From a virus, in the IMG/VR virus record IMGVR_UViG_3300008267_000014, positions 23,777-87,776 of that record: a stretch of 64,000 nucleotides of DNA. One strand, given 5' to 3'. Under the pieces are notes generated by a model that was not told where the DNA came from, searched no databases, and was given only the letters and a program-made list of their open reading frames with translations. The position numbers were made by a program, and so were the translations under genes. This document shows positions 1 through 64,000 of this stretch, one piece after another (position 1 is the stretch's first letter; every line of letters begins with the position of its first letter).

Positions 1-426
1 TGGTTAAAATCGAGAGGTATTATGCAAGGGTTATGTAACGCTAATTCTTTAATTTTTAAAGATGAAAACTTACATTGTGACTTCGCAATACACTTATTAA
101 ATAACCATTGTGAAGAAAAACCTAGTGAAGAAAAAATTAAAGAAATTTTACTTTCGGCTTTAGAAATCGAAAAGGAATTTATTACTGAATCTTTACCGGT
201 ATCATTAATAGGTATGAACCAAAACTTAATGAAACAATATTTGGAATTTGTTGTTGATGGGTTATTGGTTAAATTAAATTGTAAAAAAGTATTTAATGTT
301 GAACAACCATTTAAATTCATGGAACAAATTGCAATCGAAACAAAAGGAAACTTTTTCGAGTCAAGAACCATGGAGTATCAAAAAGCAAAACTTAACGAAT
401 CAATTACATTTACAGACGAGTTTTAA
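1..426 (+). CDS. nrdB: Ribonucleotide reductase class Ia beta subunit, C-terminal part (5' end outside window)
   Basis: Frame open from base 1 (WLKSRGIMQGL). Contains the di-iron helix DENLH and the C-terminal KGNFFESRTMEYQK...FTDEF tail typical of R2; lies directly before nrdA. Confidence 0.95.
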   Translation, partial: WLKSRGIMQGLCNANSLIFKDENLHCDFAIHLLNNHCEEKPSEEKIKEILLSALEIEKEFITESLPVSLIGMNQNLMKQYLEFVVDGLLVKLNCKKVFNVEQPFKFMEQIAIETKGNFFESRTMEYQKAKLNESITFTDEF

Positions 427-445
427 TCACTATAATTTAGAAACT

Positions 446-2863
446 ATGATGTCATTAAAAATACAAAAACGAAATGGGGAAAGCGTTTCATTTAATCCCC
501 AAAAAATCTATAACCGTATTAAGAAGGCTGCTAAAGGATTAAATGTTAATTCCGATGAAATATTCATCAAGGTTATTACTTCAATGCCAAACGAAGGTAA
601 TATAACAACTAAAGAACTTGATAGATTAGTATATGAAATATCTTCTTCATATACGGGAAGTCACCATGATTATTCAAGATTAGCATCATCTATCGCTATT
701 TCTTTATATCATAAAGAAACTATGGATAGTTTCACTGATACTATGAAATTATTACATAAAGATGGTGTTGTTCATGATAGGTTAATTGAAATTATCACCG
801 CTTACGGTGAAAAAAATATTGATTCAGTTATTAACCATGATAATGATTATAATTTCGATTATTTTGCATGGGTTGCGTTAAATGAAATGTACTTGTTAAA
901 AACATCAACAGGTAAAGCGATTGAAAGACCACAACACATGTATATGAGAATAGCCTTGTGGGTGACGGATTCTTTTGAAGAGGCGGTTGATTATTATAAA
1001 TCATTATCTGAACAACGTATTTCTAAGGCGACTCCTATTATGATTAATTCAGGAACATTAGTTCCCCAATTAGCGTCTTGTGTTTTACATTATAATGACG
1101 GAGATTCAAGACAAGGATTATTAAATACTCTTAACGATATTTCAACTTATTCATCAGATGCTGCGGGTATTGGATTATGTATGTCAAATCAAAGAAGTAA
1201 GGAAAGTCGTATTAGTACTTCAGGTGGTTTTGCAGGTGGTTTATTAAAATATTTAAAAATTGTTAACGAATCATTAAGATTTTTTAACCAACAAGGTAGA
1301 AGACCTGGTAGTGCTGCGGTTTATTTAGAACCTTGGCATAAAGATATTTTCGATTTATTAGATATTAAAAAGAATACGGGTAAAGACGAATTAAGAGCGA
1401 GAGATATTTTCACATCACTTTGGCTTCCTGATAATTTCATGAGAGCGGTTAGAACTAATAATGATTGGTATTTATTCTGTCCTCATGATATTAAAAAAGC
1501 GGGTATTAAAGCGTTACAAGAATGTTTTGGCGATGAATTTGAAGAGAATTATAATAAAGCGGTTAATTTAGGGTTAGGTAAAAAAGTTAAGGCTATGGAT
1601 ATTTGGACTAAAATAATTGAGTCACAAATTGAAACAGGTGTACCTTATTTATGTTCTAAAGATAATGCTAATAAAAAGACTAATCATCAGAACATTGGGG
1701 TTATCAAACAATCTAATCTTTGTAATGAGATTTATCAATACACAGATGAGTCAACAACCGCTATTTGTACCCTATCATCAATCGTTATAAAGAACTTTAT
1801 TAATGACGGTAAATTCGATTTTAATTTATTGTTTAATGAAGTTAGAAAAGTTGTTAGAACTTTAAATAAAGTTATTAATATCAATAGTTATTCTACTGAA
1901 AAAGGTAGAAAAGGTGGTTTAGAACAAAGAGCGATTGCTATTGGTGTACAAGGATTAGCCGATGTATTCTATATTTTAGATTATATTTTCACATCAGATA
2001 TGGCTAGAAAATTGAATAAAGATATTTTTGAGACAATTTATTTTGCCGCTATTACTGAAAGTTGTTCTTTGTGTAAAGAAGGTAAATATGAACCATATCA
2101 ATACTTTAATGGTTCACCAATGTCTAATGGAATATTCCAATTCGATATGTGGGGTTTAAGTAATAATGATTTATCAGGTTTGTGGGATTGGAATTCGTTA
2201 AAAGAAGAGGTTAAAAAGTACGGTGTTTGTAATTCGTTGTTTACGGCTCAAATGCCTGTTGCATCATCAGCTAAAATAACAGGTTCATTTGAAATGACCG
2301 AACCCGCACAATCCGCACTATTTAATAGACGAGTTGTAGGTGGTGAGATTTTAATCGTAAATAAGTATTTAATTCAAGATTTTGAAAAAATTGGTATTTG
2401 GTCTGAAACTTTAAAGAATGATATTATATTAAATGATGGCTCAATTCAGAGTATTGATTTTAATAAATATTTGGATATTGAAGACAAAAATTACAATAAA
2501 AAAGTCAAAAGAATTGAACATTTAGTTTCAAAGTATAAAACTATTTGGGAAATCTCTCAAAGAGAGTTGATTGATATGGCATCTGAAAGAGCACCATTTA
2601 TCGACCAATCACAATCGATGAACATTTATATGTCAAATCCGACCTTATCTAAGGTAACATCATCTCATTTCCACGCATGGGAAAAAGGACTAAAAACATT
2701 ATCTTATTATATTAGAACTAAAGCTATCTCAACGGGGGCTAAACATTTAGCGGTTGACATTTCTAAAACTGAAATAACAAAACCGACTGAAAAAATAAAT
2801 AATAATATTATACCACCAAAACCATCAACATCCGATTTTGAATGTTTTGGTTGTTCATCATAA
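446..2863 (+). CDS. nrdA: Ribonucleotide reductase class Ia alpha subunit with N-terminal ATP-cone
   Basis: Start moved to ATG 446 because the track start overlaps nrdB. ATP-cone IQKRNG..SFNPQKI; ERPQHMYMR; catalytic SC, SNLCNE and CTL; YYIR tyrosine pair; C-terminal CFGC redox pair. Confidence 0.97.
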   Translation: MMSLKIQKRNGESVSFNPQKIYNRIKKAAKGLNVNSDEIFIKVITSMPNEGNITTKELDRLVYEISSSYTGSHHDYSRLASSIAISLYHKETMDSFTDTMKLLHKDGVVHDRLIEIITAYGEKNIDSVINHDNDYNFDYFAWVALNEMYLLKTSTGKAIERPQHMYMRIALWVTDSFEEAVDYYKSLSEQRISKATPIMINSGTLVPQLASCVLHYNDGDSRQGLLNTLNDISTYSSDAAGIGLCMSNQRSKESRISTSGGFAGGLLKYLKIVNESLRFFNQQGRRPGSAAVYLEPWHKDIFDLLDIKKNTGKDELRARDIFTSLWLPDNFMRAVRTNNDWYLFCPHDIKKAGIKALQECFGDEFEENYNKAVNLGLGKKVKAMDIWTKIIESQIETGVPYLCSKDNANKKTNHQNIGVIKQSNLCNEIYQYTDESTTAICTLSSIVIKNFINDGKFDFNLLFNEVRKVVRTLNKVININSYSTEKGRKGGLEQRAIAIGVQGLADVFYILDYIFTSDMARKLNKDIFETIYFAAITESCSLCKEGKYEPYQYFNGSPMSNGIFQFDMWGLSNNDLSGLWDWNSLKEEVKKYGVCNSLFTAQMPVASSAKITGSFEMTEPAQSALFNRRVVGGEILIVNKYLIQDFEKIGIWSETLKNDIILNDGSIQSIDFNKYLDIEDKNYNKKVKRIEHLVSKYKTIWEISQRELIDMASERAPFIDQSQSMNIYMSNPTLSKVTSSHFHAWEKGLKTLSYYIRTKAISTGAKHLAVDISKTEITKPTEKINNNIIPPKPSTSDFECFGCSS

Positions 2864-2905
2864 TCCCGACAATAATCCCGACACACTGTCGGGATTTTTA
2901 TTTTT
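2861..2905 (+). terminator. Intrinsic terminator after nrdA, with a duplicated left arm
   Basis: AATCCCGACA (2874-2883), CAC loop, TGTCGGGATT (2887-2896), then a T-rich tail. A second AATCCCGACA lies at 2862-2871. Confidence 0.85.
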
Positions 2906-2937
2906 ATTATGATACAAAAAAAATATTATTAATATAA

Positions 2938-2944
2938 TATTTAT
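2938..2944 (+). promoter_or_regulatory. Putative late-promoter element TATTTAT (first of 11 similarly placed copies)
   Basis: Same heptamer 5-31 nt upstream of start codons. Plus strand: 2938, 5303, 14042, 20315, 29678, 33284, 54391, 58042. Minus strand: 39898-39904, 45627-45633, 45904-45910. Confidence 0.6.
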
Positions 2945-2949
2945 ATCAT

Positions 2950-3408
2950 ATGGCAAATGGTATAACATATGGGATTAATTTTCCGTTTAATGATTCTACG
3001 GATGGTAAATTCTTGGATTTATCTGAAACTAATCAGGAAGAAATTAGAAGTAACTTAATACATCTTTTATTAACAAGAAAAGGTACTAGATATTATCTAC
3101 CTGATTTTGGAACTCGTTTATACGAATTTATATTTGAACCGATGGATGGTCCTACTTATTCCGAGATTGAATCTGAAATAAGAGAAACCGTTAAAGAATA
3201 TATTCCCGGTATTACTATAACTAAAATGAGTATTTCACCGGCATCTGAAGGTGATGAGGATAAAGGTTCGTTTATCAACGGTAATGATGAACGTGTATTT
3301 AGAGTACCTGGTATTGGTACAAAAGAACATACCGCTAAAATTAGAATCGATTATAGACTAAATGATGATGCTTTTAGTACTAGCGATTTTGTTATTATTA
3401 ATTTATAA
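2950..3408 (+). CDS. Baseplate wedge / sheath-initiator protein, gp25/GPW family
   Basis: GINFPF...IRSNLIHLLLTRKGTRYYLPDFGTRLYEFIFEP matches the gp25 pattern (LLT.kGeR...PdFG..l...lFEP); 152 aa. Confidence 0.9.
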   Translation: MANGITYGINFPFNDSTDGKFLDLSETNQEEIRSNLIHLLLTRKGTRYYLPDFGTRLYEFIFEPMDGPTYSEIESEIRETVKEYIPGITITKMSISPASEGDEDKGSFINGNDERVFRVPGIGTKEHTAKIRIDYRLNDDAFSTSDFVIINL

Positions 3409-3413
3409 GAATT

Positions 3414-5252
3414 ATGGCTGAGAAAAAAATATCGTATACTACAAGAGATTTTGAATCGATTAGAACCGAGTTAGTTAATTTTACAAGGACGTATTATCCT
3501 GATTTATTGGATAATGTTAATGATGCGTCAATATTTTCAGTAATATTGGATTTAAATGCCGCGGTTACTGATAATTTACAATTTAATATTGATAGAAGTA
3601 TTCAAGAGACTGTGTTACAATACGCACAACAAAGGTCATCAATATATAATCTCGCTAGAACGTATGGTTTAAAAATACCGGGATTAAGACCTTCAGTTGC
3701 TTTAGTTGACTTTTCAATAACCGTACCCGCTTATGGTGATAAAGAAGATATAAGATATTGTGGTATATTAAGGAGAGGTTCACAAATTAATGGTGCGGGA
3801 CAAGTTTTTGAAACTGTTTATGATATTGATTTTTCTTCACCAATTAATAATGAAGGTTACCCTAATCGAGTTAAAATACCTAATTTTGACGCTAATAATA
3901 AGTTAATTAATTATACCATTACTAAACGAGAAACTGTTGTTAATGGAACTACTAAAGTGTTTAAAAAAGTTGTAACACCAAATGATGTTAAACCTTTTTA
4001 TGAGTTATTTTTACCTGAGAAAAATGTTTTAGGGATAACTAGTGTTTTATTAAAAGATGGTACACAATATGCTAACGTACCAAGTGTACAAGAATTTTTG
4101 GGTTTAGATAATAGATGGTATGAAGTTAAGTCATTAATTGAAGATAGAGTTTTTGTCGAAGACCCTACCAAAGTTTCTGATAGTCCTGGTATTAAAGTTG
4201 GTAAATATGTTACAACGAGTGACAAATTTATAACCGAATATACACCTGAAGGGTTTCTTAAAATGACCTTTGGTGGTGGTAGTCAATCTGCAGATGAGCA
4301 ATTAAGAGAATTTGCAAGAAATGGATATCAACTTAATTTAAATAAATATTCTAATAATTTCGCATTAGGGTCAACTTTAAAGGCTAACTCAACTGTATTC
4401 GTACAGTATCGTGTTGGTGGTGGTGTTTCTAGTAATTTAGGTGTTAATGTTATAAATAAAATAGGTACTGTTTCATTTTTTGTTAATGGTCCGTCTGAAA
4501 CAATGAATACTACGGTTGTAAATTCATTAAGATGTAATAACGTTACTGCTGCTATTGGGGGTGCTGATTTTCCTAGTTTAGAGGAAGTTAGAAATTTAGT
4601 TTCTTTTAACTTTTCAGCTCAAAATAGAGCGGTGACTATTGATGATTATAACTCATTAATTAGAACTATGCCGTCACAGTTTGGAGCACCTGCTAAAGTG
4701 GCAATCACTGAAGAAAATAATAAAATTATAATTAAGATGTTATCTTATGACGAATCAGGTAAATTAACTGAAATCGTTTCTGACACTCTAAAAAATAATG
4801 TTGCGAATTATTTATCTAATTATCGAATGATGAATGATTATATCTCTATTCAAACTGCAAATGTTATTGATTTAGGTGTAACAATTGATTTAGTTTTAGA
4901 TTCAAGTCAGAACCAAGGTACTGTTATTAGTAAAGTAATTAATATTGTATCCGATTTCTTTGAACCGACTAATCGACAAATGGGTCAAAATGTGAACGTT
5001 TCTGAATTAAGAAAAGAGATTCAGTCCGAAAATGGTATTATCACAATATCTAATATTTCATTTTTTAATAAAGTGGGGGGACAATATTCATCATCACAAA
5101 CATCACAAAGATATGTTGATAATGAAACAAGAGAAATTGAATTAATTGATGATACGATATTCGCGGAACCTAAACAAATTTATCAAATAAGATATCCTAA
5201 TAAGGATATAAATATTAGGGTTAAAAACCAAACAACGACTAATTTTAGTTGA
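3414..5252 (+). CDS. Baseplate wedge subunit, T4 gp6 / baseplate-J-like
   Basis: N-terminal YTTRDFESIRTEL, AQQRSSIYNLARTYG, YRVGGGVSSN and AQNRAVTIDDY motifs; follows gp25. Confidence 0.9.
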   Translation: MAEKKISYTTRDFESIRTELVNFTRTYYPDLLDNVNDASIFSVILDLNAAVTDNLQFNIDRSIQETVLQYAQQRSSIYNLARTYGLKIPGLRPSVALVDFSITVPAYGDKEDIRYCGILRRGSQINGAGQVFETVYDIDFSSPINNEGYPNRVKIPNFDANNKLINYTITKRETVVNGTTKVFKKVVTPNDVKPFYELFLPEKNVLGITSVLLKDGTQYANVPSVQEFLGLDNRWYEVKSLIEDRVFVEDPTKVSDSPGIKVGKYVTTSDKFITEYTPEGFLKMTFGGGSQSADEQLREFARNGYQLNLNKYSNNFALGSTLKANSTVFVQYRVGGGVSSNLGVNVINKIGTVSFFVNGPSETMNTTVVNSLRCNNVTAAIGGADFPSLEEVRNLVSFNFSAQNRAVTIDDYNSLIRTMPSQFGAPAKVAITEENNKIIIKMLSYDESGKLTEIVSDTLKNNVANYLSNYRMMNDYISIQTANVIDLGVTIDLVLDSSQNQGTVISKVINIVSDFFEPTNRQMGQNVNVSELRKEIQSENGIITISNISFFNKVGGQYSSSQTSQRYVDNETREIELIDDTIFAEPKQIYQIRYPNKDINIRVKNQTTTNFS

Positions 5253-5324
5253 TGATTTATTTTAAAATTTTTTGTTTTATCTTTTAAAAATAGTATATAA
5301 AGTATTTATTTTTAAATTAATAAA

Positions 5325-8300
5325 ATGTCAAATTCATATAGAATAAGAACAACACCTGGTGTTGATAAATCAGTTAAGGTAACATTAGAACAGGATTTTG
5401 AATTTTTAGAAATACTCTCATTAAAAGTATTACAAAGTCAAGTTTATACGAGAGTTTGTTCCGATTACGGTGTTATTGTAGGTCGTGTAAGTGTTAATAA
5501 CGGGTTTGGTATTCCAAACGCTAAAGTATCAGTATTCATCCCTTTAGAAGATTCTGATAGTGGTAACCCTGTAATTACTGAATTATATCCTTATAAAACT
5601 TTAAGTACAACTAATGATGATGGTTATAGGTATAATCTTTTACCAACTGAACCCTCATATAGTAACCATATTCCAACAGGTTCATTTTTCACTAGAGAAG
5701 ATGTTTTAACTAACCCTAATAAAATTGAGGTTTACGATAAGTATTATAAGTATAATGCCGTGACTAATGAAAGTGGTGATTATATGATTTTTGGTGTTCC
5801 GGTGGGTTCACAAACAATTGTTGTTAATGTTGATTTATCTGATATTGGTGAGTTCTCATTATCACCTCAAGATTTAATTAGAATGGGTCGTGCTACCGAA
5901 TCACAAGTAAGTGGTACTAAGTTTAAGTCTTCCGCCAATTTAAATGAATTACCTCAAATTATAACTATAAATAGAACTTTAGATGTTGAACCTTTTTGGG
6001 GTGATGAAAGTGTTTGTACGTTAGGTATTACAAGAACAGATTTTGACTTATCAGATGAGGCGAATATTGATATTCGACCTACAGCAATCTTTATGGGTTC
6101 TATTTTATCAACTAATGACGATTACAGTCTTAAAGCGAATTGTCGACCCGCATTGAAATCGGGTGAATTATGTAGTTTGGTTGTTGGTCCTGGTGAGATA
6201 TTAGCAATTAGACAAACCATTGATATTGATAATAATGGTAGACCTATATTAGAAGAATTTAAATTAGAATCCGGTGGTAAAGTAATAGATGATAACGGTA
6301 CTTGGTTAATTGATGTACCAATGAATTTAGATTATGTTGTTATAAATGAATTTGGTGAGAGAGTTTTATCTAACGACCCTAAAGTTGGGATTCCAACTAA
6401 AGGTAAATATCGATTTAAAGTTAAATGGGGACAACCTCCTACATTATCGGAATCAGTTAAAAGAGCATATTTTTTAGTTCCTAATATAAAAGAGTATGGG
6501 TGGGTGACATCATCGGATGACCCATTATATAAGTCATTCACTACTGACGAATATGAAAGAGTTAAAAAATCATATACGTTTAGTTTAAATTGGGATGATT
6601 ACGGTAGTATTGATAATACGACAGGATTACCTGATACTATCGGGTTACAAATGATACAAGAAGCGATTGATTGCGAAGACAGATTTTATGATATGACTTT
6701 CAATAAAGTTTATACTGTGTCACAAATGATAACTCAATATCGAAAAGGTACTGCCAAAAGAAGATTCATTTCAATAAAAGATATTGTTAATGATACTTGT
6801 GAGAGTGAAAATTACAAATTTCCAACTAACGATGCTTATAAAAAAACCGACATTTTATTTTTAGTATTTACAATATTTAGTTTATTGTTTAGACCTACAT
6901 TATATGTTTTAGTTTTATTATTACATATATTATCATTTATTGTTGTTTACATTTTAGTACCCTTATTAACTTTATTAGTTAGATTAATACAGGCGGTTGC
7001 AAAAATAGTTCAGAAACTGGCTAGTTTGGTAAGTATTAGCATTTCATTACCTAATTTTAGTGAACTTTTAGATAAACTTAACGATATTAAAAACCGGTTT
7101 ACTAATTTCAAAATACCTAATTTAACATATCCTGATTGTGAATTATGTGACTGTAACGACCCATCAACCCAAAGTCCTGATAATACACAGACAATACCGG
7201 GGTCTATTAATCAGACTAATGAAATAATAAATACAGATGGGAGTAATTTATTATTACCGATTAGTAATGTTATTATTTATAATCAAATAACAGGGTATGA
7301 TATAAGTGTTAATGAGTTACTTTCTGGATATCAGATACCTATGACAGGTAATATACCTAATTATGTTGGTACTCCTTATCCTATACCTAATCCTAATAAC
7401 GCTAATAGTGGTTTACAAACCGATTATTATTTTACAAGCGATTTACCGTTATCGGAAAGACTTAATTTATTTAACACTAAATCTAAATATTTTAATAATG
7501 TTGTCGGTGGTGGTGTTAATCAAATAAAAGTTAAATTCGATACTGTTTTAAATCCATCACCAAGTAAGTACCATTTAGATAATGTTATGGTGGTTATGGT
7601 GTCTGAAAATCAAATTAATAAATTTAGTAGTGGACAGATATTATCATTTCAGGATGTTAAATTATCGGGTGATATAAATATTAATACTGATGAAATAAAT
7701 GATTATGGTACTAATAGTATTACAGGTAGTACGTTATTAAATGATACTATAATTACGCAAAAAACAATAACTTATTCAGACCCTAATGGAGGACCAACGT
7801 ATTTAAGTGTTGTTTATAATTTAACAGGTAAAACATCTGATAATGAATGTAAATACGCTAGATATCCTGTAGATATTGAATATTTCCAAGTAATAACAGG
7901 TGTTACATATAATAATTATACGGCACATACCGACACATCATTAGTCAATTCTTTAAATACACGTTTTTTAAATAATGATACGTATATTAACACAATTAAT
8001 TCATTAATGAATGTCCAAGGGCTTAATAATGGGTGTGCGACAAATCAGAAATTTGTAAAACCTATTAACTTAATTAATGGATATGAAAAAAAATATATTG
8101 TTTTTTTAGTGAGAGGTGTAGACCCTAATTCCACTAGAGTGAAATGTGAGTACGATTTAAGTAAATTATTTGGATATAATAATTGGGGTTATATTAAAGT
8201 GAGCGGTTTATTTAAATTAAATATTCCTATTCAAGGAACGCCTCTAAATATTAAACATACCGTTAATGATAATAATACTATTGATACATATAGTAATTTG

Positions 8301-10292
8301 AAACTTTTTTACCCATCTATGTTTTTCCAACCTGGTAATCAAATGTCAGGTTTTACAACATCATTACCTAAATACTATTCTAATTTAGATAATACAACTA
8401 TACCGTCTAATTTAGGGGTAATTAATGATGTTAATTATGGTTTAAAAATTAAAAATGATAATGATTATACGTTAGAATGGGTTAAGCATACTATAGATAC
8501 GGCTTGTAATGTTAGTGGTGATTTAACATATGCCCCAATCCAAACCCAACCGTTGAATAATTCTAGAACGTACATACCTTTTGAACCTATCGAAGGTGGT
8601 TCATTTATGTATTTAAATGTAAGTTTTAATCATTTACCATTTGTAAAGTGGCCGACCAATCAAATTAACATTAGTTACTATAGTAGAAAATACAATAATA
8701 ATGTTAATATATTACCTAGTAATAATTTAACTAACAATATAGTAATGAGGTCAGATAGATTGCCGACTTCAACCATGGTATATGAACCTAAAAAAGGTAA
8801 TGATAATAGTTATCTACTTAATTCTAATCCTATCACGTCTGTTTATTTAGTGAGTGATGATGGATTTATTTCTTCTTCTAATAATGTTACTAACGAAATT
8901 GGTGATGATATACCGGTAATAATACCAAATCCTTTATTAAATAGTTTTAGTTGTAATGGGTTAGTCCCTTTAAATTGTTATTATAATTCAGGTGGTACTG
9001 TCAAAATACAACCATCAGGTAATAGTTGTTATAAACATAATGATGGTAATTTAAAATTAGAAAATGGGTGTTATATATTAGTTACCACACCTATTAAAAC
9101 ATTATTGAGTGATTTTAGTGTTATTACCGAATGGTTGAGTCGATTAACAATTAGTTTTGCGGCATGTAGGAACGTTTTTGGTCATATATTTACAAATAAT
9201 TGGGTAAATGGAACTTTATATGCGTTTAGTTTTAAAAATAACAGATATTTTAATTCTAAGAATGTTCCTTATTCTGTATATTGTAAAGATAATCTATTTT
9301 TTGATAACACAGAAACTTATAATTTTTATTATAGGTGTAGTCCATGGGATTTTACAAATAAAAAATTTATAGGTAAAAATAGTCCTGGATATGATGGAAA
9401 CGAAAAAAATTTACTATATCCTACAACAATAATGGATTTGGGACCTAGAGATTTTTACTCACAAGAAATTGCATTGTCAAACAATTTTGATGGTTATGTA
9501 ATGAAAAATTTAAATAACACTAGTTTTGGTGATGTATCAGAAATACTTAATTTGTTTATTATTACTAGACTTACAAATAGCTCATTTATACAAAAATTAA
9601 TCGCTGGTACAACAGTAGATAGTTTTTTTAGTCGTAAAAATAGAATGATTGACGGAGATTATGCTCAGATGATTTCAATTAATTCGGAAGTCGGTGTAAC
9701 ACCTTTTGAAGCTGAAAATTATCCTAACCCTAATCAGATTTATTATAACGGTGGTGCATCTACAGATGGTGTGTTTGGAATATTTTTTAGTTCAGATACT
9801 CAAGTTAGGGATTATTTAACCCCTAAAAGAACAATAAACGTTAATAACTTACCTATCACTAATTCTTGTTCGTTTGAATATATACCGGTTAAATCACAAA
9901 TAGTACCATTTTATCAGTGGGATGTTAAACAAAATAGTGATGGTGATAGTATATTTGGCTCTCAATTAAACAATTGGTTTACTAATGAAGTTGATACGAA
10001 TGGGTTTTTTAGTAGTAGATATCAATCGATGGATAGAATCCAACCGGTATCTAGATATTTTAGAGGGAATAATATGACTCAAACTAATTATTATAAAGGA
10101 TATATTTATTCTGTTGATAATAGTGGTAATTTAAGTGGGTCGGTATCAAATTGGAATCAAAATTCAGGTATTTATAGTAGAGCAATTACTAATGGTGCAC
10201 CGTTTCACTTCTTTTTTGGTTTAAAACGAGGGAAATCGGCTTTCGATAGGTTCACTACTAAATGGATTGACACAACAAATGAAAATGATTAA
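5325..10292 (+). CDS. Large baseplate/tail-associated structural protein (1655 aa) with an internal hydrophobic segment
   Basis: Long ORF in the baseplate operon. N-terminal prealbumin/carboxypeptidase-regulatory-like strands (GRVSVNNGFGIPNAKVSVF, TNESGDYMIFGVPVG); ~65-aa hydrophobic stretch at nt ~6852-7050. Confidence 0.65.
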   Translation: MSNSYRIRTTPGVDKSVKVTLEQDFEFLEILSLKVLQSQVYTRVCSDYGVIVGRVSVNNGFGIPNAKVSVFIPLEDSDSGNPVITELYPYKTLSTTNDDGYRYNLLPTEPSYSNHIPTGSFFTREDVLTNPNKIEVYDKYYKYNAVTNESGDYMIFGVPVGSQTIVVNVDLSDIGEFSLSPQDLIRMGRATESQVSGTKFKSSANLNELPQIITINRTLDVEPFWGDESVCTLGITRTDFDLSDEANIDIRPTAIFMGSILSTNDDYSLKANCRPALKSGELCSLVVGPGEILAIRQTIDIDNNGRPILEEFKLESGGKVIDDNGTWLIDVPMNLDYVVINEFGERVLSNDPKVGIPTKGKYRFKVKWGQPPTLSESVKRAYFLVPNIKEYGWVTSSDDPLYKSFTTDEYERVKKSYTFSLNWDDYGSIDNTTGLPDTIGLQMIQEAIDCEDRFYDMTFNKVYTVSQMITQYRKGTAKRRFISIKDIVNDTCESENYKFPTNDAYKKTDILFLVFTIFSLLFRPTLYVLVLLLHILSFIVVYILVPLLTLLVRLIQAVAKIVQKLASLVSISISLPNFSELLDKLNDIKNRFTNFKIPNLTYPDCELCDCNDPSTQSPDNTQTIPGSINQTNEIINTDGSNLLLPISNVIIYNQITGYDISVNELLSGYQIPMTGNIPNYVGTPYPIPNPNNANSGLQTDYYFTSDLPLSERLNLFNTKSKYFNNVVGGGVNQIKVKFDTVLNPSPSKYHLDNVMVVMVSENQINKFSSGQILSFQDVKLSGDININTDEINDYGTNSITGSTLLNDTIITQKTITYSDPNGGPTYLSVVYNLTGKTSDNECKYARYPVDIEYFQVITGVTYNNYTAHTDTSLVNSLNTRFLNNDTYINTINSLMNVQGLNNGCATNQKFVKPINLINGYEKKYIVFLVRGVDPNSTRVKCEYDLSKLFGYNNWGYIKVSGLFKLNIPIQGTPLNIKHTVNDNNTIDTYSNLKLFYPSMFFQPGNQMSGFTTSLPKYYSNLDNTTIPSNLGVINDVNYGLKIKNDNDYTLEWVKHTIDTACNVSGDLTYAPIQTQPLNNSRTYIPFEPIEGGSFMYLNVSFNHLPFVKWPTNQINISYYSRKYNNNVNILPSNNLTNNIVMRSDRLPTSTMVYEPKKGNDNSYLLNSNPITSVYLVSDDGFISSSNNVTNEIGDDIPVIIPNPLLNSFSCNGLVPLNCYYNSGGTVKIQPSGNSCYKHNDGNLKLENGCYILVTTPIKTLLSDFSVITEWLSRLTISFAACRNVFGHIFTNNWVNGTLYAFSFKNNRYFNSKNVPYSVYCKDNLFFDNTETYNFYYRCSPWDFTNKKFIGKNSPGYDGNEKNLLYPTTIMDLGPRDFYSQEIALSNNFDGYVMKNLNNTSFGDVSEILNLFIITRLTNSSFIQKLIAGTTVDSFFSRKNRMIDGDYAQMISINSEVGVTPFEAENYPNPNQIYYNGGASTDGVFGIFFSSDTQVRDYLTPKRTINVNNLPITNSCSFEYIPVKSQIVPFYQWDVKQNSDGDSIFGSQLNNWFTNEVDTNGFFSSRYQSMDRIQPVSRYFRGNNMTQTNYYKGYIYSVDNSGNLSGSVSNWNQNSGIYSRAITNGAPFHFFFGLKRGKSAFDRFTTKWIDTTNEND

Positions 10293-12058
10293 TGGGAAAT
10301 GTAAATGATATTAGAATTGTATTAGGTAGTTTAAGATATAAATCAGCGTCAGACACTGATTCATCTATCCAACTACCTTTAGTACAAACTGTTAAAGAAA
10401 ATATTGAATTTGATAGAACAATTAATGTTGATTTAGCAGAAGTCTATGATAAAGAAAGACAAGAATCAACAATAGTTAGACCTACTTGTAAGTTTTCAGT
10501 TTTATTTAAAAATTCATATACAGGAACAACAAACTATACACCATTTAAAAATAATTTATATTACGTAAATGCGTCTAATACCGCGGCTTTACAATGTAAT
10601 AGTAATTCTAATTCTGTCTTATGGGGTGGGTTTCCACAGTATAATGAATTTGATTTTATAAGAAACGATTATAATGTTTCAGGGTATACTTTACCGCCAA
10701 ATAATCATATTGATTTTGTGGCTAAAAGTGCCTCTACCTATAATTGGAATTTTTTTATGAGTTATCCGTATAGTAATAACTTAACAAAAAAAATGAGTGC
10801 GTATAATCCTGATTATGGTGTAACATTAAATTGGGTTGCCGGTGACGGATTACCTTTTGTCATCACTAACGCATCTGAAGGTGGTAATAATATCGTTAGT
10901 CTAAAATCACCATTAAAACATGGTTTATCAATTGGTGAATATGTTAAATTAAGTATTAGTTACAATAATAATCAATATTATCAGGTTTATTCTTTGGGTG
11001 ACTTTGGAGGTAATAATAGTGATTATATTTTTAATATATTTAATTACGGTTTTACAGGGTCTACGTTTAGTGACGGTATTAATGGTACGTTTGTTCGAGT
11101 TGTTGATATAAACAATACGGGAGATACGACTTCAAAGTACTATGTTAAACAAATTAAATTGTTAACTAATGTTGATGATGCGGTTATGACTAAAGCCGGA
11201 TTTGAACAAAATATTTTTGGTGGTAGTAAAAAATTTGAAAGTAGTGGATTAACACCTAATCATATTGAAAGAGTTTCTATTAAAGAAGGTGCTCAATCAT
11301 ATACATTATCATTTAATAAGGATTTTGATATAAGTGAAATACGAGATAATCAAAAAAGACCTATAACTGAATTATTCTTTACTGTTATTTGGAAAGGGTA
11401 TTTTGGATGGACATTCGGAATACCTAATGGAATTAATTATTATGGATTGAAACAGGGTTATGAATGTAACTTACAGTTGATAAATAATTTACCAAATACA
11501 TGGTGGACTAATTCTAATTCTGATAATAGAACTAATTTCCCTATGGGTACTTATACAACACCATTAGGGACTAAACCTTTTACTTATATTAAATCACTTA
11601 AAGCTGGTGATATTATTGACGGTGAATATTGTGAATTTAATGATTTTGAGCAAACCGAAAGAGTAATTAGTCCAATATATCACAAATTCACATTTAATCC
11701 ATTTGTGTTTAATAATAAAGGAAATTTACCAAATTCTAATAATTTATTTGGGTATTATTATGAACCACATCATAAAATAACAATTAAAGAATATTCTGAA
11801 TATGTTGAAGAAGGTGATATAGATTCTGTTGATAATGTCCCTGACTATTCATACTTCTCAACCACTAAAAATTCATTTGTATGGAAAGATATTTATCCTT
11901 ACGGTTATATTGATTCTAATAATGTTGGTGTTGATTATCCATTTGTTAATGGTAAACATTACCCACATACTAATACAATTTTTAGAATAATCCCTGAAGG
12001 TACTAATTTCATAAACAATACGACTGTAGCTGAACCGACAATTGATGGATGCGAATAA
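10292..12058 (+). CDS. Putative virion structural protein (588 aa)
   Basis: TAATG stop/start coupling to the upstream gene; N/T/Y-rich beta-type composition. Confidence 0.6.
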   Translation: MGNVNDIRIVLGSLRYKSASDTDSSIQLPLVQTVKENIEFDRTINVDLAEVYDKERQESTIVRPTCKFSVLFKNSYTGTTNYTPFKNNLYYVNASNTAALQCNSNSNSVLWGGFPQYNEFDFIRNDYNVSGYTLPPNNHIDFVAKSASTYNWNFFMSYPYSNNLTKKMSAYNPDYGVTLNWVAGDGLPFVITNASEGGNNIVSLKSPLKHGLSIGEYVKLSISYNNNQYYQVYSLGDFGGNNSDYIFNIFNYGFTGSTFSDGINGTFVRVVDINNTGDTTSKYYVKQIKLLTNVDDAVMTKAGFEQNIFGGSKKFESSGLTPNHIERVSIKEGAQSYTLSFNKDFDISEIRDNQKRPITELFFTVIWKGYFGWTFGIPNGINYYGLKQGYECNLQLINNLPNTWWTNSNSDNRTNFPMGTYTTPLGTKPFTYIKSLKAGDIIDGEYCEFNDFEQTERVISPIYHKFTFNPFVFNNKGNLPNSNNLFGYYYEPHHKITIKEYSEYVEEGDIDSVDNVPDYSYFSTTKNSFVWKDIYPYGYIDSNNVGVDYPFVNGKHYPHTNTIFRIIPEGTNFINNTTVAEPTIDGCE

Positions 12059-12851
12059 TAGATATAGAATTAAATTAACTAATGATAATAATCAGTTTAT
12101 TAACATACCTTTAGAAATTAAATGGGATTTCACAGGTAGAGATGATAGTATTGAGTTATATGAAGATGAAGTTATTGGTGGAATTTTAGGAAGTCCCAAA
12201 GATTATGAAATTATGCGATTCGCACATGATTCGCATATTGGTAGTAGTAGAACTGATGTTAATTACGAGTTTAATTTTTTTGGTGGGACTAAAATAGATA
12301 TTCCTACTTCAACTATAACTGATTGGTCTTCTAGTTATCTAAAAGAAGGTTTTACCCAAACTCAAGTTTATTATTATGAAAAACCTTTTACTAAATCTTT
12401 CTTTAAATTAGATTTTTACGATACAACTGATGTTAATACACAAACAATTTATATGACTATTATAATACCTGTTCAACAAGGGTTTACTGAGAATGTGTTA
12501 ATATCGAGTTATTTGTCATCGGTTAAAATTAAAAAACCGACATTTAAATTAGATTACGTTGGTGATAAAGAAGGTTTTTTTATTTATTGGTTAAGAAAAG
12601 AAGAGATTAATGATTTAACCACTTTTTATATGAGTGCTAAATTTTTTGATGCTAGATTAGGTGTTTTTGTTAAAATGATGACAGTGCCACAATCTAACTT
12701 ACCTGATAGATTTAATTTTGACGCTAATAAGTATTTTTATTATAAACTAAAAATTAATAGAGATAATTATACTTATTCGGTGTTTGATTTAAACAATGTA
12801 AGGATTGGTGATACAAACCCCATAAAATGGTATGAATATGTTAATCCGTAA
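12045..12851 (+). CDS. Putative virion structural protein
   Basis: ATG at 12045 overlaps the upstream stop; FTKSFFKLDFYDT motif; operon context. Confidence 0.6.
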   Translation: MDANNRYRIKLTNDNNQFINIPLEIKWDFTGRDDSIELYEDEVIGGILGSPKDYEIMRFAHDSHIGSSRTDVNYEFNFFGGTKIDIPTSTITDWSSSYLKEGFTQTQVYYYEKPFTKSFFKLDFYDTTDVNTQTIYMTIIIPVQQGFTENVLISSYLSSVKIKKPTFKLDYVGDKEGFFIYWLRKEEINDLTTFYMSAKFFDARLGVFVKMMTVPQSNLPDRFNFDANKYFYYKLKINRDNYTYSVFDLNNVRIGDTNPIKWYEYVNP

Positions 12852-14035
12852 TGCAAGATAGAGTTTATAATTATAAAATTTCACCTGATGTTATTAGTAA
12901 TAAGATTTTTATTACTGATTATTATATTAATACTGAAAATAATGAAGAATTTGTTGTTTGTTGTGATGTAATTACAAGTGCAACAACTGAAACATTAACA
13001 GGTCAAACGTATGTTTATTCATCGATGACCCAAATATTGTCGGGAGGAACTAACGGGACTTCACTATTAACGGGTATGACTATACCTATCTTTTTAAGTG
13101 AGAATACTGTTGATATTGGATACTATTCAACATTTGATGGAATGGTGGTTCAGAAAGATGTAATGACCAATTTTATTTTTTCATCGAATACGTTAAATCC
13201 ATATTTGGTTCAATTGTATAATACATCTGATATTGAATTTAAAAAATATCTTTCATTTAGTGAGTATAAGATAGATTGGGGTGATAGTACACCAATTGAA
13301 ACTTTAACTGTATTTAGTCCTAATTTTTACCCACACACTTATACACAATCTGGTAATTTTAATATTGTTATGTCAGGTATAAGTCCATGGGGTGTTAATC
13401 TAATAAAAAAAACTGTTACAGTACCTTATAGTGATATTACTATTACAAATCCTAACGGTACTGCTTATTTCTATCCATCAGGAGGGTCTTGGTCAGGAAC
13501 ACCGTTAATGTATGACTATATTTTTAGCGGCGATAGCGAATGTGAAACTCAGTTACAGATAAATAACCAATTTACTTCAGTCCCTATCGTAATTACAGGA
13601 TTTACTAATTCAACCATGAACGATTTAAGTCAATATGGTAGTAAAAATAATCCTGCTTTATTTGCGGGTAAGTTTAAAATAGGTATAGAAGTAACTGCGA
13701 ATACTAATACAATAGGTACTTTTTGGGGGCCTTCAAATGATGGATTGTATACAGGGTATACTATAAATGGTATTGATTACTATGATTATAATGATGGTAC
13801 AACTATTTTTATTGCGAAATCATCAGGGTTAACATCTGATATGTTAATTTGTTCAGCAATAACTAAAAACGAAACGTTATTAAATGTAATAGACGAACCT
13901 GAAGTACAATCTAATGTCTACATAGAACGTGGGAAAACTTCGGGATTAGAATCGTTACAAAGACTTGGTGAAGTGGATAACGTGGGTGACTTAGAAAAAT
14001 ATGGATATGGTTTTTTTAATGTCACAAAAACATAA
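12851..14035 (+). CDS. Putative structural protein with a PKD-like domain
   Basis: IDWGDST...HTYTQSGNFNI matches the PKD WGDG/HTY..G.Y pattern; TAATG coupling. Confidence 0.6.
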   Translation: MQDRVYNYKISPDVISNKIFITDYYINTENNEEFVVCCDVITSATTETLTGQTYVYSSMTQILSGGTNGTSLLTGMTIPIFLSENTVDIGYYSTFDGMVVQKDVMTNFIFSSNTLNPYLVQLYNTSDIEFKKYLSFSEYKIDWGDSTPIETLTVFSPNFYPHTYTQSGNFNIVMSGISPWGVNLIKKTVTVPYSDITITNPNGTAYFYPSGGSWSGTPLMYDYIFSGDSECETQLQINNQFTSVPIVITGFTNSTMNDLSQYGSKNNPALFAGKFKIGIEVTANTNTIGTFWGPSNDGLYTGYTINGIDYYDYNDGTTIFIAKSSGLTSDMLICSAITKNETLLNVIDEPEVQSNVYIERGKTSGLESLQRLGEVDNVGDLEKYGYGFFNVTKT

Positions 14036-14079
14036 TAATGATATTTATATTTAAATAAATTAAGAAAAAAATTAACTGA

Positions 14080-14988
14080 ATGGCAACGGGAGTTTATGGA
14101 ACTATAAGACCAGCGGATGTATCACCGGCAGATGTTGATATAATATTAAATTATACACCATCTAGAGATGAAACTAATAACTTTGTAATGACTAAGTTAG
14201 ACTCTACATCGGTATTGAAGCCCTACTTTAACAATAGTAGTACAGGTGGTAATGCTAATGTTGAGATACTCGGTGGGTTATATAATTTAAAATTACCTTC
14301 AGATGTCTTCAATAAAATAGGTATCTATACAATCTATATTAGACCTGCTCAAATTAGAACTAAAATTTTGGATTGTGGTGTTTTATCCGCAATACCAAAT
14401 GTTAAAGGATTAGTTATTGATTTAAGTGAAGTACCATCACAATTTAGAAATAAATTTGTTACACAAGGATTAGTTGGTTTTAGAATTGAGTATTTAAATA
14501 CTGATGGGACTAAAATCCCTAATTTTTTCAGAATAATAACATCTTCATTTTTTTGTGAACCTGTTGTTCAAAATTTAACTAATACGTCTCAAAAGGCTAT
14601 TAGATATAGATACACCGATAATAATACTAATTTAATATTTTGTACGGTATCACCATCATCGTCACCAAGTAATAAACCTAACGCGACTCCTTTTATTGGA
14701 CAACCAAATCAAAATATCATCATTAGTAATACGTTCTTCAATCCTATTACTTTAGATATTGAAATGGCTGAACATGATTTCTCAACATTAGCTATTGCGT
14801 TGTTTGGTAATCAAACAAAATCAATGGATGACGGTATTTACACTATGTACGATAGTAATAACAATATTTATAAACAATACAACTTATACGAAATTAGAGA
14901 CCAATTTAATCATTTATTATACGAAGTTAGACAAGATAGAAATAATAACATTGACTTTAGTAAAAACTTTACAAACATCACTCAATAA
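14080..14988 (+). CDS. Putative virion structural protein (302 aa)
   Basis: Clean ORF with TATTTAT upstream (14042); coupled to the next gene. Confidence 0.6.
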   Translation: MATGVYGTIRPADVSPADVDIILNYTPSRDETNNFVMTKLDSTSVLKPYFNNSSTGGNANVEILGGLYNLKLPSDVFNKIGIYTIYIRPAQIRTKILDCGVLSAIPNVKGLVIDLSEVPSQFRNKFVTQGLVGFRIEYLNTDGTKIPNFFRIITSSFFCEPVVQNLTNTSQKAIRYRYTDNNTNLIFCTVSPSSSPSNKPNATPFIGQPNQNIIISNTFFNPITLDIEMAEHDFSTLAIALFGNQTKSMDDGIYTMYDSNNNIYKQYNLYEIRDQFNHLLYEVRQDRNNNIDFSKNFTNITQ

Positions 14989-17900
14989 TGGCTGAAAAAA
15001 AATATATTTGTCCCCCAACACCAGCAACTGGTTCAGGTACATTTTCTGACGATTTAGTCGGTTTTCAGTTAGTGCAAGGTGGTGGGTTAACTCAAGGTAA
15101 TTTTACGTTTAATACGGCTATTACTGAAAAAAGTAATAGAACTTTTAATACGGGTACTTTTTCAGACCCGATTAATTTAGATTCGTTAGGTATTGAAAGT
15201 GTTCAACAATCTAAACAGATTTTTGAAAATAATTTTAAAGTCTATCCTAATTTTGATTTAAGTCAAATTACTAATTTTACATTATATGGTTCATTACAAA
15301 AACGATTTTCAGTATCTGTTCAGAAAATAATTAATTATTTTCCAGCATCTATTGAATCTACTTTTTTGGGTATTAATTATAGTACAGGTGCAACGGCTAC
15401 TAATATTAGTTATAATCCTATAACAGATACTACGGTTTTTGATTTAGATTGTTCTAGACTTCGTAATCAATTTGATGTTGATTTTACTGTTAACGCAACT
15501 AGAAATTTAGAACTTAGAGAAATTAGTGTTTCACCATTAAGGAATTTAACTGTTGAATACGCTAAATATTCATTGTTTTTTAAATCTAACGAATATAGTG
15601 TATCGTATATAATACCTACAACTTCATTAGTTGATGGTACTTTAACTATTTCAGTAATAGGTAATCCTTTTTCGGGTAATACAGAATCTTTTGATAACTT
15701 GTTAATTAGACCTAACGATTATGAAGTTAATCGAGTATTCAACGAAGAGTTTGATGAAGTTGAAAAATTTCTATTAAATAGAAATGTTAACCCTAAATAT
15801 ACGGCAACATTTAGTGTACCTAAAGAAAGTGATGATGGTACTTATTATAGTATTAATCAAAATATTACTTGGCCTTTAAATGGGTCTTGGAATATTGATA
15901 TTATTTCTTCGCAATTTACAAATTATTTAACTGATTTGAATACTATTGCGGAATCTTTAGATTCATATAAAACGAATTTAATTTCAAGATTTTTAACGAC
16001 AGATGCGATTAAAGATTTTGATACTATTGACCAAAAAGTTGAAAAATCATTACAAATTTATGGTAGAAGTTTTGATGAAACTAAAAAGTTCATAGATGCT
16101 TTGGCATATATGAATTCGGTTAATTATAATGTGGGTAATGACATACCGTCCCAATTATTAAAAAATTTAGCTCAAACATTAGGGTGGAAAACAAATATGT
16201 CACCTATTACCAATGAAGATTTTTTAGCGTCAGTTTTTGGTCAAAAGGTAACTGAAAAGTCACAATTTACCGGTATTTCCACACCATCAACACCTGATGA
16301 ATTAAATTATCAATATTTTAGAAATTTAATTTTAAATTCGGCATATCTCTTTAAATCTAAAGGAACTAGAAAATCTGTAGAAAATCTAATGAGATTAATT
16401 GGTGCTCCTGATGCCTTAGTTGATTTCAATGAGTATGTGTATTTAGCTGACCAAGCAATTAATCTTAATCAATTTAATAGTCAATTTGGACAAATTTCAG
16501 GTGGAACTTATTTAATAGAGTTACCTGTTTTAGACCAAAATGACGTATATACCTTCCAAGGAGTTTCTTATACAGGATTCACAACAAGTTCAATTATTAA
16601 AGATGTTAATATTGGTAGAGATGAATATCCTATGGATGATAACGGTTTTCCTAGAGCACCGTTGGATAGTGAAGAATATTATTTTCAAATAGGTTCAGGG
16701 TGGTTTGAACAAACGCCTGAACATAGAGCACCTGAAAGTGTTAATTTAACTAATAGTGTGTTCACAGGTTCAAATCCTGATTTCCAAACCGAGTTAATAC
16801 CATATACCTATGGTCAAGATTATTTAACTCCGTTTAGAGATTTTCCATTTATGGATTTAGGGTATAACCTAAATAAGAGTGTTGATAACAATAAAAGTTG
16901 GGTTGTTAATGAAACAGGATTAAGAAGTAATCTTGATGGAGGTTATAATGCTAGATATTATACTAGTGATGAAAGATTAGTTTTGAATGTTAAAAATATC
17001 GATTTATTTTTAAATCCTTCACAAGGTTTATTGTATGATGTTTGGTACATGTCGAGAGAATATAACTTCCCGATACCTGATGAAGGGTTAAATTATACCC
17101 CCTCAACGTATTGTAATCCAATACCTAGTGGTTATATGAAAATGGGTGTTAATCAATTTAGTACTACGTTTCCGAATGTACCATACCCACAAAAAGGGGG
17201 TGTTGATTGGACTGAAATCAATCCTAAACCTAAACAACAAACATTTTTTGAGTTCGCACAGACATTTTGGTCTAATATGATTAATGTTCGTAATAGACAG
17301 TATTCTTCAGGTGGTTATCCTACTTTAGAATCTATTTATTGGAAATATTTAGAATCTGAGAATTTCATTAATCAACCAAATGATAATTTCACATATAAAA
17401 CAATGATTGATTATGTGAATGGTCTTGGTGATTATTGGGTTAGATTAGTTGAACAAATGATGCCGGCATCGACATTATTTAATTCAGGTGTAAGATACGA
17501 GAATTCAATTTTCCATAGACAAAAATTTGCATGGAGAAGACAAAGAGGTTGTGAAATTATTCCTGTTCCTTGTGGTCCTTGTACATTATCGGGTAATTTA
17601 TATACTGTTGATTGTCCGACTCAAAGTGTTGAATGTTCATTGTATCCATGGAATGATAATCCGGCAATACAATCATTTTCAGCTATATTAGGTAATGTTA
17701 TTAATTCATATGTCGGCTCAATTGGGACTAACATTAATAGTTGTAACTTAAATAGTATAACATCTGAATGGTTTGTTGACATTAGATTAAATGATGTTAC
17801 AGTTGTTAGTAAATCGTTTTTTAACGGAGTTGGTTTATCTGTACCCGCATTAAGTTCACCAAGTAATGTTGATTGGCTAAATGCCGTTATAGAATCCTTA

Positions 17901-18044
17901 GATGAATTTAAAAATTATGGGTATGATTATGAAATAATTGAAAATGAAACTATTTTAATATATAACACATTATGTTCAGAATCAGATGAAGGTGTTTCAT
18001 TCAAACTAAATGTTGGAATAAATTTTAATATAACTTGTAATTAA
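14988..18044 (+). CDS. Baseplate protein with a gp7/P2-gpI-like segment (1018 aa)
   Basis: LLKNLAQTLGW...RNLILNSAYLFKSKGTRKSVENLMRLIG resembles the Tail_P2_I/gp7 'KGT..s...l' motif. Confidence 0.65.
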   Translation: MAEKKYICPPTPATGSGTFSDDLVGFQLVQGGGLTQGNFTFNTAITEKSNRTFNTGTFSDPINLDSLGIESVQQSKQIFENNFKVYPNFDLSQITNFTLYGSLQKRFSVSVQKIINYFPASIESTFLGINYSTGATATNISYNPITDTTVFDLDCSRLRNQFDVDFTVNATRNLELREISVSPLRNLTVEYAKYSLFFKSNEYSVSYIIPTTSLVDGTLTISVIGNPFSGNTESFDNLLIRPNDYEVNRVFNEEFDEVEKFLLNRNVNPKYTATFSVPKESDDGTYYSINQNITWPLNGSWNIDIISSQFTNYLTDLNTIAESLDSYKTNLISRFLTTDAIKDFDTIDQKVEKSLQIYGRSFDETKKFIDALAYMNSVNYNVGNDIPSQLLKNLAQTLGWKTNMSPITNEDFLASVFGQKVTEKSQFTGISTPSTPDELNYQYFRNLILNSAYLFKSKGTRKSVENLMRLIGAPDALVDFNEYVYLADQAINLNQFNSQFGQISGGTYLIELPVLDQNDVYTFQGVSYTGFTTSSIIKDVNIGRDEYPMDDNGFPRAPLDSEEYYFQIGSGWFEQTPEHRAPESVNLTNSVFTGSNPDFQTELIPYTYGQDYLTPFRDFPFMDLGYNLNKSVDNNKSWVVNETGLRSNLDGGYNARYYTSDERLVLNVKNIDLFLNPSQGLLYDVWYMSREYNFPIPDEGLNYTPSTYCNPIPSGYMKMGVNQFSTTFPNVPYPQKGGVDWTEINPKPKQQTFFEFAQTFWSNMINVRNRQYSSGGYPTLESIYWKYLESENFINQPNDNFTYKTMIDYVNGLGDYWVRLVEQMMPASTLFNSGVRYENSIFHRQKFAWRRQRGCEIIPVPCGPCTLSGNLYTVDCPTQSVECSLYPWNDNPAIQSFSAILGNVINSYVGSIGTNINSCNLNSITSEWFVDIRLNDVTVVSKSFFNGVGLSVPALSSPSNVDWLNAVIESLDEFKNYGYDYEIIENETILIYNTLCSESDEGVSFKLNVGINFNITCN

Positions 18045-20278
18045 TGTCTTGTTTACTATCATATAACTTAATCGGAATAACCGGTGATTGTACAAATCAA
18101 AGTTTAGGTTCGTTTGAAATTGAAATTTTCGGTGATGCTCCTGATTTTACGATACAATGGTTATCACCCATCACTAGTACTATACCATTAGGTGAAGGTG
18201 CTACCATTTATAACGTCGAAAATCTAAGCTCAGGAACGTATGTTTTTAATATTATTGACAGTTGTTCTCCAACTAACACAACAGTGCCCGTTTCAATCTA
18301 TATTTCTAGTGGAACTTGTTGCACTATATCTGAAATACAAAATACTTTATGTAATCAAAATAATGGGTCTTTAACTGCCACCACAACATATGATTATGGT
18401 GAAAGTTCATTTTACTTATATCATAATACTTTAGGTTATATAACATCAGGTGTTACCGATGTTAATTTACCAACGAACTCTACTGTATTCACTAGCTTAA
18501 GTGCTGGTACTTATTATGTTATTGTCGATGATGGGGGTGGATGTACAGGAACAACAGAAAGTGTTGTTATACAACCATCAGATAGTCTTGATTTTGGATT
18601 TTTCATAGTTAACGATGCGGGGTGTGCGGTCAACTCAGGTAAAATATTTGTTACAGGTTTAACAGGTAATCCTCCATATACTTATTTATGGACTAATGGT
18701 GAAACTACTGATTCAATAACGGGATTAACTGCCGGTGCTTACGGTGTTACAATCACCGATAGTTCAGGTTGTGAGGTTAGTAAAGATACATATGTGGTAC
18801 AAGTACCACCGATGGGTCAATCGGGTATATTAGTTACACAACCATCTTGTTTTACAAGTAATGGTTCTGCAACTATCTATATTTCTGGTGGTACATCACC
18901 ATTTTATTATTCGGGTTCTAATGGAACTATAATTGTAGATTTCAGTAATATTGTAGTCTTTGATAATTTACCGGCAGGAACATTTAACTATTATGTCCAA
19001 GATTCGGGTTTATGTAAATATTATGGTAGTGTTAGTTTAATAACCCCATTGAGTTTTAATATTGTTTCTGTAATAAAAACTAATTCAAGTTGTAGTAATG
19101 ATGCGGGAACTATTAATGTTCAGGTATCTTCAGGAACACCACCATATACATTCTCATTAACATATCCAAATTCTTCGGTTAATACCACAACAACAACATT
19201 TGGTAATTATACCTTTAATAATTTAGCTTCGGGCGAATATACATTATCAATTACTGATGCTGGTGAATGTGAGTACACTGAAACAGTTATAATTGAAAAT
19301 GAGGTTTTATTTTATCTTGATATTCAAACTACGGGAACTACTTGTAACATATCTAATGGTTCGATAAGTGTTGAAGTTTCAGGGGGTACAGGTCCTTATT
19401 TATATGAGATTGATGGTGATATTTTTCAGTCTAATGAAACAACGTTAAGTTCTCAAACATTTAATAATATTTCATCTGGTAATTATTTGGTGTCAGTTAC
19501 GGACAATAGTGTTCCTTGTAAACAAACGTTTCCTATTTTTGTTCCATCATCAAATAGTGTTGATTTTATTACAACTAGTTCTAATCCTACAGGTATTAAT
19601 AATGGTGTTATTACAACTCTAATAATTGATGGTGAACCACCATTTACGTTAGAGTGGAGTTCTAATGTTAATGGACAAACAGGTATGACCGTTACTAATT
19701 TATCGGCAGGTACTTATACCATTAAAATAACTGATGATAACGGATGTGTTAAAGAAAAAACAGTTATACTACAAGGTAGTAATACGTCAAGTAATTATTC
19801 TATTTATAATGTTTGTGAGAGTATTTTTCAAAATACCGTTGTTAATCTTCAGAAAAAGGCTCTTAATATGTTACTTGAAGGTTTTAATGATTTAACCTCA
19901 AATGAAGAAAATTGTATTCTAAATCAAGCTATTTTTGATGCATCTGTTACTATTAATGGTGTTACAAATAGACAATCTTTTTATACTGGTAGTACATTAA
20001 GTGATGTGCCGACAGATACTATGTGGGGTGACGCTATCATTGAATTAATAACGTCATATGATGGTATTACAGATGTTTTTATCGATTACAATAATAATGA
20101 CGTTTCGGTTATAGCTGAATGTGATTTATCTGAGGCTAAAGTTTCGGTTAATATGGTAATTCGTTATGATATATCATGTTCTACTTGTAATGATTGTCCT
20201 GAATGTGGAAGTAAACAATTTCAAGACTTTGAATGTTTTGATTTCATGGATTATGTTCCTTATGATTTTATGGGTTAA
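18044..20278 (+). CDS. Virion protein with tandem SprB-type Ig-like repeats
   Basis: Repeated units C...nGsi.v.v.gG.pPYty.....t...LsaGtY.vtitD..gC (about 7). Confidence 0.75.
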   Translation: MSCLLSYNLIGITGDCTNQSLGSFEIEIFGDAPDFTIQWLSPITSTIPLGEGATIYNVENLSSGTYVFNIIDSCSPTNTTVPVSIYISSGTCCTISEIQNTLCNQNNGSLTATTTYDYGESSFYLYHNTLGYITSGVTDVNLPTNSTVFTSLSAGTYYVIVDDGGGCTGTTESVVIQPSDSLDFGFFIVNDAGCAVNSGKIFVTGLTGNPPYTYLWTNGETTDSITGLTAGAYGVTITDSSGCEVSKDTYVVQVPPMGQSGILVTQPSCFTSNGSATIYISGGTSPFYYSGSNGTIIVDFSNIVVFDNLPAGTFNYYVQDSGLCKYYGSVSLITPLSFNIVSVIKTNSSCSNDAGTINVQVSSGTPPYTFSLTYPNSSVNTTTTTFGNYTFNNLASGEYTLSITDAGECEYTETVIIENEVLFYLDIQTTGTTCNISNGSISVEVSGGTGPYLYEIDGDIFQSNETTLSSQTFNNISSGNYLVSVTDNSVPCKQTFPIFVPSSNSVDFITTSSNPTGINNGVITTLIIDGEPPFTLEWSSNVNGQTGMTVTNLSAGTYTIKITDDNGCVKEKTVILQGSNTSSNYSIYNVCESIFQNTVVNLQKKALNMLLEGFNDLTSNEENCILNQAIFDASVTINGVTNRQSFYTGSTLSDVPTDTMWGDAIIELITSYDGITDVFIDYNNNDVSVIAECDLSEAKVSVNMVIRYDISCSTCNDCPECGSKQFQDFECFDFMDYVPYDFMG

Positions 20279-20335
20279 ATATGAATTTTAACTAATCATT
20301 TAATAATATAGTGATATTTATTGTAAAACTTTATT

Positions 20336-22297
20336 ATGTTATTAACAGATAGAATTGAATATTCAGGTGCTAGTGGTGACCATCTAATACATATCGTTGT
20401 CACTGGAGATACTTCTCAAAATCCCGCAGGTAGTTCATTTAAATTACCTCTAAGTAAAGTTGTCGATATTGTGCCTTACGCAACGGGTGGTACTTATAAT
20501 TCGATAACGGGTGATATAACGTTTACAAATAGTACAGGTGGAACATTTGTTGTTTCAGGTATAACTTGTGATACCATTGAAATAACTAATTCTGAATTTT
20601 TAAATTTAATAGATACTAATAGTGTAAAAGTAGGTTGTTTTTATAAAATAACTGACCCTATTAATGCTGATGAAGGAGTTATCGTTCAAGGTGTTATAAC
20701 TAATTCTAATTCTAGTTTACAAGGTAGTGGTATTTTTTTAAATGCCGATTATCAGGGAGTTGGTGATTATAGTGGGGTTAGTGGATATACAGGAAATATA
20801 GGTATTTGGGGAACAACACCTAGAAGTGTGTCGGTTGGAAATGTTGTATTATGGAATAACTTACATTATAAAAACTTAACAGGTTCATGGGGTTCAGCAC
20901 CAACTGGGGATAGTACAAATTGGGTTCTTTTAACAAAAAGCGTTACTAATGGTTATATTAGAGAAATTGATTTTATAAAATATAATGTTTACACTAATTT
21001 GGTTATTTATAGAGCTGATAGGAGATTAAACGAAGTTGATTATGCTACTTTTGGAGGAAGTGATAATAATTTTAATGAATTTCAATGGGGTAAAGATAGA
21101 GTAACTGGGAATAAGTTAAAGGGTAAAGGTAGAATGAATTGTGCTAATAGCAATTGTACTTTTACAAATAACTTAATAGAGGGTACTTTAACAGACACTA
21201 CTCAAGTTAATGGGTTCATTGGTAGTTATATTTCAAATATAATATCAAATGAAAGTTATATAACTTGTACTAACTATAATTATGGTTTTGTTACTAATAA
21301 TAGTTTAACAGGAGCATCTTATATATTATTTGGTTTTATTGAATATGGTTCAGAAATAATAAAAAATACTTTAAATACTAGCTCTTATATAGATATTAAC
21401 ATAACAGCAGGTTATAGAGCTTTTGTAAATAACATTTTACAAAATGAAAGCTATTTTATTTGTCCTAACATACAAGCAAGTTTAAGCAATAATTCAATAA
21501 ATAATAGGTCTTGGATAATTATTGATATTTGTGAGGGGGTGTTGATGGAAAATAGATTAAATTGTGGTAGTCAATTACTTATAGATTATGTTCAAACATT
21601 AATTCAATTTAATCAATTAGATAATAATAGTGTAATTACTATAAACCAATGTCAAACTGCATTACTTAAAAATACTTTAGATAAATCAACTATAACTATA
21701 AGCACAGTATGTAATTATACAATTCAAAGAAATTATTTAAGTCATTCTGTTATAACTGTACCAACTTTTAATGCTAGTTTTGAGGAAAATAATTTACAAA
21801 ATAGTGGTATTGTTGGTACAGAATTTAATTTTACTAATTATATTTTAAACTGTATTGTATCTAATTATTCAATAGATTTGAGTGTTATTACTAATGGGCA
21901 GCAATACAAAACATTAAATTTAGGATATAGTAATTTTGATAAAACTTTAGATTTAGACAATCCTACTATTTACGATTTGTCAACTCAAACTTTAATAATC
22001 CAAGATTTTGGTATTATTGGCATATATAGATTAACAAATACAACATCAAAAACTATTTCAAAAATAACTACTAATTATGGTGGTGATAGGGTAATGAGAT
22101 ATTACACAGATAGTAGTTTAGATTTTCAACATACTTTAATAGCAAGTGCAACTGATGGGGATTTAGTTTGTGACGCTCCAAGTAGTATAATTACGATTAT
22201 AGGTAGAACTATCGGTTCAGATTTTATAGAATATCAGCAAAGTATTGATGGTGGACAATGTTTAAATTTAAGAACAAATTTAGTAAAACTAGCTTAA
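20336..22297 (+). CDS. Tail fibre/spike-like protein with an Asn-rich beta-solenoid
   Basis: Periodic N.L.N.S.I.I units in the central third; N-terminal anchor-like peptide; TATTTAT upstream. Confidence 0.6.
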   Translation: MLLTDRIEYSGASGDHLIHIVVTGDTSQNPAGSSFKLPLSKVVDIVPYATGGTYNSITGDITFTNSTGGTFVVSGITCDTIEITNSEFLNLIDTNSVKVGCFYKITDPINADEGVIVQGVITNSNSSLQGSGIFLNADYQGVGDYSGVSGYTGNIGIWGTTPRSVSVGNVVLWNNLHYKNLTGSWGSAPTGDSTNWVLLTKSVTNGYIREIDFIKYNVYTNLVIYRADRRLNEVDYATFGGSDNNFNEFQWGKDRVTGNKLKGKGRMNCANSNCTFTNNLIEGTLTDTTQVNGFIGSYISNIISNESYITCTNYNYGFVTNNSLTGASYILFGFIEYGSEIIKNTLNTSSYIDINITAGYRAFVNNILQNESYFICPNIQASLSNNSINNRSWIIIDICEGVLMENRLNCGSQLLIDYVQTLIQFNQLDNNSVITINQCQTALLKNTLDKSTITISTVCNYTIQRNYLSHSVITVPTFNASFEENNLQNSGIVGTEFNFTNYILNCIVSNYSIDLSVITNGQQYKTLNLGYSNFDKTLDLDNPTIYDLSTQTLIIQDFGIIGIYRLTNTTSKTISKITTNYGGDRVMRYYTDSSLDFQHTLIASATDGDLVCDAPSSIITIIGRTIGSDFIEYQQSIDGGQCLNLRTNLVKLA

Positions 22298-22330
22298 ATA
22301 ATAAAATTAAAAAAAATATAATAAAAATTT

Positions 22331-25300
22331 ATGATAACATTAAGTGAAGTACCTTCAGGTGGGAGTTTTACAGGTGGAACTGTAAATGGTGCAACTTATT
22401 TTACAGGTGGATTAACAGCTAATACATTTAGTGCTACTACATATCTTAATTTACCTGAAAACCCATATTGGACTTCAGGGTCAACTTGGAACGGAACAAA
22501 TTATCCGATTAAAGCGAATAATGATAGTGGGTTAGATGCTACAGGTGATTATTCAGTTGCTGAAGGTTATAATACAACTGCGGTTGGATTTGGTAGTCAT
22601 GTCGAAGGTTCTAGCTCGACATCTATAGGTGTTATTTCACACGCTGAAGGTTATTTTACTATATCATGTGGTGGTTATAGTCATGCTGAAGGTTGTTTAA
22701 CTATTTCTTGTGGTTATACTAGTCATTCTGAGGGTAGTGAAACCACCGCAATAGGGTTTGCAAGTCATGCTGAAGGTGAAAAGACTAAATCTTGTGGAAT
22801 ATCTAGTCATGCTGAAGGATATTTAACCATATCGTGTGGTGATAGAAGTCATACTGAAGGTCTTTGTACAACATCAATTGGTGATAATAGTCATGCTGAA
22901 GGTGAATGTACAATAACTAGTGGTAATAGTAGTCATGCTGAAGGTTTTATTACGACCGCTATTGGGTGTTATAGTCACAGTGAAGGTGAATGTACCATGG
23001 CTTGTGGTTGTGCTAGTCACGTTGAAGGTCAATTTAGTAGTGCGATTGGTGATTTTTCACACGCGGAAGGTTGGGTTAGTAAAGCCTATGGGTGGGCTAG
23101 TCACACACAAAATGATAGTACAGTTGCTTGTGGTGATGCAAGTCACGCCGAAGGTAGTGAAACTACCGCTATCGGTAATCTAAGTCACGCTGAAGGGGGT
23201 GATACTACGGCTATTGGTGATAATAGTCACGTAGAAGGTCAATTCACAACGGGTTGTGGGTACGCAAGTCATGCTGAAGGATTTGGGTCTTTAGCTTATG
23301 GATGTGCAAGTCATGCCGAAGGTCAATTAACAATAGCTACGGGACAAATGTCACATGCTGAAGGATATTCAACAAAAACTGGAGGTGAAATATTAGAACC
23401 GTTTAATAATAACGGAATATTTTATTCGGCATCAACTAACCCGTTATTATATGTATTATATGATTTTTCATCGTTGATTAGTGGTACTAGAATTCAAGTA
23501 AGTACTATTAATAGTGCATTTGAATCTTTCGTAGCTTCAACTTATTATGATAGTATATCAGGTATGACTATCATTACGTTAACTTCTGACGAATACGGGT
23601 TAGACATATCTTACACAACTGAAGGTATATCCATATTTAATTTTCAAAACACAATACAAGGAGATGCTTCACATGCTGAAGGTCAAATGTCGGTCGCATA
23701 TGGTGATGCTTCACATGCTGAAGGTAGAAATACAATAGCTTATGGTGATTATTCACATTCTGAAGGTATAACTACAACATCTTGTGGTTGTTACTCACAT
23801 TCTGAAGGAGTGTTAACTACTTCGTTAGGAGTTGCTTCACACGCAGAAGGTAGTCGTACAACCGCTTGTAATGTACATACTCATTCGGAAGGTGCTTGTA
23901 CTATTGCCGATGGTGACGGCTCACACTCTGAGGGTATTTATAGTACCTCCGTGGGTCATTATTCTCACGTTGAAGGTGTTGGTACAACATCGATAGGTTA
24001 TGGTTCGCATGCTGAAGGTGGTTTTTATGATAGTATTGAAGATACATTTTATGAGGGTGGAACGTCAATAGGACGTGGTTCACACGCTGAAGGTTATAAA
24101 ACAACATCATTTAGTACTGTTTCACATTCGGAAGGTACTCAAACAAGGTCAGGTATTAACGCTTACGGGATATCCGCAGAAACTGTAACAAACGGATTTT
24201 TGATTTTAAATACTATATATGACGTTAGCACTGAGTTTTCGATAGGGGATACTGTTATTTTAGAAGATGTGCCGTTATTAAACATATTATCAACTGTAAG
24301 TAGTGTATTTTTTAATGGAACTTTAACAACGATACAATTATCCAATTCAGGTTTAACTGGTAATTATAAAAAAATTGCCAATATAGATAATGTTAATCCT
24401 AATTACGCTGATTCATCGATAGGTTATGGTTCGCATGCTGAGGGTGCTGGTACAAAATCAATTGCTGGATATAGTCATGTTGAAGGGGTTAATACTAAAA
24501 CTTATGGTGGTGGTTCACATGCTGAAGGTAGAGATACAACAACTATCGGAAGAGCATCACATTCGGAAGGTGATTGTACTGTTGCGACAGGTTACAGTTC
24601 TCACGCTGAAGGTGGTTGTAACAATTCATATGGGACTTTCTCACACGCTGAAGGTAGATGTACCATGGCTTGTAATTGGATGTCACATTCGGAAGGTGAT
24701 TGTACAACATCTTTAGGTTATGGTTCACATTCAGAAGGTTATTCTACTACATCAGGAGCTAAAGGATTTAGTATATATAATAATACGGTTTCAAATGGGT
24801 TATTACAATTAGAAAATAATTATGGTGATGTTACATCGGAATTTAATCCTAATAATACGGTAACATTATTTGATGGGACGTATTTTAATCCTGTTTTCAC
24901 TATTTCTGCGGTTACATATGATATATTATTATCCGCAACAACAATTCAATTATATCAAAGTTGGGTCACAAGTACATATTTACAAATTGTTAATTTAAAT
25001 AATTTAGATAGTGTGTATGCGGACGCACCTGTTGGTGATTTTTCACATTCTGAAGGGTATTGTACTAAAGCTATTGGCTACCAATCCGAATCGCAAGGTC
25101 TTTGTACTATATCATTTGGTAATACGTCACATTCTGAAGGTCAGAAAACAACTGCAATTGGTGGTGCTAGTCATTCTGAAGGTAGTGATACAACGGCATT
25201 TGGGTGTTCTAGTCATGCTGAAGGTCTTTGTACTATGGCTTGTGGTAATTATAGTCATTCTGAAGGTAGTGAAACAATTGCTTACTGTGATAATAGTCAC

Positions 25301-25744
25301 GCTGGTGGAGTTTCGTCAATCGCTAGTGGTGATACATCATTTATTCATTCAACTTGTTCGGTAGTAACAGGTGACAGAAGTGCTGTTATTGGTGGTCAAA
25401 ATATTACGGGAACAACAAATGATACTGTTTATGTACCTAATTTGAATATTGGTATTATTGGGTCGGGTACAAGTGTTAGTATTTTAGGTGTTGATGGTAG
25501 TGGTTATGTTGTTAGTGGTAATAGTCTAACAAGTAAGTATATTACAAATTTAACATTCACTGGTAGTGAAACTAAAACTATTACCCATAACCTTAATACA
25601 AAATTTGTTCATTGTTCAGTTTGGGACACTAGTACTAATGAATTAATAACGGCACAAGTTGTGAGGGTTACCGGTAGTGAAACTACTTCATTATACATTA
25701 CTATTGCAACTGCGGGTAATTATGATATATTAATAACAGGATAA
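22331..25744 (+). CDS. Tail fibre/adhesin with 14-aa SHAEG (YadA-head-like beta-roll) repeats and three inserted domains
   Basis: Dozens of G..SHAEG..T repeats at 14-aa period; neck GGQNITG..DTVYVPNL; C-terminal TITHNLNT domain. Confidence 0.8.
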   Translation: MITLSEVPSGGSFTGGTVNGATYFTGGLTANTFSATTYLNLPENPYWTSGSTWNGTNYPIKANNDSGLDATGDYSVAEGYNTTAVGFGSHVEGSSSTSIGVISHAEGYFTISCGGYSHAEGCLTISCGYTSHSEGSETTAIGFASHAEGEKTKSCGISSHAEGYLTISCGDRSHTEGLCTTSIGDNSHAEGECTITSGNSSHAEGFITTAIGCYSHSEGECTMACGCASHVEGQFSSAIGDFSHAEGWVSKAYGWASHTQNDSTVACGDASHAEGSETTAIGNLSHAEGGDTTAIGDNSHVEGQFTTGCGYASHAEGFGSLAYGCASHAEGQLTIATGQMSHAEGYSTKTGGEILEPFNNNGIFYSASTNPLLYVLYDFSSLISGTRIQVSTINSAFESFVASTYYDSISGMTIITLTSDEYGLDISYTTEGISIFNFQNTIQGDASHAEGQMSVAYGDASHAEGRNTIAYGDYSHSEGITTTSCGCYSHSEGVLTTSLGVASHAEGSRTTACNVHTHSEGACTIADGDGSHSEGIYSTSVGHYSHVEGVGTTSIGYGSHAEGGFYDSIEDTFYEGGTSIGRGSHAEGYKTTSFSTVSHSEGTQTRSGINAYGISAETVTNGFLILNTIYDVSTEFSIGDTVILEDVPLLNILSTVSSVFFNGTLTTIQLSNSGLTGNYKKIANIDNVNPNYADSSIGYGSHAEGAGTKSIAGYSHVEGVNTKTYGGGSHAEGRDTTTIGRASHSEGDCTVATGYSSHAEGGCNNSYGTFSHAEGRCTMACNWMSHSEGDCTTSLGYGSHSEGYSTTSGAKGFSIYNNTVSNGLLQLENNYGDVTSEFNPNNTVTLFDGTYFNPVFTISAVTYDILLSATTIQLYQSWVTSTYLQIVNLNNLDSVYADAPVGDFSHSEGYCTKAIGYQSESQGLCTISFGNTSHSEGQKTTAIGGASHSEGSDTTAFGCSSHAEGLCTMACGNYSHSEGSETIAYCDNSHAGGVSSIASGDTSFIHSTCSVVTGDRSAVIGGQNITGTTNDTVYVPNLNIGIIGSGTSVSILGVDGSGYVVSGNSLTSKYITNLTFTGSETKTITHNLNTKFVHCSVWDTSTNELITAQVVRVTGSETTSLYITIATAGNYDILITG
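22353..22570 (+). repeat. 218-bp direct repeat, copy 1 (copy 2 at 31921-32138)
   Basis: Ungapped near-identical DNA encoding SGGSFTGGTVNG...LPENPYWTSGSTWNG.NYPIKANNDSGLDATG.YSVAEGY. Confidence 0.9.
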
Positions 25745-25760
25745 TTTTAAAAATTAAAAT

Positions 25761-28004
25761 ATGGCAAATAGAATAGAAACAGGATTAAATATAAAAGGAT
25801 TAAGTGGTGATACTAACGCATTACACGTAACAGGTAACTCATTTATAAATGGTGATGTTAACATCACAGGTAATGTTAATGTTATTGGTACAGCAACAAC
25901 TTTAAATACTGAAACCGTTCAAACAAGAGATAATAGAATACTGTTGAATTATAGTGGTACTACATTAAGTGCGATTGGTGGTGGTATTGAAGTTTTAAGT
26001 GGTAAAACTAATGGTACTAATATTAGTTTAACTACGGATAGTAATGGTGATTGGAATTCAAATACTGGTCTAAATATTAGTGGTAGGACTTCTGATAATA
26101 CAACATATGGTTTAAGAGTACAAAATAACGGTGGTACAGATAATTTAGTTATTAGAAATGATGGTAATGTTGGTATTGGGACAAGTAGTCCAACAAGAAT
26201 TTTGGATAGTAGAGGTACTTTTAATCTACAACCAAGTACAAACACTTTTTTAAGATTTGATTCTTACATGATAGAAGCCCAAGTTGGTAGTTCAAGTAAC
26301 GCCTTAGCCATTAATATAGATAATTTTGGTGGTTCTCAATTAAGAGGTAGTGGTTCTTCTGGGTTAGTAAGTGGTTCAAATAGTTTCGGTATAACTAGTG
26401 GTGGGTTAGGTTGGTTTAGGATAGACGATAAACTTATTTTTTCATATAGTGATAATTACGTTATAGGATGGTGGGATTTACAAAATAGTAGATTTAGAAT
26501 AGGTGGTGGGGGATATTCACCAATTTATTCTTCAACCACAGAAACATTTGAAGTTATTGGTACTTCAAAAATAAGTGGTAATGTCGGTATAGGTATAACT
26601 GGTTCAACAGATGTTAATACTAAACTTAAAATCGTTGGTACAGATTCATCATCAAATTACGGATTAAAAGTCCAAAATAGTGGTGGTACAGATAATTTAG
26701 TAGTTAGAAATGATGGTAACGTTGGTATCGGAACAAGTAGTCCAATATCTAAATTACATATTAAAACAACACAAAATCTTACTTCTAATATTGATTACTT
26801 TTTACTAGGAAGTGATATATCTAATTATTTCATTAGAGCTCACACAAATGGTTATGGTAGTTATGAGACAAGTAGTTTAAAGTTCGCAACTTATGGTGGT
26901 GATATTAATTTTACACTAGGTTCTAATGCTCAAAATAATTTTAATGTTAAACATTCAATATTTAATAATGAATTTAATGTTGGTGGTGGTAGTTTTTATA
27001 GTAAATTTTATCATGGTGGTTTTGCACAAAGTGATGGTATTATCGATGAGTCTTATTTTACTGGTTCAATTATTCCGTCAAGAAAAACGACAAAAACCAT
27101 TATATCTAATAATGAAGGTGGTACTCTTGCTGATACGTATGAAGGATTAAGAATTAGGAAAGGTAATTGGGTTAATACATCTGGTACTACATATTACCCA
27201 TTAATCGCTTTAGATGGTAATGTTGGTATCGGAACGGCAACACCAAATGCAAAACTAACCATAGAAAGTCAAAGTGGTATTACTTATCCACTTAGTGTTT
27301 CTAGTGTAAATGTAGGTTTAACTAGAAGTAGATTCCTAAATGCTGGTGGTAATCAAACTGACATACAGATAGGTAATAATAATGGTGGTAATTCATTATA
27401 CTTAGGTTTAACAAATACTTCAATACCTTATTTAGATAATAGAACTAGTAATAATTTCGAATATCAAATAGTTGGTATTCCAAAAGTTACAATAGACACA
27501 TCTGGTAATGTTGGTATAGGGACAAGTACCCCTGGATTTAAACTTCAAGTTATTAACGATAATAATACTGTTGGGATAGAAACAACTGTTGATGGTTCTT
27601 CTACACCATTACGACTAACATCTACAGATGGAGGGTTTTCAGATAATCAAGAAATAAGAATTGATACTTACCAATCATCATCAATAGTTACAAGATTTGC
27701 CACTTACTACGATAGTTCAACAACATGGGGATTTAAATTTTATGGGACAAATAGTTTCTTAAATTCTCAACCAATAATGACATTAAATGGTAATGGTAAC
27801 GTTGGTATTGGAACAACATCACCAACGGCTAAATTAGATATATCCGGTAATACCGGTTATAATCAATTAAGGTTAAGGACATCTTATACACCAACAAGTT
27901 CTAGTGATACTAGCGGTAATGTCGGTGATATAGCTTGGGATGACAATTATTTTTATTGGAAAACATCATCACAATGGTTAAGAGTTAGTGGTCAAACGTT
28001 TTAA
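25761..28004 (+). CDS. Long tail fibre protein with six GNVGIG(T) shaft repeats
   Basis: GNVGIG occurs six times; N-terminal GNVNVIGTATTLNTETV..DNRILLN; C-terminal PTSSSDTSGNVGDIAWDDNYFYWK module. Confidence 0.8.
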   Translation: MANRIETGLNIKGLSGDTNALHVTGNSFINGDVNITGNVNVIGTATTLNTETVQTRDNRILLNYSGTTLSAIGGGIEVLSGKTNGTNISLTTDSNGDWNSNTGLNISGRTSDNTTYGLRVQNNGGTDNLVIRNDGNVGIGTSSPTRILDSRGTFNLQPSTNTFLRFDSYMIEAQVGSSSNALAINIDNFGGSQLRGSGSSGLVSGSNSFGITSGGLGWFRIDDKLIFSYSDNYVIGWWDLQNSRFRIGGGGYSPIYSSTTETFEVIGTSKISGNVGIGITGSTDVNTKLKIVGTDSSSNYGLKVQNSGGTDNLVVRNDGNVGIGTSSPISKLHIKTTQNLTSNIDYFLLGSDISNYFIRAHTNGYGSYETSSLKFATYGGDINFTLGSNAQNNFNVKHSIFNNEFNVGGGSFYSKFYHGGFAQSDGIIDESYFTGSIIPSRKTTKTIISNNEGGTLADTYEGLRIRKGNWVNTSGTTYYPLIALDGNVGIGTATPNAKLTIESQSGITYPLSVSSVNVGLTRSRFLNAGGNQTDIQIGNNNGGNSLYLGLTNTSIPYLDNRTSNNFEYQIVGIPKVTIDTSGNVGIGTSTPGFKLQVINDNNTVGIETTVDGSSTPLRLTSTDGGFSDNQEIRIDTYQSSSIVTRFATYYDSSTTWGFKFYGTNSFLNSQPIMTLNGNGNVGIGTTSPTAKLDISGNTGYNQLRLRTSYTPTSSSDTSGNVGDIAWDDNYFYWKTSSQWLRVSGQTF

Positions 28005-28021
28005 AAAAAATATTATATATA

Positions 28022-28058
28022 AAAAGTCAGATTAAAGAAATCTGACTTTTATTTTTTT
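28022..28058. terminator. Bidirectional terminator between convergent fibre and FkbM genes
   Basis: AAAAGTCAGATT (28022-28033), 5-nt loop, AATCTGACTTTT (28039-28050), with A/T runs on both sides. Confidence 0.75.
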
Positions 28059-28712
28059 AGGGTCTATATATTGTTCACAATATTCTAATAGGTTTTTAGG
28101 TGTATTGATTTCATCATTTTTTAATGTATGAAATTCCCCTATTAAGTATTCTATTTTATTAAATAATTCAGGATTTATATTTTTAAGAATATCATATTCC
28201 GCCCCCTCACAGTCTATTTTTAATAGTTTAATTTTATTAACCTTTTCAGTTTTTAAAATGTCATCTATAACTACATTAATGGGTAATGATTTAATAATAT
28301 TTTTATAGTATAAACCAACGGGTTCTTCATATACAAAAGATGAACCACCTGTATTACCAACTGGCATATTCATTATAACATCTCTACCATCAGAAGTGAT
28401 TGCGTTATTAAAAATCCTTACATTATTTATATTATTTAATTGAATGTTTTTACTTAAACAATGAAATGTATTATATGTTGGCTCAAATGAAAATATTTTA
28501 CAATTAGGATTAACTTTAGATAAATAAGTTGAAACAACACCTACGTGAGCCCCAATGTCAATAATAACATCATCATCATTTATTTTTAATTCATTTAGAT
28601 GGTATTCTTCTTTCAGTTCTTCATAAATCCAATATACTGAATTTGATTTTTTATGGTCGTAAAATTTAATACGTTCATCTAGTATTCTTATTTCTTTAAG
28701 TGAGTTTATCAT
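28032..28712 (-). CDS. FkbM-family SAM-dependent methyltransferase
   Basis: IIDIGAHVG, FSFEP, and LLKIDCEGAEYDIL...IGEFH motifs. Confidence 0.92.
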   Translation of the reverse strand: MINSLKEIRILDERIKFYDHKKSNSVYWIYEELKEEYHLNELKINDDDVIIDIGAHVGVVSTYLSKVNPNCKIFSFEPTYNTFHCLSKNIQLNNINNVRIFNNAITSDGRDVIMNMPVGNTGGSSFVYEEPVGLYYKNIIKSLPINVVIDDILKTEKVNKIKLLKIDCEGAEYDILKNINPELFNKIEYLIGEFHTLKNDEINTPKNLLEYCEQYIDPKKIKVRFL

Positions 28713-29617
28713 AATTCAAATTCAATATCGTAAGCTTTATCTTTTTCAAGAGATTTTATAATATCATTAACATTAAATAATGTTTTGGTATCAAATGGAA
28801 ATTCGGTAGGTTTACCTGTAATATCGTAAGGTTGTAAATAACTTTTTTGAGTTGTATGATGAACTATTTTAGCATCTGTCACAATATTATCATGTAAATC
28901 ATAACCAAATACTTTTGGATTATTCACGACCCAACAAACTGTTGATGGTATATTAAGTGCCGTTGATATATGTTGACAAACTGAGTCAATGAATAAACGT
29001 TTATCTGAATACATTATCATAATAGCGATTTCTCTCATTGGTTTAGTTAAACCTTCAGCACCGTTAATTAAAATTTGTTTTTCACCTTTAATTTGGAAGG
29101 TATGATAACCTAAATTATTATAATGTCTAACAATTTTCTCACAGTCTATTACAGGTAAATCTCTAGCCCAAGAATAACCTTCTTCATAAGAACCACCGAA
29201 TGGTTGTATTAAAAAAATTGGTTTATTTATTTTTGAAATAATTGTATTTCTAACATATGAAATTTCTCTTTGTGAGAAAAATAATTCAGGTTGTTCACCG
29301 TTATATGGTATATTAAATAAATCACACCAAATTTTAATTAAATGTGCTCTTTCGTATAAATAATCTTCAGTATCATAAGGATTTAAAATCATTATTTTAC
29401 TGTTTTTATTTTTAACATAATCATCGTAGAAATATTTTAATTCACCGAATTTAAATATTTTATATACGTTAGGATTATTATACCATAAATCATCCCAAGC
29501 TGTAACAATGATAATTTTACTTTGAGGGTATTGTTTTTTTAATGCTTTAATAACGGCGGTTGCCATAACATTTTTACCCGCACCCCCTTTTATTTCGAAA
29601 ATAATATATTCGTGCAT
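28709..29617 (-). CDS. GT9-like (ADP-heptose:LPS heptosyltransferase fold) glycosyltransferase
   Basis: GGAGKNVMATAVIKALKKQYP..KIIIV, NNPNV, FLIQPFGG..W.RD, and FIDSVCQHISTALNIPSTVCW (GT9 DSg..H.AaAl..P motif). 4-bp overlap with the FkbM gene. Confidence 0.8.
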   Translation of the reverse strand: MHEYIIFEIKGGAGKNVMATAVIKALKKQYPQSKIIIVTAWDDLWYNNPNVYKIFKFGELKYFYDDYVKNKNSKIMILNPYDTEDYLYERAHLIKIWCDLFNIPYNGEQPELFFSQREISYVRNTIISKINKPIFLIQPFGGSYEEGYSWARDLPVIDCEKIVRHYNNLGYHTFQIKGEKQILINGAEGLTKPMREIAIMIMYSDKRLFIDSVCQHISTALNIPSTVCWVVNNPKVFGYDLHDNIVTDAKIVHHTTQKSYLQPYDITGKPTEFPFDTKTLFNVNDIIKSLEKDKAYDIEFEL

Positions 29618-29705
29618 ATGAATAGTTTTAAATAAAAAAATATAATATTAAACGAAAAACTAAACTGTGCGGATTGATATTTATATTATAAAAAAATAAT
29701 ATATT

Positions 29706-32700
29706 ATGACTGATTTTAGTTCTCTTGGGGGTGTTGGTATCATTGGGTTTATTTCACCTAAAGGTACAAATGATACTTATGCGGTTATTGACCCTACTTA
29801 TGGTGTCGATGGTTTACGAAATGTTAACACAACTTCTGATTTAGATTTAATAACAACCGAAAGAAGACGTGCGGGTATGATTGTCGGTGTCTCTGGTGGT
29901 ACGACATATTATAAATTAAACCCTGAACCTTGGAACTATAGCTCAACCGATTGGTCAATCTTTTATACAGGGGAAAATGCATTAATTGGTGTTAGTCTTG
30001 TTAATGGGGATTTAATTTTTACAAACGCAACCGGAGGGACGATTACGATTTCGGGTATTAGTTCTAATGAAATTTATTGGACTTCAGGCTCAACTGGAAA
30101 TTTCTCAATTAAGGCTAATAATGATAGTGGGTTAGACGCTATAGGTGATTATTCATTAGCCGAAGGGTATGATACAAAAGCTATTGGTGATTATTCATTT
30201 GCCGGTGGTTCAGGAACTACAGCAACGACAATATCGAGTGTTGCATTAGGTGTTAATAGTATTTCAAATGCTACCAATGTTTTAGAATTAGATACACCGA
30301 TATCAATTTATTATACTAATTTAACGACTGAAGATTATTGTAATGATTATGGACTTTATATGATAGTAATACCAAATACTAATCCGTATATTGATTTTTA
30401 TGATTACATTTTTAATAGACAATCGACATTTATATTAAGTGGTAGTAGTGGTACTAAAATAGTGAACAATACTACAATTAGTGTTGATGATGTTTATGTG
30501 AGTTATGATACATTTTTATTTTTTTATGATTGTGAAAATGGTACTGATTATACAATAATTAGTGGTAATACTTTCATTGATACAACGGTTAGTGGTAGTT
30601 CAGCATTTGCGTTTGGGACTAATTTAAAATCTTGTGGTTCTAATAGTTTTGCTGAAGGTAGATGTAATAGTGCTATTGGTTCATATAGTCATTCTGAAGG
30701 ATATAAGACAACTAGCTTAGGTCTTGGTAGTCATTCTGAAGGTAGTTGTAATATATCTTGTGGACGTTATACTCACTCTGAAGGTGGTTTAACTACTGCT
30801 ATAGGTAGTTATAGTCATGCTGAAGGATATAATACTTCTACTATTGGTGATTATACCCATGCTGAAGGATATAATAGTAAAGCGATTGGGTTATATAGTC
30901 ATGCTGAAGGATATAATACTATCGCTTGTGGTCAATATAGTCATGCTGAAGGATATAATACTATCGCTTGTGGTCAATATAGTCATGCGGAAGGGTATAA
31001 TACTATTACTTATGGTCAATATAGTCATGCTGAAGGGAATTGTTCAAAAGCTTGCGGTTTTGGGTCACATGCTGAAGGTGGTGGTGTTTATTGTAGTGGT
31101 AACTATCTATCAGGAGGTGTTGCGATTGGTCCTGGTAGTCATGCTGAAGGTATATGTACCCTTGCATGTGGTGATGGTAGCCATGCTGAAGGGTATGGTG
31201 CTGGTGGTGTTGGTATTTGTGGTATATGTTATAGAACAATTGCATCAGGTTGTGGGTCACATGCCGAAGGGTTAGTAACAACCTCTATTGGTAGTGGGTC
31301 ACATGCGGAAGGTGGGTTTGCACGATGTATTACCAATTGTGTTGGACAAAGTTATACCGTTATTTATCTTGGTGGTACGGCAATTGGTGGTGGTAGTCAT
31401 GCTGAGGGAGGTAATACTAGAACATCAGGAATTACTAGTCATGCAGAAGGATACGGAAGTACATCATTTGGGTTTGGAGGACATTCAGAAGGAATTCATT
31501 CGACCTCAATCGGAAATGGGTCACATGCTGAAGGTGGGTTTTATATCCCTACAGCGTTTACAGGTGATATTTGTTATATTAGTGGGGGTGTTGCTATAGG
31601 GGATAGTAGTCATGCGGAAGGTATTGATACTAAATCTTGTGGTGTTGCAAGTCATGCTGAAGGTAGTGGTACTACCGCTTATGGTTTTGTTAGTCATTCG
31701 GGTGGTATTAATACAATTGCTTCTGGGAATACATCATTCATCCATTCAACCAATTCTGTTGTAATTGGTGATAGAAGTGTTGTGTTAGGAGGTCAAAATA
31801 TAACAGGTGATACATCAGACACTGTTTATGTGCCTAAATTAAATATCGGTACATTAGGTACAGGGTCTAGTATTAATAATTTAGGTATCGATGTTAATGG
31901 TTTTATTGTGACTGGAACAACTTCAGGTGGAAGTTTTACAGGTGGAACTGTAAATGGTGATACTAATTTTACAGGTGGATTATCAGCTAATACATTTAGT
32001 GCTAGCACATATTTTAATTTACCTGAAAATCCATATTGGACATCAGGTTCAACTTGGAACGGTGCAAATTATCCGATTAAAGCTAATAATGATAGTGGTT
32101 TAGATGCAACTGGTAGTTATTCAGTTGCAGAAGGTTATGGAACATGTACTATTACGTTAGCGATTAGTAGTCATGCTGAGGGACATCGTACCACAACATT
32201 TGCATGTGGTAGTCATTCCGAAGGTAGTTGTACTACGGCTTACGGTTGTTTTAGTCATAGTGAAGGTTTTTGTACTAAATCTTGTGGATGTAATAGTCAT
32301 GCTGAAGGTTGTTTTACAACATCAATAGGTAATAATAGTCATTCTGAAGGTTCGTGTAACATATCTTGTAATAATTCAAGTCACGCTGAAGGTTTTTGTA
32401 CCACATCTTTTTGTTCTTATAGTCATACTGAAGGAACTGATACTAAAACTTATGGTCAATATAGTCATGCTGAAGGACAATCGACAACAACTAGTGGTCA
32501 AAGTAGTCATGCTGAAGGTAATTTAACGACATCAATTGGTAGATATAGTCATGCTGAAGGATATTCCACTAATTCTTGTGGTTGTTATAGTCATGCTGAA
32601 GGTGAATGTTCCGATACTTGTGGTAATTATAGTCATGCTGAAGGAACTATAACCGTTTCATCGGGATGTGGTAGTCATGCTGAAGGTATTTGTACCACAT

Positions 32701-33254
32701 CTATAGGTAAACACAGTCATTCTGAGGGTAATAATACTAAATCATGCGGATGTGGTAGCCATGCTGAAGGTTATTATACAACTTCAATTGGTTTTTATAG
32801 TCATGCCGAAGGTTGTGGAACTACCTCTTTTACTGATTATAGTCACGCTGAAGGTATTTGTACGGTATCATTATCATTAGGTAGTCACTCAGAAGGGTTT
32901 TGTACTACTGCTGGAAATTGTTTTTCACATTCGGAAGGAATTTGTACTTTGACAATAGGATGTGCTAGTCATTCAGGTGGTATTAATACGATAGCTTCAG
33001 GTGACACGTCATTTATCCACTCAACAAATTCAGTTATAACCGGTAATAGAAGTGTTATTTTAGGAGGTCAAAATATAACAGGTAGTACTGATGATACAGT
33101 ATATGTCCCTGATTTAGTAATTAGAAAATCTCAAATAGTTCCTACAGGTAGTACCCATAATATTGGTGAAAATGGGTCTGTTACTTGGGATAATGATAAT
33201 TTCTATTGGAAGGCTAATGGTTTATGGTTAAAAATTAGTGGAATAACTTTTTAA
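29706..33254 (+). CDS. Second SHAEG-repeat tail fibre/adhesin with two tandem head modules
   Basis: N-terminal ERRRAGMIVGV...YYKL domain; two SHAEG arrays each closed by the GGQNITG..DTVYVP neck; C-terminal GENGSVTWDNDNFYWK module. Confidence 0.8.
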   Translation: MTDFSSLGGVGIIGFISPKGTNDTYAVIDPTYGVDGLRNVNTTSDLDLITTERRRAGMIVGVSGGTTYYKLNPEPWNYSSTDWSIFYTGENALIGVSLVNGDLIFTNATGGTITISGISSNEIYWTSGSTGNFSIKANNDSGLDAIGDYSLAEGYDTKAIGDYSFAGGSGTTATTISSVALGVNSISNATNVLELDTPISIYYTNLTTEDYCNDYGLYMIVIPNTNPYIDFYDYIFNRQSTFILSGSSGTKIVNNTTISVDDVYVSYDTFLFFYDCENGTDYTIISGNTFIDTTVSGSSAFAFGTNLKSCGSNSFAEGRCNSAIGSYSHSEGYKTTSLGLGSHSEGSCNISCGRYTHSEGGLTTAIGSYSHAEGYNTSTIGDYTHAEGYNSKAIGLYSHAEGYNTIACGQYSHAEGYNTIACGQYSHAEGYNTITYGQYSHAEGNCSKACGFGSHAEGGGVYCSGNYLSGGVAIGPGSHAEGICTLACGDGSHAEGYGAGGVGICGICYRTIASGCGSHAEGLVTTSIGSGSHAEGGFARCITNCVGQSYTVIYLGGTAIGGGSHAEGGNTRTSGITSHAEGYGSTSFGFGGHSEGIHSTSIGNGSHAEGGFYIPTAFTGDICYISGGVAIGDSSHAEGIDTKSCGVASHAEGSGTTAYGFVSHSGGINTIASGNTSFIHSTNSVVIGDRSVVLGGQNITGDTSDTVYVPKLNIGTLGTGSSINNLGIDVNGFIVTGTTSGGSFTGGTVNGDTNFTGGLSANTFSASTYFNLPENPYWTSGSTWNGANYPIKANNDSGLDATGSYSVAEGYGTCTITLAISSHAEGHRTTTFACGSHSEGSCTTAYGCFSHSEGFCTKSCGCNSHAEGCFTTSIGNNSHSEGSCNISCNNSSHAEGFCTTSFCSYSHTEGTDTKTYGQYSHAEGQSTTTSGQSSHAEGNLTTSIGRYSHAEGYSTNSCGCYSHAEGECSDTCGNYSHAEGTITVSSGCGSHAEGICTTSIGKHSHSEGNNTKSCGCGSHAEGYYTTSIGFYSHAEGCGTTSFTDYSHAEGICTVSLSLGSHSEGFCTTAGNCFSHSEGICTLTIGCASHSGGINTIASGDTSFIHSTNSVITGNRSVILGGQNITGSTDDTVYVPDLVIRKSQIVPTGSTHNIGENGSVTWDNDNFYWKANGLWLKISGITF
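30894..31019 (+). repeat. 42-bp tandem repeat (2 exact copies plus 1 diverged)
   Basis: TATAGTCATGCTGAAGGATATAATACTATCGCTTGTGGTCAA repeated; equals one 14-aa SHAEG unit. Confidence 0.9.
31921..32138 (+). repeat. 218-bp direct repeat, copy 2
   Basis: Matches 22353-22570, with mostly third-position differences. Confidence 0.9.
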
Positions 33255-33299
33255 ATAAAATAAAAAAATAATAAATTAAAAAGTATTTATTAAATAATT

Positions 33300-35255
33300 A
33301 TGACATCTATCCAAATTACCGAAATATCAGGATTAACATATCCTTATGATATCTATGTTTGTGATGTTTTTGGTAATCAATGTTTATTAGTGGCCACTAT
33401 TAATAGTGATGTACCACCAGTAAATACTTTAGTATTACCACCACAATTTAATACCGCTCCTGCAGTTGGTGTTAAAATAGTTTCACATGATTGTGTTAAA
33501 TTTAACATAGTTTATTGTTATTTGGTTTATACTAGAACGCCTACGCCAACACCTACAGTTACACCAACGATTACACCAACGAACACTCTAACACCTACTA
33601 ACACTGAAACACCTACTCAAACTCCTACAAATACCGTTACACCAACTAATACTGAAACACCTACTGTTACGCCAACTCCAACTAACACTGAAACGCCTAC
33701 TCAGACCCCAACTAATACGATTACACCGACTAATACTGTCACACCTACTAATACTGAAACGCCGACGCAAACTCCGACTAATACACTAACACCTACAAAT
33801 ACCGTAACTCCCACAAACACTATTACACCTACAAATACTGAAACACCAACGGTTACTCCGACACCAACAAATACTATCACGCCAACTAATACAATTACAC
33901 CAACTGTTACACAAACACCAACAAATACTCTTACGCCTACTAACACTGAAACCCCTACAGTTACCCCAACTAATACTCTTACGCCAACAAATACCGAAAC
34001 TCCTACTCAAACACCTACAAACACCATTACGCCAACAAATACTGAAACGCCGACTCAAACTCCTACAAATACTATAACACCTACTAATACTGAAACGCCG
34101 ACGCAAACTCCGACTAATACGGTCACACCGACTAATACTGAAACACCTACACAAACCCCAACTAATACGGTTACTCCGACAAATACTATAACACCAACTA
34201 ATACTGAAACTCCGACTCAAACACCTACTAATACGGCAACACCTACTGTTACACAAACACCTACTAATACTGAAACTCCAACACAAACACCTACCAATAC
34301 TATTACTCCGACAAATACCGAAACTCCAACACAAACTCCGACAAATACGGTAACCCCAACAAATACTGAAACTCCAACACAAACACCTACCAATACTGTT
34401 ACACCAACTAACACCGAAACGCCTACTCAGACCCCTACCAATACTTTAACACCGACTAATACCGAGACACCAACACAAACTCCTACTAATACAATTACAC
34501 CTACCAACACCGAAACGCCTACACAAACACCAACTAATACAGTCACACCAACTAATACGGAGACCCCAACTCAAACCCCTACTAATACGATTACACCTAC
34601 TAATACTGAAACACCTACTCAAACTCCAACCAATACGATAACACCAACTAACACCGAAACGCCTACTCAGACCCCGACCAATACTCAAACACCGACTAAT
34701 ACGATTACACCTACAAATACTGAAACCCCTACCGTTACTCCAACTAATACTGTTACGCCGACCAATACAGAAACTCCAACACAGACCCCTACTAATACCC
34801 AAACTCCAACTAACACAATCACACCAACAAATACTGAAACGCCTACTCAGACCCCAACTAACACAGTTACACCTACTAATACTTTAACCCCAACTAACAC
34901 TCAAACTCCTACTCAAACGCCTACAAATACTATAACACCTACTAACACTGAAACCCCTACACAGACACCTACCAACACGATAACACCTACTAATACTGAA
35001 ACACCAACGCAAACACCGACTAATACCGAAACACCAACGCAAACGCCAACAAATACGATTACACCTACGAATAGTGAGACACCTACACAAACGCCAACTA
35101 ATACGGCAACGCCAACATATACCCCATCAATAACACCATCGTATACACCATCGGCAACACCAACTTTAACACCATCACCAATAGTGGGTGATTTCTTATT
35201 ACTTGAAACCGGTGATTATTTATTATTAGAAACAGGTGATAAGATTATATTATAA
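33300..35255 (+). CDS. Mucin-like Thr/Pro repeat virion protein
   Basis: ~75-aa Cys-containing N-terminal domain, ~550 aa of TPTNT(I/V/E/L)/TPTQ repeats, and C-terminal [20 protein letters not shown]. Confidence 0.8.
33531..35180 (+). repeat. Coding low-complexity tandem array ([16 protein letters not shown] units)
   Basis: Amino-acid periodicity is near perfect while ACN/CCN third positions vary. Confidence 0.9.
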
Positions 35256-35291
35256 AAAAAAATATCGGTCATTTCTAACCGATATTTTTTT
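35254..35291. terminator. Bidirectional terminator at the convergence of the two structural blocks
   Basis: AAAAAAATATCGGT, loop, ACCGATATTTTTTT inverted repeat. Confidence 0.85.
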
Positions 35292-35310
35292 ATTAAAGCT
35301 TAAAGTGTAC

Positions 35311-35910
35311 TTACCAAATACCTTGTTGTTTCATATAACCTAAAACACAACAATAAGCATCTGATTGGTCAAAATTTTCTTTTTTAAGTGTATTATTTTT
35401 AGTGTATAACCATTGTATTTGTGGTTCTTTTTTTGCGACTTTTTCCCAAATTATCATTTTTTTATCGATGTCTTTAGGTAATCCTCCGAATAACACATGT
35501 TTACCTTTATCATTAACTTGGACTAATTCGGGAAATGCATATTTTCTTGAATTGTAAGTTGAAATGAATTTAGGTACAATTCCTAAAGTATCATAAATTT
35601 CTTTACAAAGAAATGAGTTAAATCTTAATAATGTTTGAACTGTGTTAATGTTATTTGAATTTAACAAAGGTTCTTCAATTATTACGTTAACGATACCCAT
35701 ACCTTGATATTGGATTAATTTTTTCTTAAAAATTTCAGCCTTTAAAAGTAATTCGGTGATTTTACAATCTTGTTTAGGTTTAGGTTGTGGTGAAATATGA
35801 CATAATTCTAAAAGTTCTTTATCGATAATATCAAATAATGCCCAACCAATTGTTCTGGTTGAGATGTCTAATCCTAATACTTTTGGTTTTTCTTTTAATG
35901 GTTTTTTCAT
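35311..35910 (-). CDS. RuvC-like Holliday junction resolvase
   Basis: VLGLDISTRTIGWA (Asp1), VIIEEP (Glu), and DQSDAYC (DxxD) RNase H-fold catalytic set. Confidence 0.85.
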   Translation of the reverse strand: MKKPLKEKPKVLGLDISTRTIGWALFDIIDKELLELCHISPQPKPKQDCKITELLLKAEIFKKKLIQYQGMGIVNVIIEEPLLNSNNINTVQTLLRFNSFLCKEIYDTLGIVPKFISTYNSRKYAFPELVQVNDKGKHVLFGGLPKDIDKKMIIWEKVAKKEPQIQWLYTKNNTLKKENFDQSDAYCCVLGYMKQQGIW

Positions 35911-35913
35911 AAA

Positions 35914-38304
35914 TTAAAAATCGAATTTTACGATAAATTGCTGAATACCTTGTCTAAGAGTTGGAGATTGCAGCTTAGATATAATCATAAGATTTTTATT
36001 TGAGTCGTAAAGACTAATTTCTGTAATATATGATTTTGTACCTTTAGTCCAAGTAGGATTAGATGAAGTTAAAAATTCAGATTTTGATAAGTTTAATTTA
36101 TATTTCATTTCATAAATTGTTGCTTGTATATCAGTTTCTAAATTACCATAGAAATAATATTCATCTCCAAAATTAAGAGTTTGACCTGTATCACCAATCG
36201 TTGATAATGGTATATAATCATTTAAATCATAAAAATCGGCGGCATCATAAGCGTCTTTTGTAATAACAAATGTTGTACCTGTTAATGTATTTTGTGTTAG
36301 ATAACCATTAACTGTTGTCGCACTTACTTGGTCTGTAACGTCAATAATTCTCCATTCATCAGATAGCGGTCTTGTATCACCTGATACTTTTTGACAGATA
36401 AGTTCAATTTTTTCGGCAAAAAAACCTTCTTTAAATGTATTATCGTAATCAGTCAAACAAGGGAAATTACCCCCAAAACTAACACCTACATTATCTGAAT
36501 TCGAAGTACTACAATCATTAGGTCCAAAAATATTAACATAATAATTACAATGTATTGAATTGGTAAAAGCGCTTGTATTTGTGAATCTGTACGTTACGTA
36601 CATGTTTTCACTACCGCCTGATAATACACCTATATTACTACCATTACTTGAACCACATGTGTTAGGTGATACTAAATTTAGTTTAGGGGCTGGTAATGTC
36701 CAATTACGATTAGATTTATATGACATTGCGGCAACGATTTCTTCATCGTCTATAATAATGATATGGTCGTCAGGAAAAACTTTACCAATTCTACTTGGTA
36801 ATCCATTAGACACTACATGTGTATCCCATAGATTAAAATATCTTAAACCAGGTGTGTTCATGTCCTCATTTTTAGTTGATTTTAAATATTCGACTTGAAA
36901 TAAATCAACATCATCAAAATTAGGTGGGTCAACCCAAAAAGTTTCACCATAACAACATTCAGGGTTTTTATGCCACATTAACCAAGGAATGTGTAGTTTG
37001 AAATTTCTAGCTTCACCTGTTGAACTTGTTGGTGATGATGGGTCAAATGGTTCTAATGCGAATTTTTCACCATAGAATGAATCTATAGTTTGATTCGTAT
37101 AATGTATCACAGCAATTGCTTTTTGTTTTTCAGGTGTTACTGTAACTTTTTGATTAAATGAGTCATAAAAATAAACAGAATCAGTATCTGTTTGACCACT
37201 AGAATTCATGTAACCAAAATATTCTTTAGCACCAATATAATTTATTGAACCAAAACCTGTGTAATCAACATTAATTGATGATACGATACCTGCAGGACTT
37301 TCAGACCAAGGAATATTCATATTCCAAATCTTAACGTTAAACTCGTCTTGATTACATACCGATTCAAAATTAATAACATCATCACTCCAATGATTAAGAG
37401 GTGTGACGCTATCATATAAATCAGTCATAGTATTAGGATATACAATTACCCTAGCATAACAACTTGTGAATGATATTGATGAATAATCAGGGACTGGTCT
37501 ATCTAATGTATAACTATCATTACATATATCAACAATTCGATATGTTAACATAGGGTAACAAGAACTCATTGTCATTGAACATTCTGTTGAAACAACAGGT
37601 GTTGGGTTAGGACAATATGTTGCCGAAGGGGTTGGTGTTGGTGTTGGTGATGAACAAGGTGTACCACTAACAGGTGTTGCTGATGGTGTGGGTGTCGGTG
37701 TTGAATATTGAGAACTTGTTGGTGTAGGTGTTGGTAAATTAATACAACTACAATTATTATCGCCTAATTTATCATAGTAAATTGTGATAAAATCGCCAAT
37801 TGATGGTGAACTATAATTGGTTGGATTACAATTTAAATTGATTACTTTTATTGTTGTACCACCTGTTAATGTTGACATGTCAATAACGTAATTAGAGTTA
37901 ACAACATAATCATTTCCGGTTAGAGTACTCCAATTAGTTGGTAATGATGTAGTATCACCGGTAAAGAAACCTCTCATAGCCGCTGTATTATAAATTGGGC
38001 TAACTACTGAATCCATATATGGAATACCGTAAGTGTTTCCAACAGTACCATCAACATAATATGGGTATTTTACGTTACCTTTATTAGATTGTGGTACACC
38101 ACTACTATTTTGAGAATTAAATGATGGTGTTAATACCATACTGTTAGATTGTTGGTAGGTTGAGGGTAAATTATTATAATTTATCTCACTATCCCCAATT
38201 TGAAAGTAACTAATATTAAAAGTACCTTGAGATAATTTTTGTCTTGCGGTATCGGTTAATTTTGTATTTACTAACGCTGATGTATTTTTTAATATAAATG
38301 ACAT
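35914..38304 (-). CDS. Baseplate/tail-fibre attachment-like structural protein (796 aa)
   Basis: N-terminal KLTDTARQKLSQG.F.ISYFQIGDSEINY and C-terminal YITEISLYD..NLMIISKL..P.R..F.VKFDF resemble tail-collar/fibre-junction domains; internal Thr/Pro linker. Confidence 0.6.
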   Translation of the reverse strand: MSFILKNTSALVNTKLTDTARQKLSQGTFNISYFQIGDSEINYNNLPSTYQQSNSMVLTPSFNSQNSSGVPQSNKGNVKYPYYVDGTVGNTYGIPYMDSVVSPIYNTAAMRGFFTGDTTSLPTNWSTLTGNDYVVNSNYVIDMSTLTGGTTIKVINLNCNPTNYSSPSIGDFITIYYDKLGDNNCSCINLPTPTPTSSQYSTPTPTPSATPVSGTPCSSPTPTPTPSATYCPNPTPVVSTECSMTMSSCYPMLTYRIVDICNDSYTLDRPVPDYSSISFTSCYARVIVYPNTMTDLYDSVTPLNHWSDDVINFESVCNQDEFNVKIWNMNIPWSESPAGIVSSINVDYTGFGSINYIGAKEYFGYMNSSGQTDTDSVYFYDSFNQKVTVTPEKQKAIAVIHYTNQTIDSFYGEKFALEPFDPSSPTSSTGEARNFKLHIPWLMWHKNPECCYGETFWVDPPNFDDVDLFQVEYLKSTKNEDMNTPGLRYFNLWDTHVVSNGLPSRIGKVFPDDHIIIIDDEEIVAAMSYKSNRNWTLPAPKLNLVSPNTCGSSNGSNIGVLSGGSENMYVTYRFTNTSAFTNSIHCNYYVNIFGPNDCSTSNSDNVGVSFGGNFPCLTDYDNTFKEGFFAEKIELICQKVSGDTRPLSDEWRIIDVTDQVSATTVNGYLTQNTLTGTTFVITKDAYDAADFYDLNDYIPLSTIGDTGQTLNFGDEYYFYGNLETDIQATIYEMKYKLNLSKSEFLTSSNPTWTKGTKSYITEISLYDSNKNLMIISKLQSPTLRQGIQQFIVKFDF

Positions 38305-38347
38305 TTTATTATTTTAAATTTTATTTATTCATGTTCTGATTTAGTAT

Positions 38348-39490
38348 TTAACTTCTATTGTAAAATGGGTCAGAAATGACTACTGTACAACAATTACATC
38401 CTGTGATACTGGCATTACTTAAAGATATATTAGAACTGTCAAATGTTGATGAACAACAATCTAAATATGAACCGGCATAATTTTCTAAATCAAATCCAAA
38501 TGGTATTGGAGTCCATTCATCAGGTGGTAACCAAGCACCAGGAGGTGTTGGAGTTGGAGTCGGTGTTTGAGTAGGAGTGAGTGTTGGTGTGTTATTACAA
38601 GTTTTATTAAGGGTACTAACAGTTTGAATTGTGAAAGTATCTGTTGATGTTATTGTTATAGTATTCCTATTGTGTGAAACGTTTCTAGTATATGTTAAAT
38701 AAGATTGACACCCTATTTGAGCATTTGGTTGAGTTGATTCCACCGTATTATCAATATATGAAATTGGATTACCATTTTTCAATACTTGTGTTGTGAATGT
38801 GTAGTTAGCTGAATTAGAATAAGGTGTTCGTATAAATTGACTATATAAACTCATATCAAATGTAATTGTTACACCGTTTGGTAAAGGTGGTGATACTGAT
38901 AACGAATATGTGTCTTGAACAGTTGTTGTGGTTGTTGTTGAAACTAACGTTGCTGAACCAAGTAACGACGCTGTTAGAGTATATTGTGTTGGTGAAGTTT
39001 GTTGGGCTAAAGTAACTGTTGAAGATACTACAGTACCTACATTATCAATAACTTTAACTGAATATTGACCACCACACAAACCATTAGCTATTGCTGATGT
39101 ACCATATGTTAATCCATTATTAAATGAATAACCGTAAGGTGGTACACCGCCTGTTGCTTGAATGGTAATTGTACCGTCACAAGTACAGGTTGGATTACTA
39201 AGACTAGTGGTAAATTCTAATAGGTCTAATGGCGGACAAACACCTTGGTTTGCGTCAACACTATAACTATCGCCAATTACCGTCCAATTATTATTTATTG
39301 GTGGATAAGCTGGATTAGTATTAATTACTTGAGTTGAACCCAAACTTGACCCTGACATTCTCCAAGCATTTATTGATGTATCCCAAATTATTTTAAGTGT
39401 ACTATCATCTGACAACCATGATTGATAACCATTATAAGTTCCATTTGGGTTGAAATGTGCGTTAGTTTTATATTGACCTTCGAAAAACAT
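38348..39490 (-). CDS. Structural protein with a SprB-type repeat and Thr/Pro linker (possibly the 3' part of a frameshifted gene)
   Basis: CDGTITIQATGGVPPYGYS...GLCGGQYSVKVID; starts 4 nt after the stop of 39495-39881. Confidence 0.6.
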   Translation of the reverse strand: MFFEGQYKTNAHFNPNGTYNGYQSWLSDDSTLKIIWDTSINAWRMSGSSLGSTQVINTNPAYPPINNNWTVIGDSYSVDANQGVCPPLDLLEFTTSLSNPTCTCDGTITIQATGGVPPYGYSFNNGLTYGTSAIANGLCGGQYSVKVIDNVGTVVSSTVTLAQQTSPTQYTLTASLLGSATLVSTTTTTTVQDTYSLSVSPPLPNGVTITFDMSLYSQFIRTPYSNSANYTFTTQVLKNGNPISYIDNTVESTQPNAQIGCQSYLTYTRNVSHNRNTITITSTDTFTIQTVSTLNKTCNNTPTLTPTQTPTPTPTPPGAWLPPDEWTPIPFGFDLENYAGSYLDCCSSTFDSSNISLSNASITGCNCCTVVISDPFYNRS

Positions 39491-39494
39491 ATTA

Positions 39495-39881
39495 TTAATT
39501 AATTATTGTAAAATTTAAGCAAAAATCATATAACTCAGGTACAGGTGTTGGTGTTGGTGTAGGTGATGGTGATGGAGTTGTCGTTGCTGATAAAACACAA
39601 ACTTGAGTTAATTGAAAATCGTTATAGTAATCTTTTATTGTTGCGGTATAAGTCCCAATACTTAGATTAGTTATTGTATCACCTATACCACCATTATCCC
39701 ATTGAATGTCATAAGGATATGTACCACCAGTTATGATTAGACTTGCGATACCATCTGTTGACGTAGTACTTGATGGGTTAGTTGAATTACAAATAACTGA
39801 CATTGGAAATATAGTTATCACACCACATTCATTTCTTTCTGTTGGGGTGTTTGTTGAAAATATATTTCGTTTTTTAACCAT
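39495..39881 (-). CDS. Short SprB-repeat protein (possibly the 5' part of a frameshifted gene)
   Basis: DGIASLIITGGTYPYDIQWDNG...ITNLSIGTYTATIKD, then a TP linker; ends 11 aa into a new domain. Confidence 0.55.
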   Translation of the reverse strand: MVKKRNIFSTNTPTERNECGVITIFPMSVICNSTNPSSTTSTDGIASLIITGGTYPYDIQWDNGGIGDTITNLSIGTYTATIKDYYNDFQLTQVCVLSATTTPSPSPTPTPTPVPELYDFCLNFTIIN

Positions 39882-39950
39882 TTTATATTTTTACTATATA
39901 AATAATCAATAATTTGGTTTTTTGTATTAAAAAGTTATAATAATACTATA

Positions 39951-42146
39951 CTATATAATATAATATGGGTTAACATATGTTGCAACACCACCTTCGAAAG
40001 TGTATGCTAAATTCCAATAATATAATGGCATACCGTTAGAGACCTCTTTTCCGAATATTTTAAAATCATCGTAATTTGATGGTGCGTTATGTAAAACGAC
40101 ATAAAATGAAGAATGATATTGGTTATAAGTTGTCCCATCATCATCTCTTGGGTATAATGTTGGTAAATCAGGACAAACAATTGAAACTAAATTAGGTATC
40201 GATTCATTATTACCGAAAGAATCTGAATAAAACGGATATGTTGTAACTTGTTGTTTAATTATTGAACTTTTTTTTGTTGTTATTTGAGCATCGGGGATTA
40301 AATTAGGATAATCAACAAAATTAACACCTTTAATATAATTAAAAGGCTCTTCACATTTAGTACCAATTGACCAAGAATATGAAAATGGTGAAGTATAAGT
40401 ATTATTGTTAACTGAACTAACTATAGTATCGATAGTATTATAACAAGTTCCTGAACTACATACATCAGTGCCACCTGTAAATTCAATATGTCTTACCATA
40501 TTAGGCATTGTAATTTGAATTGTATATGTTCCACCTGTTGATGAATACGTTATATTAGAATGTTGTGATATTGATATTTGACGATATTGTGTATTATCGC
40601 CGCATAAATCACTACCTGTTATATTACTTGGAAAAACAAAACCCCATTCTTTGTAATAACCAACTTCTGTGTCAGGTACACTTGTTGTAAAAAACGACCT
40701 AATATATTCTAATTTATCATGATAAAAATTATAATCATTGATATTATCAAATTGTAATGTGATAATACCTGTACCACCAACACCTGTATTGGTTTTCGTA
40801 AGGGTTATATTACCACCATCTTGAGGAGCACAAGAGTTACCGACACCAAATGGTGTTATTACGTATTCACAACCTCTGACATTATATTTGAATTCTAAAG
40901 AAACTGAACTGGTGTTAAAATCAAAAGTCGAATTAGTATAATCAACAAGTGTTTGTGGTGGTGACCCACTACATCCGCTAACTTGAAACGATATTGTTTT
41001 AGCACTACATACTATTGGTGAATTTATAATTGACGATTCTATAATCTTCAATGACTCGTTTAAGTAATCATTATTACATGAGTAACAATCTATAGTATCT
41101 AAACATGCAAAATTTAAATACCAGTTAGTTTGAGAGTTACCTGAATTCGGTATGACTTCAATTAACAATCTATCATTAGCCGACCTTGTTAATCCTGTTA
41201 ACGTTACTATTTTACGAAAAGGTCCCCAATAATTTGTATTTGGAATATCATATGGTGTCCAAACGTTACCAGGGTATGGGTATAAACCAGAACCCATGTT
41301 CCACCAATCTAATACAATTGGTCTTTGATACGCATCACCATAATATGTTAGTTTAAATTCATCTGTTATTGTTACAGCATCAAAACTCCATGCAAAAAAG
41401 TTAGTATTGCCCGATAATTTAAAGGTAGCTGCTACCCCTTTTGCCGGTGCGTTAAATCCGTTTGCAACAAATGATAATTGGTGTGTATATTTTTCTGTTG
41501 GATAATTACCATTATCACAAGTGTATGCGGATATTGATACTTGAATACCTGATAGACAATCTAAATAAGCGTCTATCTCACCAGGCGTTTCATTATTATA
41601 TGAAAATTTTTTCCCATCGTAATATAGATTGCTAATAATTGGGAAATAATAACCTTCTTCTAATGGTATTGCACTATCATTTAAAATTGGATGTGTGAAT
41701 GAATAACCTGAAAATTCAGAGCCATAACCTGATGTAAATGATAAAGGTAATGAATTTGAAAAAACTGATGTTTCACTAGGTCCGTACCAATTAATTTTAT
41801 AACTACTGATAGGTGTTTCACAACTACCGGTTAAGTTACCGACACTTAAACGACCAACTGTTGATGCTGAATATAAATCAAAATCAAATGAGCAAATTTC
41901 ACATATGTCGTTATCTTGGATTGGTATTGTACAATAACAACCTGTGTTGGTATCTCTAAGTCTAATACTGGTTGTACCATCAGGGACATCAACTCTATAA
42001 GGACAATTAGGTTCTGTTACTGAATCTAAAGTTATTTGACTTTCTATTGGATTAATAGTATCTAAATCTGAATACACAATAAACGGACCTGTTAGTCCAG
42101 GATATGAGTTTAGATTAGTTAAACATATTTGAATTCTTTTTGACAT
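39951..42146 (-). CDS. Cys-rich putative virion surface protein (731 aa)
   Basis: Long ORF in the minus-strand structural block; small N-terminal beta domain (GPFIVYSD...VDVPDGTTSIRL). Confidence 0.55.
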   Translation of the reverse strand: MSKRIQICLTNLNSYPGLTGPFIVYSDLDTINPIESQITLDSVTEPNCPYRVDVPDGTTSIRLRDTNTGCYCTIPIQDNDICEICSFDFDLYSASTVGRLSVGNLTGSCETPISSYKINWYGPSETSVFSNSLPLSFTSGYGSEFSGYSFTHPILNDSAIPLEEGYYFPIISNLYYDGKKFSYNNETPGEIDAYLDCLSGIQVSISAYTCDNGNYPTEKYTHQLSFVANGFNAPAKGVAATFKLSGNTNFFAWSFDAVTITDEFKLTYYGDAYQRPIVLDWWNMGSGLYPYPGNVWTPYDIPNTNYWGPFRKIVTLTGLTRSANDRLLIEVIPNSGNSQTNWYLNFACLDTIDCYSCNNDYLNESLKIIESSIINSPIVCSAKTISFQVSGCSGSPPQTLVDYTNSTFDFNTSSVSLEFKYNVRGCEYVITPFGVGNSCAPQDGGNITLTKTNTGVGGTGIITLQFDNINDYNFYHDKLEYIRSFFTTSVPDTEVGYYKEWGFVFPSNITGSDLCGDNTQYRQISISQHSNITYSSTGGTYTIQITMPNMVRHIEFTGGTDVCSSGTCYNTIDTIVSSVNNNTYTSPFSYSWSIGTKCEEPFNYIKGVNFVDYPNLIPDAQITTKKSSIIKQQVTTYPFYSDSFGNNESIPNLVSIVCPDLPTLYPRDDDGTTYNQYHSSFYVVLHNAPSNYDDFKIFGKEVSNGMPLYYWNLAYTFEGGVATYVNPYYII

Positions 42147-42158
42147 AAATTATTAATT

Positions 42159-45100
42159 TTATAAACCACCTAAATCAGTTATGGTCCAATTATAAGTGTT
42201 AGTTAAAATATCTCTTGAAGGACCTGAGTTTGAGATAAAATAATATGAATCACCACCATTAAATACAACATCGTTTCTAACTGATTGAGATGCCCATCCA
42301 TTTAATAATGAATCATATGAAAAATACGATAATGGAACATTTAAAAACATATTTTCAGCATATACTAAATCAGTTACATCCCAACCACCAATATTTTGGT
42401 CGAATGATAATGCATTTGCGAACATGTTATATGTATTAGTTACTTTCCAACTTGGTATTGGTTGATTAAATGACGTAGCACCTGAGAACATATTTGCTGT
42501 ACTAATACCGGTTACAATCCAGTTACCAATCGAAGGACTACCACCATTATTGAAAGATGTTGCGTTTACAAACATTTCAGATAATGAGTAATCTGTATTA
42601 TAAGCGTTATATATATTACTAATATCCCAGTCACCTATATTTTGATTAAATGATGTTGCGTTTCTAAACATTCCGTAGAAACCATTGGAATTACTGGTTA
42701 TCCAATTATTTAAAGGTTGGTTAAATGATGTTGCATAAGCGAACACTTCCTCCATATTATAAACTTGACTAACGTCCCAATTATTTATTGAAGAACTACC
42801 TCCGTTATTAAAAGAAGTTGCTCCTGAAAACATACGATACATATTTGTTAAACCACTTACATTCCAATCACCTAAATCTTGATTGAAATTCGTAGCACCA
42901 TTGAACATGTGTGACATCTGAGTTACATTACTAACGTCCCAATTATTTAAAGGTTGATTGAATGATGTTGCGTTAGCAAACATTGAGTCCAAATAATAAA
43001 TATTACTTGTATTCCACCCATTTAATGGTTGGTTGAAATTTGTTGCGTTAGCGAACATATAACCGATATTTGTTGCTCCGGTAATATTCCAATTATTTAA
43101 TGGTTGGTTGAAATTTGTTGCGTTATAGAACATTGCACCAAAAGTTTCTACATTACTAACGTCCCAATTATTTATTGAAGGGCTTCCGCCATTATTAAAT
43201 GATGTCGCATTACGAAACAAACCGTTCATTTCAATAACATTACTGACATTTAAATTACCAATATCTTGATTAAATGATGTTGCACTATAAAACATATTTG
43301 TAATGATAGTTCCTGGTTTAAATACCCATTGTTCAAAATTATTAATAGTTGTTAATGAAATACAATATTGGAATAAACTTTCTAAATAATATGATATATT
43401 TGTTGGAACATCCGTAACCGAAGATAAATCTAAATTAACGTATGCATAAAAATCATACTCGTTTAAATCTATGTCACCCCATTTAGTTATTGATATTGTT
43501 TTTCTTGACCCATTATAATTATAAAACCTAAATCTACCATCGATTTTAATAGTATAAACACCTGTTGATGTGTAGGTGTGTTTATGTGAGAAAAAACTAC
43601 CGGCTCCGATAGTCATTACAGTACCATCACCCCAATCAATCGTTGACCCTGAGTATGAATATATCGTAATTGCAAATTGTCTATTACCTAATTGGTAATC
43701 AGGTATTGTGGTATCTATAATCATCGTAAATGGATTAATCATTGGTACCGGTGTTGGATATGGTGTTGTAGTCGGTGTTGGTGTTACAGAAGTTGATGTT
43801 GGTGTTTGTGTTGGTAAATCAATATATGTAAATCCGGTAATACCGCAATCATCGTGAGGTGTTGCAAATGGAGTCCTTGTTTGAGTTACCGTTGGTGTAA
43901 CTGTTGGTGTCATTGTGTTGGTTGGAGATAACGTTGGTGTAATAGTCGGTGTTTGAGTAACGGTTGGTGTTGCGGTTTTTGTCGGCCTAGGTGTTGGTGT
44001 GTTAGTTTTTGTAACAGTTGGTGTTATGGTTGGTGTTGCGGTGTTCGTTTGTGTAGGAGTTGGCGTAATATAAATTGACCCTGATGATGATAATGTGGGT
44101 GTATTTGAAGATGTTATTGTGTTTGTAGGTGTGATAGTTGGTGTTATTGTGTTTGTAGGTGTAAAAGTTGGTGTTATTGTGTTTGTAGGTGTAAAAGTTG
44201 GTGTAGGTGTTCTTGTTGGTTCACATATCACGCAATTTATAGAAATTGAATTTAATATGATTGTATTCGCACCTGTAATGTCAGTAGTGGTTCCTAAATA
44301 AGTAACACATTTAGTATTACCATCAACATCGGCGTTAAATACCATACCAATCTCAATTGAACCACCACCTGGTACTATTAAAACATCATTAGTTGTATAT
44401 AGTATATTAGGGTCATTACAATCTGAGAACTTTTTACTAATAGGGCAGTTAATGTAATCATTAATAGTATTAAAAGTAACATCACCTGAGAAATTAAAAG
44501 GTCTATCAATAATACCTGATTGTGTTGGAGTAACTGTTGGCGTTGCTGTAGGTGTTGGTGTATATTTAACAACATTAGCATCGATTATAATACTATTACA
44601 TACATTAGTCGATGTTGGTGTTGGTGTCGGTGTAGGTGTTGATGATGTTGTAGGTGTTGGTGTCGTACAATCAACGGGCGAACAATCAAAAAATGTATTA
44701 AAATCTAAAACTGAACAATTATTAGTTGGTGTTGGAGTTGGTGTAGGACAAATCCCTACCGATAAGTATTCATCAAATAAATCAGGACAATTACTATAGC
44801 ATGGTGATTTACCGGCCAATAAACAGTCACCACCCAAAGTATTCGATAAACACCATTGGTTAGACGTGTATTTATAATAAAGGTAATAACCATTAGTACT
44901 ACCAGTCCAATAAGGTGCTGTATAATACGTTCCCGCTAATGTAAAATTATCGTTATATATATCAAACCCTGTATTAGTTAAACAATAAAATTCTTCAGTA
45001 CATGGTTCAGGACAATCACATAAAATATCACTTTCATTTATAATACCATATTCAGATTCTGTAGTTGGGTAACTTGATGAACAAACAACTACAGATGTTG

Positions 45101-45608
45101 AGGCTGAAACTGTTATAGGGGATATCGTTCCATAACAACAAGGTGTAAATGTGAAATCAATAGATTCCGTTTCGTTATTATTAGTTAATGTAAATTCTTT
45201 ACAATAACAACAAATTGGGTCTTCTTCAACTATACTAATATTAACATACTCACCAAAAGTACCGTTAGGATATCTAGTACTACAAATAGTAATACTATCA
45301 CCAAAACCTATTGTTATTGGTGATGTTAATTCTTCATCACAACAAGGTTCAAAATTAATTATTGCATCTGTTGTTTCTGAGTTATTATTAATGTTATATC
45401 TATAACAGTAACATGGCGGTGTTTCAGTTAATTCAATTAAGAAATCACTACCTATTTCACCAACAGGTGCTGAATTTGAAAGAATAGTAAATGACCCTTC
45501 AGGTGATACTGATAATGGCGAACTTAATTCTTCCGTACAACAAGGTTCAAACGATATCGTTGATAATTCCGCTCCTTGATTAGTTATCGAATATGCTTTA
45601 CAACTCAT
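42159..45608 (-). CDS. Modular surface protein: Cys-rich triple repeat, Thr/Pro stalk, PKD-like domain, DUF285/BspA-type repeats
   Basis: Three C..Y/F.I.N...F.PCC....SP units; TPT linkers; IDWGDG..HTY..GVY; about ten MF.NATSFNQPL.NWDVSNV repeats. Confidence 0.8.
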   Translation of the reverse strand: MSCKAYSITNQGAELSTISFEPCCTEELSSPLSVSPEGSFTILSNSAPVGEIGSDFLIELTETPPCYCYRYNINNNSETTDAIINFEPCCDEELTSPITIGFGDSITICSTRYPNGTFGEYVNISIVEEDPICCYCKEFTLTNNNETESIDFTFTPCCYGTISPITVSASTSVVVCSSSYPTTESEYGIINESDILCDCPEPCTEEFYCLTNTGFDIYNDNFTLAGTYYTAPYWTGSTNGYYLYYKYTSNQWCLSNTLGGDCLLAGKSPCYSNCPDLFDEYLSVGICPTPTPTPTNNCSVLDFNTFFDCSPVDCTTPTPTTSSTPTPTPTPTSTNVCNSIIIDANVVKYTPTPTATPTVTPTQSGIIDRPFNFSGDVTFNTINDYINCPISKKFSDCNDPNILYTTNDVLIVPGGGSIEIGMVFNADVDGNTKCVTYLGTTTDITGANTIILNSISINCVICEPTRTPTPTFTPTNTITPTFTPTNTITPTITPTNTITSSNTPTLSSSGSIYITPTPTQTNTATPTITPTVTKTNTPTPRPTKTATPTVTQTPTITPTLSPTNTMTPTVTPTVTQTRTPFATPHDDCGITGFTYIDLPTQTPTSTSVTPTPTTTPYPTPVPMINPFTMIIDTTIPDYQLGNRQFAITIYSYSGSTIDWGDGTVMTIGAGSFFSHKHTYTSTGVYTIKIDGRFRFYNYNGSRKTISITKWGDIDLNEYDFYAYVNLDLSSVTDVPTNISYYLESLFQYCISLTTINNFEQWVFKPGTIITNMFYSATSFNQDIGNLNVSNVIEMNGLFRNATSFNNGGSPSINNWDVSNVETFGAMFYNATNFNQPLNNWNITGATNIGYMFANATNFNQPLNGWNTSNIYYLDSMFANATSFNQPLNNWDVSNVTQMSHMFNGATNFNQDLGDWNVSGLTNMYRMFSGATSFNNGGSSSINNWDVSQVYNMEEVFAYATSFNQPLNNWITSNSNGFYGMFRNATSFNQNIGDWDISNIYNAYNTDYSLSEMFVNATSFNNGGSPSIGNWIVTGISTANMFSGATSFNQPIPSWKVTNTYNMFANALSFDQNIGGWDVTDLVYAENMFLNVPLSYFSYDSLLNGWASQSVRNDVVFNGGDSYYFISNSGPSRDILTNTYNWTITDLGGL
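44112..44204 (-). repeat. 30-bp tandem repeat x3 in the Thr/Pro stalk
   Basis: TGTTATTGTGTTTGTAGGTGT(A/G)A(A/T)AGTTGG repeated, encoding TPTFTPTNTI. Confidence 0.85.
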
Positions 45609-45671
45609 TTAAAAAAATATATTTTAATAAATATAGTATCTATTAAAAACTTTTGAATAATAATTCCTATA

Positions 45672-45887
45672 TTAAACGGATAATGTGTCGTATTTGACAC
45701 AACCATTGTTATCAACTATTTTTAAATTAAATTCATTTTGACTATTCATTATAGTTGGAACATCGAATGAATATGGAAATGTTGAAATAGTATCAATATA
45801 AACACACACTGTTGAAAGATTATCACAAAGATAAATGTTAAAAGGTGTTGTCCCTGTGATGTTATTTATTGTTATATTTGTTGGCAT
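45672..45887 (-). CDS. Small stand-alone domain protein (71 aa), paralogous to the N-terminus of 33300-35255
   Basis: Start moved to MPTNI (45887), just downstream of TATTTAT. ITGTTPFNIYLCD....C aligns with [14 protein letters not shown]....C. Confidence 0.65.
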   Translation of the reverse strand: MPTNITINNITGTTPFNIYLCDNLSTVCVYIDTISTFPYSFDVPTIMNSQNEFNLKIVDNNGCVKYDTLSV

Positions 45888-45936
45888 TATATAGTTTTTA
45901 ACTATAAATATAAACTTAGTCAAAAACTAGTGAAGG

Positions 45937-45965
45937 TTGATTTATTAGTTAATTTATTATATTAT
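45937..45965 (+). promoter_or_regulatory. Putative early/middle promoter for the primase operon
   Basis: TTGATT-N17-TATTAT at the strand-divergence point. Confidence 0.5.
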
Positions 45966-45972
45966 TAAAAAT

Positions 45973-46872
45973 ATGTCAGATGATAGTGAAATTTTAGTGG
46001 ATTTATTACGTGATGTATTAGGTGATGAACATTTACACTATGAACATAAGGGGCAAATTTCATTCAATTGTCCCGAATGTGATGAGGATAGGAATAAAGG
46101 TAATTTAGAAGTTAATTATTTTTCACATTTATATAAATGTTGGAGTTGTTCCGAGGTTAATAATACTCACGGTCCTTTAGGTAAATTATTCGATAAATAC
46201 GGTACAAAACAACAAAAAAAAGTGTATGAAGTTATTAGACCAGAACAATATACCCCAAAAGAAAAACAGGTTAAGAAATTAAAATTACCTGATAATTTTA
46301 AATACTTTAAAGAGGTTAGTAATGCTTACCCTATTAGACGTACAGCATATAACTATTTAATTAGTCGAGGTATTACTGATAAAATTATCGATAAATATAA
46401 AATAGGTTTTTGTGATAGTGGAAGTCATTCTGGTAGAATCGTAGTTCCTTCATTTAACGAAATGGGTGTACTGAACTATTATATTGCTAGAAGTTGGTAT
46501 CCGAACACTAAAGCAAAATATAAAAACCCTGAAACACCGAAGGATGAAATCATTTTCAATGAAAGTTTAATAAATTGGAATGAAGATATTTTTTTAGTTG
46601 AAGGTGTTTTTGATTCGTTTTTCTTACCTAATAGTATTCCTATGTTAGGTAAACATATGTCAGAGTTATTGTTTACTAGTTTATATAATAGAGCTATGGG
46701 TAATATAATAATCGCTTTAGATGGTGATGCGTTCGATAACGGAGTTAAATTATATCATGAATTAAATGGTGGTGGTTTGTATGGTAAAATAAAAATTTTG
46801 AAATTACCTATAGATAAAGATGTTTGTGATTTAAAGGGTGAAATAAATGAATTTTATTATAATATGAGATGA
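45973..46872 (+). CDS. DNA primase (Zn-binding domain plus TOPRIM)
   Basis: CPEC...CWSC; YLISRGI; RIVVP; KYKNP; LVEGVFD; IALDGD. Confidence 0.9.
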   Translation: MSDDSEILVDLLRDVLGDEHLHYEHKGQISFNCPECDEDRNKGNLEVNYFSHLYKCWSCSEVNNTHGPLGKLFDKYGTKQQKKVYEVIRPEQYTPKEKQVKKLKLPDNFKYFKEVSNAYPIRRTAYNYLISRGITDKIIDKYKIGFCDSGSHSGRIVVPSFNEMGVLNYYIARSWYPNTKAKYKNPETPKDEIIFNESLINWNEDIFLVEGVFDSFFLPNSIPMLGKHMSELLFTSLYNRAMGNIIIALDGDAFDNGVKLYHELNGGGLYGKIKILKLPIDKDVCDLKGEINEFYYNMR

Positions 46873-47738
46873 GTGATATATTAATAATTAAAGATGAAAT
46901 TTTAAAAATTTTAGAAAATAAACGAAGTGAGTTACAGTTAACTTTTTTAGAAGATACACATACTTACACTATGATTGACAAAAATGGTGTATTAAGGTCT
47001 GATTGGCCGTCCGTATCGAAAGTGATGAAACTTTTTTATACTGAATTTGACACTGATGGTATTGCCGAAAAGAAATCTAAAGGTAATCCTGAAGAAAAGG
47101 CTCGTTTACTAAAAGAATGGAGTGATGCTGGTGCATATTCAACAAATATGGGGTCTAGAGTTCATTACTATCTTGAAAAAAAATCTGTCGAAATGTTCGG
47201 TATCGATAAAGAAGTAAGAGCACCTATATTTGAGGTCGATTTTACACAAATACTAAAAGGTGACTCAATGATAACTGCGGGAACTAAGTATTTGGAGTTA
47301 ATGAAAGAAAGAGATGGTATTCTTTTGGATACTGAAATAGTTTTTGGTTCAAATGATTTAGGGTATACAGGACAAGCGGATACCGGATGGTTATTTTACA
47401 ATAAAGAAAAAAATGATATTGGTATTGTTATAACTGATTATAAAACTAATAAAAAGAAAAATTTTGAATCAAATCGGTTTACTAAAAAAATGAAATACCC
47501 ATTTGATAATTTAGATGATACTGCATTAGGTCATTATTTTACACAATTGCCATTATATGGTAAGTTATTATTGGATATGTTAAAAGGTTCTAAATATGAA
47601 GACATTAAAATTTACGGTTGTATTGTTGTTCATCTAAATGAAAATGGTGAATTTGAAGAATATCGAGTACCAAAAGATATTCAAACAACTATTCTTAACA
47701 TGGATATGTCAAAATATTTGACTAAAATAAAAAAATAA
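46869..47738 (+). CDS. PD-(D/E)XK exonuclease
   Basis: HTY...PSVS; GSRVHYYLE; E....YTGQAD...ITDYKTNK; Y.TQL.LY. Confidence 0.8.
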   Translation: MSDILIIKDEILKILENKRSELQLTFLEDTHTYTMIDKNGVLRSDWPSVSKVMKLFYTEFDTDGIAEKKSKGNPEEKARLLKEWSDAGAYSTNMGSRVHYYLEKKSVEMFGIDKEVRAPIFEVDFTQILKGDSMITAGTKYLELMKERDGILLDTEIVFGSNDLGYTGQADTGWLFYNKEKNDIGIVITDYKTNKKKNFESNRFTKKMKYPFDNLDDTALGHYFTQLPLYGKLLLDMLKGSKYEDIKIYGCIVVHLNENGEFEEYRVPKDIQTTILNMDMSKYLTKIKK

Positions 47739-47748
47739 ATTATAGTTT
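47717..47748 (+). promoter_or_regulatory. Putative early/middle promoter
   Basis: TTGACT (47718)-N17-TATAGT (47741); also reads as TTTG-N20-TATAGTTT. Confidence 0.55.
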
Positions 47749-47752
47749 AAAC

Positions 47753-47866
47753 ATGGAAAACAATATCAAATGGTATTACAACACAACGTGGGATAATACG
47801 AATAATAAAATAATAGTTAACTACATAATAAACAATAAACTAAATTTTAATTTAAATGGAAACTAA
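47753..47866 (+). CDS. Possible 37-aa peptide (not in the ORF track)
   Basis: ATG directly behind the promoter; MENNIKWYYNTTWDNTNNKIIVNYIINNKLNFNLNGN fills the intergenic gap. Confidence 0.3.
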   Translation: MENNIKWYYNTTWDNTNNKIIVNYIINNKLNFNLNGN

Positions 47867-48092
47867 CCAACCTAGAATTGATTTAAAACAACAAGCCACC
47901 GTTGAGTGTGAAAATTGTAAAGGAATGTACTTTAAAGAGGTTACTTTATTAAAACGAGTACCTGGTTTAATGCTTGGTAAAAGTGAAGATACATTAGTTC
48001 CCTTTCCGACATACAAATGTGATTCTTGTGGACACGTAAATACTGAGTTTGCGTTATTTGATGAAACTAATAAAACAAATTTAATTCAATAA
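47856..48092 (+). CDS. Small zinc-ribbon protein
   Basis: CENC...CDSCGHVN. Confidence 0.75.
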   Translation: METNQPRIDLKQQATVECENCKGMYFKEVTLLKRVPGLMLGKSEDTLVPFPTYKCDSCGHVNTEFALFDETNKTNLIQ

Positions 48093-48098
48093 TAAAAC

Positions 48099-48875
48099 AT
48101 GATAACTAAATTAGTTCATTTTTCGGATTTACATCTTAGAATGTATAAAGACCATAAATTGTATCGTGATATTTTAACTGATATGATAAATCAATTTAGA
48201 GCTCTTAAACCGGATAGAATTGTTTTTACGGGAGATTTAGTACATTCTAAAAACCAAGTTACACCTGAATTAATTGAAATGGTTAGTTGGATATTGACAG
48301 AATGTTCAAACATTTCAAAGACTGTGATTATCCCCGGTAACCATGATTTTATACCTAACTTAGAGAGGTTAGATACTTTAACACCTATCATTAATTCGTT
48401 AAATAATCCTAATATCTTTTATTTTAAAGATAGAGGTGTTTACGAAGATGAAAACGTGTCTTGGTGTGTTTACTCACAATTTCAAGGTAATATACCACCT
48501 GATATAACAGATGCCAAGGGTATTAAAGTTGGATTATTTCATGGACCTATTCAAGGAATGAAGACTGAATTAGGATTTGATTTTGGAGAGGAAGCATATC
48601 CTGTTACTAAATTTGATGGTTTAGATGTTGTATTGTGTGGTGATATCCATTTACGACAAGAATTTAAGATACAAAATGGTAAGGGGTATATGATTGGTTC
48701 TACAATTTCTCAAAATTTTTCTGAAAAAATTGATAGACATGGTTATGGTATTTTAGATTTAACAACTATGAAATATGATTATGTTGATTTACATAATCCA
48801 AAACCATACATGTCATTTAGAATTACATCATATGATGATATTATTAAGGAAAGTGAAAAATTGGTAAATGTTTAA
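48099..48875 (+). CDS. Mre11/SbcD/gp47-like metallophosphoesterase (nuclease domain only)
   Basis: SDLH, TGDLVH, PGNHD, FHG and GDIH motifs; Rad50 lies downstream. Confidence 0.9.
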   Translation: MITKLVHFSDLHLRMYKDHKLYRDILTDMINQFRALKPDRIVFTGDLVHSKNQVTPELIEMVSWILTECSNISKTVIIPGNHDFIPNLERLDTLTPIINSLNNPNIFYFKDRGVYEDENVSWCVYSQFQGNIPPDITDAKGIKVGLFHGPIQGMKTELGFDFGEEAYPVTKFDGLDVVLCGDIHLRQEFKIQNGKGYMIGSTISQNFSEKIDRHGYGILDLTTMKYDYVDLHNPKPYMSFRITSYDDIIKESEKLVNV

Positions 48876-49740
48876 AATTAATGATTCATATAATAAGGAC
48901 ATCCTCAGTTTTTGTAAAACTAATAATATTGAGGATGTTCAATTATTTGTTAATAAATGTTTTAAACAAGGTTTTGATGTTAAAAAATATGGTTTGTTAG
49001 GTGGTGATGTTGAAGAAATTGTAAAAGAAATCGAAGTTATAAAAGAAGTTGAAGTAATTAAAGAGGTTTTTATTGAAAAAGAAATCCCTGTAGAAATTAT
49101 TAAAGAAATTATAGTCGAAAAACCTGTTGAAGTTATTAAAGAAATTATAGTCGAAAAGACTATACCTGTCGAGACTATTAAGGAGGTAATTGTTGAAAAG
49201 ACTATACCTGTTGAGATTATTAAGGAAGTTATAGTTGAAAAGGTTACTGAAGTTTTATCACCACCAATTGAAGTTAAAGTTATTGAATATATTGATAGAG
49301 AAATTAAAGTTGAAGTCCCTATTGAAAAGATAATTTATGTATCAGGTGAAACTCATACAATTATTAATGAAAAAATAATTGAAGTTCCTGTTGAAAAAAT
49401 TGTGACAAACACTATTGAGAAAATAATTGAAATCCCTGTTGAAAAGATTATTACAAATACTATTGAAAAAATTGTTGAAGTTCCTGTAGAAAAAATTGTA
49501 ATAAATACTGTTGAAAAAATTGTTGAAGTTGAAAAAATTGTTGAAGTTATTAAGGAAGTTGATAATGCGAATCACAAACAAAAAATGTTAGAAAATACTT
49601 TACAAAAAGTGAGGGAAGAATTGATTATAAAAAATAAAAAAATAGAAGAATTAGAAGAAATAAATAAAAAATTAGAATCTTTAAATTCACAACAAACTGC
49701 GGTTTATTTAAAAGGGTCTAATCTAAGTCAAAAAATGTAA
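48868..49740 (+). CDS. Protein with EKIVEVPV (alveolin/articulin-like) repeats and a C-terminal coiled coil
   Basis: ~180 aa made of E/K/I/V/P repeats. Confidence 0.75.
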   Translation: MFKINDSYNKDILSFCKTNNIEDVQLFVNKCFKQGFDVKKYGLLGGDVEEIVKEIEVIKEVEVIKEVFIEKEIPVEIIKEIIVEKPVEVIKEIIVEKTIPVETIKEVIVEKTIPVEIIKEVIVEKVTEVLSPPIEVKVIEYIDREIKVEVPIEKIIYVSGETHTIINEKIIEVPVEKIVTNTIEKIIEIPVEKIITNTIEKIVEVPVEKIVINTVEKIVEVEKIVEVIKEVDNANHKQKMLENTLQKVREELIIKNKKIEELEEINKKLESLNSQQTAVYLKGSNLSQKM

Positions 49741-49742
49741 AT

Positions 49743-50084
49743 ATGGAAATTATAGTTTGGTTTATAGTAAGTTACGGGTTAATGAATATTATGGTTTATG
49801 GGTCAATATTCCAAGGACTTCGTAATAGTTTTAAAAAATGGGGCGAAGGTAATCATCCATTAAATTTTTTAGGTGAATTTATATCAGGTATATTAACTTG
49901 TCCGATGTGTTTTAGTTTTCACGGAGGTTGGTTTTTATCGTTAGTTTTATTTTCACCTATTAATCATTTGTTTCATACTCCGTTATGGTATAGTTGGTTT
50001 TTTGATGCCATTTTATCATCAGGTGCAGTATGGGCAATCAATTCAATAATTGAGTGGTTTGAAGAAAATCGACCTATCAAATGA
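49743..50084 (+). CDS. Small membrane protein, DUF1360-like
   Basis: Three hydrophobic segments; GSIF..LR and ILTCPMC motifs. Confidence 0.65.
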   Translation: MEIIVWFIVSYGLMNIMVYGSIFQGLRNSFKKWGEGNHPLNFLGEFISGILTCPMCFSFHGGWFLSLVLFSPINHLFHTPLWYSWFFDAILSSGAVWAINSIIEWFEENRPIK

Positions 50085-50116
50085 TTTGAGAATATTAAAA
50101 TTTAATGTTATAATTT
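50085..50116 (+). promoter_or_regulatory. Putative early/middle promoter
   Basis: TTGAGA (50086)-N17-TATAAT (50109) with an extended TG; also TTTG-N20-TATAATTT. Confidence 0.6.
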
Positions 50117-50134
50117 AATAATTGATATACAACT

Positions 50135-50314
50135 ATGGGAAAAAGAGATAAAGAACATCGCAAAAAAGTTCAAAAAAGAAATGAACGGCTTCTTAATGAA
50201 CAAAAACTAATGGAAAAACAGTATAAAGAAATGCTAGAACAAAGATTAGCTTTGATTAAAGAACGATTAGCGTCAATGTCTGGTAATAGTGAAAACGACA
50301 TAACTATTGATTAA
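50135..50314 (+). CDS. Basic helical 59-aa protein (not in the ORF track)
   Basis: MGKRDKEHRKKVQKRNERLLNEQKLMEKQYKEMLEQRLALIKERLASMSGNSENDITID; sits behind a promoter and stops 1 nt before the Rad50 ATG. Confidence 0.7.
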   Translation: MGKRDKEHRKKVQKRNERLLNEQKLMEKQYKEMLEQRLALIKERLASMSGNSENDITID

Positions 50315-50315
50315 A

Positions 50316-52646
50316 ATGGAAGAAACTTTAGAGTTACAAAAATTAGATAATCCCTACATACAGGTTGTTTGGGAGGATTATGCGGAAAATTTCACACAGG
50401 AAAAAATTAAAAGTGTTAAACATTATTTCCAAAAGAAATATAATACGACACATATTAATATTATTACTAAATCTAAATCGGTTGATGAGGTTAATCATAA
50501 TGTTGATATCTCATTCAATATTTTAGATACTAATTACCAATTAGAATTAATTAAAGGGTTTTTAAAATCTAAAAATAATGAAAACTTATTTGATAAGATA
50601 TATGACTTAGATACTCAAGTTAATAATAAAATGGTTTTATCTCAAAATGAGGTAACACCATTTAAAAAATGGTATATTAAAAATATCGAATTTTCTAATT
50701 TCTTATCATATGGTGAAAAACAAAAAATTGATTTTGAAAAATGTAATGGTATTTCGGTTGTTGAATCAAATCCCCCAAATTTTGGTGGGAAGTCGGTATT
50801 AACCGTTGATTTGTTATTATACTTATTTTTTAATGAGACAACAAAAACCACTAAAGCTGAAGAGATTTTTAATAGATTTACGGATAAAAATACGGTTTCT
50901 GTTAAAGGTGAAATAGTTATCGATGGTGATGAATATATTATTGAGAGAAACATTACTCGTAAATTATCTAAAAACGGTGAATGGAATGTTAAAACTGAAT
51001 TAGATTTTTTCAAAAAATTATCGGATGGTAGTTTACAAAACTTCACCGGTGAACAAAGACGTGAAACAGAATCGTTTATTAAAACATCCATCGGTACTAA
51101 GGATGATTTTTTAATGACTATATTAACGACAGCAACAAATCTCGAAGACTTAATTGATTCAAAACCTACGGCTCGTGGACAAGTATTATCTCGATTCATG
51201 GGTCTTGACTTTTTAAAGAAAAAAGAAGAGTCGGCTAAGGAATTATATAGTGAGTTTTCTAAATCGATGATTTCAAATGTTTATAACACCGAATCATTAA
51301 AAACTGATATTGAAACTTATAAAAATAATATTCAATTAATGACAGATGAAAATGTGAATTTACATAAAGATTTAATTGATATACAAGAGAGAATAATTAA
51401 AGGTCAAGAATATCGAGATAGTTTGATGCAAAGTAAACATACCGATATTGATAGGGAAATTAGTCAATTATCACCTGATAAAGTTTCTAATGAAGTACAG
51501 TTGTTAAAAAATCAAAGAAGTGGTGTTGAAAAACAATTAACCGAATTAAAGGTAGTTGAACCTAGTGAATTTTATCATGAAGACAAACACGATGAGGTTA
51601 AGAATGAGTATAACAAACAATACCAAGAATTAGTTAGAGTTCAAACTGAGATTAAGTCTATTGAGAAGCTACAATCATCGGTTAGTGGGGGTATTATATG
51701 TGAACATTGTGGTATTGATTTAATGAACGCTTCAATCACACAAGCAAAAATTAATGAACTTGCTGGATTTATTACGCAAAAAGACCAAATTGATGGGTTA
51801 ATGCGTGAATTATCCAACAAAGAAAAGGGTTTTGTCACACTTAAAAAAGAGTTTGATGAATATGAAAAGAACAAACTTATTAAGGAGAAATACGAATTAA
51901 GTATAGAATCTTTTGACCTTAAAATTAAAGGGTTGAATGAAAAATTACAAAAGTATAATGAGTTACAGGATAAGATTTTAGCTAATGATAAAATAGAAAC
52001 TCAATTACTTAAAGCGGGTCAAAGAATTACCGAATTAGAGTCCGAAAAAAATACGGTAAACAGAAAAATTGATAATAACAAATATCAAATGGAGTCTTTG
52101 AACGAAAAGATAAAACATAATTTATCCCTCATCGAAAAAATTATTGAAGAATCGGGTAAAGAGAAAATATACAAACTTTATTTAGAAATTTACGGTAAGA
52201 ATGGAATCTCTAAAATAATAATGAAAACTATGTTACCTTTAATAAATTCTGAACTTCAAAGATTACTTGAAGATAGTTGTCATTTTAGGTTAGAAGTTAG
52301 AATTAATGATAAGAATGAAGTTGATTTTATTATGATTGATAATAACACTCAAGTTGAAAAGAATATGGCGTCTGGGTCAGGATATGAAAGAAGTATTGCA
52401 TCCCTATCACTAAGGTCAGTTCTAAGTAAAATATGTTCATTACCAAAACCGAATATAGTGGTATTTGACGAAATTTTTGGTAAGGTATCTAACGATAATT
52501 TAGAGATGGTTTCAACATTTTTTGGTAAAATTAAAGAATATTTTGAAAAAATATTTGTTATCACTCATAATCCATTGGTTAGTACTTGGTCAGATAATGT
52601 TGTTAAAATTAAAAAGATAGATAATGTAAGTTATGTGACACAATAA
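50316..52646 (+). CDS. Rad50/SbcC/gp46-like SMC ATPase with a ~115-aa N-terminal extension
   Basis: IEFSNFLSYG; Walker A NFGGKS; zinc hook CEHC between coiled coils; signature SGSGYE; Walker B VVFDE; H-loop ITH. Confidence 0.92.
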   Translation: MEETLELQKLDNPYIQVVWEDYAENFTQEKIKSVKHYFQKKYNTTHINIITKSKSVDEVNHNVDISFNILDTNYQLELIKGFLKSKNNENLFDKIYDLDTQVNNKMVLSQNEVTPFKKWYIKNIEFSNFLSYGEKQKIDFEKCNGISVVESNPPNFGGKSVLTVDLLLYLFFNETTKTTKAEEIFNRFTDKNTVSVKGEIVIDGDEYIIERNITRKLSKNGEWNVKTELDFFKKLSDGSLQNFTGEQRRETESFIKTSIGTKDDFLMTILTTATNLEDLIDSKPTARGQVLSRFMGLDFLKKKEESAKELYSEFSKSMISNVYNTESLKTDIETYKNNIQLMTDENVNLHKDLIDIQERIIKGQEYRDSLMQSKHTDIDREISQLSPDKVSNEVQLLKNQRSGVEKQLTELKVVEPSEFYHEDKHDEVKNEYNKQYQELVRVQTEIKSIEKLQSSVSGGIICEHCGIDLMNASITQAKINELAGFITQKDQIDGLMRELSNKEKGFVTLKKEFDEYEKNKLIKEKYELSIESFDLKIKGLNEKLQKYNELQDKILANDKIETQLLKAGQRITELESEKNTVNRKIDNNKYQMESLNEKIKHNLSLIEKIIEESGKEKIYKLYLEIYGKNGISKIIMKTMLPLINSELQRLLEDSCHFRLEVRINDKNEVDFIMIDNNTQVEKNMASGSGYERSIASLSLRSVLSKICSLPKPNIVVFDEIFGKVSNDNLEMVSTFFGKIKEYFEKIFVITHNPLVSTWSDNVVKIKKIDNVSYVTQ

Positions 52647-52681
52647 TTTGGTAGGTAATAAAAAAATAGGTATATTTGTAT
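52645..52681 (+). promoter_or_regulatory. Bacteroidota-type primary-sigma promoter, repeat copy 1
   Basis: TTTG (52647-50)-N20-TATATTTG (52671-78) matches the Bacteroides/Flavobacterium -33/-7 consensus. Confidence 0.85.
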
Positions 52682-52706
52682 CTGAAATCTATTAAAATAA
52701 ACTAAT

Positions 52707-52943
52707 ATGAATACACAAATTGTATTAATCAGTGTTGAACATAATAATGCGAGAAAAGTATGTGAAAAAATTCAAAATGGGACTTATCCTACATTTAGTC
52801 ATTTAAAAAAAAGTTTGAATGAAGAATTGGGTGGGTTAGATGAAGTCATCGTTTTAACAATTAGTCAATTTATGGATGAAGTGAATGACCAAATAATGGA
52901 TAATTTATCCGATTATTTTATGACCTATGTTAAGATAGGTTAA
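52707..52943 (+). CDS. Hypothetical protein (78 aa) flanked by duplicated promoters
   Basis: Clean ORF between the two promoter repeats. Confidence 0.7.
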   Translation: MNTQIVLISVEHNNARKVCEKIQNGTYPTFSHLKKSLNEELGGLDEVIVLTISQFMDEVNDQIMDNLSDYFMTYVKIG

Positions 52944-52947
52944 AATA

Positions 52948-52983
52948 AATTTGGTAGGTAATAAAAAATAGGTATATTTGTAT
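52948..52983 (+). promoter_or_regulatory. Bacteroidota-type primary-sigma promoter, repeat copy 2
   Basis: TTTG (52950-53)-N19-TATATTTG (52973-80); identical to copy 1 except for one A in the run. Confidence 0.85.
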
Positions 52984-52996
52984 AAAATTTAATATT

Positions 52997-53566
52997 ATGG
53001 AAACTAAAAAAAATAAGTACATTTTATTTTTATTCGACAAACATGAAAAACAAGATGAGTTTGTGTCTGAAATTGCTCAAGAAATATCAATTTTAACTGA
53101 TGATACTAATATATCTTTTTATTACGGTCCTGAGGCTTCAGTTTATACATTTTCGTCTGTTGATGATTTACCTACGGTCACTGAATTTGTTGAAATAATT
53201 TTAAGTATTTTTAACGCCACCTATTTTTTATTACCTTATACCAATGACAATCTGTCATTCGGACTTGAGAAAGATGTTGCTGAACATTTGTTTGGAGACT
53301 CAAAACCTGATAAAATGACCGAATTTGATAATGAAATCAAAAATTTGAATGATTTTGGTAATATTATGCCGAATTTTAATTCTGAAATGATGGAAATGTT
53401 TGGTGAGGAAGAAGACGAGATTAAAAAAATTATTAGAATGAATAATAAAAAATCGTTACAGCCTAGTATGGACGAAATCCTTGAAAAAATTTCTGATAAA
53501 GGATATAGTTCATTAACAAAAAAAGAGTTAGATTTGCTTAATCAATATTCAAAACAATTAAACTAA
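52997..53566 (+). CDS. Hypothetical protein with a C-terminal DUF6576-like helical hairpin
   Basis: DEILEKISDKGYSSLTKKELDLL resembles the D.ILDKI...Gy.SLT..EK..L tail of Bacteroidota rhomboid proteins. Confidence 0.6.
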   Translation: METKKNKYILFLFDKHEKQDEFVSEIAQEISILTDDTNISFYYGPEASVYTFSSVDDLPTVTEFVEIILSIFNATYFLLPYTNDNLSFGLEKDVAEHLFGDSKPDKMTEFDNEIKNLNDFGNIMPNFNSEMMEMFGEEEDEIKKIIRMNNKKSLQPSMDEILEKISDKGYSSLTKKELDLLNQYSKQLN

Positions 53567-53571
53567 TTTAT

Positions 53572-54372
53572 ATGAAAACTAAAAATACAGGTATGACAAT
53601 TAATCAAGACGAAATACAAGTTTACTTAAAAGACATTCGTAAAATAAAAGTAATGACCGCTAGTCGAGAAAAAGAATTATCAGAAATGATGTTATCATCG
53701 GATATAACTGATAGTAAAAAACTCGAAATACAAAAAGAACTTTTGGAAGGTAATCTACGTTTTGTTATTACAATTGCTAAACAATATCAGAATCAAGGGT
53801 TAAGTTTCTCAGATTTGATATCTGAAGGGAACTTAGGGTTATTGAAAGCAATTCAAAATTTTGATTGGTCTAAAAATTTAAGATTTATATCTTATGCGGT
53901 TTGGTGGGTTAAACAATCAATTTTACAATCGTTAAATGATAACGCTAGAACTATTAGATTACCGGTTAATGTTGTTCAAGATTTATATAAAGCTAAAAAA
54001 GAGGCTGATAATAAAGGGGGTACTTTAGATTCTAAATTCTTAAACTTACCGTCTATAATTGCTTTAGATATGAATATTAATGAAGATGGTGATACATTAA
54101 TAGATGTTATTAAAAATGATGGTGCTGATATGCCTGATGAGATTTTTAACACTAAAGATATGTTGAAAACAAAATTAATAGGTTTGTTAGATATCTTAGA
54201 TGAAAGAGAAAAAGCTATTATTCAGGACTATTTCGGTTTGACAGGTACGCAAAGAACGTTAGAAGACATTGGTAATGATTTTGGTTTAACCAAGGAGAGA
54301 GTACGACAAATTAAAGAACGTGCGTTGAGAGTCTTACGTAATAATTCATCAGAATTATTTGATTATTTATAA
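53572..54372 (+). CDS. Phage-encoded RpoD/RpoS-family sigma70 factor
   Basis: Region 1.2 YLKDI; region 2 NLRFVITIAKQYQNQGL...DLISEGNLGL...FISYAVWWVKQSI; region 4.2 TLEDIG..FGLTKERVRQIKE.AL. Confidence 0.95.
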   Translation: MKTKNTGMTINQDEIQVYLKDIRKIKVMTASREKELSEMMLSSDITDSKKLEIQKELLEGNLRFVITIAKQYQNQGLSFSDLISEGNLGLLKAIQNFDWSKNLRFISYAVWWVKQSILQSLNDNARTIRLPVNVVQDLYKAKKEADNKGGTLDSKFLNLPSIIALDMNINEDGDTLIDVIKNDGADMPDEIFNTKDMLKTKLIGLLDILDEREKAIIQDYFGLTGTQRTLEDIGNDFGLTKERVRQIKERALRVLRNNSSELFDYL

Positions 54373-54417
54373 TAAATTAGATAAGGTTAATATTTATTAA
54401 TTAAAATAAAAAATAAA

Positions 54418-54723
54418 ATGAAATCAGTACTAAATTATATCGACCAATGGGGTCTTAGAATTGTAACATTTTTAACTATTATTGTCTTTTTTAAGACATG
54501 TACTACCAATAGTCGAATTGATGTGTTAAATGATGAATTTGTTAAATCACATATGATTTTAAACACTAAAATAGATTCTCATAATGTTATTCTTAGGAAT
54601 GAAATTAAAATTGAAGGTTTGAAAAGTGAAAAAAGAATGATACAATCAACCGATAGAAAAATTTTAGATGTTAATAGACAATCTGAGATTGATAAAGAGT
54701 TAGAAATCTTAAATAAGAAATGA
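54418..54723 (+). CDS. Small N-anchored membrane/lipoprotein (spanin-like candidate)
   Basis: Hydrophobic segment ending FFKTC, followed by a helical domain; heads the amidase operon. Confidence 0.5.
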   Translation: MKSVLNYIDQWGLRIVTFLTIIVFFKTCTTNSRIDVLNDEFVKSHMILNTKIDSHNVILRNEIKIEGLKSEKRMIQSTDRKILDVNRQSEIDKELEILNKK

Positions 54724-55628
54724 ATAAAATAATTAGATGGGTAAAAAACAATCCAAATAGAACAATGTTCTTAATACCTATCATTTTAGTTGCGGGGATT
54801 TCAATTTCACATGTTGTTTCATGGTATAATTTAGCAAATCCAATTAGTTGGGCGATTTATTTATCAATCGCTATTGAAATTGGTGCTATGACAGCTTTAG
54901 TTGCTGCAACTAATAAAATAAAAGGTGGTGTTTGGATTATGTTCGGATTAATTACATTTATTCAAATGATAGGTAATATTTTCTTTTCATATAAGGAGAT
55001 TGATGTAAATGGAGACCTATTTAAATCATGGATGGAATTGACTTCACCTGTTTGGGAAGCGTTAGGTTCTAAAATAGACGATACAATCGCATTGAAAAGA
55101 TGGTTAGCATTTTTAGAAGGTGGGTTATTACCTATTATTTCATTAACGTCTTTACATTTTTTTGTTAATTATGATGACGGTAAAACCAACACTGATGATA
55201 AAGTAATCATAAATGAAGAAACTTTGGATGATGAACCTGAAGTTAAAAATGTTGTAAAGGAAAATGTTGAAACTTATAAGGAGAGTAAAAAAAAAATACT
55301 TAACAGTTCGTTAATTAACTTATTTCGTAATACTTCTTTGAGTAAAACCCTAAAAGAAGTTAATCGTGAAAATTTAGAACTATTAATTAACCCTAACCAA
55401 AATGATGAAACTATAACTACAGTTAGTAATGAAACTAATGAGAATAATAATAGATTCAATAACGATGAAATAATTAATAATCAAATAGATAATAATGGTG
55501 ATTATAAATTCGAAGTATTCCGTAATAATGAGATTGAAGAAGCTAATGTGGAAACAAATGTTGAAACTGAAAAAGTTGATTTAAATGATAATTTTATTAA
55601 AACTAAAAGATTGACTTATAAAAAATAA
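54720..55628 (+). CDS. Four-TM membrane protein with an acidic disordered tail (holin-like candidate)
   Basis: Four hydrophobic segments in the first 150 aa; adjacent to the amidase. Confidence 0.55.
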   Translation: MNKIIRWVKNNPNRTMFLIPIILVAGISISHVVSWYNLANPISWAIYLSIAIEIGAMTALVAATNKIKGGVWIMFGLITFIQMIGNIFFSYKEIDVNGDLFKSWMELTSPVWEALGSKIDDTIALKRWLAFLEGGLLPIISLTSLHFFVNYDDGKTNTDDKVIINEETLDDEPEVKNVVKENVETYKESKKKILNSSLINLFRNTSLSKTLKEVNRENLELLINPNQNDETITTVSNETNENNNRFNNDEIINNQIDNNGDYKFEVFRNNEIEEANVETNVETEKVDLNDNFIKTKRLTYKK

Positions 55629-55640
55629 TATTATTAGTTA

Positions 55641-56249
55641 ATGTTTATTATAATGGATAATATTATAAAATACGGGGAGTTTAAACCCAACGGAAAACAA
55701 AGGAAAAAGAAACAAATAATATTAACCCATACCTCAAGAGGTATTAATGATTATTTAGTGGGTTTAAAATATCGTCATAATGGTGAATATGATAGAATAC
55801 CTAACTATGTAATATCCAGAGAAGGTAAAATTTTAAAATTATTATCTAACGTTGAATATAGTAATTTTTTTAATGATAAAAATGTTAATCGTAATTCGAT
55901 TATAATCTCATTGGAAAATTTAGGTTGGTTACATAAAGAACCGTTAAAAGGGTATTATGTTAACTGGATTGGTGATATTTATAATGGAGTGGTTTGTGAG
56001 AAGAAATGGAGGGATTATTATTTTTGGCAACCCTACCTTGAATCTCAGATAAACGCAACAGTTGATTTATGTAAACATTTATTCAATGAAATGTCAATTA
56101 AATCAAATGTCGTTGGGCATAACACTAAAATAAATGGTATTGAAAAATATGAAGGGTTGGTAACAAGAAGTAATTACGATGTTGATTATACTGATGTTAG
56201 TCCGGCTTTTAATTTTGATGAATTTTTAAAAAAAATAGAAAATGAATAA
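55641..56249 (+). CDS. N-acetylmuramoyl-L-alanine amidase (Amidase_2-like); start may be 55653
   Basis: IILTHT, YVISREGKI, NRNSIIISLEN, Y..SQI.A...L, VVGH and TDVSPAF. Confidence 0.75.
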   Translation: MFIIMDNIIKYGEFKPNGKQRKKKQIILTHTSRGINDYLVGLKYRHNGEYDRIPNYVISREGKILKLLSNVEYSNFFNDKNVNRNSIIISLENLGWLHKEPLKGYYVNWIGDIYNGVVCEKKWRDYYFWQPYLESQINATVDLCKHLFNEMSIKSNVVGHNTKINGIEKYEGLVTRSNYDVDYTDVSPAFNFDEFLKKIENE

Positions 56250-56868
56250 TACACACGACGAAATAAAAAAACTACTAAAAGCATCTAAAAGTTTATTGGG
56301 TAATAAAAAACTAAATGAAGATGTTTTAAATATTAAAAGTAAATATGGTATCATTACTGAGGATGATGTTGAATCTGATAATATAACTAAAAAGTACGAT
56401 ATTGGTCAGGCAATTGAAGACGAAATCGAAGATGATGAATATGAAACAGCTGAAAAAGTTGACGATGAATCTGAAAGTAAAGACGATAAAAAACAAGCTT
56501 ATAGAATTTCCGGTGGTATTTTAGTATTACACGGTAAAGAACAAACAGATTTAGAGTTAACAACCGACGAAAAAATATCGTTCCAAGAAACAATGGAAGA
56601 ATTTGTTGAAGAAGTATCCGATATGGCGGATTTCAATAAATTAAATGTTTATCCAAAAAATGTTGAATGGTCAGGAAAAATAATTGATTTTGATATTGAT
56701 TTCTTTTTTTCAATCGGGGAAGAAAATGGGATTTATATTAATGGTAATATGATTAAAACTGACGAAAAATTCATTGAGATGGTTAATAAATTAAAAACTT
56801 ATTATGAAAAGTTTAAATCAAAATGGGCTAAAGTTTTAGCATCAAGAAAAAAAACTATTAAAGATTAA
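56242..56868 (+). CDS. Hypothetical acidic protein
   Basis: Clean ORF overlapping the amidase stop. Confidence 0.6.
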   Translation: MNNTHDEIKKLLKASKSLLGNKKLNEDVLNIKSKYGIITEDDVESDNITKKYDIGQAIEDEIEDDEYETAEKVDDESESKDDKKQAYRISGGILVLHGKEQTDLELTTDEKISFQETMEEFVEEVSDMADFNKLNVYPKNVEWSGKIIDFDIDFFFSIGEENGIYINGNMIKTDEKFIEMVNKLKTYYEKFKSKWAKVLASRKKTIKD

Positions 56869-57486
56869 ATGAAATTTAATTTAAATAAAATTGATTTTAA
56901 AACAATAACAATAATAATTCTTATTATTGTTATTTTGCTTTTAAGAATGTGTCAACCACATAATGATGATACCGGTAAACACATCAAAGTCGATGGGAAG
57001 ACATATCAAGTATTGAAACATACCGTTGACACAATATATGTCCCTGTAACTAAAACCGTATTTAAAAAGGGTGAAACTATTTTTAAAGAAAAAACTATAT
57101 ACGTCAATATACCTAATAAAATTGATACGTTAAGTATTATTAAAAATTATTATAGTCAGAATATCTATAAAGACACTTTAAAAATGGGAGATAGTTTAGG
57201 ATATGTTTCAATCGTTGATACTATTTTTAATAATAAGATAGAATCAAGGACTTGGGATTCACATATCAATAAAATGGTAATTAAAGAAACCACAATTGTT
57301 AAAGATTTACCTAAAATACGTCTTTATTTAGGAGGTAATATTTCAATTACCGATAAATATTTCATACATACATTGATACCGACCATTTTAATAAAAACTA
57401 AAAAAGAAAAAATATATTCAATAGGTGTTGGTATTGATACAAAACGAAATATTTATTATCAAGGTGGATTTTATTTAAAAATTTAA
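56869..57486 (+). CDS. Membrane-anchored/lipoprotein with C-terminal beta strands (spanin-like candidate)
   Basis: IIILIIVILLLRMC signal; VDTIY/IDTL/KDTL/VDTI repeats; ends YYQGGFYLKI. Confidence 0.55.
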   Translation: MKFNLNKIDFKTITIIILIIVILLLRMCQPHNDDTGKHIKVDGKTYQVLKHTVDTIYVPVTKTVFKKGETIFKEKTIYVNIPNKIDTLSIIKNYYSQNIYKDTLKMGDSLGYVSIVDTIFNNKIESRTWDSHINKMVIKETTIVKDLPKIRLYLGGNISITDKYFIHTLIPTILIKTKKEKIYSIGVGIDTKRNIYYQGGFYLKI

Positions 57487-57490
57487 TATT

Positions 57491-58018
57491 ATGTCAATAC
57501 AAACTCAAATAAAAGATAAATATAATCAAATGATGGCCGGAAATACGGATAGTAGTATGGAGAGCGTTATGGTTAATAATGAATTTACATCATCTTTAAG
57601 TGAAAATGATGGAGAATTAGAAGGTGAAAAAACTGAATCGACAGGAGCGTCAAGTGCCGGTGGATATAGTCAACCTTTATTTGGTGAAACTGAAGAAACA
57701 ACTAAAGTCGAAACTAAAGAGGCTACAGGAGCATCTTCATCAGGTTCATATGAAACAACTTCAGCATGGGCTAAATCTACAAGTAAAAAAGATTGGAAAG
57801 GTAAATCTAAAACACAAATACCTGGAGGTAAATTTGTCCAAGTAAAGGAAAAATGTAAAAAATTCCCGTACTGTAATCAAGGCGATATAAATGCTTTAAA
57901 AATATTCGAAAATGATTTATTAAAAAAAGTTATTACTAATGTTAGTAAAAAATTAAATATTAATGAATCGGTTATTAAGAATATAATAGCTTATGAGTAT
58001 AGAAACTTATTATCATAA
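57491..58018 (+). CDS. Hypothetical protein, probably head-associated
   Basis: Duplicated TE(S/A)TGASS.G.Y motif; KCKKFPYCNQG. Confidence 0.55.
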   Translation: MSIQTQIKDKYNQMMAGNTDSSMESVMVNNEFTSSLSENDGELEGEKTESTGASSAGGYSQPLFGETEETTKVETKEATGASSSGSYETTSAWAKSTSKKDWKGKSKTQIPGGKFVQVKEKCKKFPYCNQGDINALKIFENDLLKKVITNVSKKLNINESVIKNIIAYEYRNLLS

Positions 58019-58062
58019 TATAACAAATAAAAAAAAATAAATATTTATTAAGAAACAACATA

Positions 58063-59391
58063 ATGGAAAAAAAATATAAAAATGTAAAAAGTTTAGTTAA
58101 TAAAGCATTAACTGAGACTTTAGAAGAAAGAACCAATCATATTTTAAATAAACTTATCCAAAATCCTGGTGATTTTATTGAAGTTGATGACGATGGTGAT
58201 GATTATGGTGATGATGAAATCGAAGAAATTAACGAATATGGTGAAGAGTGTAATGAATGTGGTGATAAAATGATGTATGAGTTTGAAGAAGAAGATTTAA
58301 ATCCTGAAAATGAATTTGATTATACTATGGAAGAAGTTTCTGATAGTGGTACAAATGTTGAAGGTTGTAAAAATGTTGAAGCGGTTATCAAATCTAAAGG
58401 TGGCGATGCTGACGAATTAGATTTAGAATTACTTGACAGATACAATTGTAAAAGTTTAAATGAATCGTTAAAAGGTGGTCAAAAAAAATTGGACAAAAAT
58501 AAAGATGGTAAGATATCAGGTAAGGATTTTGAAATCATGAGAAAAGAAAAAAATGTTTGTCCTGAATGTGGTATGAAAAATTGTGAATGTGACCATAAAA
58601 AATCGGAAACTAAAGAATCTGATGAAAAATTCATACAAAGGGCTTCTAAATCTATGGAGAAAAAAGGTACTAAAGGTAAGTTTGGTAAAAATATTAAAGG
58701 TTATAAAGGTGCTGAACATAAGGAATCTGTTAAATTAACTGAATCGGAATTAATTGATTTAATTGAATCTATCGTTAAAGAAGAAAAATTACAAAACATT
58801 GGTGGTAAACCAAAAGGGTTGGCTGCTTATGAAAAGGCACATAAAGGTTCAGGTGATGAAAATGAAAAAAACATTAAATCTGTTACTAAAAAAATGAGTG
58901 ATTATTTGAAGGACGGTTCTAAAGGTGATTATTCAATGAATCCTAAAATGTTCCCTAAAGGAAACGGTGAGTTAGAAAAGATGTCTACTAAAGCTTATAG
59001 AATGTCAGAAAAAGGAAAAGAATTTATTGATGATTTTATGAGACCTGGTATGGAAAATCTTGATTATGATGAGATTCATCCTAATGAAGAATGGGTATCA
59101 GATAATATCGAAGGTTCATCTAAAACAGGTAATAATCCAAAATGGGCTAACGCTGAAGAAACTGAATTAGGTGAAAAAATAAATAAGAAACGTAAAGAAA
59201 ATAAGTTAGCTAAAGCTAAACGAATGGCTTATAATAAATCGGCACAACCTGTTGTTACTGATAAAGTAGGTGATGAGGATGGTAAAGGTGTTGATATAAA
59301 ACTTGAGTCTGTTAAGAAAGAAGAAAAAGTTTTAAATGAAGAATTTAATAAAATTCAACGTTTAATGAACTACAATAGAAAAACACAATAA
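58063..59391 (+). CDS. Charged putative internal head protein with an EF-hand-like loop
   Basis: LDKNKDGKISGKDF; VKLTESELIDLIESIVKE; several L-x-E sites; TATTTAT upstream. Confidence 0.55.
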   Translation: MEKKYKNVKSLVNKALTETLEERTNHILNKLIQNPGDFIEVDDDGDDYGDDEIEEINEYGEECNECGDKMMYEFEEEDLNPENEFDYTMEEVSDSGTNVEGCKNVEAVIKSKGGDADELDLELLDRYNCKSLNESLKGGQKKLDKNKDGKISGKDFEIMRKEKNVCPECGMKNCECDHKKSETKESDEKFIQRASKSMEKKGTKGKFGKNIKGYKGAEHKESVKLTESELIDLIESIVKEEKLQNIGGKPKGLAAYEKAHKGSGDENEKNIKSVTKKMSDYLKDGSKGDYSMNPKMFPKGNGELEKMSTKAYRMSEKGKEFIDDFMRPGMENLDYDEIHPNEEWVSDNIEGSSKTGNNPKWANAEETELGEKINKKRKENKLAKAKRMAYNKSAQPVVTDKVGDEDGKGVDIKLESVKKEEKVLNEEFNKIQRLMNYNRKTQ

Positions 59392-59420
59392 TTTACTTTA
59401 TTTAAAAAGAATCATATAAT
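59392..59420 (+). promoter_or_regulatory. Putative early/middle promoter
   Basis: TTTACT-N17-TATAAT. Confidence 0.5.
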
Positions 59421-59438
59421 TCTCCATAGACACTATCT

Positions 59439-59906
59439 ATGGAGAATTTTTTTAATTATATAACAAAACCATTGTCACCCGAAGATGTTGACGTTTGGTT
59501 TAGAAGTAATAATATTATTACTGAAAAATTAACGTTATTTTATGATTTCTCATATTCATTGAATATGTTAATATTAAAAACGTATTTAGGTGAAACAACC
59601 ACGTCTAACGTAACCAAAATCCAATTAACCGATAATGATAATGATAAACATTTTGAATGGTGTTGGAATAAAACAATCGATAATTTTAAAAAGGAAAATA
59701 TAACCTTTAATTACAAAGGAGAACATTACGAGTACTTTAAATCCTTTTTTGATGAAACTTTCTATAAACAGAAAGAAGACGATATTAGGTATTCCATCAA
59801 AGAATTTTTAGATGATTTATTTAACACTAAAAAACCTTTTACTAAATCTGATTTAGATATGGTTTCATCGATTTATAAAGTGTTGGAGAAAAATATGGAC
59901 GAATAA
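59439..59906 (+). CDS. Hypothetical protein (155 aa)
   Basis: Clean ORF; TYLG and HFEWCWNK..NF.KE.I motifs. Confidence 0.65.
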   Translation: MENFFNYITKPLSPEDVDVWFRSNNIITEKLTLFYDFSYSLNMLILKTYLGETTTSNVTKIQLTDNDNDKHFEWCWNKTIDNFKKENITFNYKGEHYEYFKSFFDETFYKQKEDDIRYSIKEFLDDLFNTKKPFTKSDLDMVSSIYKVLEKNMDE

Positions 59907-59983
59907 AATTAAATGATTGTATTTACATTGGAATTAAAAAAATTAACTTATATAGTGTAATAAATAATAAAACAATAAAATAA

Positions 59984-60166
59984 ATGGAAACATTAGAACA
60001 AATCAAAACATTGACTGAAGAATTATCTGTTGATACTTTAAAGTTTTTTAAAGGTAATAAAAGTGCCGGTACTAGAGCTAGACAGTCAGCTCAACAATTA
60101 AAGGCGTTATTACAACAACTTAGATTAGAAATTCTTGACGAAAGAAAAAAAGAAGAAACTGAATAA
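59984..60166 (+). CDS. Histone H1-like Hc1-family small protein
   Basis: KF.KGNKSAGTRAR.....LK.L...LR.EI signature. Confidence 0.85.
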   Translation: METLEQIKTLTEELSVDTLKFFKGNKSAGTRARQSAQQLKALLQQLRLEILDERKKEETE

Positions 60167-60354
60167 TGAATAATATTGATACAATATATCTTTTTTTATT
60201 TATATTATCAGTTCTAACTGTTATTAGAACAGTTTTTAGAATAATTAGTTCCCTACTAGATAAAGAACCCCAAAGGTTGTATTTTAGTAGTAGGGAACTT
60301 TTATTGATTGGAATATCAATATCGTACATTTTAACATTTTTAATAAAACACTAA
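60166..60354 (+). CDS. Small two-TM membrane protein
   Basis: Two hydrophobic segments; TAATG coupling. Confidence 0.65.
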   Translation: MNNIDTIYLFLFILSVLTVIRTVFRIISSLLDKEPQRLYFSSRELLLIGISISYILTFLIKH

Positions 60355-60356
60355 TT

Positions 60357-60788
60357 ATGAGCTTATATAAAGAATTTTCAACGTTATTACCTTATTTACA
60401 ATCAATAAGAAAACTTAAAAACTATCTTAGTTTTGATGTTAGTATTCCTGTTAGTTGGAAGCTACCTAAAAAATACGTTGATGAAGAAAAAGTTATGGAA
60501 CAACAATCAAAAGTAACTACTGAAAGGTTAATCTCGTTTGTTTCTGAAATTAATGAAGATGCTGTTGAAAAAACAAGTAATGATATTTTAAGTATCATTA
60601 AATATAATTTGGACAGGGAAGAAAAAGAAAAATTATTTCAGGATAAAGTTAGTGAATTAAAAGTTATTTTTGAAAAACAAACATTGAGAAAGTTAAAAAC
60701 TTTGTCATTTGAAATAAAGAATGAAAAAATCGAATTAGAAGATGGAGAAGAAGAACTTAGACCTTCAACTGAAATGGTTGGAGAGTGA
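60357..60788 (+). CDS. Hypothetical protein
   Basis: Clean ORF in the operon. Confidence 0.65.
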   Translation: MSLYKEFSTLLPYLQSIRKLKNYLSFDVSIPVSWKLPKKYVDEEKVMEQQSKVTTERLISFVSEINEDAVEKTSNDILSIIKYNLDREEKEKLFQDKVSELKVIFEKQTLRKLKTLSFEIKNEKIELEDGEEELRPSTEMVGE

Positions 60789-60933
60789 AAAACAAAAAGA
60801 TTTAACCGAATTAAATAACGATAAATTAAAAATAATTAATGAAATTAAATCGGTTAATAAAGAACTAATTATACCAAAAAAAGAAGAGAAATTAAGTGTA
60901 TGGAAAAAAATCACAAGAGTATTGATGGGATAA
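60742..60933 (+). CDS. Hypothetical protein (63 aa)
   Basis: Overlaps both neighbours; amphipathic C-terminus LSVWKKITRVLMG. Confidence 0.55.
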   Translation: MEKKNLDLQLKWLESEKQKDLTELNNDKLKIINEIKSVNKELIIPKKEEKLSVWKKITRVLMG

Positions 60934-61163
60934 TCGAAAAACTAGCGTTAATAGTTGAAGCTAGTGAGAATTTATTCCCTGATGGAAAGATGGCGGTTGT
61001 TTTTCAGTTGAATGATGAAGACTTCAAAAAAGTACAAAAAAATTTTAGAGATATAGATAAGAGTCATACTAAATTCAAAATAGACATATCCGGTACTGAA
61101 TTCATTTTTTTACAGGAAACGTCGTTGAATGACGAAAAAGATAAGATTTTGGATAACCATTAA
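60900..61163 (+). CDS. Hypothetical protein (87 aa)
   Basis: Typical composition; convergent overlap with the next gene. Confidence 0.55.
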   Translation: MEKNHKSIDGIIEKLALIVEASENLFPDGKMAVVFQLNDEDFKKVQKNFRDIDKSHTKFKIDISGTEFIFLQETSLNDEKDKILDNH

Positions 61164-61749
61164 TAGATAATAAATGATATAATGATTTTCTTTGAGCTGT
61201 CGATATATCTTTAACAAACATACAATCAGTTCTTTTTTGAGAAATAAACAAATTGGTTAAACTATCTAAAAATCGGTATGAATCATTTTCTGTTTTAAAT
61301 GTAAATAAATTAATATTATCATCGTTTTGAAGTATGATTTTATTATTTAAACTTGATAACATTTTTAACCCCGGTTTAGATAAATAATTTAAGATAAACT
61401 CATTTGAGTTTATCTTTTTTTTTGTGGTATAATCAACAAAAAATTCATCTATTTTGTATGATGATAATTTTTTAACATTAAAGCCATCGAAATCCAAATC
61501 TACTTTAAGTTGACGACCAAATTCGTCTTTAGTATAATAACGTTCACTATTAGAATTAGTTCGTTCTATTAATAATAACTCATAATCGGATTCTGAACCA
61601 TTTTCAAATCGTTTTTCGAAAATAACATTATTACTTTCATTAACTAATGATTGATAAAATTCATCAGCATTTTTTAATGTCTTAAATTTATTGATTATTT
61701 TCTTTTTTACTTTATTCTTAAATAAAACTACTATATAGTTATAATCCAT
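61102..61749 (-). CDS. Hypothetical protein (215 aa)
   Basis: Long minus-strand ORF with no competing plus-strand ORF over most of its length. Confidence 0.7.
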   Translation of the reverse strand: MDYNYIVVLFKNKVKKKIINKFKTLKNADEFYQSLVNESNNVIFEKRFENGSESDYELLLIERTNSNSERYYTKDEFGRQLKVDLDFDGFNVKKLSSYKIDEFFVDYTTKKKINSNEFILNYLSKPGLKMLSSLNNKIILQNDDNINLFTFKTENDSYRFLDSLTNLFISQKRTDCMFVKDISTAQRKSLYHLLSINGYPKSYLFRHSTTFPVKK

Positions 61750-61782
61750 AATTAATAATTAATTTTAAATAAATATAAGTAA

Positions 61783-62700
61783 ATGAATACTGAAGATTAT
61801 TACAAGGTATTGGGTGTTGAAGAAAATTCCACACAAGATGAAATAAAGAAGGCGTATCGTAAACTAGCCGTTCAGTATCATCCTGATAAAGGAGGTTCTG
61901 AAGATAAATTTAAAGAAATATCTGAAGCCTATGATACATTAGGTGATGAAGAGAAAAGAAATAAGTATGATAATCAAAGGCGAAACCCATTCGGAAATTT
62001 TGGTGGGGGTGGTTTTAACCCTTTTGATGATTTCTTTAGTGGTATTAGAAATGAGACTGCTAGACGAGGTGTCCCTGATAAAGTGATAGATGTTGATATA
62101 ACTGTTACTGAATCGTATAATGGTAGTGAGAAGACCGTTACCTACCAACAAAAACATATGTGTGTTCCATGTAATGGTCAAGGTGGTGAAAAAAACACAT
62201 GTAATGCTTGTCATGGCCATGGTGTTATAACCCAACAAATAGGTACTGGTTTATTTGTTCAAATTTTAAGAACAACATGTAATCAATGTAATGGTAAAGG
62301 GTTTAAATATACTAAAGTATGTAATTCTTGTAATGGTAATACAACCCAAAGTAAAAACGAAACTATTACATTTAAATTACCTCACGGTATTGATGAAGGA
62401 CAGTTTTTAAAGATTCAAGGTAAAGGGGATTATTCTAACGGTATGTATGGTAATTTAGTTATACGTGTTAGATTAAATAACAGTGATGATTTTGAAAAAT
62501 ATAATGACGATTTAATATATAATTATTATTTTGACTTAGAAGGTCTTAATAAAGAATTTATCGAAATCCCACACCCTAAAGGGAAAATCTCGGTTAAAAT
62601 GCCAAATGAATTTGATACTACAAAACCATTAAGAGTAAAATCGAAAGGGTTTAATATGGGTGATTTGTTTGTTAAATTACATGTAAAATTCACACGTTAG
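61783..62700 (+). CDS. dnaJ: DnaJ co-chaperone, type I
   Basis: DYYKVLGV...[15 protein letters not shown]-domain; G/F region; four CxxCxGxx repeats; C-terminal domain. Confidence 0.95.
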
Positions 62701-62722
62701 TTAACGTGTGAATAATGTAATT
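62675..62722. terminator. Hairpin formed by the 3' ends of two convergent genes
   Basis: ATTCACACGTTA (62688-99), GT, TAACGTGTGAAT (62702-13); extended by AATTACAT/ATGTAATT. Confidence 0.6.
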
Positions 62723-62889
62723 AAGTTATTAAATAATTTAACTGTTCCATACATAGAACTGGCTAATATGTAAACACTAATCGTAATCATAAGAATATGT
62801 TTAGAATTTAATCCTTTTTTTGATTTACATGAATTACATGGTTTACTAGGGGTTTCATTTATTATTTCTGCAAATTCGATATTTTCCAT
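62701..62889 (-). CDS. Small protein with CxxC and one TM helix
   Basis: KPCNSCKSKK followed by a hydrophobic segment. Confidence 0.6.
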   Translation of the reverse strand: MENIEFAEIINETPSKPCNSCKSKKGLNSKHILMITISVYILASSMYGTVKLFNNLITLFTR

Positions 62890-62988
62890 AATTTATTTAT
62901 ATATTTGTTATTATGAATTATAATAAACTTTCAGGTATAAAGAAATTGATTAATTGATAAATTATGGTTATTTTTAAAAAAAAAGATT

Positions 62989-63135
62989 ATGAATAAAGAA
63001 GAATTAATTTTGGAAATATACGAGTTATCTAAAATCCATCATAATGATATGGATTTTGGTAGAGAAATAAGAAAAATGTTAGTTTTATTGGAGAATGAAA
63101 CTAATGATATAAAAAATAATGTAAAAAAAATATAA
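62989..63135 (+). CDS. 48-aa hypothetical protein (not in the ORF track)
   Basis: MNKEELILEIYELSKIHHNDMDFGREIRKMLVLLENETNDIKNNVKKI; preceded by TTGATT (62946)-N17-TATTTT; stops 4 nt before the methylase ATG. Confidence 0.6.
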   Translation: MNKEELILEIYELSKIHHNDMDFGREIRKMLVLLENETNDIKNNVKKI

Positions 63136-63139
63136 AAAT

Positions 63140-63979
63140 ATGTTAAGTTGGATTGGTGGTAAATCAAAAATTGGTAAATGGTTAGTGGAATATTATCCTG
63201 AAGATATGGAAATATATACAGAACCTTTTGGAGGTATGATGTGGTGTTACTTTAATATGGATTTGAGTAAGTACCCTAATTTAAAAAAAATAGTTTATAA
63301 TGATTTCAACCCGTTAAACTATAATTTATTCAAATGTTTACAAAATCCTAATGAATTATTATTAGCTATTAATTCAATTGAATGTCAACAATTAGGGGTT
63401 GAAAATACACCCCAACATTTAAAAGAACAATTTAAAAAATTTCAGACTGAAATTTTTAATGAAGGTTTTATTATTAAAGATTGTGATTATGAAGTCGCGG
63501 CTAAATATGTGTATGTTGTAACTCAAGTATTTAGTGGTTCTAAACCTGAAACGAGTTCGTATATTGACCTTAAAGGGAAATATAAATCAAAATATTTAAC
63601 ATTTAGAGACAAGCTACTAAAACCAAATTGGATTGAGTATTTTTTAAAAATAACCCATGTTGAAAATTTAGATTTTGAAGACCTTATTAAAAAATATGAT
63701 TCTGATAAAACATTTCATTATGTCGATGCCCCTTACTGGAAAACTGAAAATTATTATTCTAATCACGATTTTGATAGGACTGACCATGAAAGATTAGCTA
63801 ATGTTTTAAAGACGGTTAATGGTAAATTTGGAATGTCTTATTATGATTTTCCTTTATTATCCGAATGGTTTCCAAATGATGTATATAAATGGGAGAAAAA
63901 AGAGTTTGCTAAGGCGGCTGCTGCTAAAAAAGGTAAACCTCAAACTATGGGTGAGGAATTATTAATTATGAATTATTAA
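63140..63979 (+). CDS. D12-class (Dam-family) DNA adenine methyltransferase
   Basis: WIGGKS; EPFGG; NDFN; ENLDF; motif IV reads YVDAPY; SY.D; EELLIMNY end. Confidence 0.9.
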   Translation: MLSWIGGKSKIGKWLVEYYPEDMEIYTEPFGGMMWCYFNMDLSKYPNLKKIVYNDFNPLNYNLFKCLQNPNELLLAINSIECQQLGVENTPQHLKEQFKKFQTEIFNEGFIIKDCDYEVAAKYVYVVTQVFSGSKPETSSYIDLKGKYKSKYLTFRDKLLKPNWIEYFLKITHVENLDFEDLIKKYDSDKTFHYVDAPYWKTENYYSNHDFDRTDHERLANVLKTVNGKFGMSYYDFPLLSEWFPNDVYKWEKKEFAKAAAAKKGKPQTMGEELLIMNY

Positions 63980-64000
63980 TTTTTTTTAATTTTAATATAT

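Follow-up and report, generated by a model that had tools for sequence, protein, structure and literature searches.

Known systems of protein glycosylation

Glycosyltransferases of the GT9 superfamily and methyltransferases of the FkbM/RfbT type classically act on lipopolysaccharide (LPS), which counts against a reading in which such enzymes glycosylate fibre proteins. The O-glycosylation sequon of Bacteroidota is written in the periplasm, where phage structural proteins are not expected. The BAHT enzymes TibC and AAH are characterized by an N-terminal beta-barrel, a beta-hairpin thumb and iron-finger insertions with assembly into a dodecamer, and the heptosylated serines of AIDA-I, which belong to the beta-helix sequences NSGGA and TSAAV, have small residues after them (PMC4358343). 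For mycobacteriophages, virion glycosylation with glycans at the C-termini of capsid and tail-tube subunits is described in the account of Freeman et al. 2023 that is given in PMC12619734.

The stretch of viral DNA analysed here (the window; 64,000 nt of IMG/VR record IMGVR_UViG_3300008267_000014) contains a block of fibre genes in which the tetrapeptide [ST][GA]xT recurs, and within this block a gene pair for a GT9-like glycosyltransferase (GT) and an FkbM-family methyltransferase. The initial annotation had interpreted the motif as an O-glycosylation sequon written by this pair. We found the motif to be real, specific and limited to peripheral virion proteins, but the pair is not its constant companion and is at most a candidate writer: two relatives (G003 and G004) keep the motif without the pair. 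Our literature searches retrieved no report of the motif, of a phage GT9 enzyme acting on fibres, or of a glycan coat that a sequon directs to several tail-fibre proteins of a phage.

Motif enrichment in the fibre block

The features of the fibre block are listed below with observed versus expected numbers of motif sites; expectations for single ORFs are from whole-protein shuffles, and ORFs are named by their first coordinate.

5325..10292, plus strand: baseplate-distal protein after gp6, 1655 aa; motif 6 vs 1.8
10292..12058, plus strand: 588-aa protein with no known domain; motif 6 vs 0.73
12851..14035, plus strand: 394-aa protein with a PKD-like WGDG..HTY segment; motif 9 vs 1.0
14080..14988, plus strand: 302-aa ORF with zero motif sites; relatives 76-85% identical, the highest conservation within the block
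14988..18044, plus strand: 1018-aa protein; motif 5 vs 1.2
18044..20278, plus strand: 744-aa protein with SprB repeats and Ig-like domains; motif 12 vs 2.7
20336..22297, plus strand: 653-aa protein, first gene of the accessory segment; motif 6 vs 1.6
22331..25744, plus strand: 1137-aa fibre with Cys-rich SHAEG repeats of the YadA/BpaC head type; motif 12 vs 7.7, alone not significant
25761..28004, plus strand: 747-aa tail fibre with GNVGIGT-type repeats; motif 11 vs 3.4; SGQTF end
28032..28712, minus strand: FkbM-family methyltransferase, 226 aa (PF05050, TIGR01444)
28709..29617, minus strand: GT-B, GT9-like glycosyltransferase homologue (by fold search), 302 aa, with an N-terminal GGAGKN loop
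29706..33254, plus strand: 1182-aa SHAEG-repeat fibre, paralogue of 22331; motif 20 vs 7.7; SGITF end
33300..35255, plus strand: 651-aa TP-stalk protein; motif 1 vs 2.2
35914..38304, minus strand: 796-aa protein with a short TP tract; motif 8 vs 1.6
39951..42146, minus strand: 731-aa protein; motif 7 vs 1.45
42159..45608, minus strand: 1149-aa protein with TP tracts and DUF285 repeats; motif 8 vs 4.3

The split between peripheral virion proteins and other proteins that had been put forward from the sequence held up in composition-preserving shuffles: pooled over 16 fibre-block ORFs, [ST][GA]xT was observed 112 times vs 37.8 expected (z ~12-13), and 3 times vs 4.6 expected in the other 26 ORFs. 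The earlier hand counts of 9 sites in ORF 12851-14035 and 11 in ORF 25761-28004 were exact, and NrdA (296-2863), gp25 (2950-3408), gp6 (3414-5252) and the Rad50-like ORF (50307-52646) had rightly been named as motif-free (0 sites each). Likewise, fibre 25761 ends in SGQTF and fibre 29706 in SGITF, and a long Thr/Pro tract is present in ORF 33300-35255. Among the ORFs in which the motif had been called frequent, 18044, 29706, 35914 and 39951 bore this out, but 22331 (12 vs 7.7) and 42159 (8 vs 4.3) were marginal. The motif had further been set apart from the Bacteroidota sequon D[ST][AILMVT], and the latter was indeed not enriched in the window (49 vs 47.7; 1.03x).

The proteins concerned are rich in S, T and G, and 22331 and 29706 are paralogues with internal repeats, both of which could point to an artefact of composition, low complexity, paralogy or a DNA-level signal. 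We consider this explanation refuted and give it practically no credence. The pooled counts were stable under 60-, 30- and 15-residue block shuffles, the 15-residue blocks still giving 38 expected vs 112 observed, which rules out composition and low complexity. Paralogy was ruled out by 22331 and 29706 being the sole paralogue pair among the fibre-block ORFs, and with 29706 removed the counts were still 92 vs 30. The enrichment is a three-position effect: the full motif was enriched 2.9x, and 6.5x with a hydrophobic residue in front, whereas its pairwise parts were flat ([ST][GA] 0.99x, [GA]xT 1.19x, [ST]xxT 1.08x), so that a pairwise residue bias was ruled out. No enrichment was found for shifted and reversed versions of the motif, nor in the window for [ST][GA]xS (0.79x) or NxS/T (1.0x). 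Codon usage inside the motif equalled the background, indicating that selection acts on the protein and not on the DNA, and a DNA-level signal could thereby be ruled out.

The sharper form of the motif is hydrophobic-[S/T]-[G>A]-{not P}-T. A scan of positions in 1,800 sites from a sister clade and 110 from the window showed T and S at ~8x in position 0 (Cys 2x), G at 11x and A at 2.4-5.5x in position +1 (Asn 0.9x, Asp 1.3x), any residue save Pro in position +2, and T at 8x vs S at 1.8x in position +3. Position -1 was hydrophobic at 65-67% of sites vs a background of 32-34%, and position -3 was raised as well in the window. A hydrophobic residue followed by S/T-Gly has the look of a strand-to-turn junction, and the sequence context of the sites suggests strand ends. 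The motif might therefore be purely structural, a strand-turn-strand junction consisting of a hydrophobic strand end, an S/T cap, a Gly/Ala turn and a Thr that opens the next strand, inherited or convergent and unmodified, with the gene cassette doing another job. We take this as a real possibility, and a structural turn motif is nearly as likely as a sequon. The hydrophobic positions -1 and -3 and the predominance of Gly at +1 favour it. The remaining preferences fit it less well: Ala but not Asn or Asp replaces Gly at +1, meaning that a small residue is required rather than a left-handed turn former, Thr far exceeds Ser at +3, and Pro is barred at +2. A dominant spacing period between sites was looked for and not found, which also speaks against a purely structural role and rules out a longer periodic repeat.

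Conservation of sites within proteins

Site positions were fixed in some proteins and fluid in others. In ORF 12851, 8 of the 9 sites were kept in at least 82% of 28 orthologues, with Thr conserved at 87% within the motif vs 47% outside, and such fixed positions are what a structural junction would show. The AlphaFold model of this protein had a pLDDT of 47, too low to place the sites. Variable regions, on the other side, showed high site turnover, which argues against a structural role: 44 orthologues of the 5325 ORF carried 0-12 sites each (mostly 3-12), and these were scattered over 83 alignment columns, hence the turnover. For ORF 10292, 42 pooled orthologues contained the motif 135 times vs 26 expected. 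The motif-free ORF 14080 had no Pfam match, and a protein-atlas search with it was uninformative.

Several sites of ORF 18044, of the forms SGGT and TGLT with a PY-type segment after each, appear to lie within its SprB repeats. SGGT would then presumably belong to the repeat itself, and Gly is also found in homologous repeats outside the lineage, both in favour of a structural origin. In ORF 42159, two DUF285 repeats read SGLT or TGAT where others read SNVT. In the TP-stalk protein 33300, TPTxT repeats (43% Thr) extend over ~550 residues between a head of ~70 and a tail of 20 residues.

The motif across a jumbo-phage lineage

Beyond the window, the motif marks the distal tail and fibre proteins, at the protein level, throughout a whole lineage of freshwater jumbo phages, here delimited by gp6 proteins 40-87% identical to that of the window, and it is independent of fold. 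The phages of this lineage possess a T4-like baseplate; they are probably 'moraphage'-like and Flavobacteriia-infecting. Motif-rich proteins comprised SprB/Ig, PKD-like, DUF285, YadA-head, GNVGIGT fibre, DUF5122 beta-propeller, collagen-like and coiled-coil types. One shared fold as the source of the motif is ruled out by this domain diversity of at least seven unrelated fold classes, and the crossing of so many classes weighs against a purely structural explanation. So do the same folds outside the lineage, in which the Gly is retained without the S and T on either side of it.

In the complete genome G007, sites were concentrated in ~20 fibre ORFs, and the MCP, portal, tube and non-virion proteins were near expectation. 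A 664-aa protein of this genome carries the motif every 8-12 residues between short hydrophobic strands, an arrangement that favours the structural explanation. The fibres of T4 and of the syntenic Flavobacterium phage immuto were not enriched for the motif, contrary to what a structural role would suggest, and a GT9-type enzyme was likewise absent from both phages. T4 together with fibres of unrelated phages ruled out a generic tail-fibre property, and immuto ruled out a generic property of Flavobacterium phages. Motif-poor clades were scanned for another sequon and gave tandem-repeat signals only.

The glycosyltransferase and methyltransferase genes

Both genes of the proposed pair encode the predicted enzymes. 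The FkbM assignment was clear from PF05050 (E 8.7e-15, 55.7 bits vs a cut-off of 22.7) and TIGR01444 (104.6 bits vs a cut-off of 37.7), and the protein also matched the RfbT-like family PF05575 (E 1.7e-6). The GT9-like assignment was borne out by structure only (AlphaFold and Foldseek). The model of the GT (pLDDT 91, pTM 0.90) is predicted to be a GT-B fold closest to GT9 structures, with best Foldseek matches to GT9 3tov (E 9e-13), WaaF 1psw, WaaC and TibC 4rap (E 3e-9); the E values of the best matches, which include 6dfe/2h1h, range from 9e-13 to 1e-8. Profiles gave little: the GT had no match in Pfam, PF01075 at E<=0.01 included, and missed the GT9 family threshold, a PF01075 search of the window's own contig gave no match, TIGR02201 matched weakly at the N-terminus (19.6 bits vs a cut-off of 170), and TIGR04414 (BAHT) did not match. 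A profile of the GT family against PDB sequences also yielded nothing, and the fold search alone worked.

The GT family has at least 377 members with 39 invariant residues, among them the loop G11 G12 x G14 K15 and a DSxxQHxAAA stretch that resembles the GT9 nucleotide-sugar motif. In an hhalign comparison (89% probability, 69 columns only), K15 aligned with the IGD-loop Asp of a canonical phage GT9, that of G005. By this alignment, the family carries an invariant Lys at the position of the GT9 catalytic Asp and lacks the canonical Asp. The first modelled element is a Rossmann strand (E4-9), so that an N-terminal beta-barrel is missing.

The FkbM start overlaps the GT stop by 4 nt (28709-28712), and the cassette is antisense to the flanking fibre genes. 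This orientation is one argument for a cassette unrelated to virion proteins, which would instead remodel LPS or another surface glycan of the host during infection, e.g. against adsorption to debris or competing phages. The LPS heptosyltransferases WaaF and WaaC as closest structures, the match of the methyltransferase to RfbT, the O-antigen methylase of V. cholerae (PF05575), and the accessory, mobile nature and varying position of the cassette agree with such a role. Its catalytic-base position, in turn, is unlike that of the LPS enzymes, and the gene contexts described below fit poorly. Altogether we judge host remodelling rather unlikely.

Distribution of the cassette and the motif

G003 and G004, which are syntenic and 82% identical to the window in gp6, lack the whole segment 20336-35255. 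These 15 kb comprise three fibres, the FkbM and GT genes, the SHAEG fibre and the TP stalk. Their orthologues of 10292, 12851, 18044, 35914 and 39951 were nevertheless still 5-8x enriched (35914: 9 vs 1.4 and 11 vs 1.4 in G003 and G004; 39951: 14 vs 2.0 in G004), and that the motif remains where the cassette is missing is compatible with a structural role. The GT/FkbM pair is an optional cassette in an accessory segment and not a fixed part of the module. A search of 94-131 kb of G001-G004, contigs that are 32-45% complete, turned up no GT9-type gene, and it covered both positions at which relatives have one.

Among the complete motif-rich genomes of the lineage that were examined, 7/7 encoded one of two GT9-type enzymes, although 5 of the 7 had been found through a GT query. 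In the sister clade, six complete genomes each had one GT9-like gene (two of them chosen independently of the GT), and the complete genome G021 had canonical GT9 genes plus FkbM in place of the GT9-like gene. The motif and a GT9-type gene occurred together in the complete lineage genomes, neither in T4 and immuto, the motif only in the G001-G004 fragments, and the GT only in unrelated phages, where the fibres adjacent to a homologous GT were not enriched (0.79x). On the GT tree, the motif-rich state takes three changes, and the window GT groups with motif-poor loci. Homologues at 70-82% identity exist, with the gene context read for L086.

An FkbM gene adjoined a GT homologue in 0 of 80 IMG/VR loci, which rules out a conserved GT-FkbM adjacency over these loci. 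Non-orthologous GT9 and FkbM pairs were present in G005 and G021. GT9-type genes were seen with sugar-decorating enzymes in three forms: with FkbM in the window, again with FkbM in G005/G021, and elsewhere with a sulfotransferase accompanied by a PfkB kinase and an epimerase. The position of the cassette varies between phages. In other phages the GT is co-directional between tail-fibre and sheath genes or within fibre operons, an arrangement that points to late expression alongside the structural genes, and the lineage GT repeatedly neighbours SHAEG fibres; both observations run counter to host remodelling. A tie of the GT to Thr/Pro tracts was ruled out, G007 having the GT without tracts and G003 tracts without the GT.

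The patchiness of GT9-type genes in the sampled fragments, set against a lineage-wide motif, might also be explained if the motif was a modification or recognition site for a writer that is not of GT9 type, such as a kinase, an enzyme of the host or some different glycosyltransferase encoded by the phage. Large Bacteroidota phages (moraphages) are reported to have four core putative glycosyltransferase orthogroups (PMC12619734), and GT homologues adjoin motif-poor fibres. Our analysis identified no candidate for such an enzyme, and in G007, representing one large clade, a 37-kb co-directional fibre operon contains no non-motif ORF of at least 200 aa other than the GT9-like gene. We regard another type of writer as improbable.

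A candidate sequon and its possible writer

That the motif is a glycosylation sequon with a GT9-type writer is plausible, if somewhat short of an even chance. The specificity of the motif, its independence of fold, its restriction to outer proteins, the GT9-type genes of the complete genomes and the AIDA-I acceptor sites speak for it. The loss of the cassette in G003/G004, the motif-poor fibres beside homologous GTs, the GT tree, the missing catalytic Asp, the choice of five genomes through a GT query and the fixed site positions in orthologues speak against it. The motif would tag short strand-turn-strand loops that a cytoplasmic enzyme modifying Ser/Thr uses as acceptor or recognition sites. 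As this enzyme we favour a soluble O-glycosyltransferase of the GT9 superfamily, which would act on the fibre proteins during their assembly or earlier, in the manner of the heptosyltransferases TibC and AAH on autotransporter beta-helices; the glycan might serve shielding, stability or adhesion. The GT9-like/FkbM cassette of the window might be one of at least two interchangeable versions of the enzyme set, in which the FkbM methyltransferase would cap the sugar, and it would have come with the extra fibres in the 15-kb accessory segment. In its most extended form, the proposal is that GT9-superfamily 'strand-loop-strand' transferases of two distant, interchangeable types, each often accompanied by a sugar methyl- or sulfotransferase, act within the cytoplasm of the host on a lineage-wide O-glycosylation sequon hydrophobic-[S/T]-[G/A]-{P}-T, resulting in a decorated sugar coat on at least 12 different tail-fibre proteins of jumbo Bacteroidota phages. 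We put this forward tentatively and consider it on the unlikely side.

If the motif is a sequon, glycosylated virion proteins could be recognized in metagenomes by their sequence, the mechanism of autotransporter heptosyltransferases would extend to viruses, and the result would be relevant to the protection or tuning of adhesins in abundant freshwater jumbo phages. Even as a structural element, the motif is a sharp lineage-diagnostic signature of distal tail proteins that helps to annotate orphan ORFs. The recurring cassettes of GT9-type and sugar-decorating enzymes beside fibre genes of unrelated aquatic phages represent a separate, testable lead.

Comparison with known systems

The locus resembles the BAHT systems in a soluble GT-B enzyme with a GT9-like catalytic domain (Foldseek 4rap, E 3e-9), in a GT gene that adjoins genes for adhesin-like, YadA-head-like beta-roll fibres, in multiple sites per substrate (candidate substrates in our case), and in the acceptor Ser followed by small residues in strand-loop-strand turns of AIDA-I, which is similar to the S-[GA] of the motif. 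It differs in that the window GT has 302 aa vs 381-389 residues in TibC chains, is devoid of the N-terminal beta-barrel, showed neither iron finger nor thumb, has a Lys at the catalytic-base position and was unmatched by TIGR04414. Moreover, the putative substrates here are phage tail proteins in which position 0 is as commonly Thr as Ser, whereas TibC is reported to modify Ser and not Thr.

The LPS enzymes WaaC, WaaF and WaaQ (CAZy GT9, PF01075) share with the window GT the best structural matches (3tov, 1psw, 2h1h) and the weak N-terminal TIGR02201 match. Unlike these enzymes, the window GT had no PF01075 match at E 0.01, contains a GGAGKN loop instead of the G-D loop and is encoded within phage structural modules. 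The FkbM family is known from glycan loci such as that of V. cholerae RfbT, and the window protein is a clear member paired with a GT, but this pairing was not conserved around GT homologues in the 80 IMG/VR loci.

With the Bacteroidota O-glycosylation system the motif has in common that it is short, Ser/Thr-centred and found in surface proteins of the presumed host phylum, yet D-[ST]-[AILMVT] itself was not enriched (49 vs 47.7). The mycobacteriophage system resembles the present one in phage-encoded glycosyltransferases proposed to decorate virion proteins. The putative system described here would be distinguished from it by candidate sites in internal tetrapeptides on distal fibres and by another enzyme family.

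Gene content and affiliation

The window comprises bases 23777-87776 of one viral contig of 87.8 kb, which has a GC content of about 30% and a CheckV completeness of about 30%. ORFs are named by their start coordinate.

Ahead of 5325: NrdA, T4-type gp25 and gp6/Baseplate_J genes
5325-45608: block of large orphan ORFs after gp6, 40 kb (fibre block)
Downstream of the 5325-45608 block: primase, Mre11-like phosphoesterase, Rad50-like ORF and DnaJ gene

The closest cultured relative by gp6 was the Flavobacterium phage immuto (26% identity), with identical gene order. Large Bacteroidota-infecting 'moraphages' have been described, and chaperone genes were reported for those of Flavobacteriia (PMC12619734). 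The window encoded a full-length phage DnaJ (61783-62700; J domain, CXXCXGXG and C-terminal domain) and matched the Por_Secre_tail sorting domain weakly. At the sequence level these two features and the SprB repeats would be consistent with 'moraphages' (PMC12619734).

An octanucleotide box recurred 15-30 nt upstream of structural-gene start codons in the window and is probably a late promoter.

Upstream of 2950, 5325, 14080, 20336, 29706, 33300, 39881(-), 45608(-) and 58063: (G/A)TATTTAT box

Upstream of the glycosyltransferase-like gene 28709-29617(-) we found a near-match only (TTATTTAA).

A short motif is enriched in fibre-block proteins

The initial annotation had described a recurrent [ST][GA]xT motif in structural proteins and proposed it as the O-glycosylation sequon of a phage-encoded, methylated glycan coat on the tail. 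The observation was confirmed in a stronger and sharper form: the hand counts per ORF were exact on recount, and comparison of structural and non-structural ORFs with shuffled sequences showed enrichment in the fibre block and not elsewhere. Ten unrelated ORFs carried a 3-9x excess over whole-protein shuffles, but 22331 and 42159, also named initially, were marginal only. The 16 fibre-block ORFs together held 112 sites vs 37.8 expected (z 13), an expectation that stayed at 37-38 when residues were shuffled within blocks of 60, 30 or 15, and the remaining 26 ORFs held 3 vs 4.6. Paralogy within the block was limited to 22331 and 29706, besides a short C-terminus common to 25761 and 29706; without 29706 there were 92 sites vs 30 expected.

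Orthologues of gp6 (3414-5252; loci L090-L169) showed one site in 79 pseudo-replicated proteins vs about 64 expected by composition, and NrdA and gp25 were likewise low. The 302-aa ORF 14080-14988 had zero sites and the highest conservation in the fibre block (76-85% identity vs 40-63% for its neighbours); no family or fold assignment was obtained for it, and an ORF of equal size is present in the complete sister-clade genome G007.

The enrichment depended on the complete motif. Its pairwise parts were flat ([ST][GA] 0.99x, [GA]xT 1.19x, [ST]xxT 1.08x), whereas all three positions together reached 2.9x, and 6.5x when a hydrophobic residue preceded. No enrichment was found for the variants [ST][GA]xS (0.79x), [ST][GA]T (1.1x), [ST][GA]xxT (0.76x) or the reversed form (1.05x), nor for the known sequons NxS/T (1.0x) and D[ST][AILMVT] (1.03x). 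SGxT, TGxT and SAxT were enriched, TAxT was not. A position scan over 110 window sites and about 1,800 sister-clade sites showed W/L/Y/V/I/F at 6-11x in position -1, T and S at about 8x in position 0 (Cys 2x), G at 7-11x and A at 2.4-5.5x in position +1 (Asn 0.9x, Asp 1.3x), tolerance of all residues except Pro at +2, and T at 6-8x vs S at 1.5-1.8x in position +3. Flanks past -1 held little information, and there was no dominant spacing between sites. Motif serines used AGT in 35% of cases vs 36% in the background, so the motif is selected at the protein level.

Distribution and conservation in the lineage

At least 596 IMG/VR contigs, mostly fragments, carried a gp6 about 80% identical to that of the window. 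Pooled orthologues, which are non-independent through shared ancestry, showed the motif at 7.5x for 12851 (a 394-aa PKD-like protein), 5.2x for 10292 and 2.4x for 5325. Eight sites of 12851 were kept in at least 82% of its 28 orthologues, where Thr was conserved to 87% within the motif vs 47% elsewhere. Sites of 5325 orthologues were spread over 83 alignment columns, indicating high turnover. Conserved sites swapped S and T at 0 and G and A at +1, varied freely at +2 and kept Thr at +3 in 85%.

Among 80 IMG/VR loci found via the glycosyltransferase family, large neighbouring ORFs fell into observed/expected ratios of either 2-7 or 0.5-1.8. A gp6 40-49% identical to the window's was present in 5/5 motif-rich records tested and a gp6 homologue in 0/5 motif-poor ones, therefore the motif-rich state is a single trait of the lineage and did not arise several times independently. 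The sister clade showed the same logo (SGxT 760 vs 141 expected, TGxT 814 vs 162). T4 baseplate and fibre proteins were not enriched (gp34 1 vs 4; gp37 7 vs 3.4), and the immuto tail module reached about 1.5x. In G007 (357 kb) some 20 ORFs held most of the sites, part of them close to gp6 and part within the fibre operon at 118-155.5 kb; the sheath was mildly raised (6 vs 2.2), and MCP, portal, tube and non-virion proteins were close to expectation.

Motif-rich architectures included SprB/Ig, PKD-like, DUF285, YadA-head, GNVGIGT fibre, DUF5122 beta-propeller, collagen-like and coiled-coil proteins. In anecdotal comparisons with similar repeats outside the lineage, Gly was retained and the flanking S and T were lost: other DUF285 repeats read SNVT, the SGGT of the GNVGIGT fibre 25761 corresponded to NN-TE or NGSE in a motif-poor fibre homologue, and an SGVT of G007 to VGSN in a designed propeller.

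The SHAEG pentapeptide recurred in Cys-rich repeats of the fibres 22331-25744 and 29706-33254, which match YadA/BpaC trimeric-autotransporter heads (77 SHxE occurrences over the fibre block); homologous fibres adjoin the glycosyltransferase gene in several sister-clade genomes (L014, L033, L004). Very long Thr/Pro (TPTxT) mucin-like proteins were encoded at 33300-35255 in the window, G021:27616-32736 and G003 61241-71124, with a tract of 550 residues in the window and Thr-rich proteins of 1706, 1634 and 1223 aa in relatives. They occurred with or without a nearby GT9-type gene, and none was found in G007.

The GT/FkbM cassette

20336-35255: accessory segment, 15 kb, with three fibres, FkbM, GT, SHAEG fibre and Thr/Pro stalk; absent from G003/G004
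28032-28712, minus strand: FkbM methyltransferase, clear family member
28709-29617, minus strand: GT9-like protein by predicted fold (GT)
L318 (G021:303574-308823) and L275 (G005): non-orthologous GT9/FkbM cassette
L025:110-14421 (IMG/VR 3300032116_000611): tail fibre (S74 chaperone), GT9-like, sulfotransferase, PfkB kinase, SDR epimerase, sheath

GT had no match in Pfam or in a sequence-profile search of PDB, its confident model (pLDDT 91) matched GT9 structures and TibC, and in hhalign against a canonical phage GT9 its invariant GGAGKN loop (residues 11-15) lay opposite the IGD loop, with Lys in place of the catalytic Asp. We therefore regard the protein, which belongs to a family of >377 metagenomic proteins with 39 invariant residues, as GT9-like by fold and not as a GT9 member; its loop sequence would point to another catalytic arrangement or to a glycine loop like that of MurG.

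The initial proposal that these two enzymes modify the motif with a methylated glycan was not established, and their genes form an accessory cassette. The syntenic relatives G003/G004 lack the whole segment 20336-35255 and encode the counterparts of 35311-42146 on the other strand, indicating an insertion plus inversion in the fibre block; orthologues there remained motif-rich (11 vs 1.4, 14 vs 3.7, 14 vs 2.0, 11 vs 1.4). No GT was detected by family profile or PF01075 in G001-G004 (94-131 kb). A GT homologue in L086 (82% identical) adjoins a DNA polymerase B gene that is present in G001, G002, G004 and G005. FkbM was near GT in 0/80 loci, motif-poor phages also have the GT family next to fibres, and the GT tree needed three changes for the motif-rich state, with the window GT among motif-poor loci. 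Remodelling of host LPS by the cassette itself is a live alternative; the FkbM protein also resembles V. cholerae RfbT.

A looser link between motif and GT9-type genes was seen in the sister clade, where GT lies co-directionally inside the fibre operon as the sole non-motif ORF of at least 200 aa. It was present in 2/2 complete genomes picked by gp6 alone, and in four complete genomes found through GT itself. G005, G024 and the complete G021 (gp6 69-82%) lack the window GT family and carry instead a canonical Pfam GT9, absent from the sister-clade complete genomes, and an FkbM gene at a distance of 0.15-6 kb from it. In G021, whose conserved block is motif-rich, GT9 (313 aa in the L318/L275 cassette) comes first, then a 1210-aa protein that contains a second GT9 domain, then an FkbM sharing 29% identity with that of the window; this cassette type occurred in at least 39 IMG/VR contigs. 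Thus 7/7 complete genomes, 5/7 of them found by GT query, have one type or the other. As to whether motif and glycosyltransferase vary together, these genomes have both, G003/G004 have the motif without the cassette, and motif-poor phages have the GT family without the motif.

L025, from an unrelated motif-poor clade, was the one locus with its full gene order annotated. Its genes look like a compact set for sugar activation, transfer and sulfation/decoration in a structural operon. About 20 loci were similar, and the ~272-aa ORF directly downstream of GT (the sulfotransferase in L025) recurred in most motif-poor loci.

Possible function and comparison with known systems

We tentatively prefer to read the motif as a modification site served by interchangeable GT9-type enzymes, because it is independent of fold and restricted to outer virion proteins, because +1 needs a small residue and not a turn former, and because Pro is excluded at +2 and Thr is strict at +3. 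A structural strand-turn motif is nearly as likely. With regard to a modification site, TibC and AAH are soluble GT9-like enzymes whose genes adjoin those of their adhesin substrates, as GT adjoins fibres; for TibC, Thr is reportedly not modified. The heptosylated serines of AIDA-I sit in QNSGGA and NTSAAV (PMC4358343). In both, small residues come after the Ser within a turn of the beta-helix, an arrangement similar to positions 0 and +1 of the motif.

Follow-up and report, generated by a model that had tools for sequence, protein, structure and literature searches.

In an uncultured phage, the DNA-end repair enzyme Mre11-Rad50 (SbcD-SbcC), which is one chain in related phages, appears from sequence comparison and structure modelling to be encoded by two genes whose boundary falls in the middle of the Mre11 capping domain. 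Since the cut lies inside this domain, the last third of Mre11 would be translated as the N-terminal part of Rad50. Probably, the locus is a gene in pieces: an ancestral phage gene for a single-chain Mre11-Rad50 was broken within the loop that connects capping strands 1 and 2, and its halves reassemble noncovalently. The initial annotation had proposed that the missing C-terminal parts of Mre11 reside on Rad50. This reading is supported by colinear fused proteins, by a model of one fused protein that resembles complete Mre11/SbcD, and by a profile alignment that maps the Rad50 extension.

Organization of the locus

The window, meaning the whole stretch of 64,000 nucleotides that was analysed, comes from a record that is an 87,776-base fragment of an uncultured phage (CheckV completeness 30). 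Mre11 and Rad50 are placed on two chains by a stop codon (48873-48875), three ORFs and a new start at 50316. An in-frame TTG at 50307 would extend the Rad50 piece to 779 aa, and metagenomic gene calls of this piece are 776 aa long.

48099..48875, + strand: Mre11/SbcD piece, 258 aa; complete phosphoesterase domain, first capping strand and 16-residue tail
48868..49740, + strand: intervening gene 1 (p290), 290-aa ORF
49743..50084, + strand: intervening gene 2 (p113), 113-aa ORF
50086..50114, + strand: sigma-70-like site TTGAGA-17-TATAAT with TG upstream, in the 50-nt gap 5′ of p59
50135..50314, + strand: intervening gene 3 (p59), 59-aa ORF
50316..52646, + strand: Rad50/SbcC piece, 776 aa from the ATG at 50316; Mre11 remainder, then complete Rad50

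The Mre11 piece

As originally observed, the Mre11 ORF ends shortly past the phosphoesterase motifs. Residues 4-184 match Pfam Metallophos (6.7e-13, above the family cut-off), and the protein also matches the SbcD-like PHROG family phrog_100 (7.4e-18) and the PDB SbcD chain 7dog_A (2.7e-5). Motifs I-V of the calcineurin-like phosphoesterases (DxH, GD, GNHD, H, GDxH) are all present, and residues D10/H12, D46, N81/H82, H148 and H184 do not vary among 37 aligned relatives.

48117-48134, + strand: motif HFSDLH
48228-48245, + strand: motif GDLVH
48336-48347, + strand: motif GNHD
48534-48548, + strand: motif LFHGP
48636-48650, + strand: motif CGDIH
48804..48872, + strand: capping strand 1, PYMSFRI (236-242), and conserved tail (243-258); upstream edge of the fracture

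The strand PYMSFRI aligns with strand E243-251 in the model of a fused relative (see below), and the ORF ends 8-16 residues past it. Because this first strand is kept, the Mre11 ORF has a partial capping domain, neither complete nor absent; the BLASTP alignment with the fused relative extends no further than residue 250 of 371. The Rad50-binding helix-loop-helix is absent from the ORF, which is 83-106 residues shorter than the canonical Mre11 proteins of a Staphylococcus phage (341 aa), Enterococcus phage iF6 (346 aa) and SPO1 (gp21.3, 364 aa). The short tail is 36% identical to that of a divergent subgroup of split loci, compared with 37% for the nuclease domain.

The Rad50 piece and its N-terminal extension

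The downstream ORF matches the SbcC-like family phrog_77 (3.3e-43, residues 30-778) and carries by sequence the bipartite ABC-type head (Walker A, signature, Walker B, H-loop) and the CxxC hook that characterize Rad50/SbcC ATPases, although its match to Pfam SbcC_Walker_B (20.2 bits) lies under the cut-off of 27. In the 776-aa form, the ATPase starts at residue 119 with WYIKNIEFSNF. Alignments with canonical SPO1-like Rad50 proteins begin only at residues 121-124 of the 779-aa form, so the extension comprises about 118 residues, close to the roughly 115 extra residues estimated at the outset.

50316..50669, + strand: N-terminal extension, residues 1-118; head (1-12), capping remainder, linker, helix-loop-helix, linker to the ATPase
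50352..50471, + strand: capping remainder; PYIQVVWED (13-21), helix FTQEKIKSVKHYFQKKY (26-42) and strand HINIITK (46-52)
50532..50633, + strand: helix-loop-helix, NYQLELIKGFLKS (73-85) and LFDKIYDLDTQVNNKM (91-106), equivalent to the Rad50-binding domain of Mre11
50778-50795, + strand: Walker A, NFGGKS (155-160)
51699-51710, + strand: zinc hook, CEHC (462-465)
52377-52388, + strand: signature, SGYE (688-691)
52458-52472, + strand: Walker B, VVFDE (715-719)
52563-52571, + strand: H-loop, THN (750-752)

Judged from its homologues, the extension is no chance open frame. At E≤0.01, 5166 of 5307 candidate proteins 428-1364 aa long are homologous, and a search without length limits returned 123 cluster representatives at E≤0.001, with the match at the N terminus in 122 of them. 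The head is poorly conserved, and the linker before the ATPase is short.

Fused relatives are colinear with the two pieces

Two adjacent ORFs on the same strand of the window are colinear with the halves of an intact homologue. By BLASTP, residues 2-242 of the window Mre11 align with residues 4-250 of the fused protein L085 (4e-59, 38% identity), and residues 13-160 of the window Rad50 align with its residues 265-410 (2e-10, 28% identity). Likewise, Mre11 residues 1-248 and Rad50 residues 3-460 fall at 1-255 and 253-716 of the fused protein P0250, Mre11 and Rad50 match P0246 at its residues 13-288 and 277-1058, and L003 is a single ORF of 1202 aa. Our protein collection holds 26 fused proteins of 987-1538 aa, and 597 of 598 pattern matches for the fused form in IMG/VR were confirmed, of which the best 80 loci were examined. 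The survey of fused versus split homologues proposed earlier thus finds colinear single-chain fusions in related phages. Lengths also agree: the 258-residue Mre11 piece and 118-residue extension make 376 residues, compared with 371 for the N-terminal part of the fused protein and 341-364 for canonical phage Mre11.

The extension is linked to the C terminus of Mre11 indirectly, through homology to the fused relatives and the predicted structure of one of them. When its family is aligned by hhalign with 71 fused proteins only, the match spans 99 columns (probability 93.5%, E 2.3e-7) and places window Rad50 residues 7-110 on fused residues 259-364. In the fused model, the counterparts of the capping remainder are E264-272, H276-290 and E296-299, and those of the helix-loop-helix are H323-337 and H343-358. 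These alignments and the model support the view that C-terminal parts of Mre11 sit on Rad50. The proposal that the capping and Rad50-binding parts had moved there needs one amendment, in that capping strand 1 (236-242) stays on Mre11.

On its own, the extension is less telling. It was modelled with a pLDDT of 78.5 and predicted elements E14-21, H28-42, E46-53, H72-85 and H89-110, but Foldseek returned no match to this model at E≤0.001, and the top match in VIA wide (Z 4.8) was to unrelated chains. Pfam likewise assigns neither a capping nor a Rad50-binding family to the extension or to any of the 121 pieces, fused or split, that were searched, and the best match of the extension, PBECR1 (E 0.012), is under its cut-off. 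A fold check of the isolated extension therefore yields no significant match, whereas the fused-only profile maps it to the region from capping strand 2 through the helix-loop-helix. The isolated results are what one might expect if the extension were an unrelated accessory domain, Mre11 merely truncated and the similarity to fused proteins coincidental. We consider this very unlikely in view of the profile match, the strict colinearity with a break at one point, the one-to-one correspondence between secondary-structure elements of the extension and the fused model, and a predicted strand pairing located exactly at the break.

Structure models and a predicted reassembly

The N-terminal 371 residues of a fused relative were modelled with a pLDDT of 88.5. 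The top Foldseek match of this model is 3qg5_D (2.3e-13), and it superimposes on the nuclease and capping domains of SbcD 7dog_B (Z 25.3, rmsd 3.1, 274 aligned residues, model 5..300) and on the full-length chains 3tho_B (Z 24.6, 5..363), 6s6v_A (Z 23.8, 5..361) and 7yzo_B (Z 23.5, 5..361). Only full-length Mre11/SbcD chains cover the helix-loop-helix region, and other phosphoesterases align only to residue ~240. The modelled fold is thus that of a complete Mre11.

Complex modelling, which had been suggested as a check, paired the two pieces at the capping strands. Using alignments built in this analysis, the prediction scored 0.81 (runs of 0.81, 0.81 and 0.82), compared with 0.00 for the best of three controls; of 157 solved complexes, 116 pass the mark for this procedure, as do 2 of 215 mismatched pairs, although a pass here may reflect likeness to solved structures, since Mre11 capping domains have been solved as single chains. 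The runs have at least 51% of contacts in common, with a partner pLDDT of at least 61. The predicted interface joins Mre11 residues 234-245 to Rad50 residues 9-21 and 25-42. Both the Mre11 tail and the Rad50 head read as acidic, and so they form no obvious clasp.

We propose that the ancestral single-chain gene was broken in the loop between capping strands 1 and 2. Its upstream product would comprise the nuclease domain and capping strand 1, and its downstream product capping strand 2, a helix, strand 3, the helix-loop-helix and a complete Rad50 ATPase with its zinc hook. Mre11 strand 236-242 would pair with Rad50 strand 13-20 and pack on helix 26-42, rebuilding the capping domain without a covalent bond. 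The helix-loop-helix, which normally grips the coiled coil of Rad50 at its base, would here be attached in cis to the Rad50 of the same chain. The outcome would be an ordinary Mre11(2)-Rad50(2) complex that processes DNA ends in phage recombination and replication.

Conservation and origin of the split

The split is old and under selection. Mre11 ends at query residues 253-258 in all 80 close loci, and both the Rad50 extension and the two-chain arrangement are found in all 72 of these that reach Rad50. A divergent subgroup has the same cut in 31 of 31 loci at identities of only 34-42% (Mre11) and 32-36% (Rad50), and both subgroups unite in a single clade (SH-aLRT 100). This record bears on whether the break inactivated the enzyme, leaving decaying remnants or pieces with separate functions. 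The nuclease piece alone could work as a stand-alone phosphoesterase, yet both pieces keep all catalytic motifs, the pieces, break point and tail are conserved over 111 loci down to ~35% identity, and the Rad50 piece is the sole copy in the whole record. Loss of the joint function is, accordingly, highly improbable.

The annotation had also suggested that an ancestral fusion was split again at a new point. Split and fused forms together are separated from canonical forms with support of 100/100 in one tree and an SH-aLRT of 100 in another. In the best trees the closest relative of the split clade is one fused subclade (P0256/P0250/LR756503, SH-aLRT 97), other fused clades branch outside this pair, and a second, independent break at another site is nested in a fused clade (99/97). 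Both placements tell against the opposite order, in which the split state is older and gave rise to the fusions when the intervening genes were lost and the halves joined in frame. Domain logic does so as well: canonical Mre11 of phages, bacteria, archaea and eukaryotes carries the capping domain and helix-loop-helix on the nuclease chain, so the primitive state cannot have had its cut within the capping domain, and the presence of the C-terminal third of Mre11 on Rad50 requires a fusion step anyway. On the other side, the stem of the split clade is long (1.32), and AU tests leave standing a tree in which all fused forms make one clade with the split clade as its sister, at a cost of 3.2 lnL in the Mre11 tree (p-AU 0.164) and 4.7 lnL in the concatenated tree (p-AU 0.395). 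We regard a split-first history as unlikely. Fusion followed by a new split is favored by domain logic and tree topology and is not proven by the AU tests.

Comparison with canonical and fused systems

Canonical two-gene systems (Thermotoga maritima 3qg5/3tho, E. coli SbcCD 6s6v/7yzo and SPO1 gp21.3/gp21.9) share with the window the catalytic motifs, zinc hook, presumed coiled coil and list of parts, and SPO1 also has small genes, five in number, between gp21.3 and gp21.9. The canonical gene boundary, however, lies past the helix-loop-helix. In the window it lies ~125 residues earlier, so that the Rad50-binding domain and the bulk of the capping domain would be covalently joined to Rad50.

Natural Mre11/Rad50 fusions have been described in Mimivirus (R555) and in abundant aquatic viral homologues, and metagenomic fusion homologues adjoin phage primase genes (Yoshida, Claverie and Ogata 2011, PMC3175470, in the portions of that paper available). 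In our data all 80 fused loci (the best 80 of 597) and 76 of 80 split loci have a primase upstream. As far as those portions describe the published fusions, the window belongs to the same family, shows sequence kinship over both parts and has the same order of nuclease, capping domain, helix-loop-helix, short linker and Rad50; it differs in encoding two polypeptides, cut inside the capping domain and with three genes between them. The words "split" and "fission" are absent from that paper.

Intervening genes and mobile DNA

The three ORFs between the halves had been described as inserted unrelated genes. The first, p290, whose first 8 nt overlap the end of the Mre11 ORF, has an N-terminal domain of ~45 aa, EVIKE-type repeats and a coiled coil. 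It matches no Pfam or PHROG family, and its Atlas matches are viral hypothetical proteins only. Homologues occur in 79 of 80 close loci (tblastn) and lie between the halves in all six divergent loci read. The small, hydrophobic p113, with a probable N-terminal membrane helix by hydropathy, is found in 73 of 80 close loci, and the Lys/Glu-rich p59, whose stop is 1 nt 5′ of the Rad50 ATG, in 43 of the 72 close loci whose sequence extends to Rad50 (both tblastn); neither occurs in the 31 divergent loci. Thus p113 and p59 are confined to the subgroup of the window, but p290 is common to both split subgroups and is no recent arrival. An inserted promoter, also proposed, fares less well. The sigma-70-like site scores 11/12, but none of 52 distinct relatives reaches 10/12 in the equivalent region, and such sites are no more numerous in the region than in shuffles.

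The window combines two published kinds of locus, natural Mre11/Rad50 fusions and fractured genes. In the available sections of Dassa et al. 2009 (PMC2677866), a split intein flanks the break in most fractured genes but is absent from an "SbcD-like" locus from Lake Gatun, which has a Vsr-like endonuclease ORF between its halves. Compared with the genes described there, the window likewise has a phage DNA-metabolism gene in two colinear ORFs with inserted DNA, few extra residues at the break, overlapping neighbour ORFs and presumed splice-free reassembly. Its break is in the capping-domain loop instead of the nuclease domain, where the SbcD-like locus is broken, and in place of an endonuclease its interval contains three cargo genes, of which one is conserved throughout the split clade.

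Rejoining of the halves into one chain by intron splicing, ribosomal bypass or split-intein trans-splicing is scarcely credible here, even though other fractured phage genes use split inteins (same sections of PMC2677866) and relatives of the window Rad50 carry an intein-like insert past Walker A. No split intein is present at the window break: only 16 and 12 residues are added, far below the size of an intein half, with no intein motifs and no Cys/Ser/Thr junction. Positions 47500-53000 contain no Rfam intron or other RNA family, the sole match being to a miRNA model (E 0.95), and the 1.4-kb interval consists of three ORFs conserved as proteins.

Most likely, insertion of mobile DNA caused the break, and cargo genes have continued to land there. 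The nrdA gene of Aeh1 was reportedly split by mobE. None of the three window ORFs matches an endonuclease family that would mark a homing endonuclease between the halves. The fused relative L004 (LR756508.1), unlike the window, is of the published fractured type; its break lies elsewhere, after GDIH, and a TnsA-like endonuclease ORF interrupts it there. Extra genes directly 3′ of Mre11 are present in 10 of 80 close loci. Five of these ten (L013, L035, L049, L058 and L084) have an endonuclease VII/HNH-like ORF (phrog_1035, 2e-23), three have DNA methyltransferases at the break site, and an RmlC-like epimerase occurs in one of them and in one further locus.

A split Mre11-Rad50 locus in a tailed-phage genome

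The window forms the 3′ 64 kb of a linear IMG/VR record of 87,776 bases (CheckV completeness 30) and has a G+C content of ~27-30%. Genes for ribonucleotide reductase, baseplate wedge and tail-fibre proteins, DNA methyltransferases and a sigma factor were recognised in Pfam and PHROG scans; the window therefore comes from a large tailed phage, of which it represents a fragment. A megablast search of the phage collection with the locus gave no match. The Mre11- and Rad50-like genes lie inside a same-strand block of replication and recombination genes.

Features of the Mre11-Rad50 region (window positions)
45973-46872, same strand as Mre11/Rad50: primase
46869-47738, same strand: exonuclease
Between the exonuclease and Mre11-like genes, same strand: Zn-ribbon ORF
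48099-48875, + strand: Mre11-like gene, followed by three ORFs (p290, p113 and p59) and then the Rad50-like gene
50307 (TTG) or 50316 (ATG) to 52646, + strand: Rad50-like gene

The Mre11-like ORF is short, as the initial annotation had claimed. Its 258 residues include an intact phosphoesterase domain (Metallophos, residues 4-184) and match phrog_100 (SbcD-like) over residues 1-245, and the residues of its metal-binding motifs do not vary across 37 aligned relatives. In a search of PDB sequences, the last 120 residues align to positions 159-282 of the 323-residue Staphylococcus aureus SbcD chain, and the ORF therefore stops at the onset of the capping domain. Three canonical phage Mre11 proteins used for comparison are 341, 346 and 364 aa long.

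In the Rad50-like ORF (776 aa from the ATG), Walker A occupies residues 155-160 and the hook (CEHC) 462-465, with the signature, Walker B and H-loop motifs close to the C terminus. Alignments to SPO1-type Rad50 proteins begin only at residue 121-124 of the 779-aa form, so that ~118 residues precede the ATPase; ~115 were noted earlier. The extension is genuine and widespread. A region-restricted search found homologues of this extension at E≤0.01 in 5166 of 5307 candidates, and the 120 homologues listed are mostly 774-797 aa long and 67-100% identical over the extension. When its 117 residues were compared by phmmer with 1.84 billion representatives, 123 matches at E≤0.001 were obtained. The match is N-terminal in 122 of these, in Rad50-sized proteins or contig-end fragments, and none of the 123 is a Mre11-sized protein with the extension at its C terminus.

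Fused relatives identify the extension

Searches with the extension by itself were uninformative. Its model (pLDDT 78.5; strands E14-21 and E46-53, helices H28-42, H72-85 and H89-110) gave no Foldseek match in the PDB at E≤0.001 and a top Z of 4.8 in the wide VIA search, where the Mre11 chain 9bi4_B (Z 4.3, rank 9) falls within noise. Neither SbcD_C nor Mre11_DNA_bind was found by Pfam in the extension or in 121 fused and split pieces, and phmmer with the Rad50 ORF found no PDB sequence at E≤1. The lack of a structural match can be attributed to the nature of the query, as a domain fragment accompanied by two free helices cannot usefully be searched by itself.

The extension was identified instead through relatives in which both enzymes occupy a single chain, found in the survey of fused and split forms proposed earlier. 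Among named phages, tblastn revealed single ORFs in Microcystis phage Mel-JY01 (1066 aa) and Tenacibaculum phage pT24 (1310 aa), and a further one (1202 aa) lies in a 735-kb uncultured phage. The protein collection holds 26 fused proteins of 987-1538 aa with Metallophos plus AAA_23 or SMC_N, and 597 of 598 fused pattern matches in IMG/VR were confirmed, the best 80 being full-length fusions. From these 80 loci we took 71 distinct uninterrupted N-terminal parts.

The window proteins map onto fused proteins without overlap or loss. Mre11 residues 1-248 and Rad50 residues 3-460 correspond to 1-255 and 253-716 of the fused protein P0250, while Mre11 2-242 and Rad50 13-160 correspond to 4-250 and 265-410 of the fused protein from locus L085. 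When the extension family was compared, profile against profile, with fused proteins only, the match had 93.5% probability (E 2.3e-7) and aligned window residues 7-110 with fused residues 259-364. These mappings derive from BLASTP and hhalign, as MAFFT alignment A2 misplaced the first strand of the extension.

We modelled the first 371 residues of the L085 protein from a 121-row alignment (pLDDT 88.5). The best Foldseek matches are full-length Mre11 chains (3qg5_D at 2.3e-13, 3tho_B and 6s6v_A), and VIA aligns the model with the nuclease and capping domains of SbcD (7dog_B; Z 25.3, rmsd 3.1, 274 residues aligned, model residues 5-300). The full-length chains of Thermotoga maritima Mre11 and Escherichia coli SbcD extend the match to model residues 361-363 (3tho_B, Z 24.6; 6s6v_A, Z 23.8; 7yzo_B, Z 23.5), whereas unrelated phosphoesterases match only to ~240. 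L085 residues 241-300 are therefore the small capping domain (E243-251, E264-272, H276-290, E296-299) and residues 323-358 a helix-loop-helix.

The window Mre11 ends just past the equivalent of fused strand E243-251, and the extension elements are the rest of those in the fused model, in the same order; the two pieces sum to 376 residues (258 + 118) versus 371 in the fused N-terminal part. The cut lies between capping strands 1 and 2, in the loop that connects them. Few residues appear to have been added at the break, since the conserved Mre11 tail looks like the loop of the fused proteins. The initial annotation proposed that the Mre11 capping and Rad50-binding parts had moved onto Rad50. Colinearity, the profile match and the fused model support this interpretation with one refinement, that the boundary falls inside the capping domain. 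Thousands of metagenomic “Rad50/SbcC” proteins with an unexplained N-terminal extension beside “short” SbcD genes, hitherto an annotation oddity, are thereby explained.

Predicted reassembly at the break

Complex prediction with the 258-aa piece and the 118-residue extension, using alignments built in this analysis, gave a score of 0.81, compared with 0.00 for the best of three controls. This score is attained by 116 of 157 solved complexes and by 2 of 215 mismatched pairs, although it may partly reflect likeness to solved Mre11 structures, in which the capping domain is intact. At least 51% of contacts were common among runs, with partner pLDDT of at least 61. Confident contacts join Mre11 residues 236, 238, 240 and 242 to Rad50 residues 13-14, 15, 17 and 19, and also involve helix residues 30-42. 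On this prediction, the two pieces would reassemble by strand complementation exactly at the break. Charge-complementary tails acting as a clasp were considered and rejected, as both break ends are acidic.

The locus offers a natural experiment on the modularity of the Mre11-Rad50 machine. The capping domain apparently tolerates a cut in a loop, a helix-loop-helix covalently joined to Rad50 is functional or, at the least, maintained by selection, and the small domain, rebuilt as predicted, would be the sole remaining link between nuclease and ATPase. Such an arrangement could serve directly as a template for cutting the complex in two or making its assembly conditional, and provides a simple test of the contributions of capping domain and tether.

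The break is conserved and accompanied by cargo genes

Eighty closely related viral loci, with Mre11 identities of 69-74%, share the same cut: in each of them the match to Mre11 stops at query residue 253-258. The extension is present in all 72 that reach Rad50, 1174-2494 nt downstream (median 1418). The cut also recurs in a divergent subgroup of 31 loci (Mre11 34-42% and Rad50 32-36% identical). By tblastn, p290 is found in 79 of 80 close loci, p113 in 73 of 80 and p59 in 43 of 72. The divergent subgroup lacks p113 and p59, and a shorter p290 homologue lies directly upstream of Rad50 in all six divergent loci read. Among the best 80 of 597 fused loci, a primase is located upstream in every case, and none has p290, p113, p59, the Zn-ribbon gene or the exonuclease within 4 kb (0/80 each, tblastn).

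Members of the p290 family (48868-49740 in the window; 109-290 aa; for example L176 5646-5975 and L173 5270-5974) share the N-terminal motif ..CxxNNIxxIDxFxxKCxKQGFxxxKYG.., a coiled coil, and E-V/I-K-E-V-type repeats whose number differs widely from one member to the next. They belong to no known family and are always located between the Mre11 and Rad50 pieces, and Pfam, PHROGs and Atlas gave no indication of function (Atlas model pLDDT 0.34). It is conceivable, though we think it quite unlikely, that the break is more than a tolerated scar and replaces the covalent connection of nuclease and ATPase by a reversible strand-complementation joint. On this view p290, kept between the halves down to ~35% identity, would be a new, phage-specific third partner of the machine, an accessory subunit that helps the nuclease to dock on Rad50 as a chaperone or controls this docking.

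Immediately behind the Mre11 piece lies a hot spot for insertions. A further 0.7-1.2 kb is present there in 10 close loci. Among these, an endonuclease VII/HNH-like gene preceded by a small CcdA-like ORF (53 aa) was read in five, DNA methyltransferases (N4/N6 or Dam type) in three, and an RmlC-like dTDP-sugar epimerase in one; the epimerase also occupies the slot in one further locus.

Loci with insertions in the slot after Mre11
L013, L035, L049, L058, L084 (~6826-7624)
L021, L046
L061
L069

Mre11/p290 and p59/Rad50 overlap or abut, suggesting co-transcription and coupled translation. The promoter proposed between the halves corresponds to one good sigma-70-like consensus site (50086-50114), but this is peculiar to the window and is not conserved among relatives. 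The phage encodes its own sigma-70 family factor (53572-54372, + strand; regions 2 and 4; phrog_351, 1.6e-53), 0.9 kb 3′ of Rad50, so host-type promoter scans may not describe its promoters. In SPO1 (L167, 607-4908), the canonical Mre11 and Rad50 genes are separated by genes 21.4-21.8, all five of them small and one with a RecBCD-inhibitor annotation; intervening cargo therefore also occurs outside the split form.

Order of events and other breaks in the family

In a tree of the Mre11 domain (58 rows, 260 columns), fused and split proteins stand apart from three canonical phage proteins (100/100), and the split clade (100/99) falls among fused lineages with weak support. A quick concatenated tree (44 rows, 1014 columns) unites both split subgroups (SH-aLRT 100) and places them as sister to fused P0256, P0250 and LR756503 (97), with other fused clades outside. 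The topology agrees with a split nested within fused forms but is not proof of it, as AU tests did not reject fused monophyly (p 0.164 for the Mre11 tree and 0.395 for the concatenated tree). The proposed direction, fusion and then split, rests mainly on two considerations: a two-chain capping domain cannot be primitive, and moving the Mre11 C terminus onto Rad50 needs a fusion.

Alternatives in which the break is removed by splicing were rejected. No Rfam intron matches over 47500-53000, the residues flanking the break are too few for intein splicing, and the ORFs of the supposedly spliced-out interval are conserved proteins.

Natural Mre11/Rad50 fusions adjoining phage primases are described as abundant in aquatic viral metagenomes by Yoshida et al. 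(2011, PMC3175470). The fractured genes of Dassa et al. (2009, PMC2677866) include one that is SbcD-like, lacks an intein and is interrupted by an ORF for a Vsr-like endonuclease. The window locus is a variant of these two published phenomena. Searches of full-text articles brought up no account of Mre11/Rad50 being divided within the capping domain.

Other breaks were observed. In L004 (LR756508.1, 5950-10175), from a 484-kb uncultured phage, a fused gene is broken inside the nuclease domain. Its first piece (243 aa) stops behind GDIHKRQ and its second has 861 aa, and between them lies an ORF of 305 aa that contains a TnsA-like endonuclease domain (Pfam, 5.8e-6); this is the arrangement published in 2009, and it falls inside a fused clade (99/97) in the Mre11-domain tree. 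Among the divergent relatives, locus L171 (3491-8790; also L169, L170, L172 and L194) encodes a three-piece enzyme with the capping-domain break and a second break after GDIH, where a 299-aa ORF (4245-5144) precedes a 72-aa middle piece. The Rad50 proteins of L168-L172 (for example L171 5980-8790, 936 aa), P0185, P0216 and P0237 have an insert of ~150-185 residues right after the Walker A GGK, which starts with C(I/L)R and looks like an intein in the P-loop. Our findings extend the sites of breakage or invasion in this gene family, adding the capping domain to the nuclease domain and the intein-like insert at the Walker A region, and support the idea that mobile DNA preferentially targets the genes with which large phages replicate and repair their DNA.

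Elsewhere in the window, a 1149-aa protein (42159-45608, − strand) has the look of a surface or receptor-binding protein: its linkers are long and rich in Thr and Pro, and its C-terminal half contains many “NATSFNQ” repeats of ~25 residues in tandem. A large paralogous pair of 1137 and 1182 aa (22331-25741 and 29706-33251, + strand), each with 7-8 phrog_25468 repeats, lies near the tail-fibre genes.
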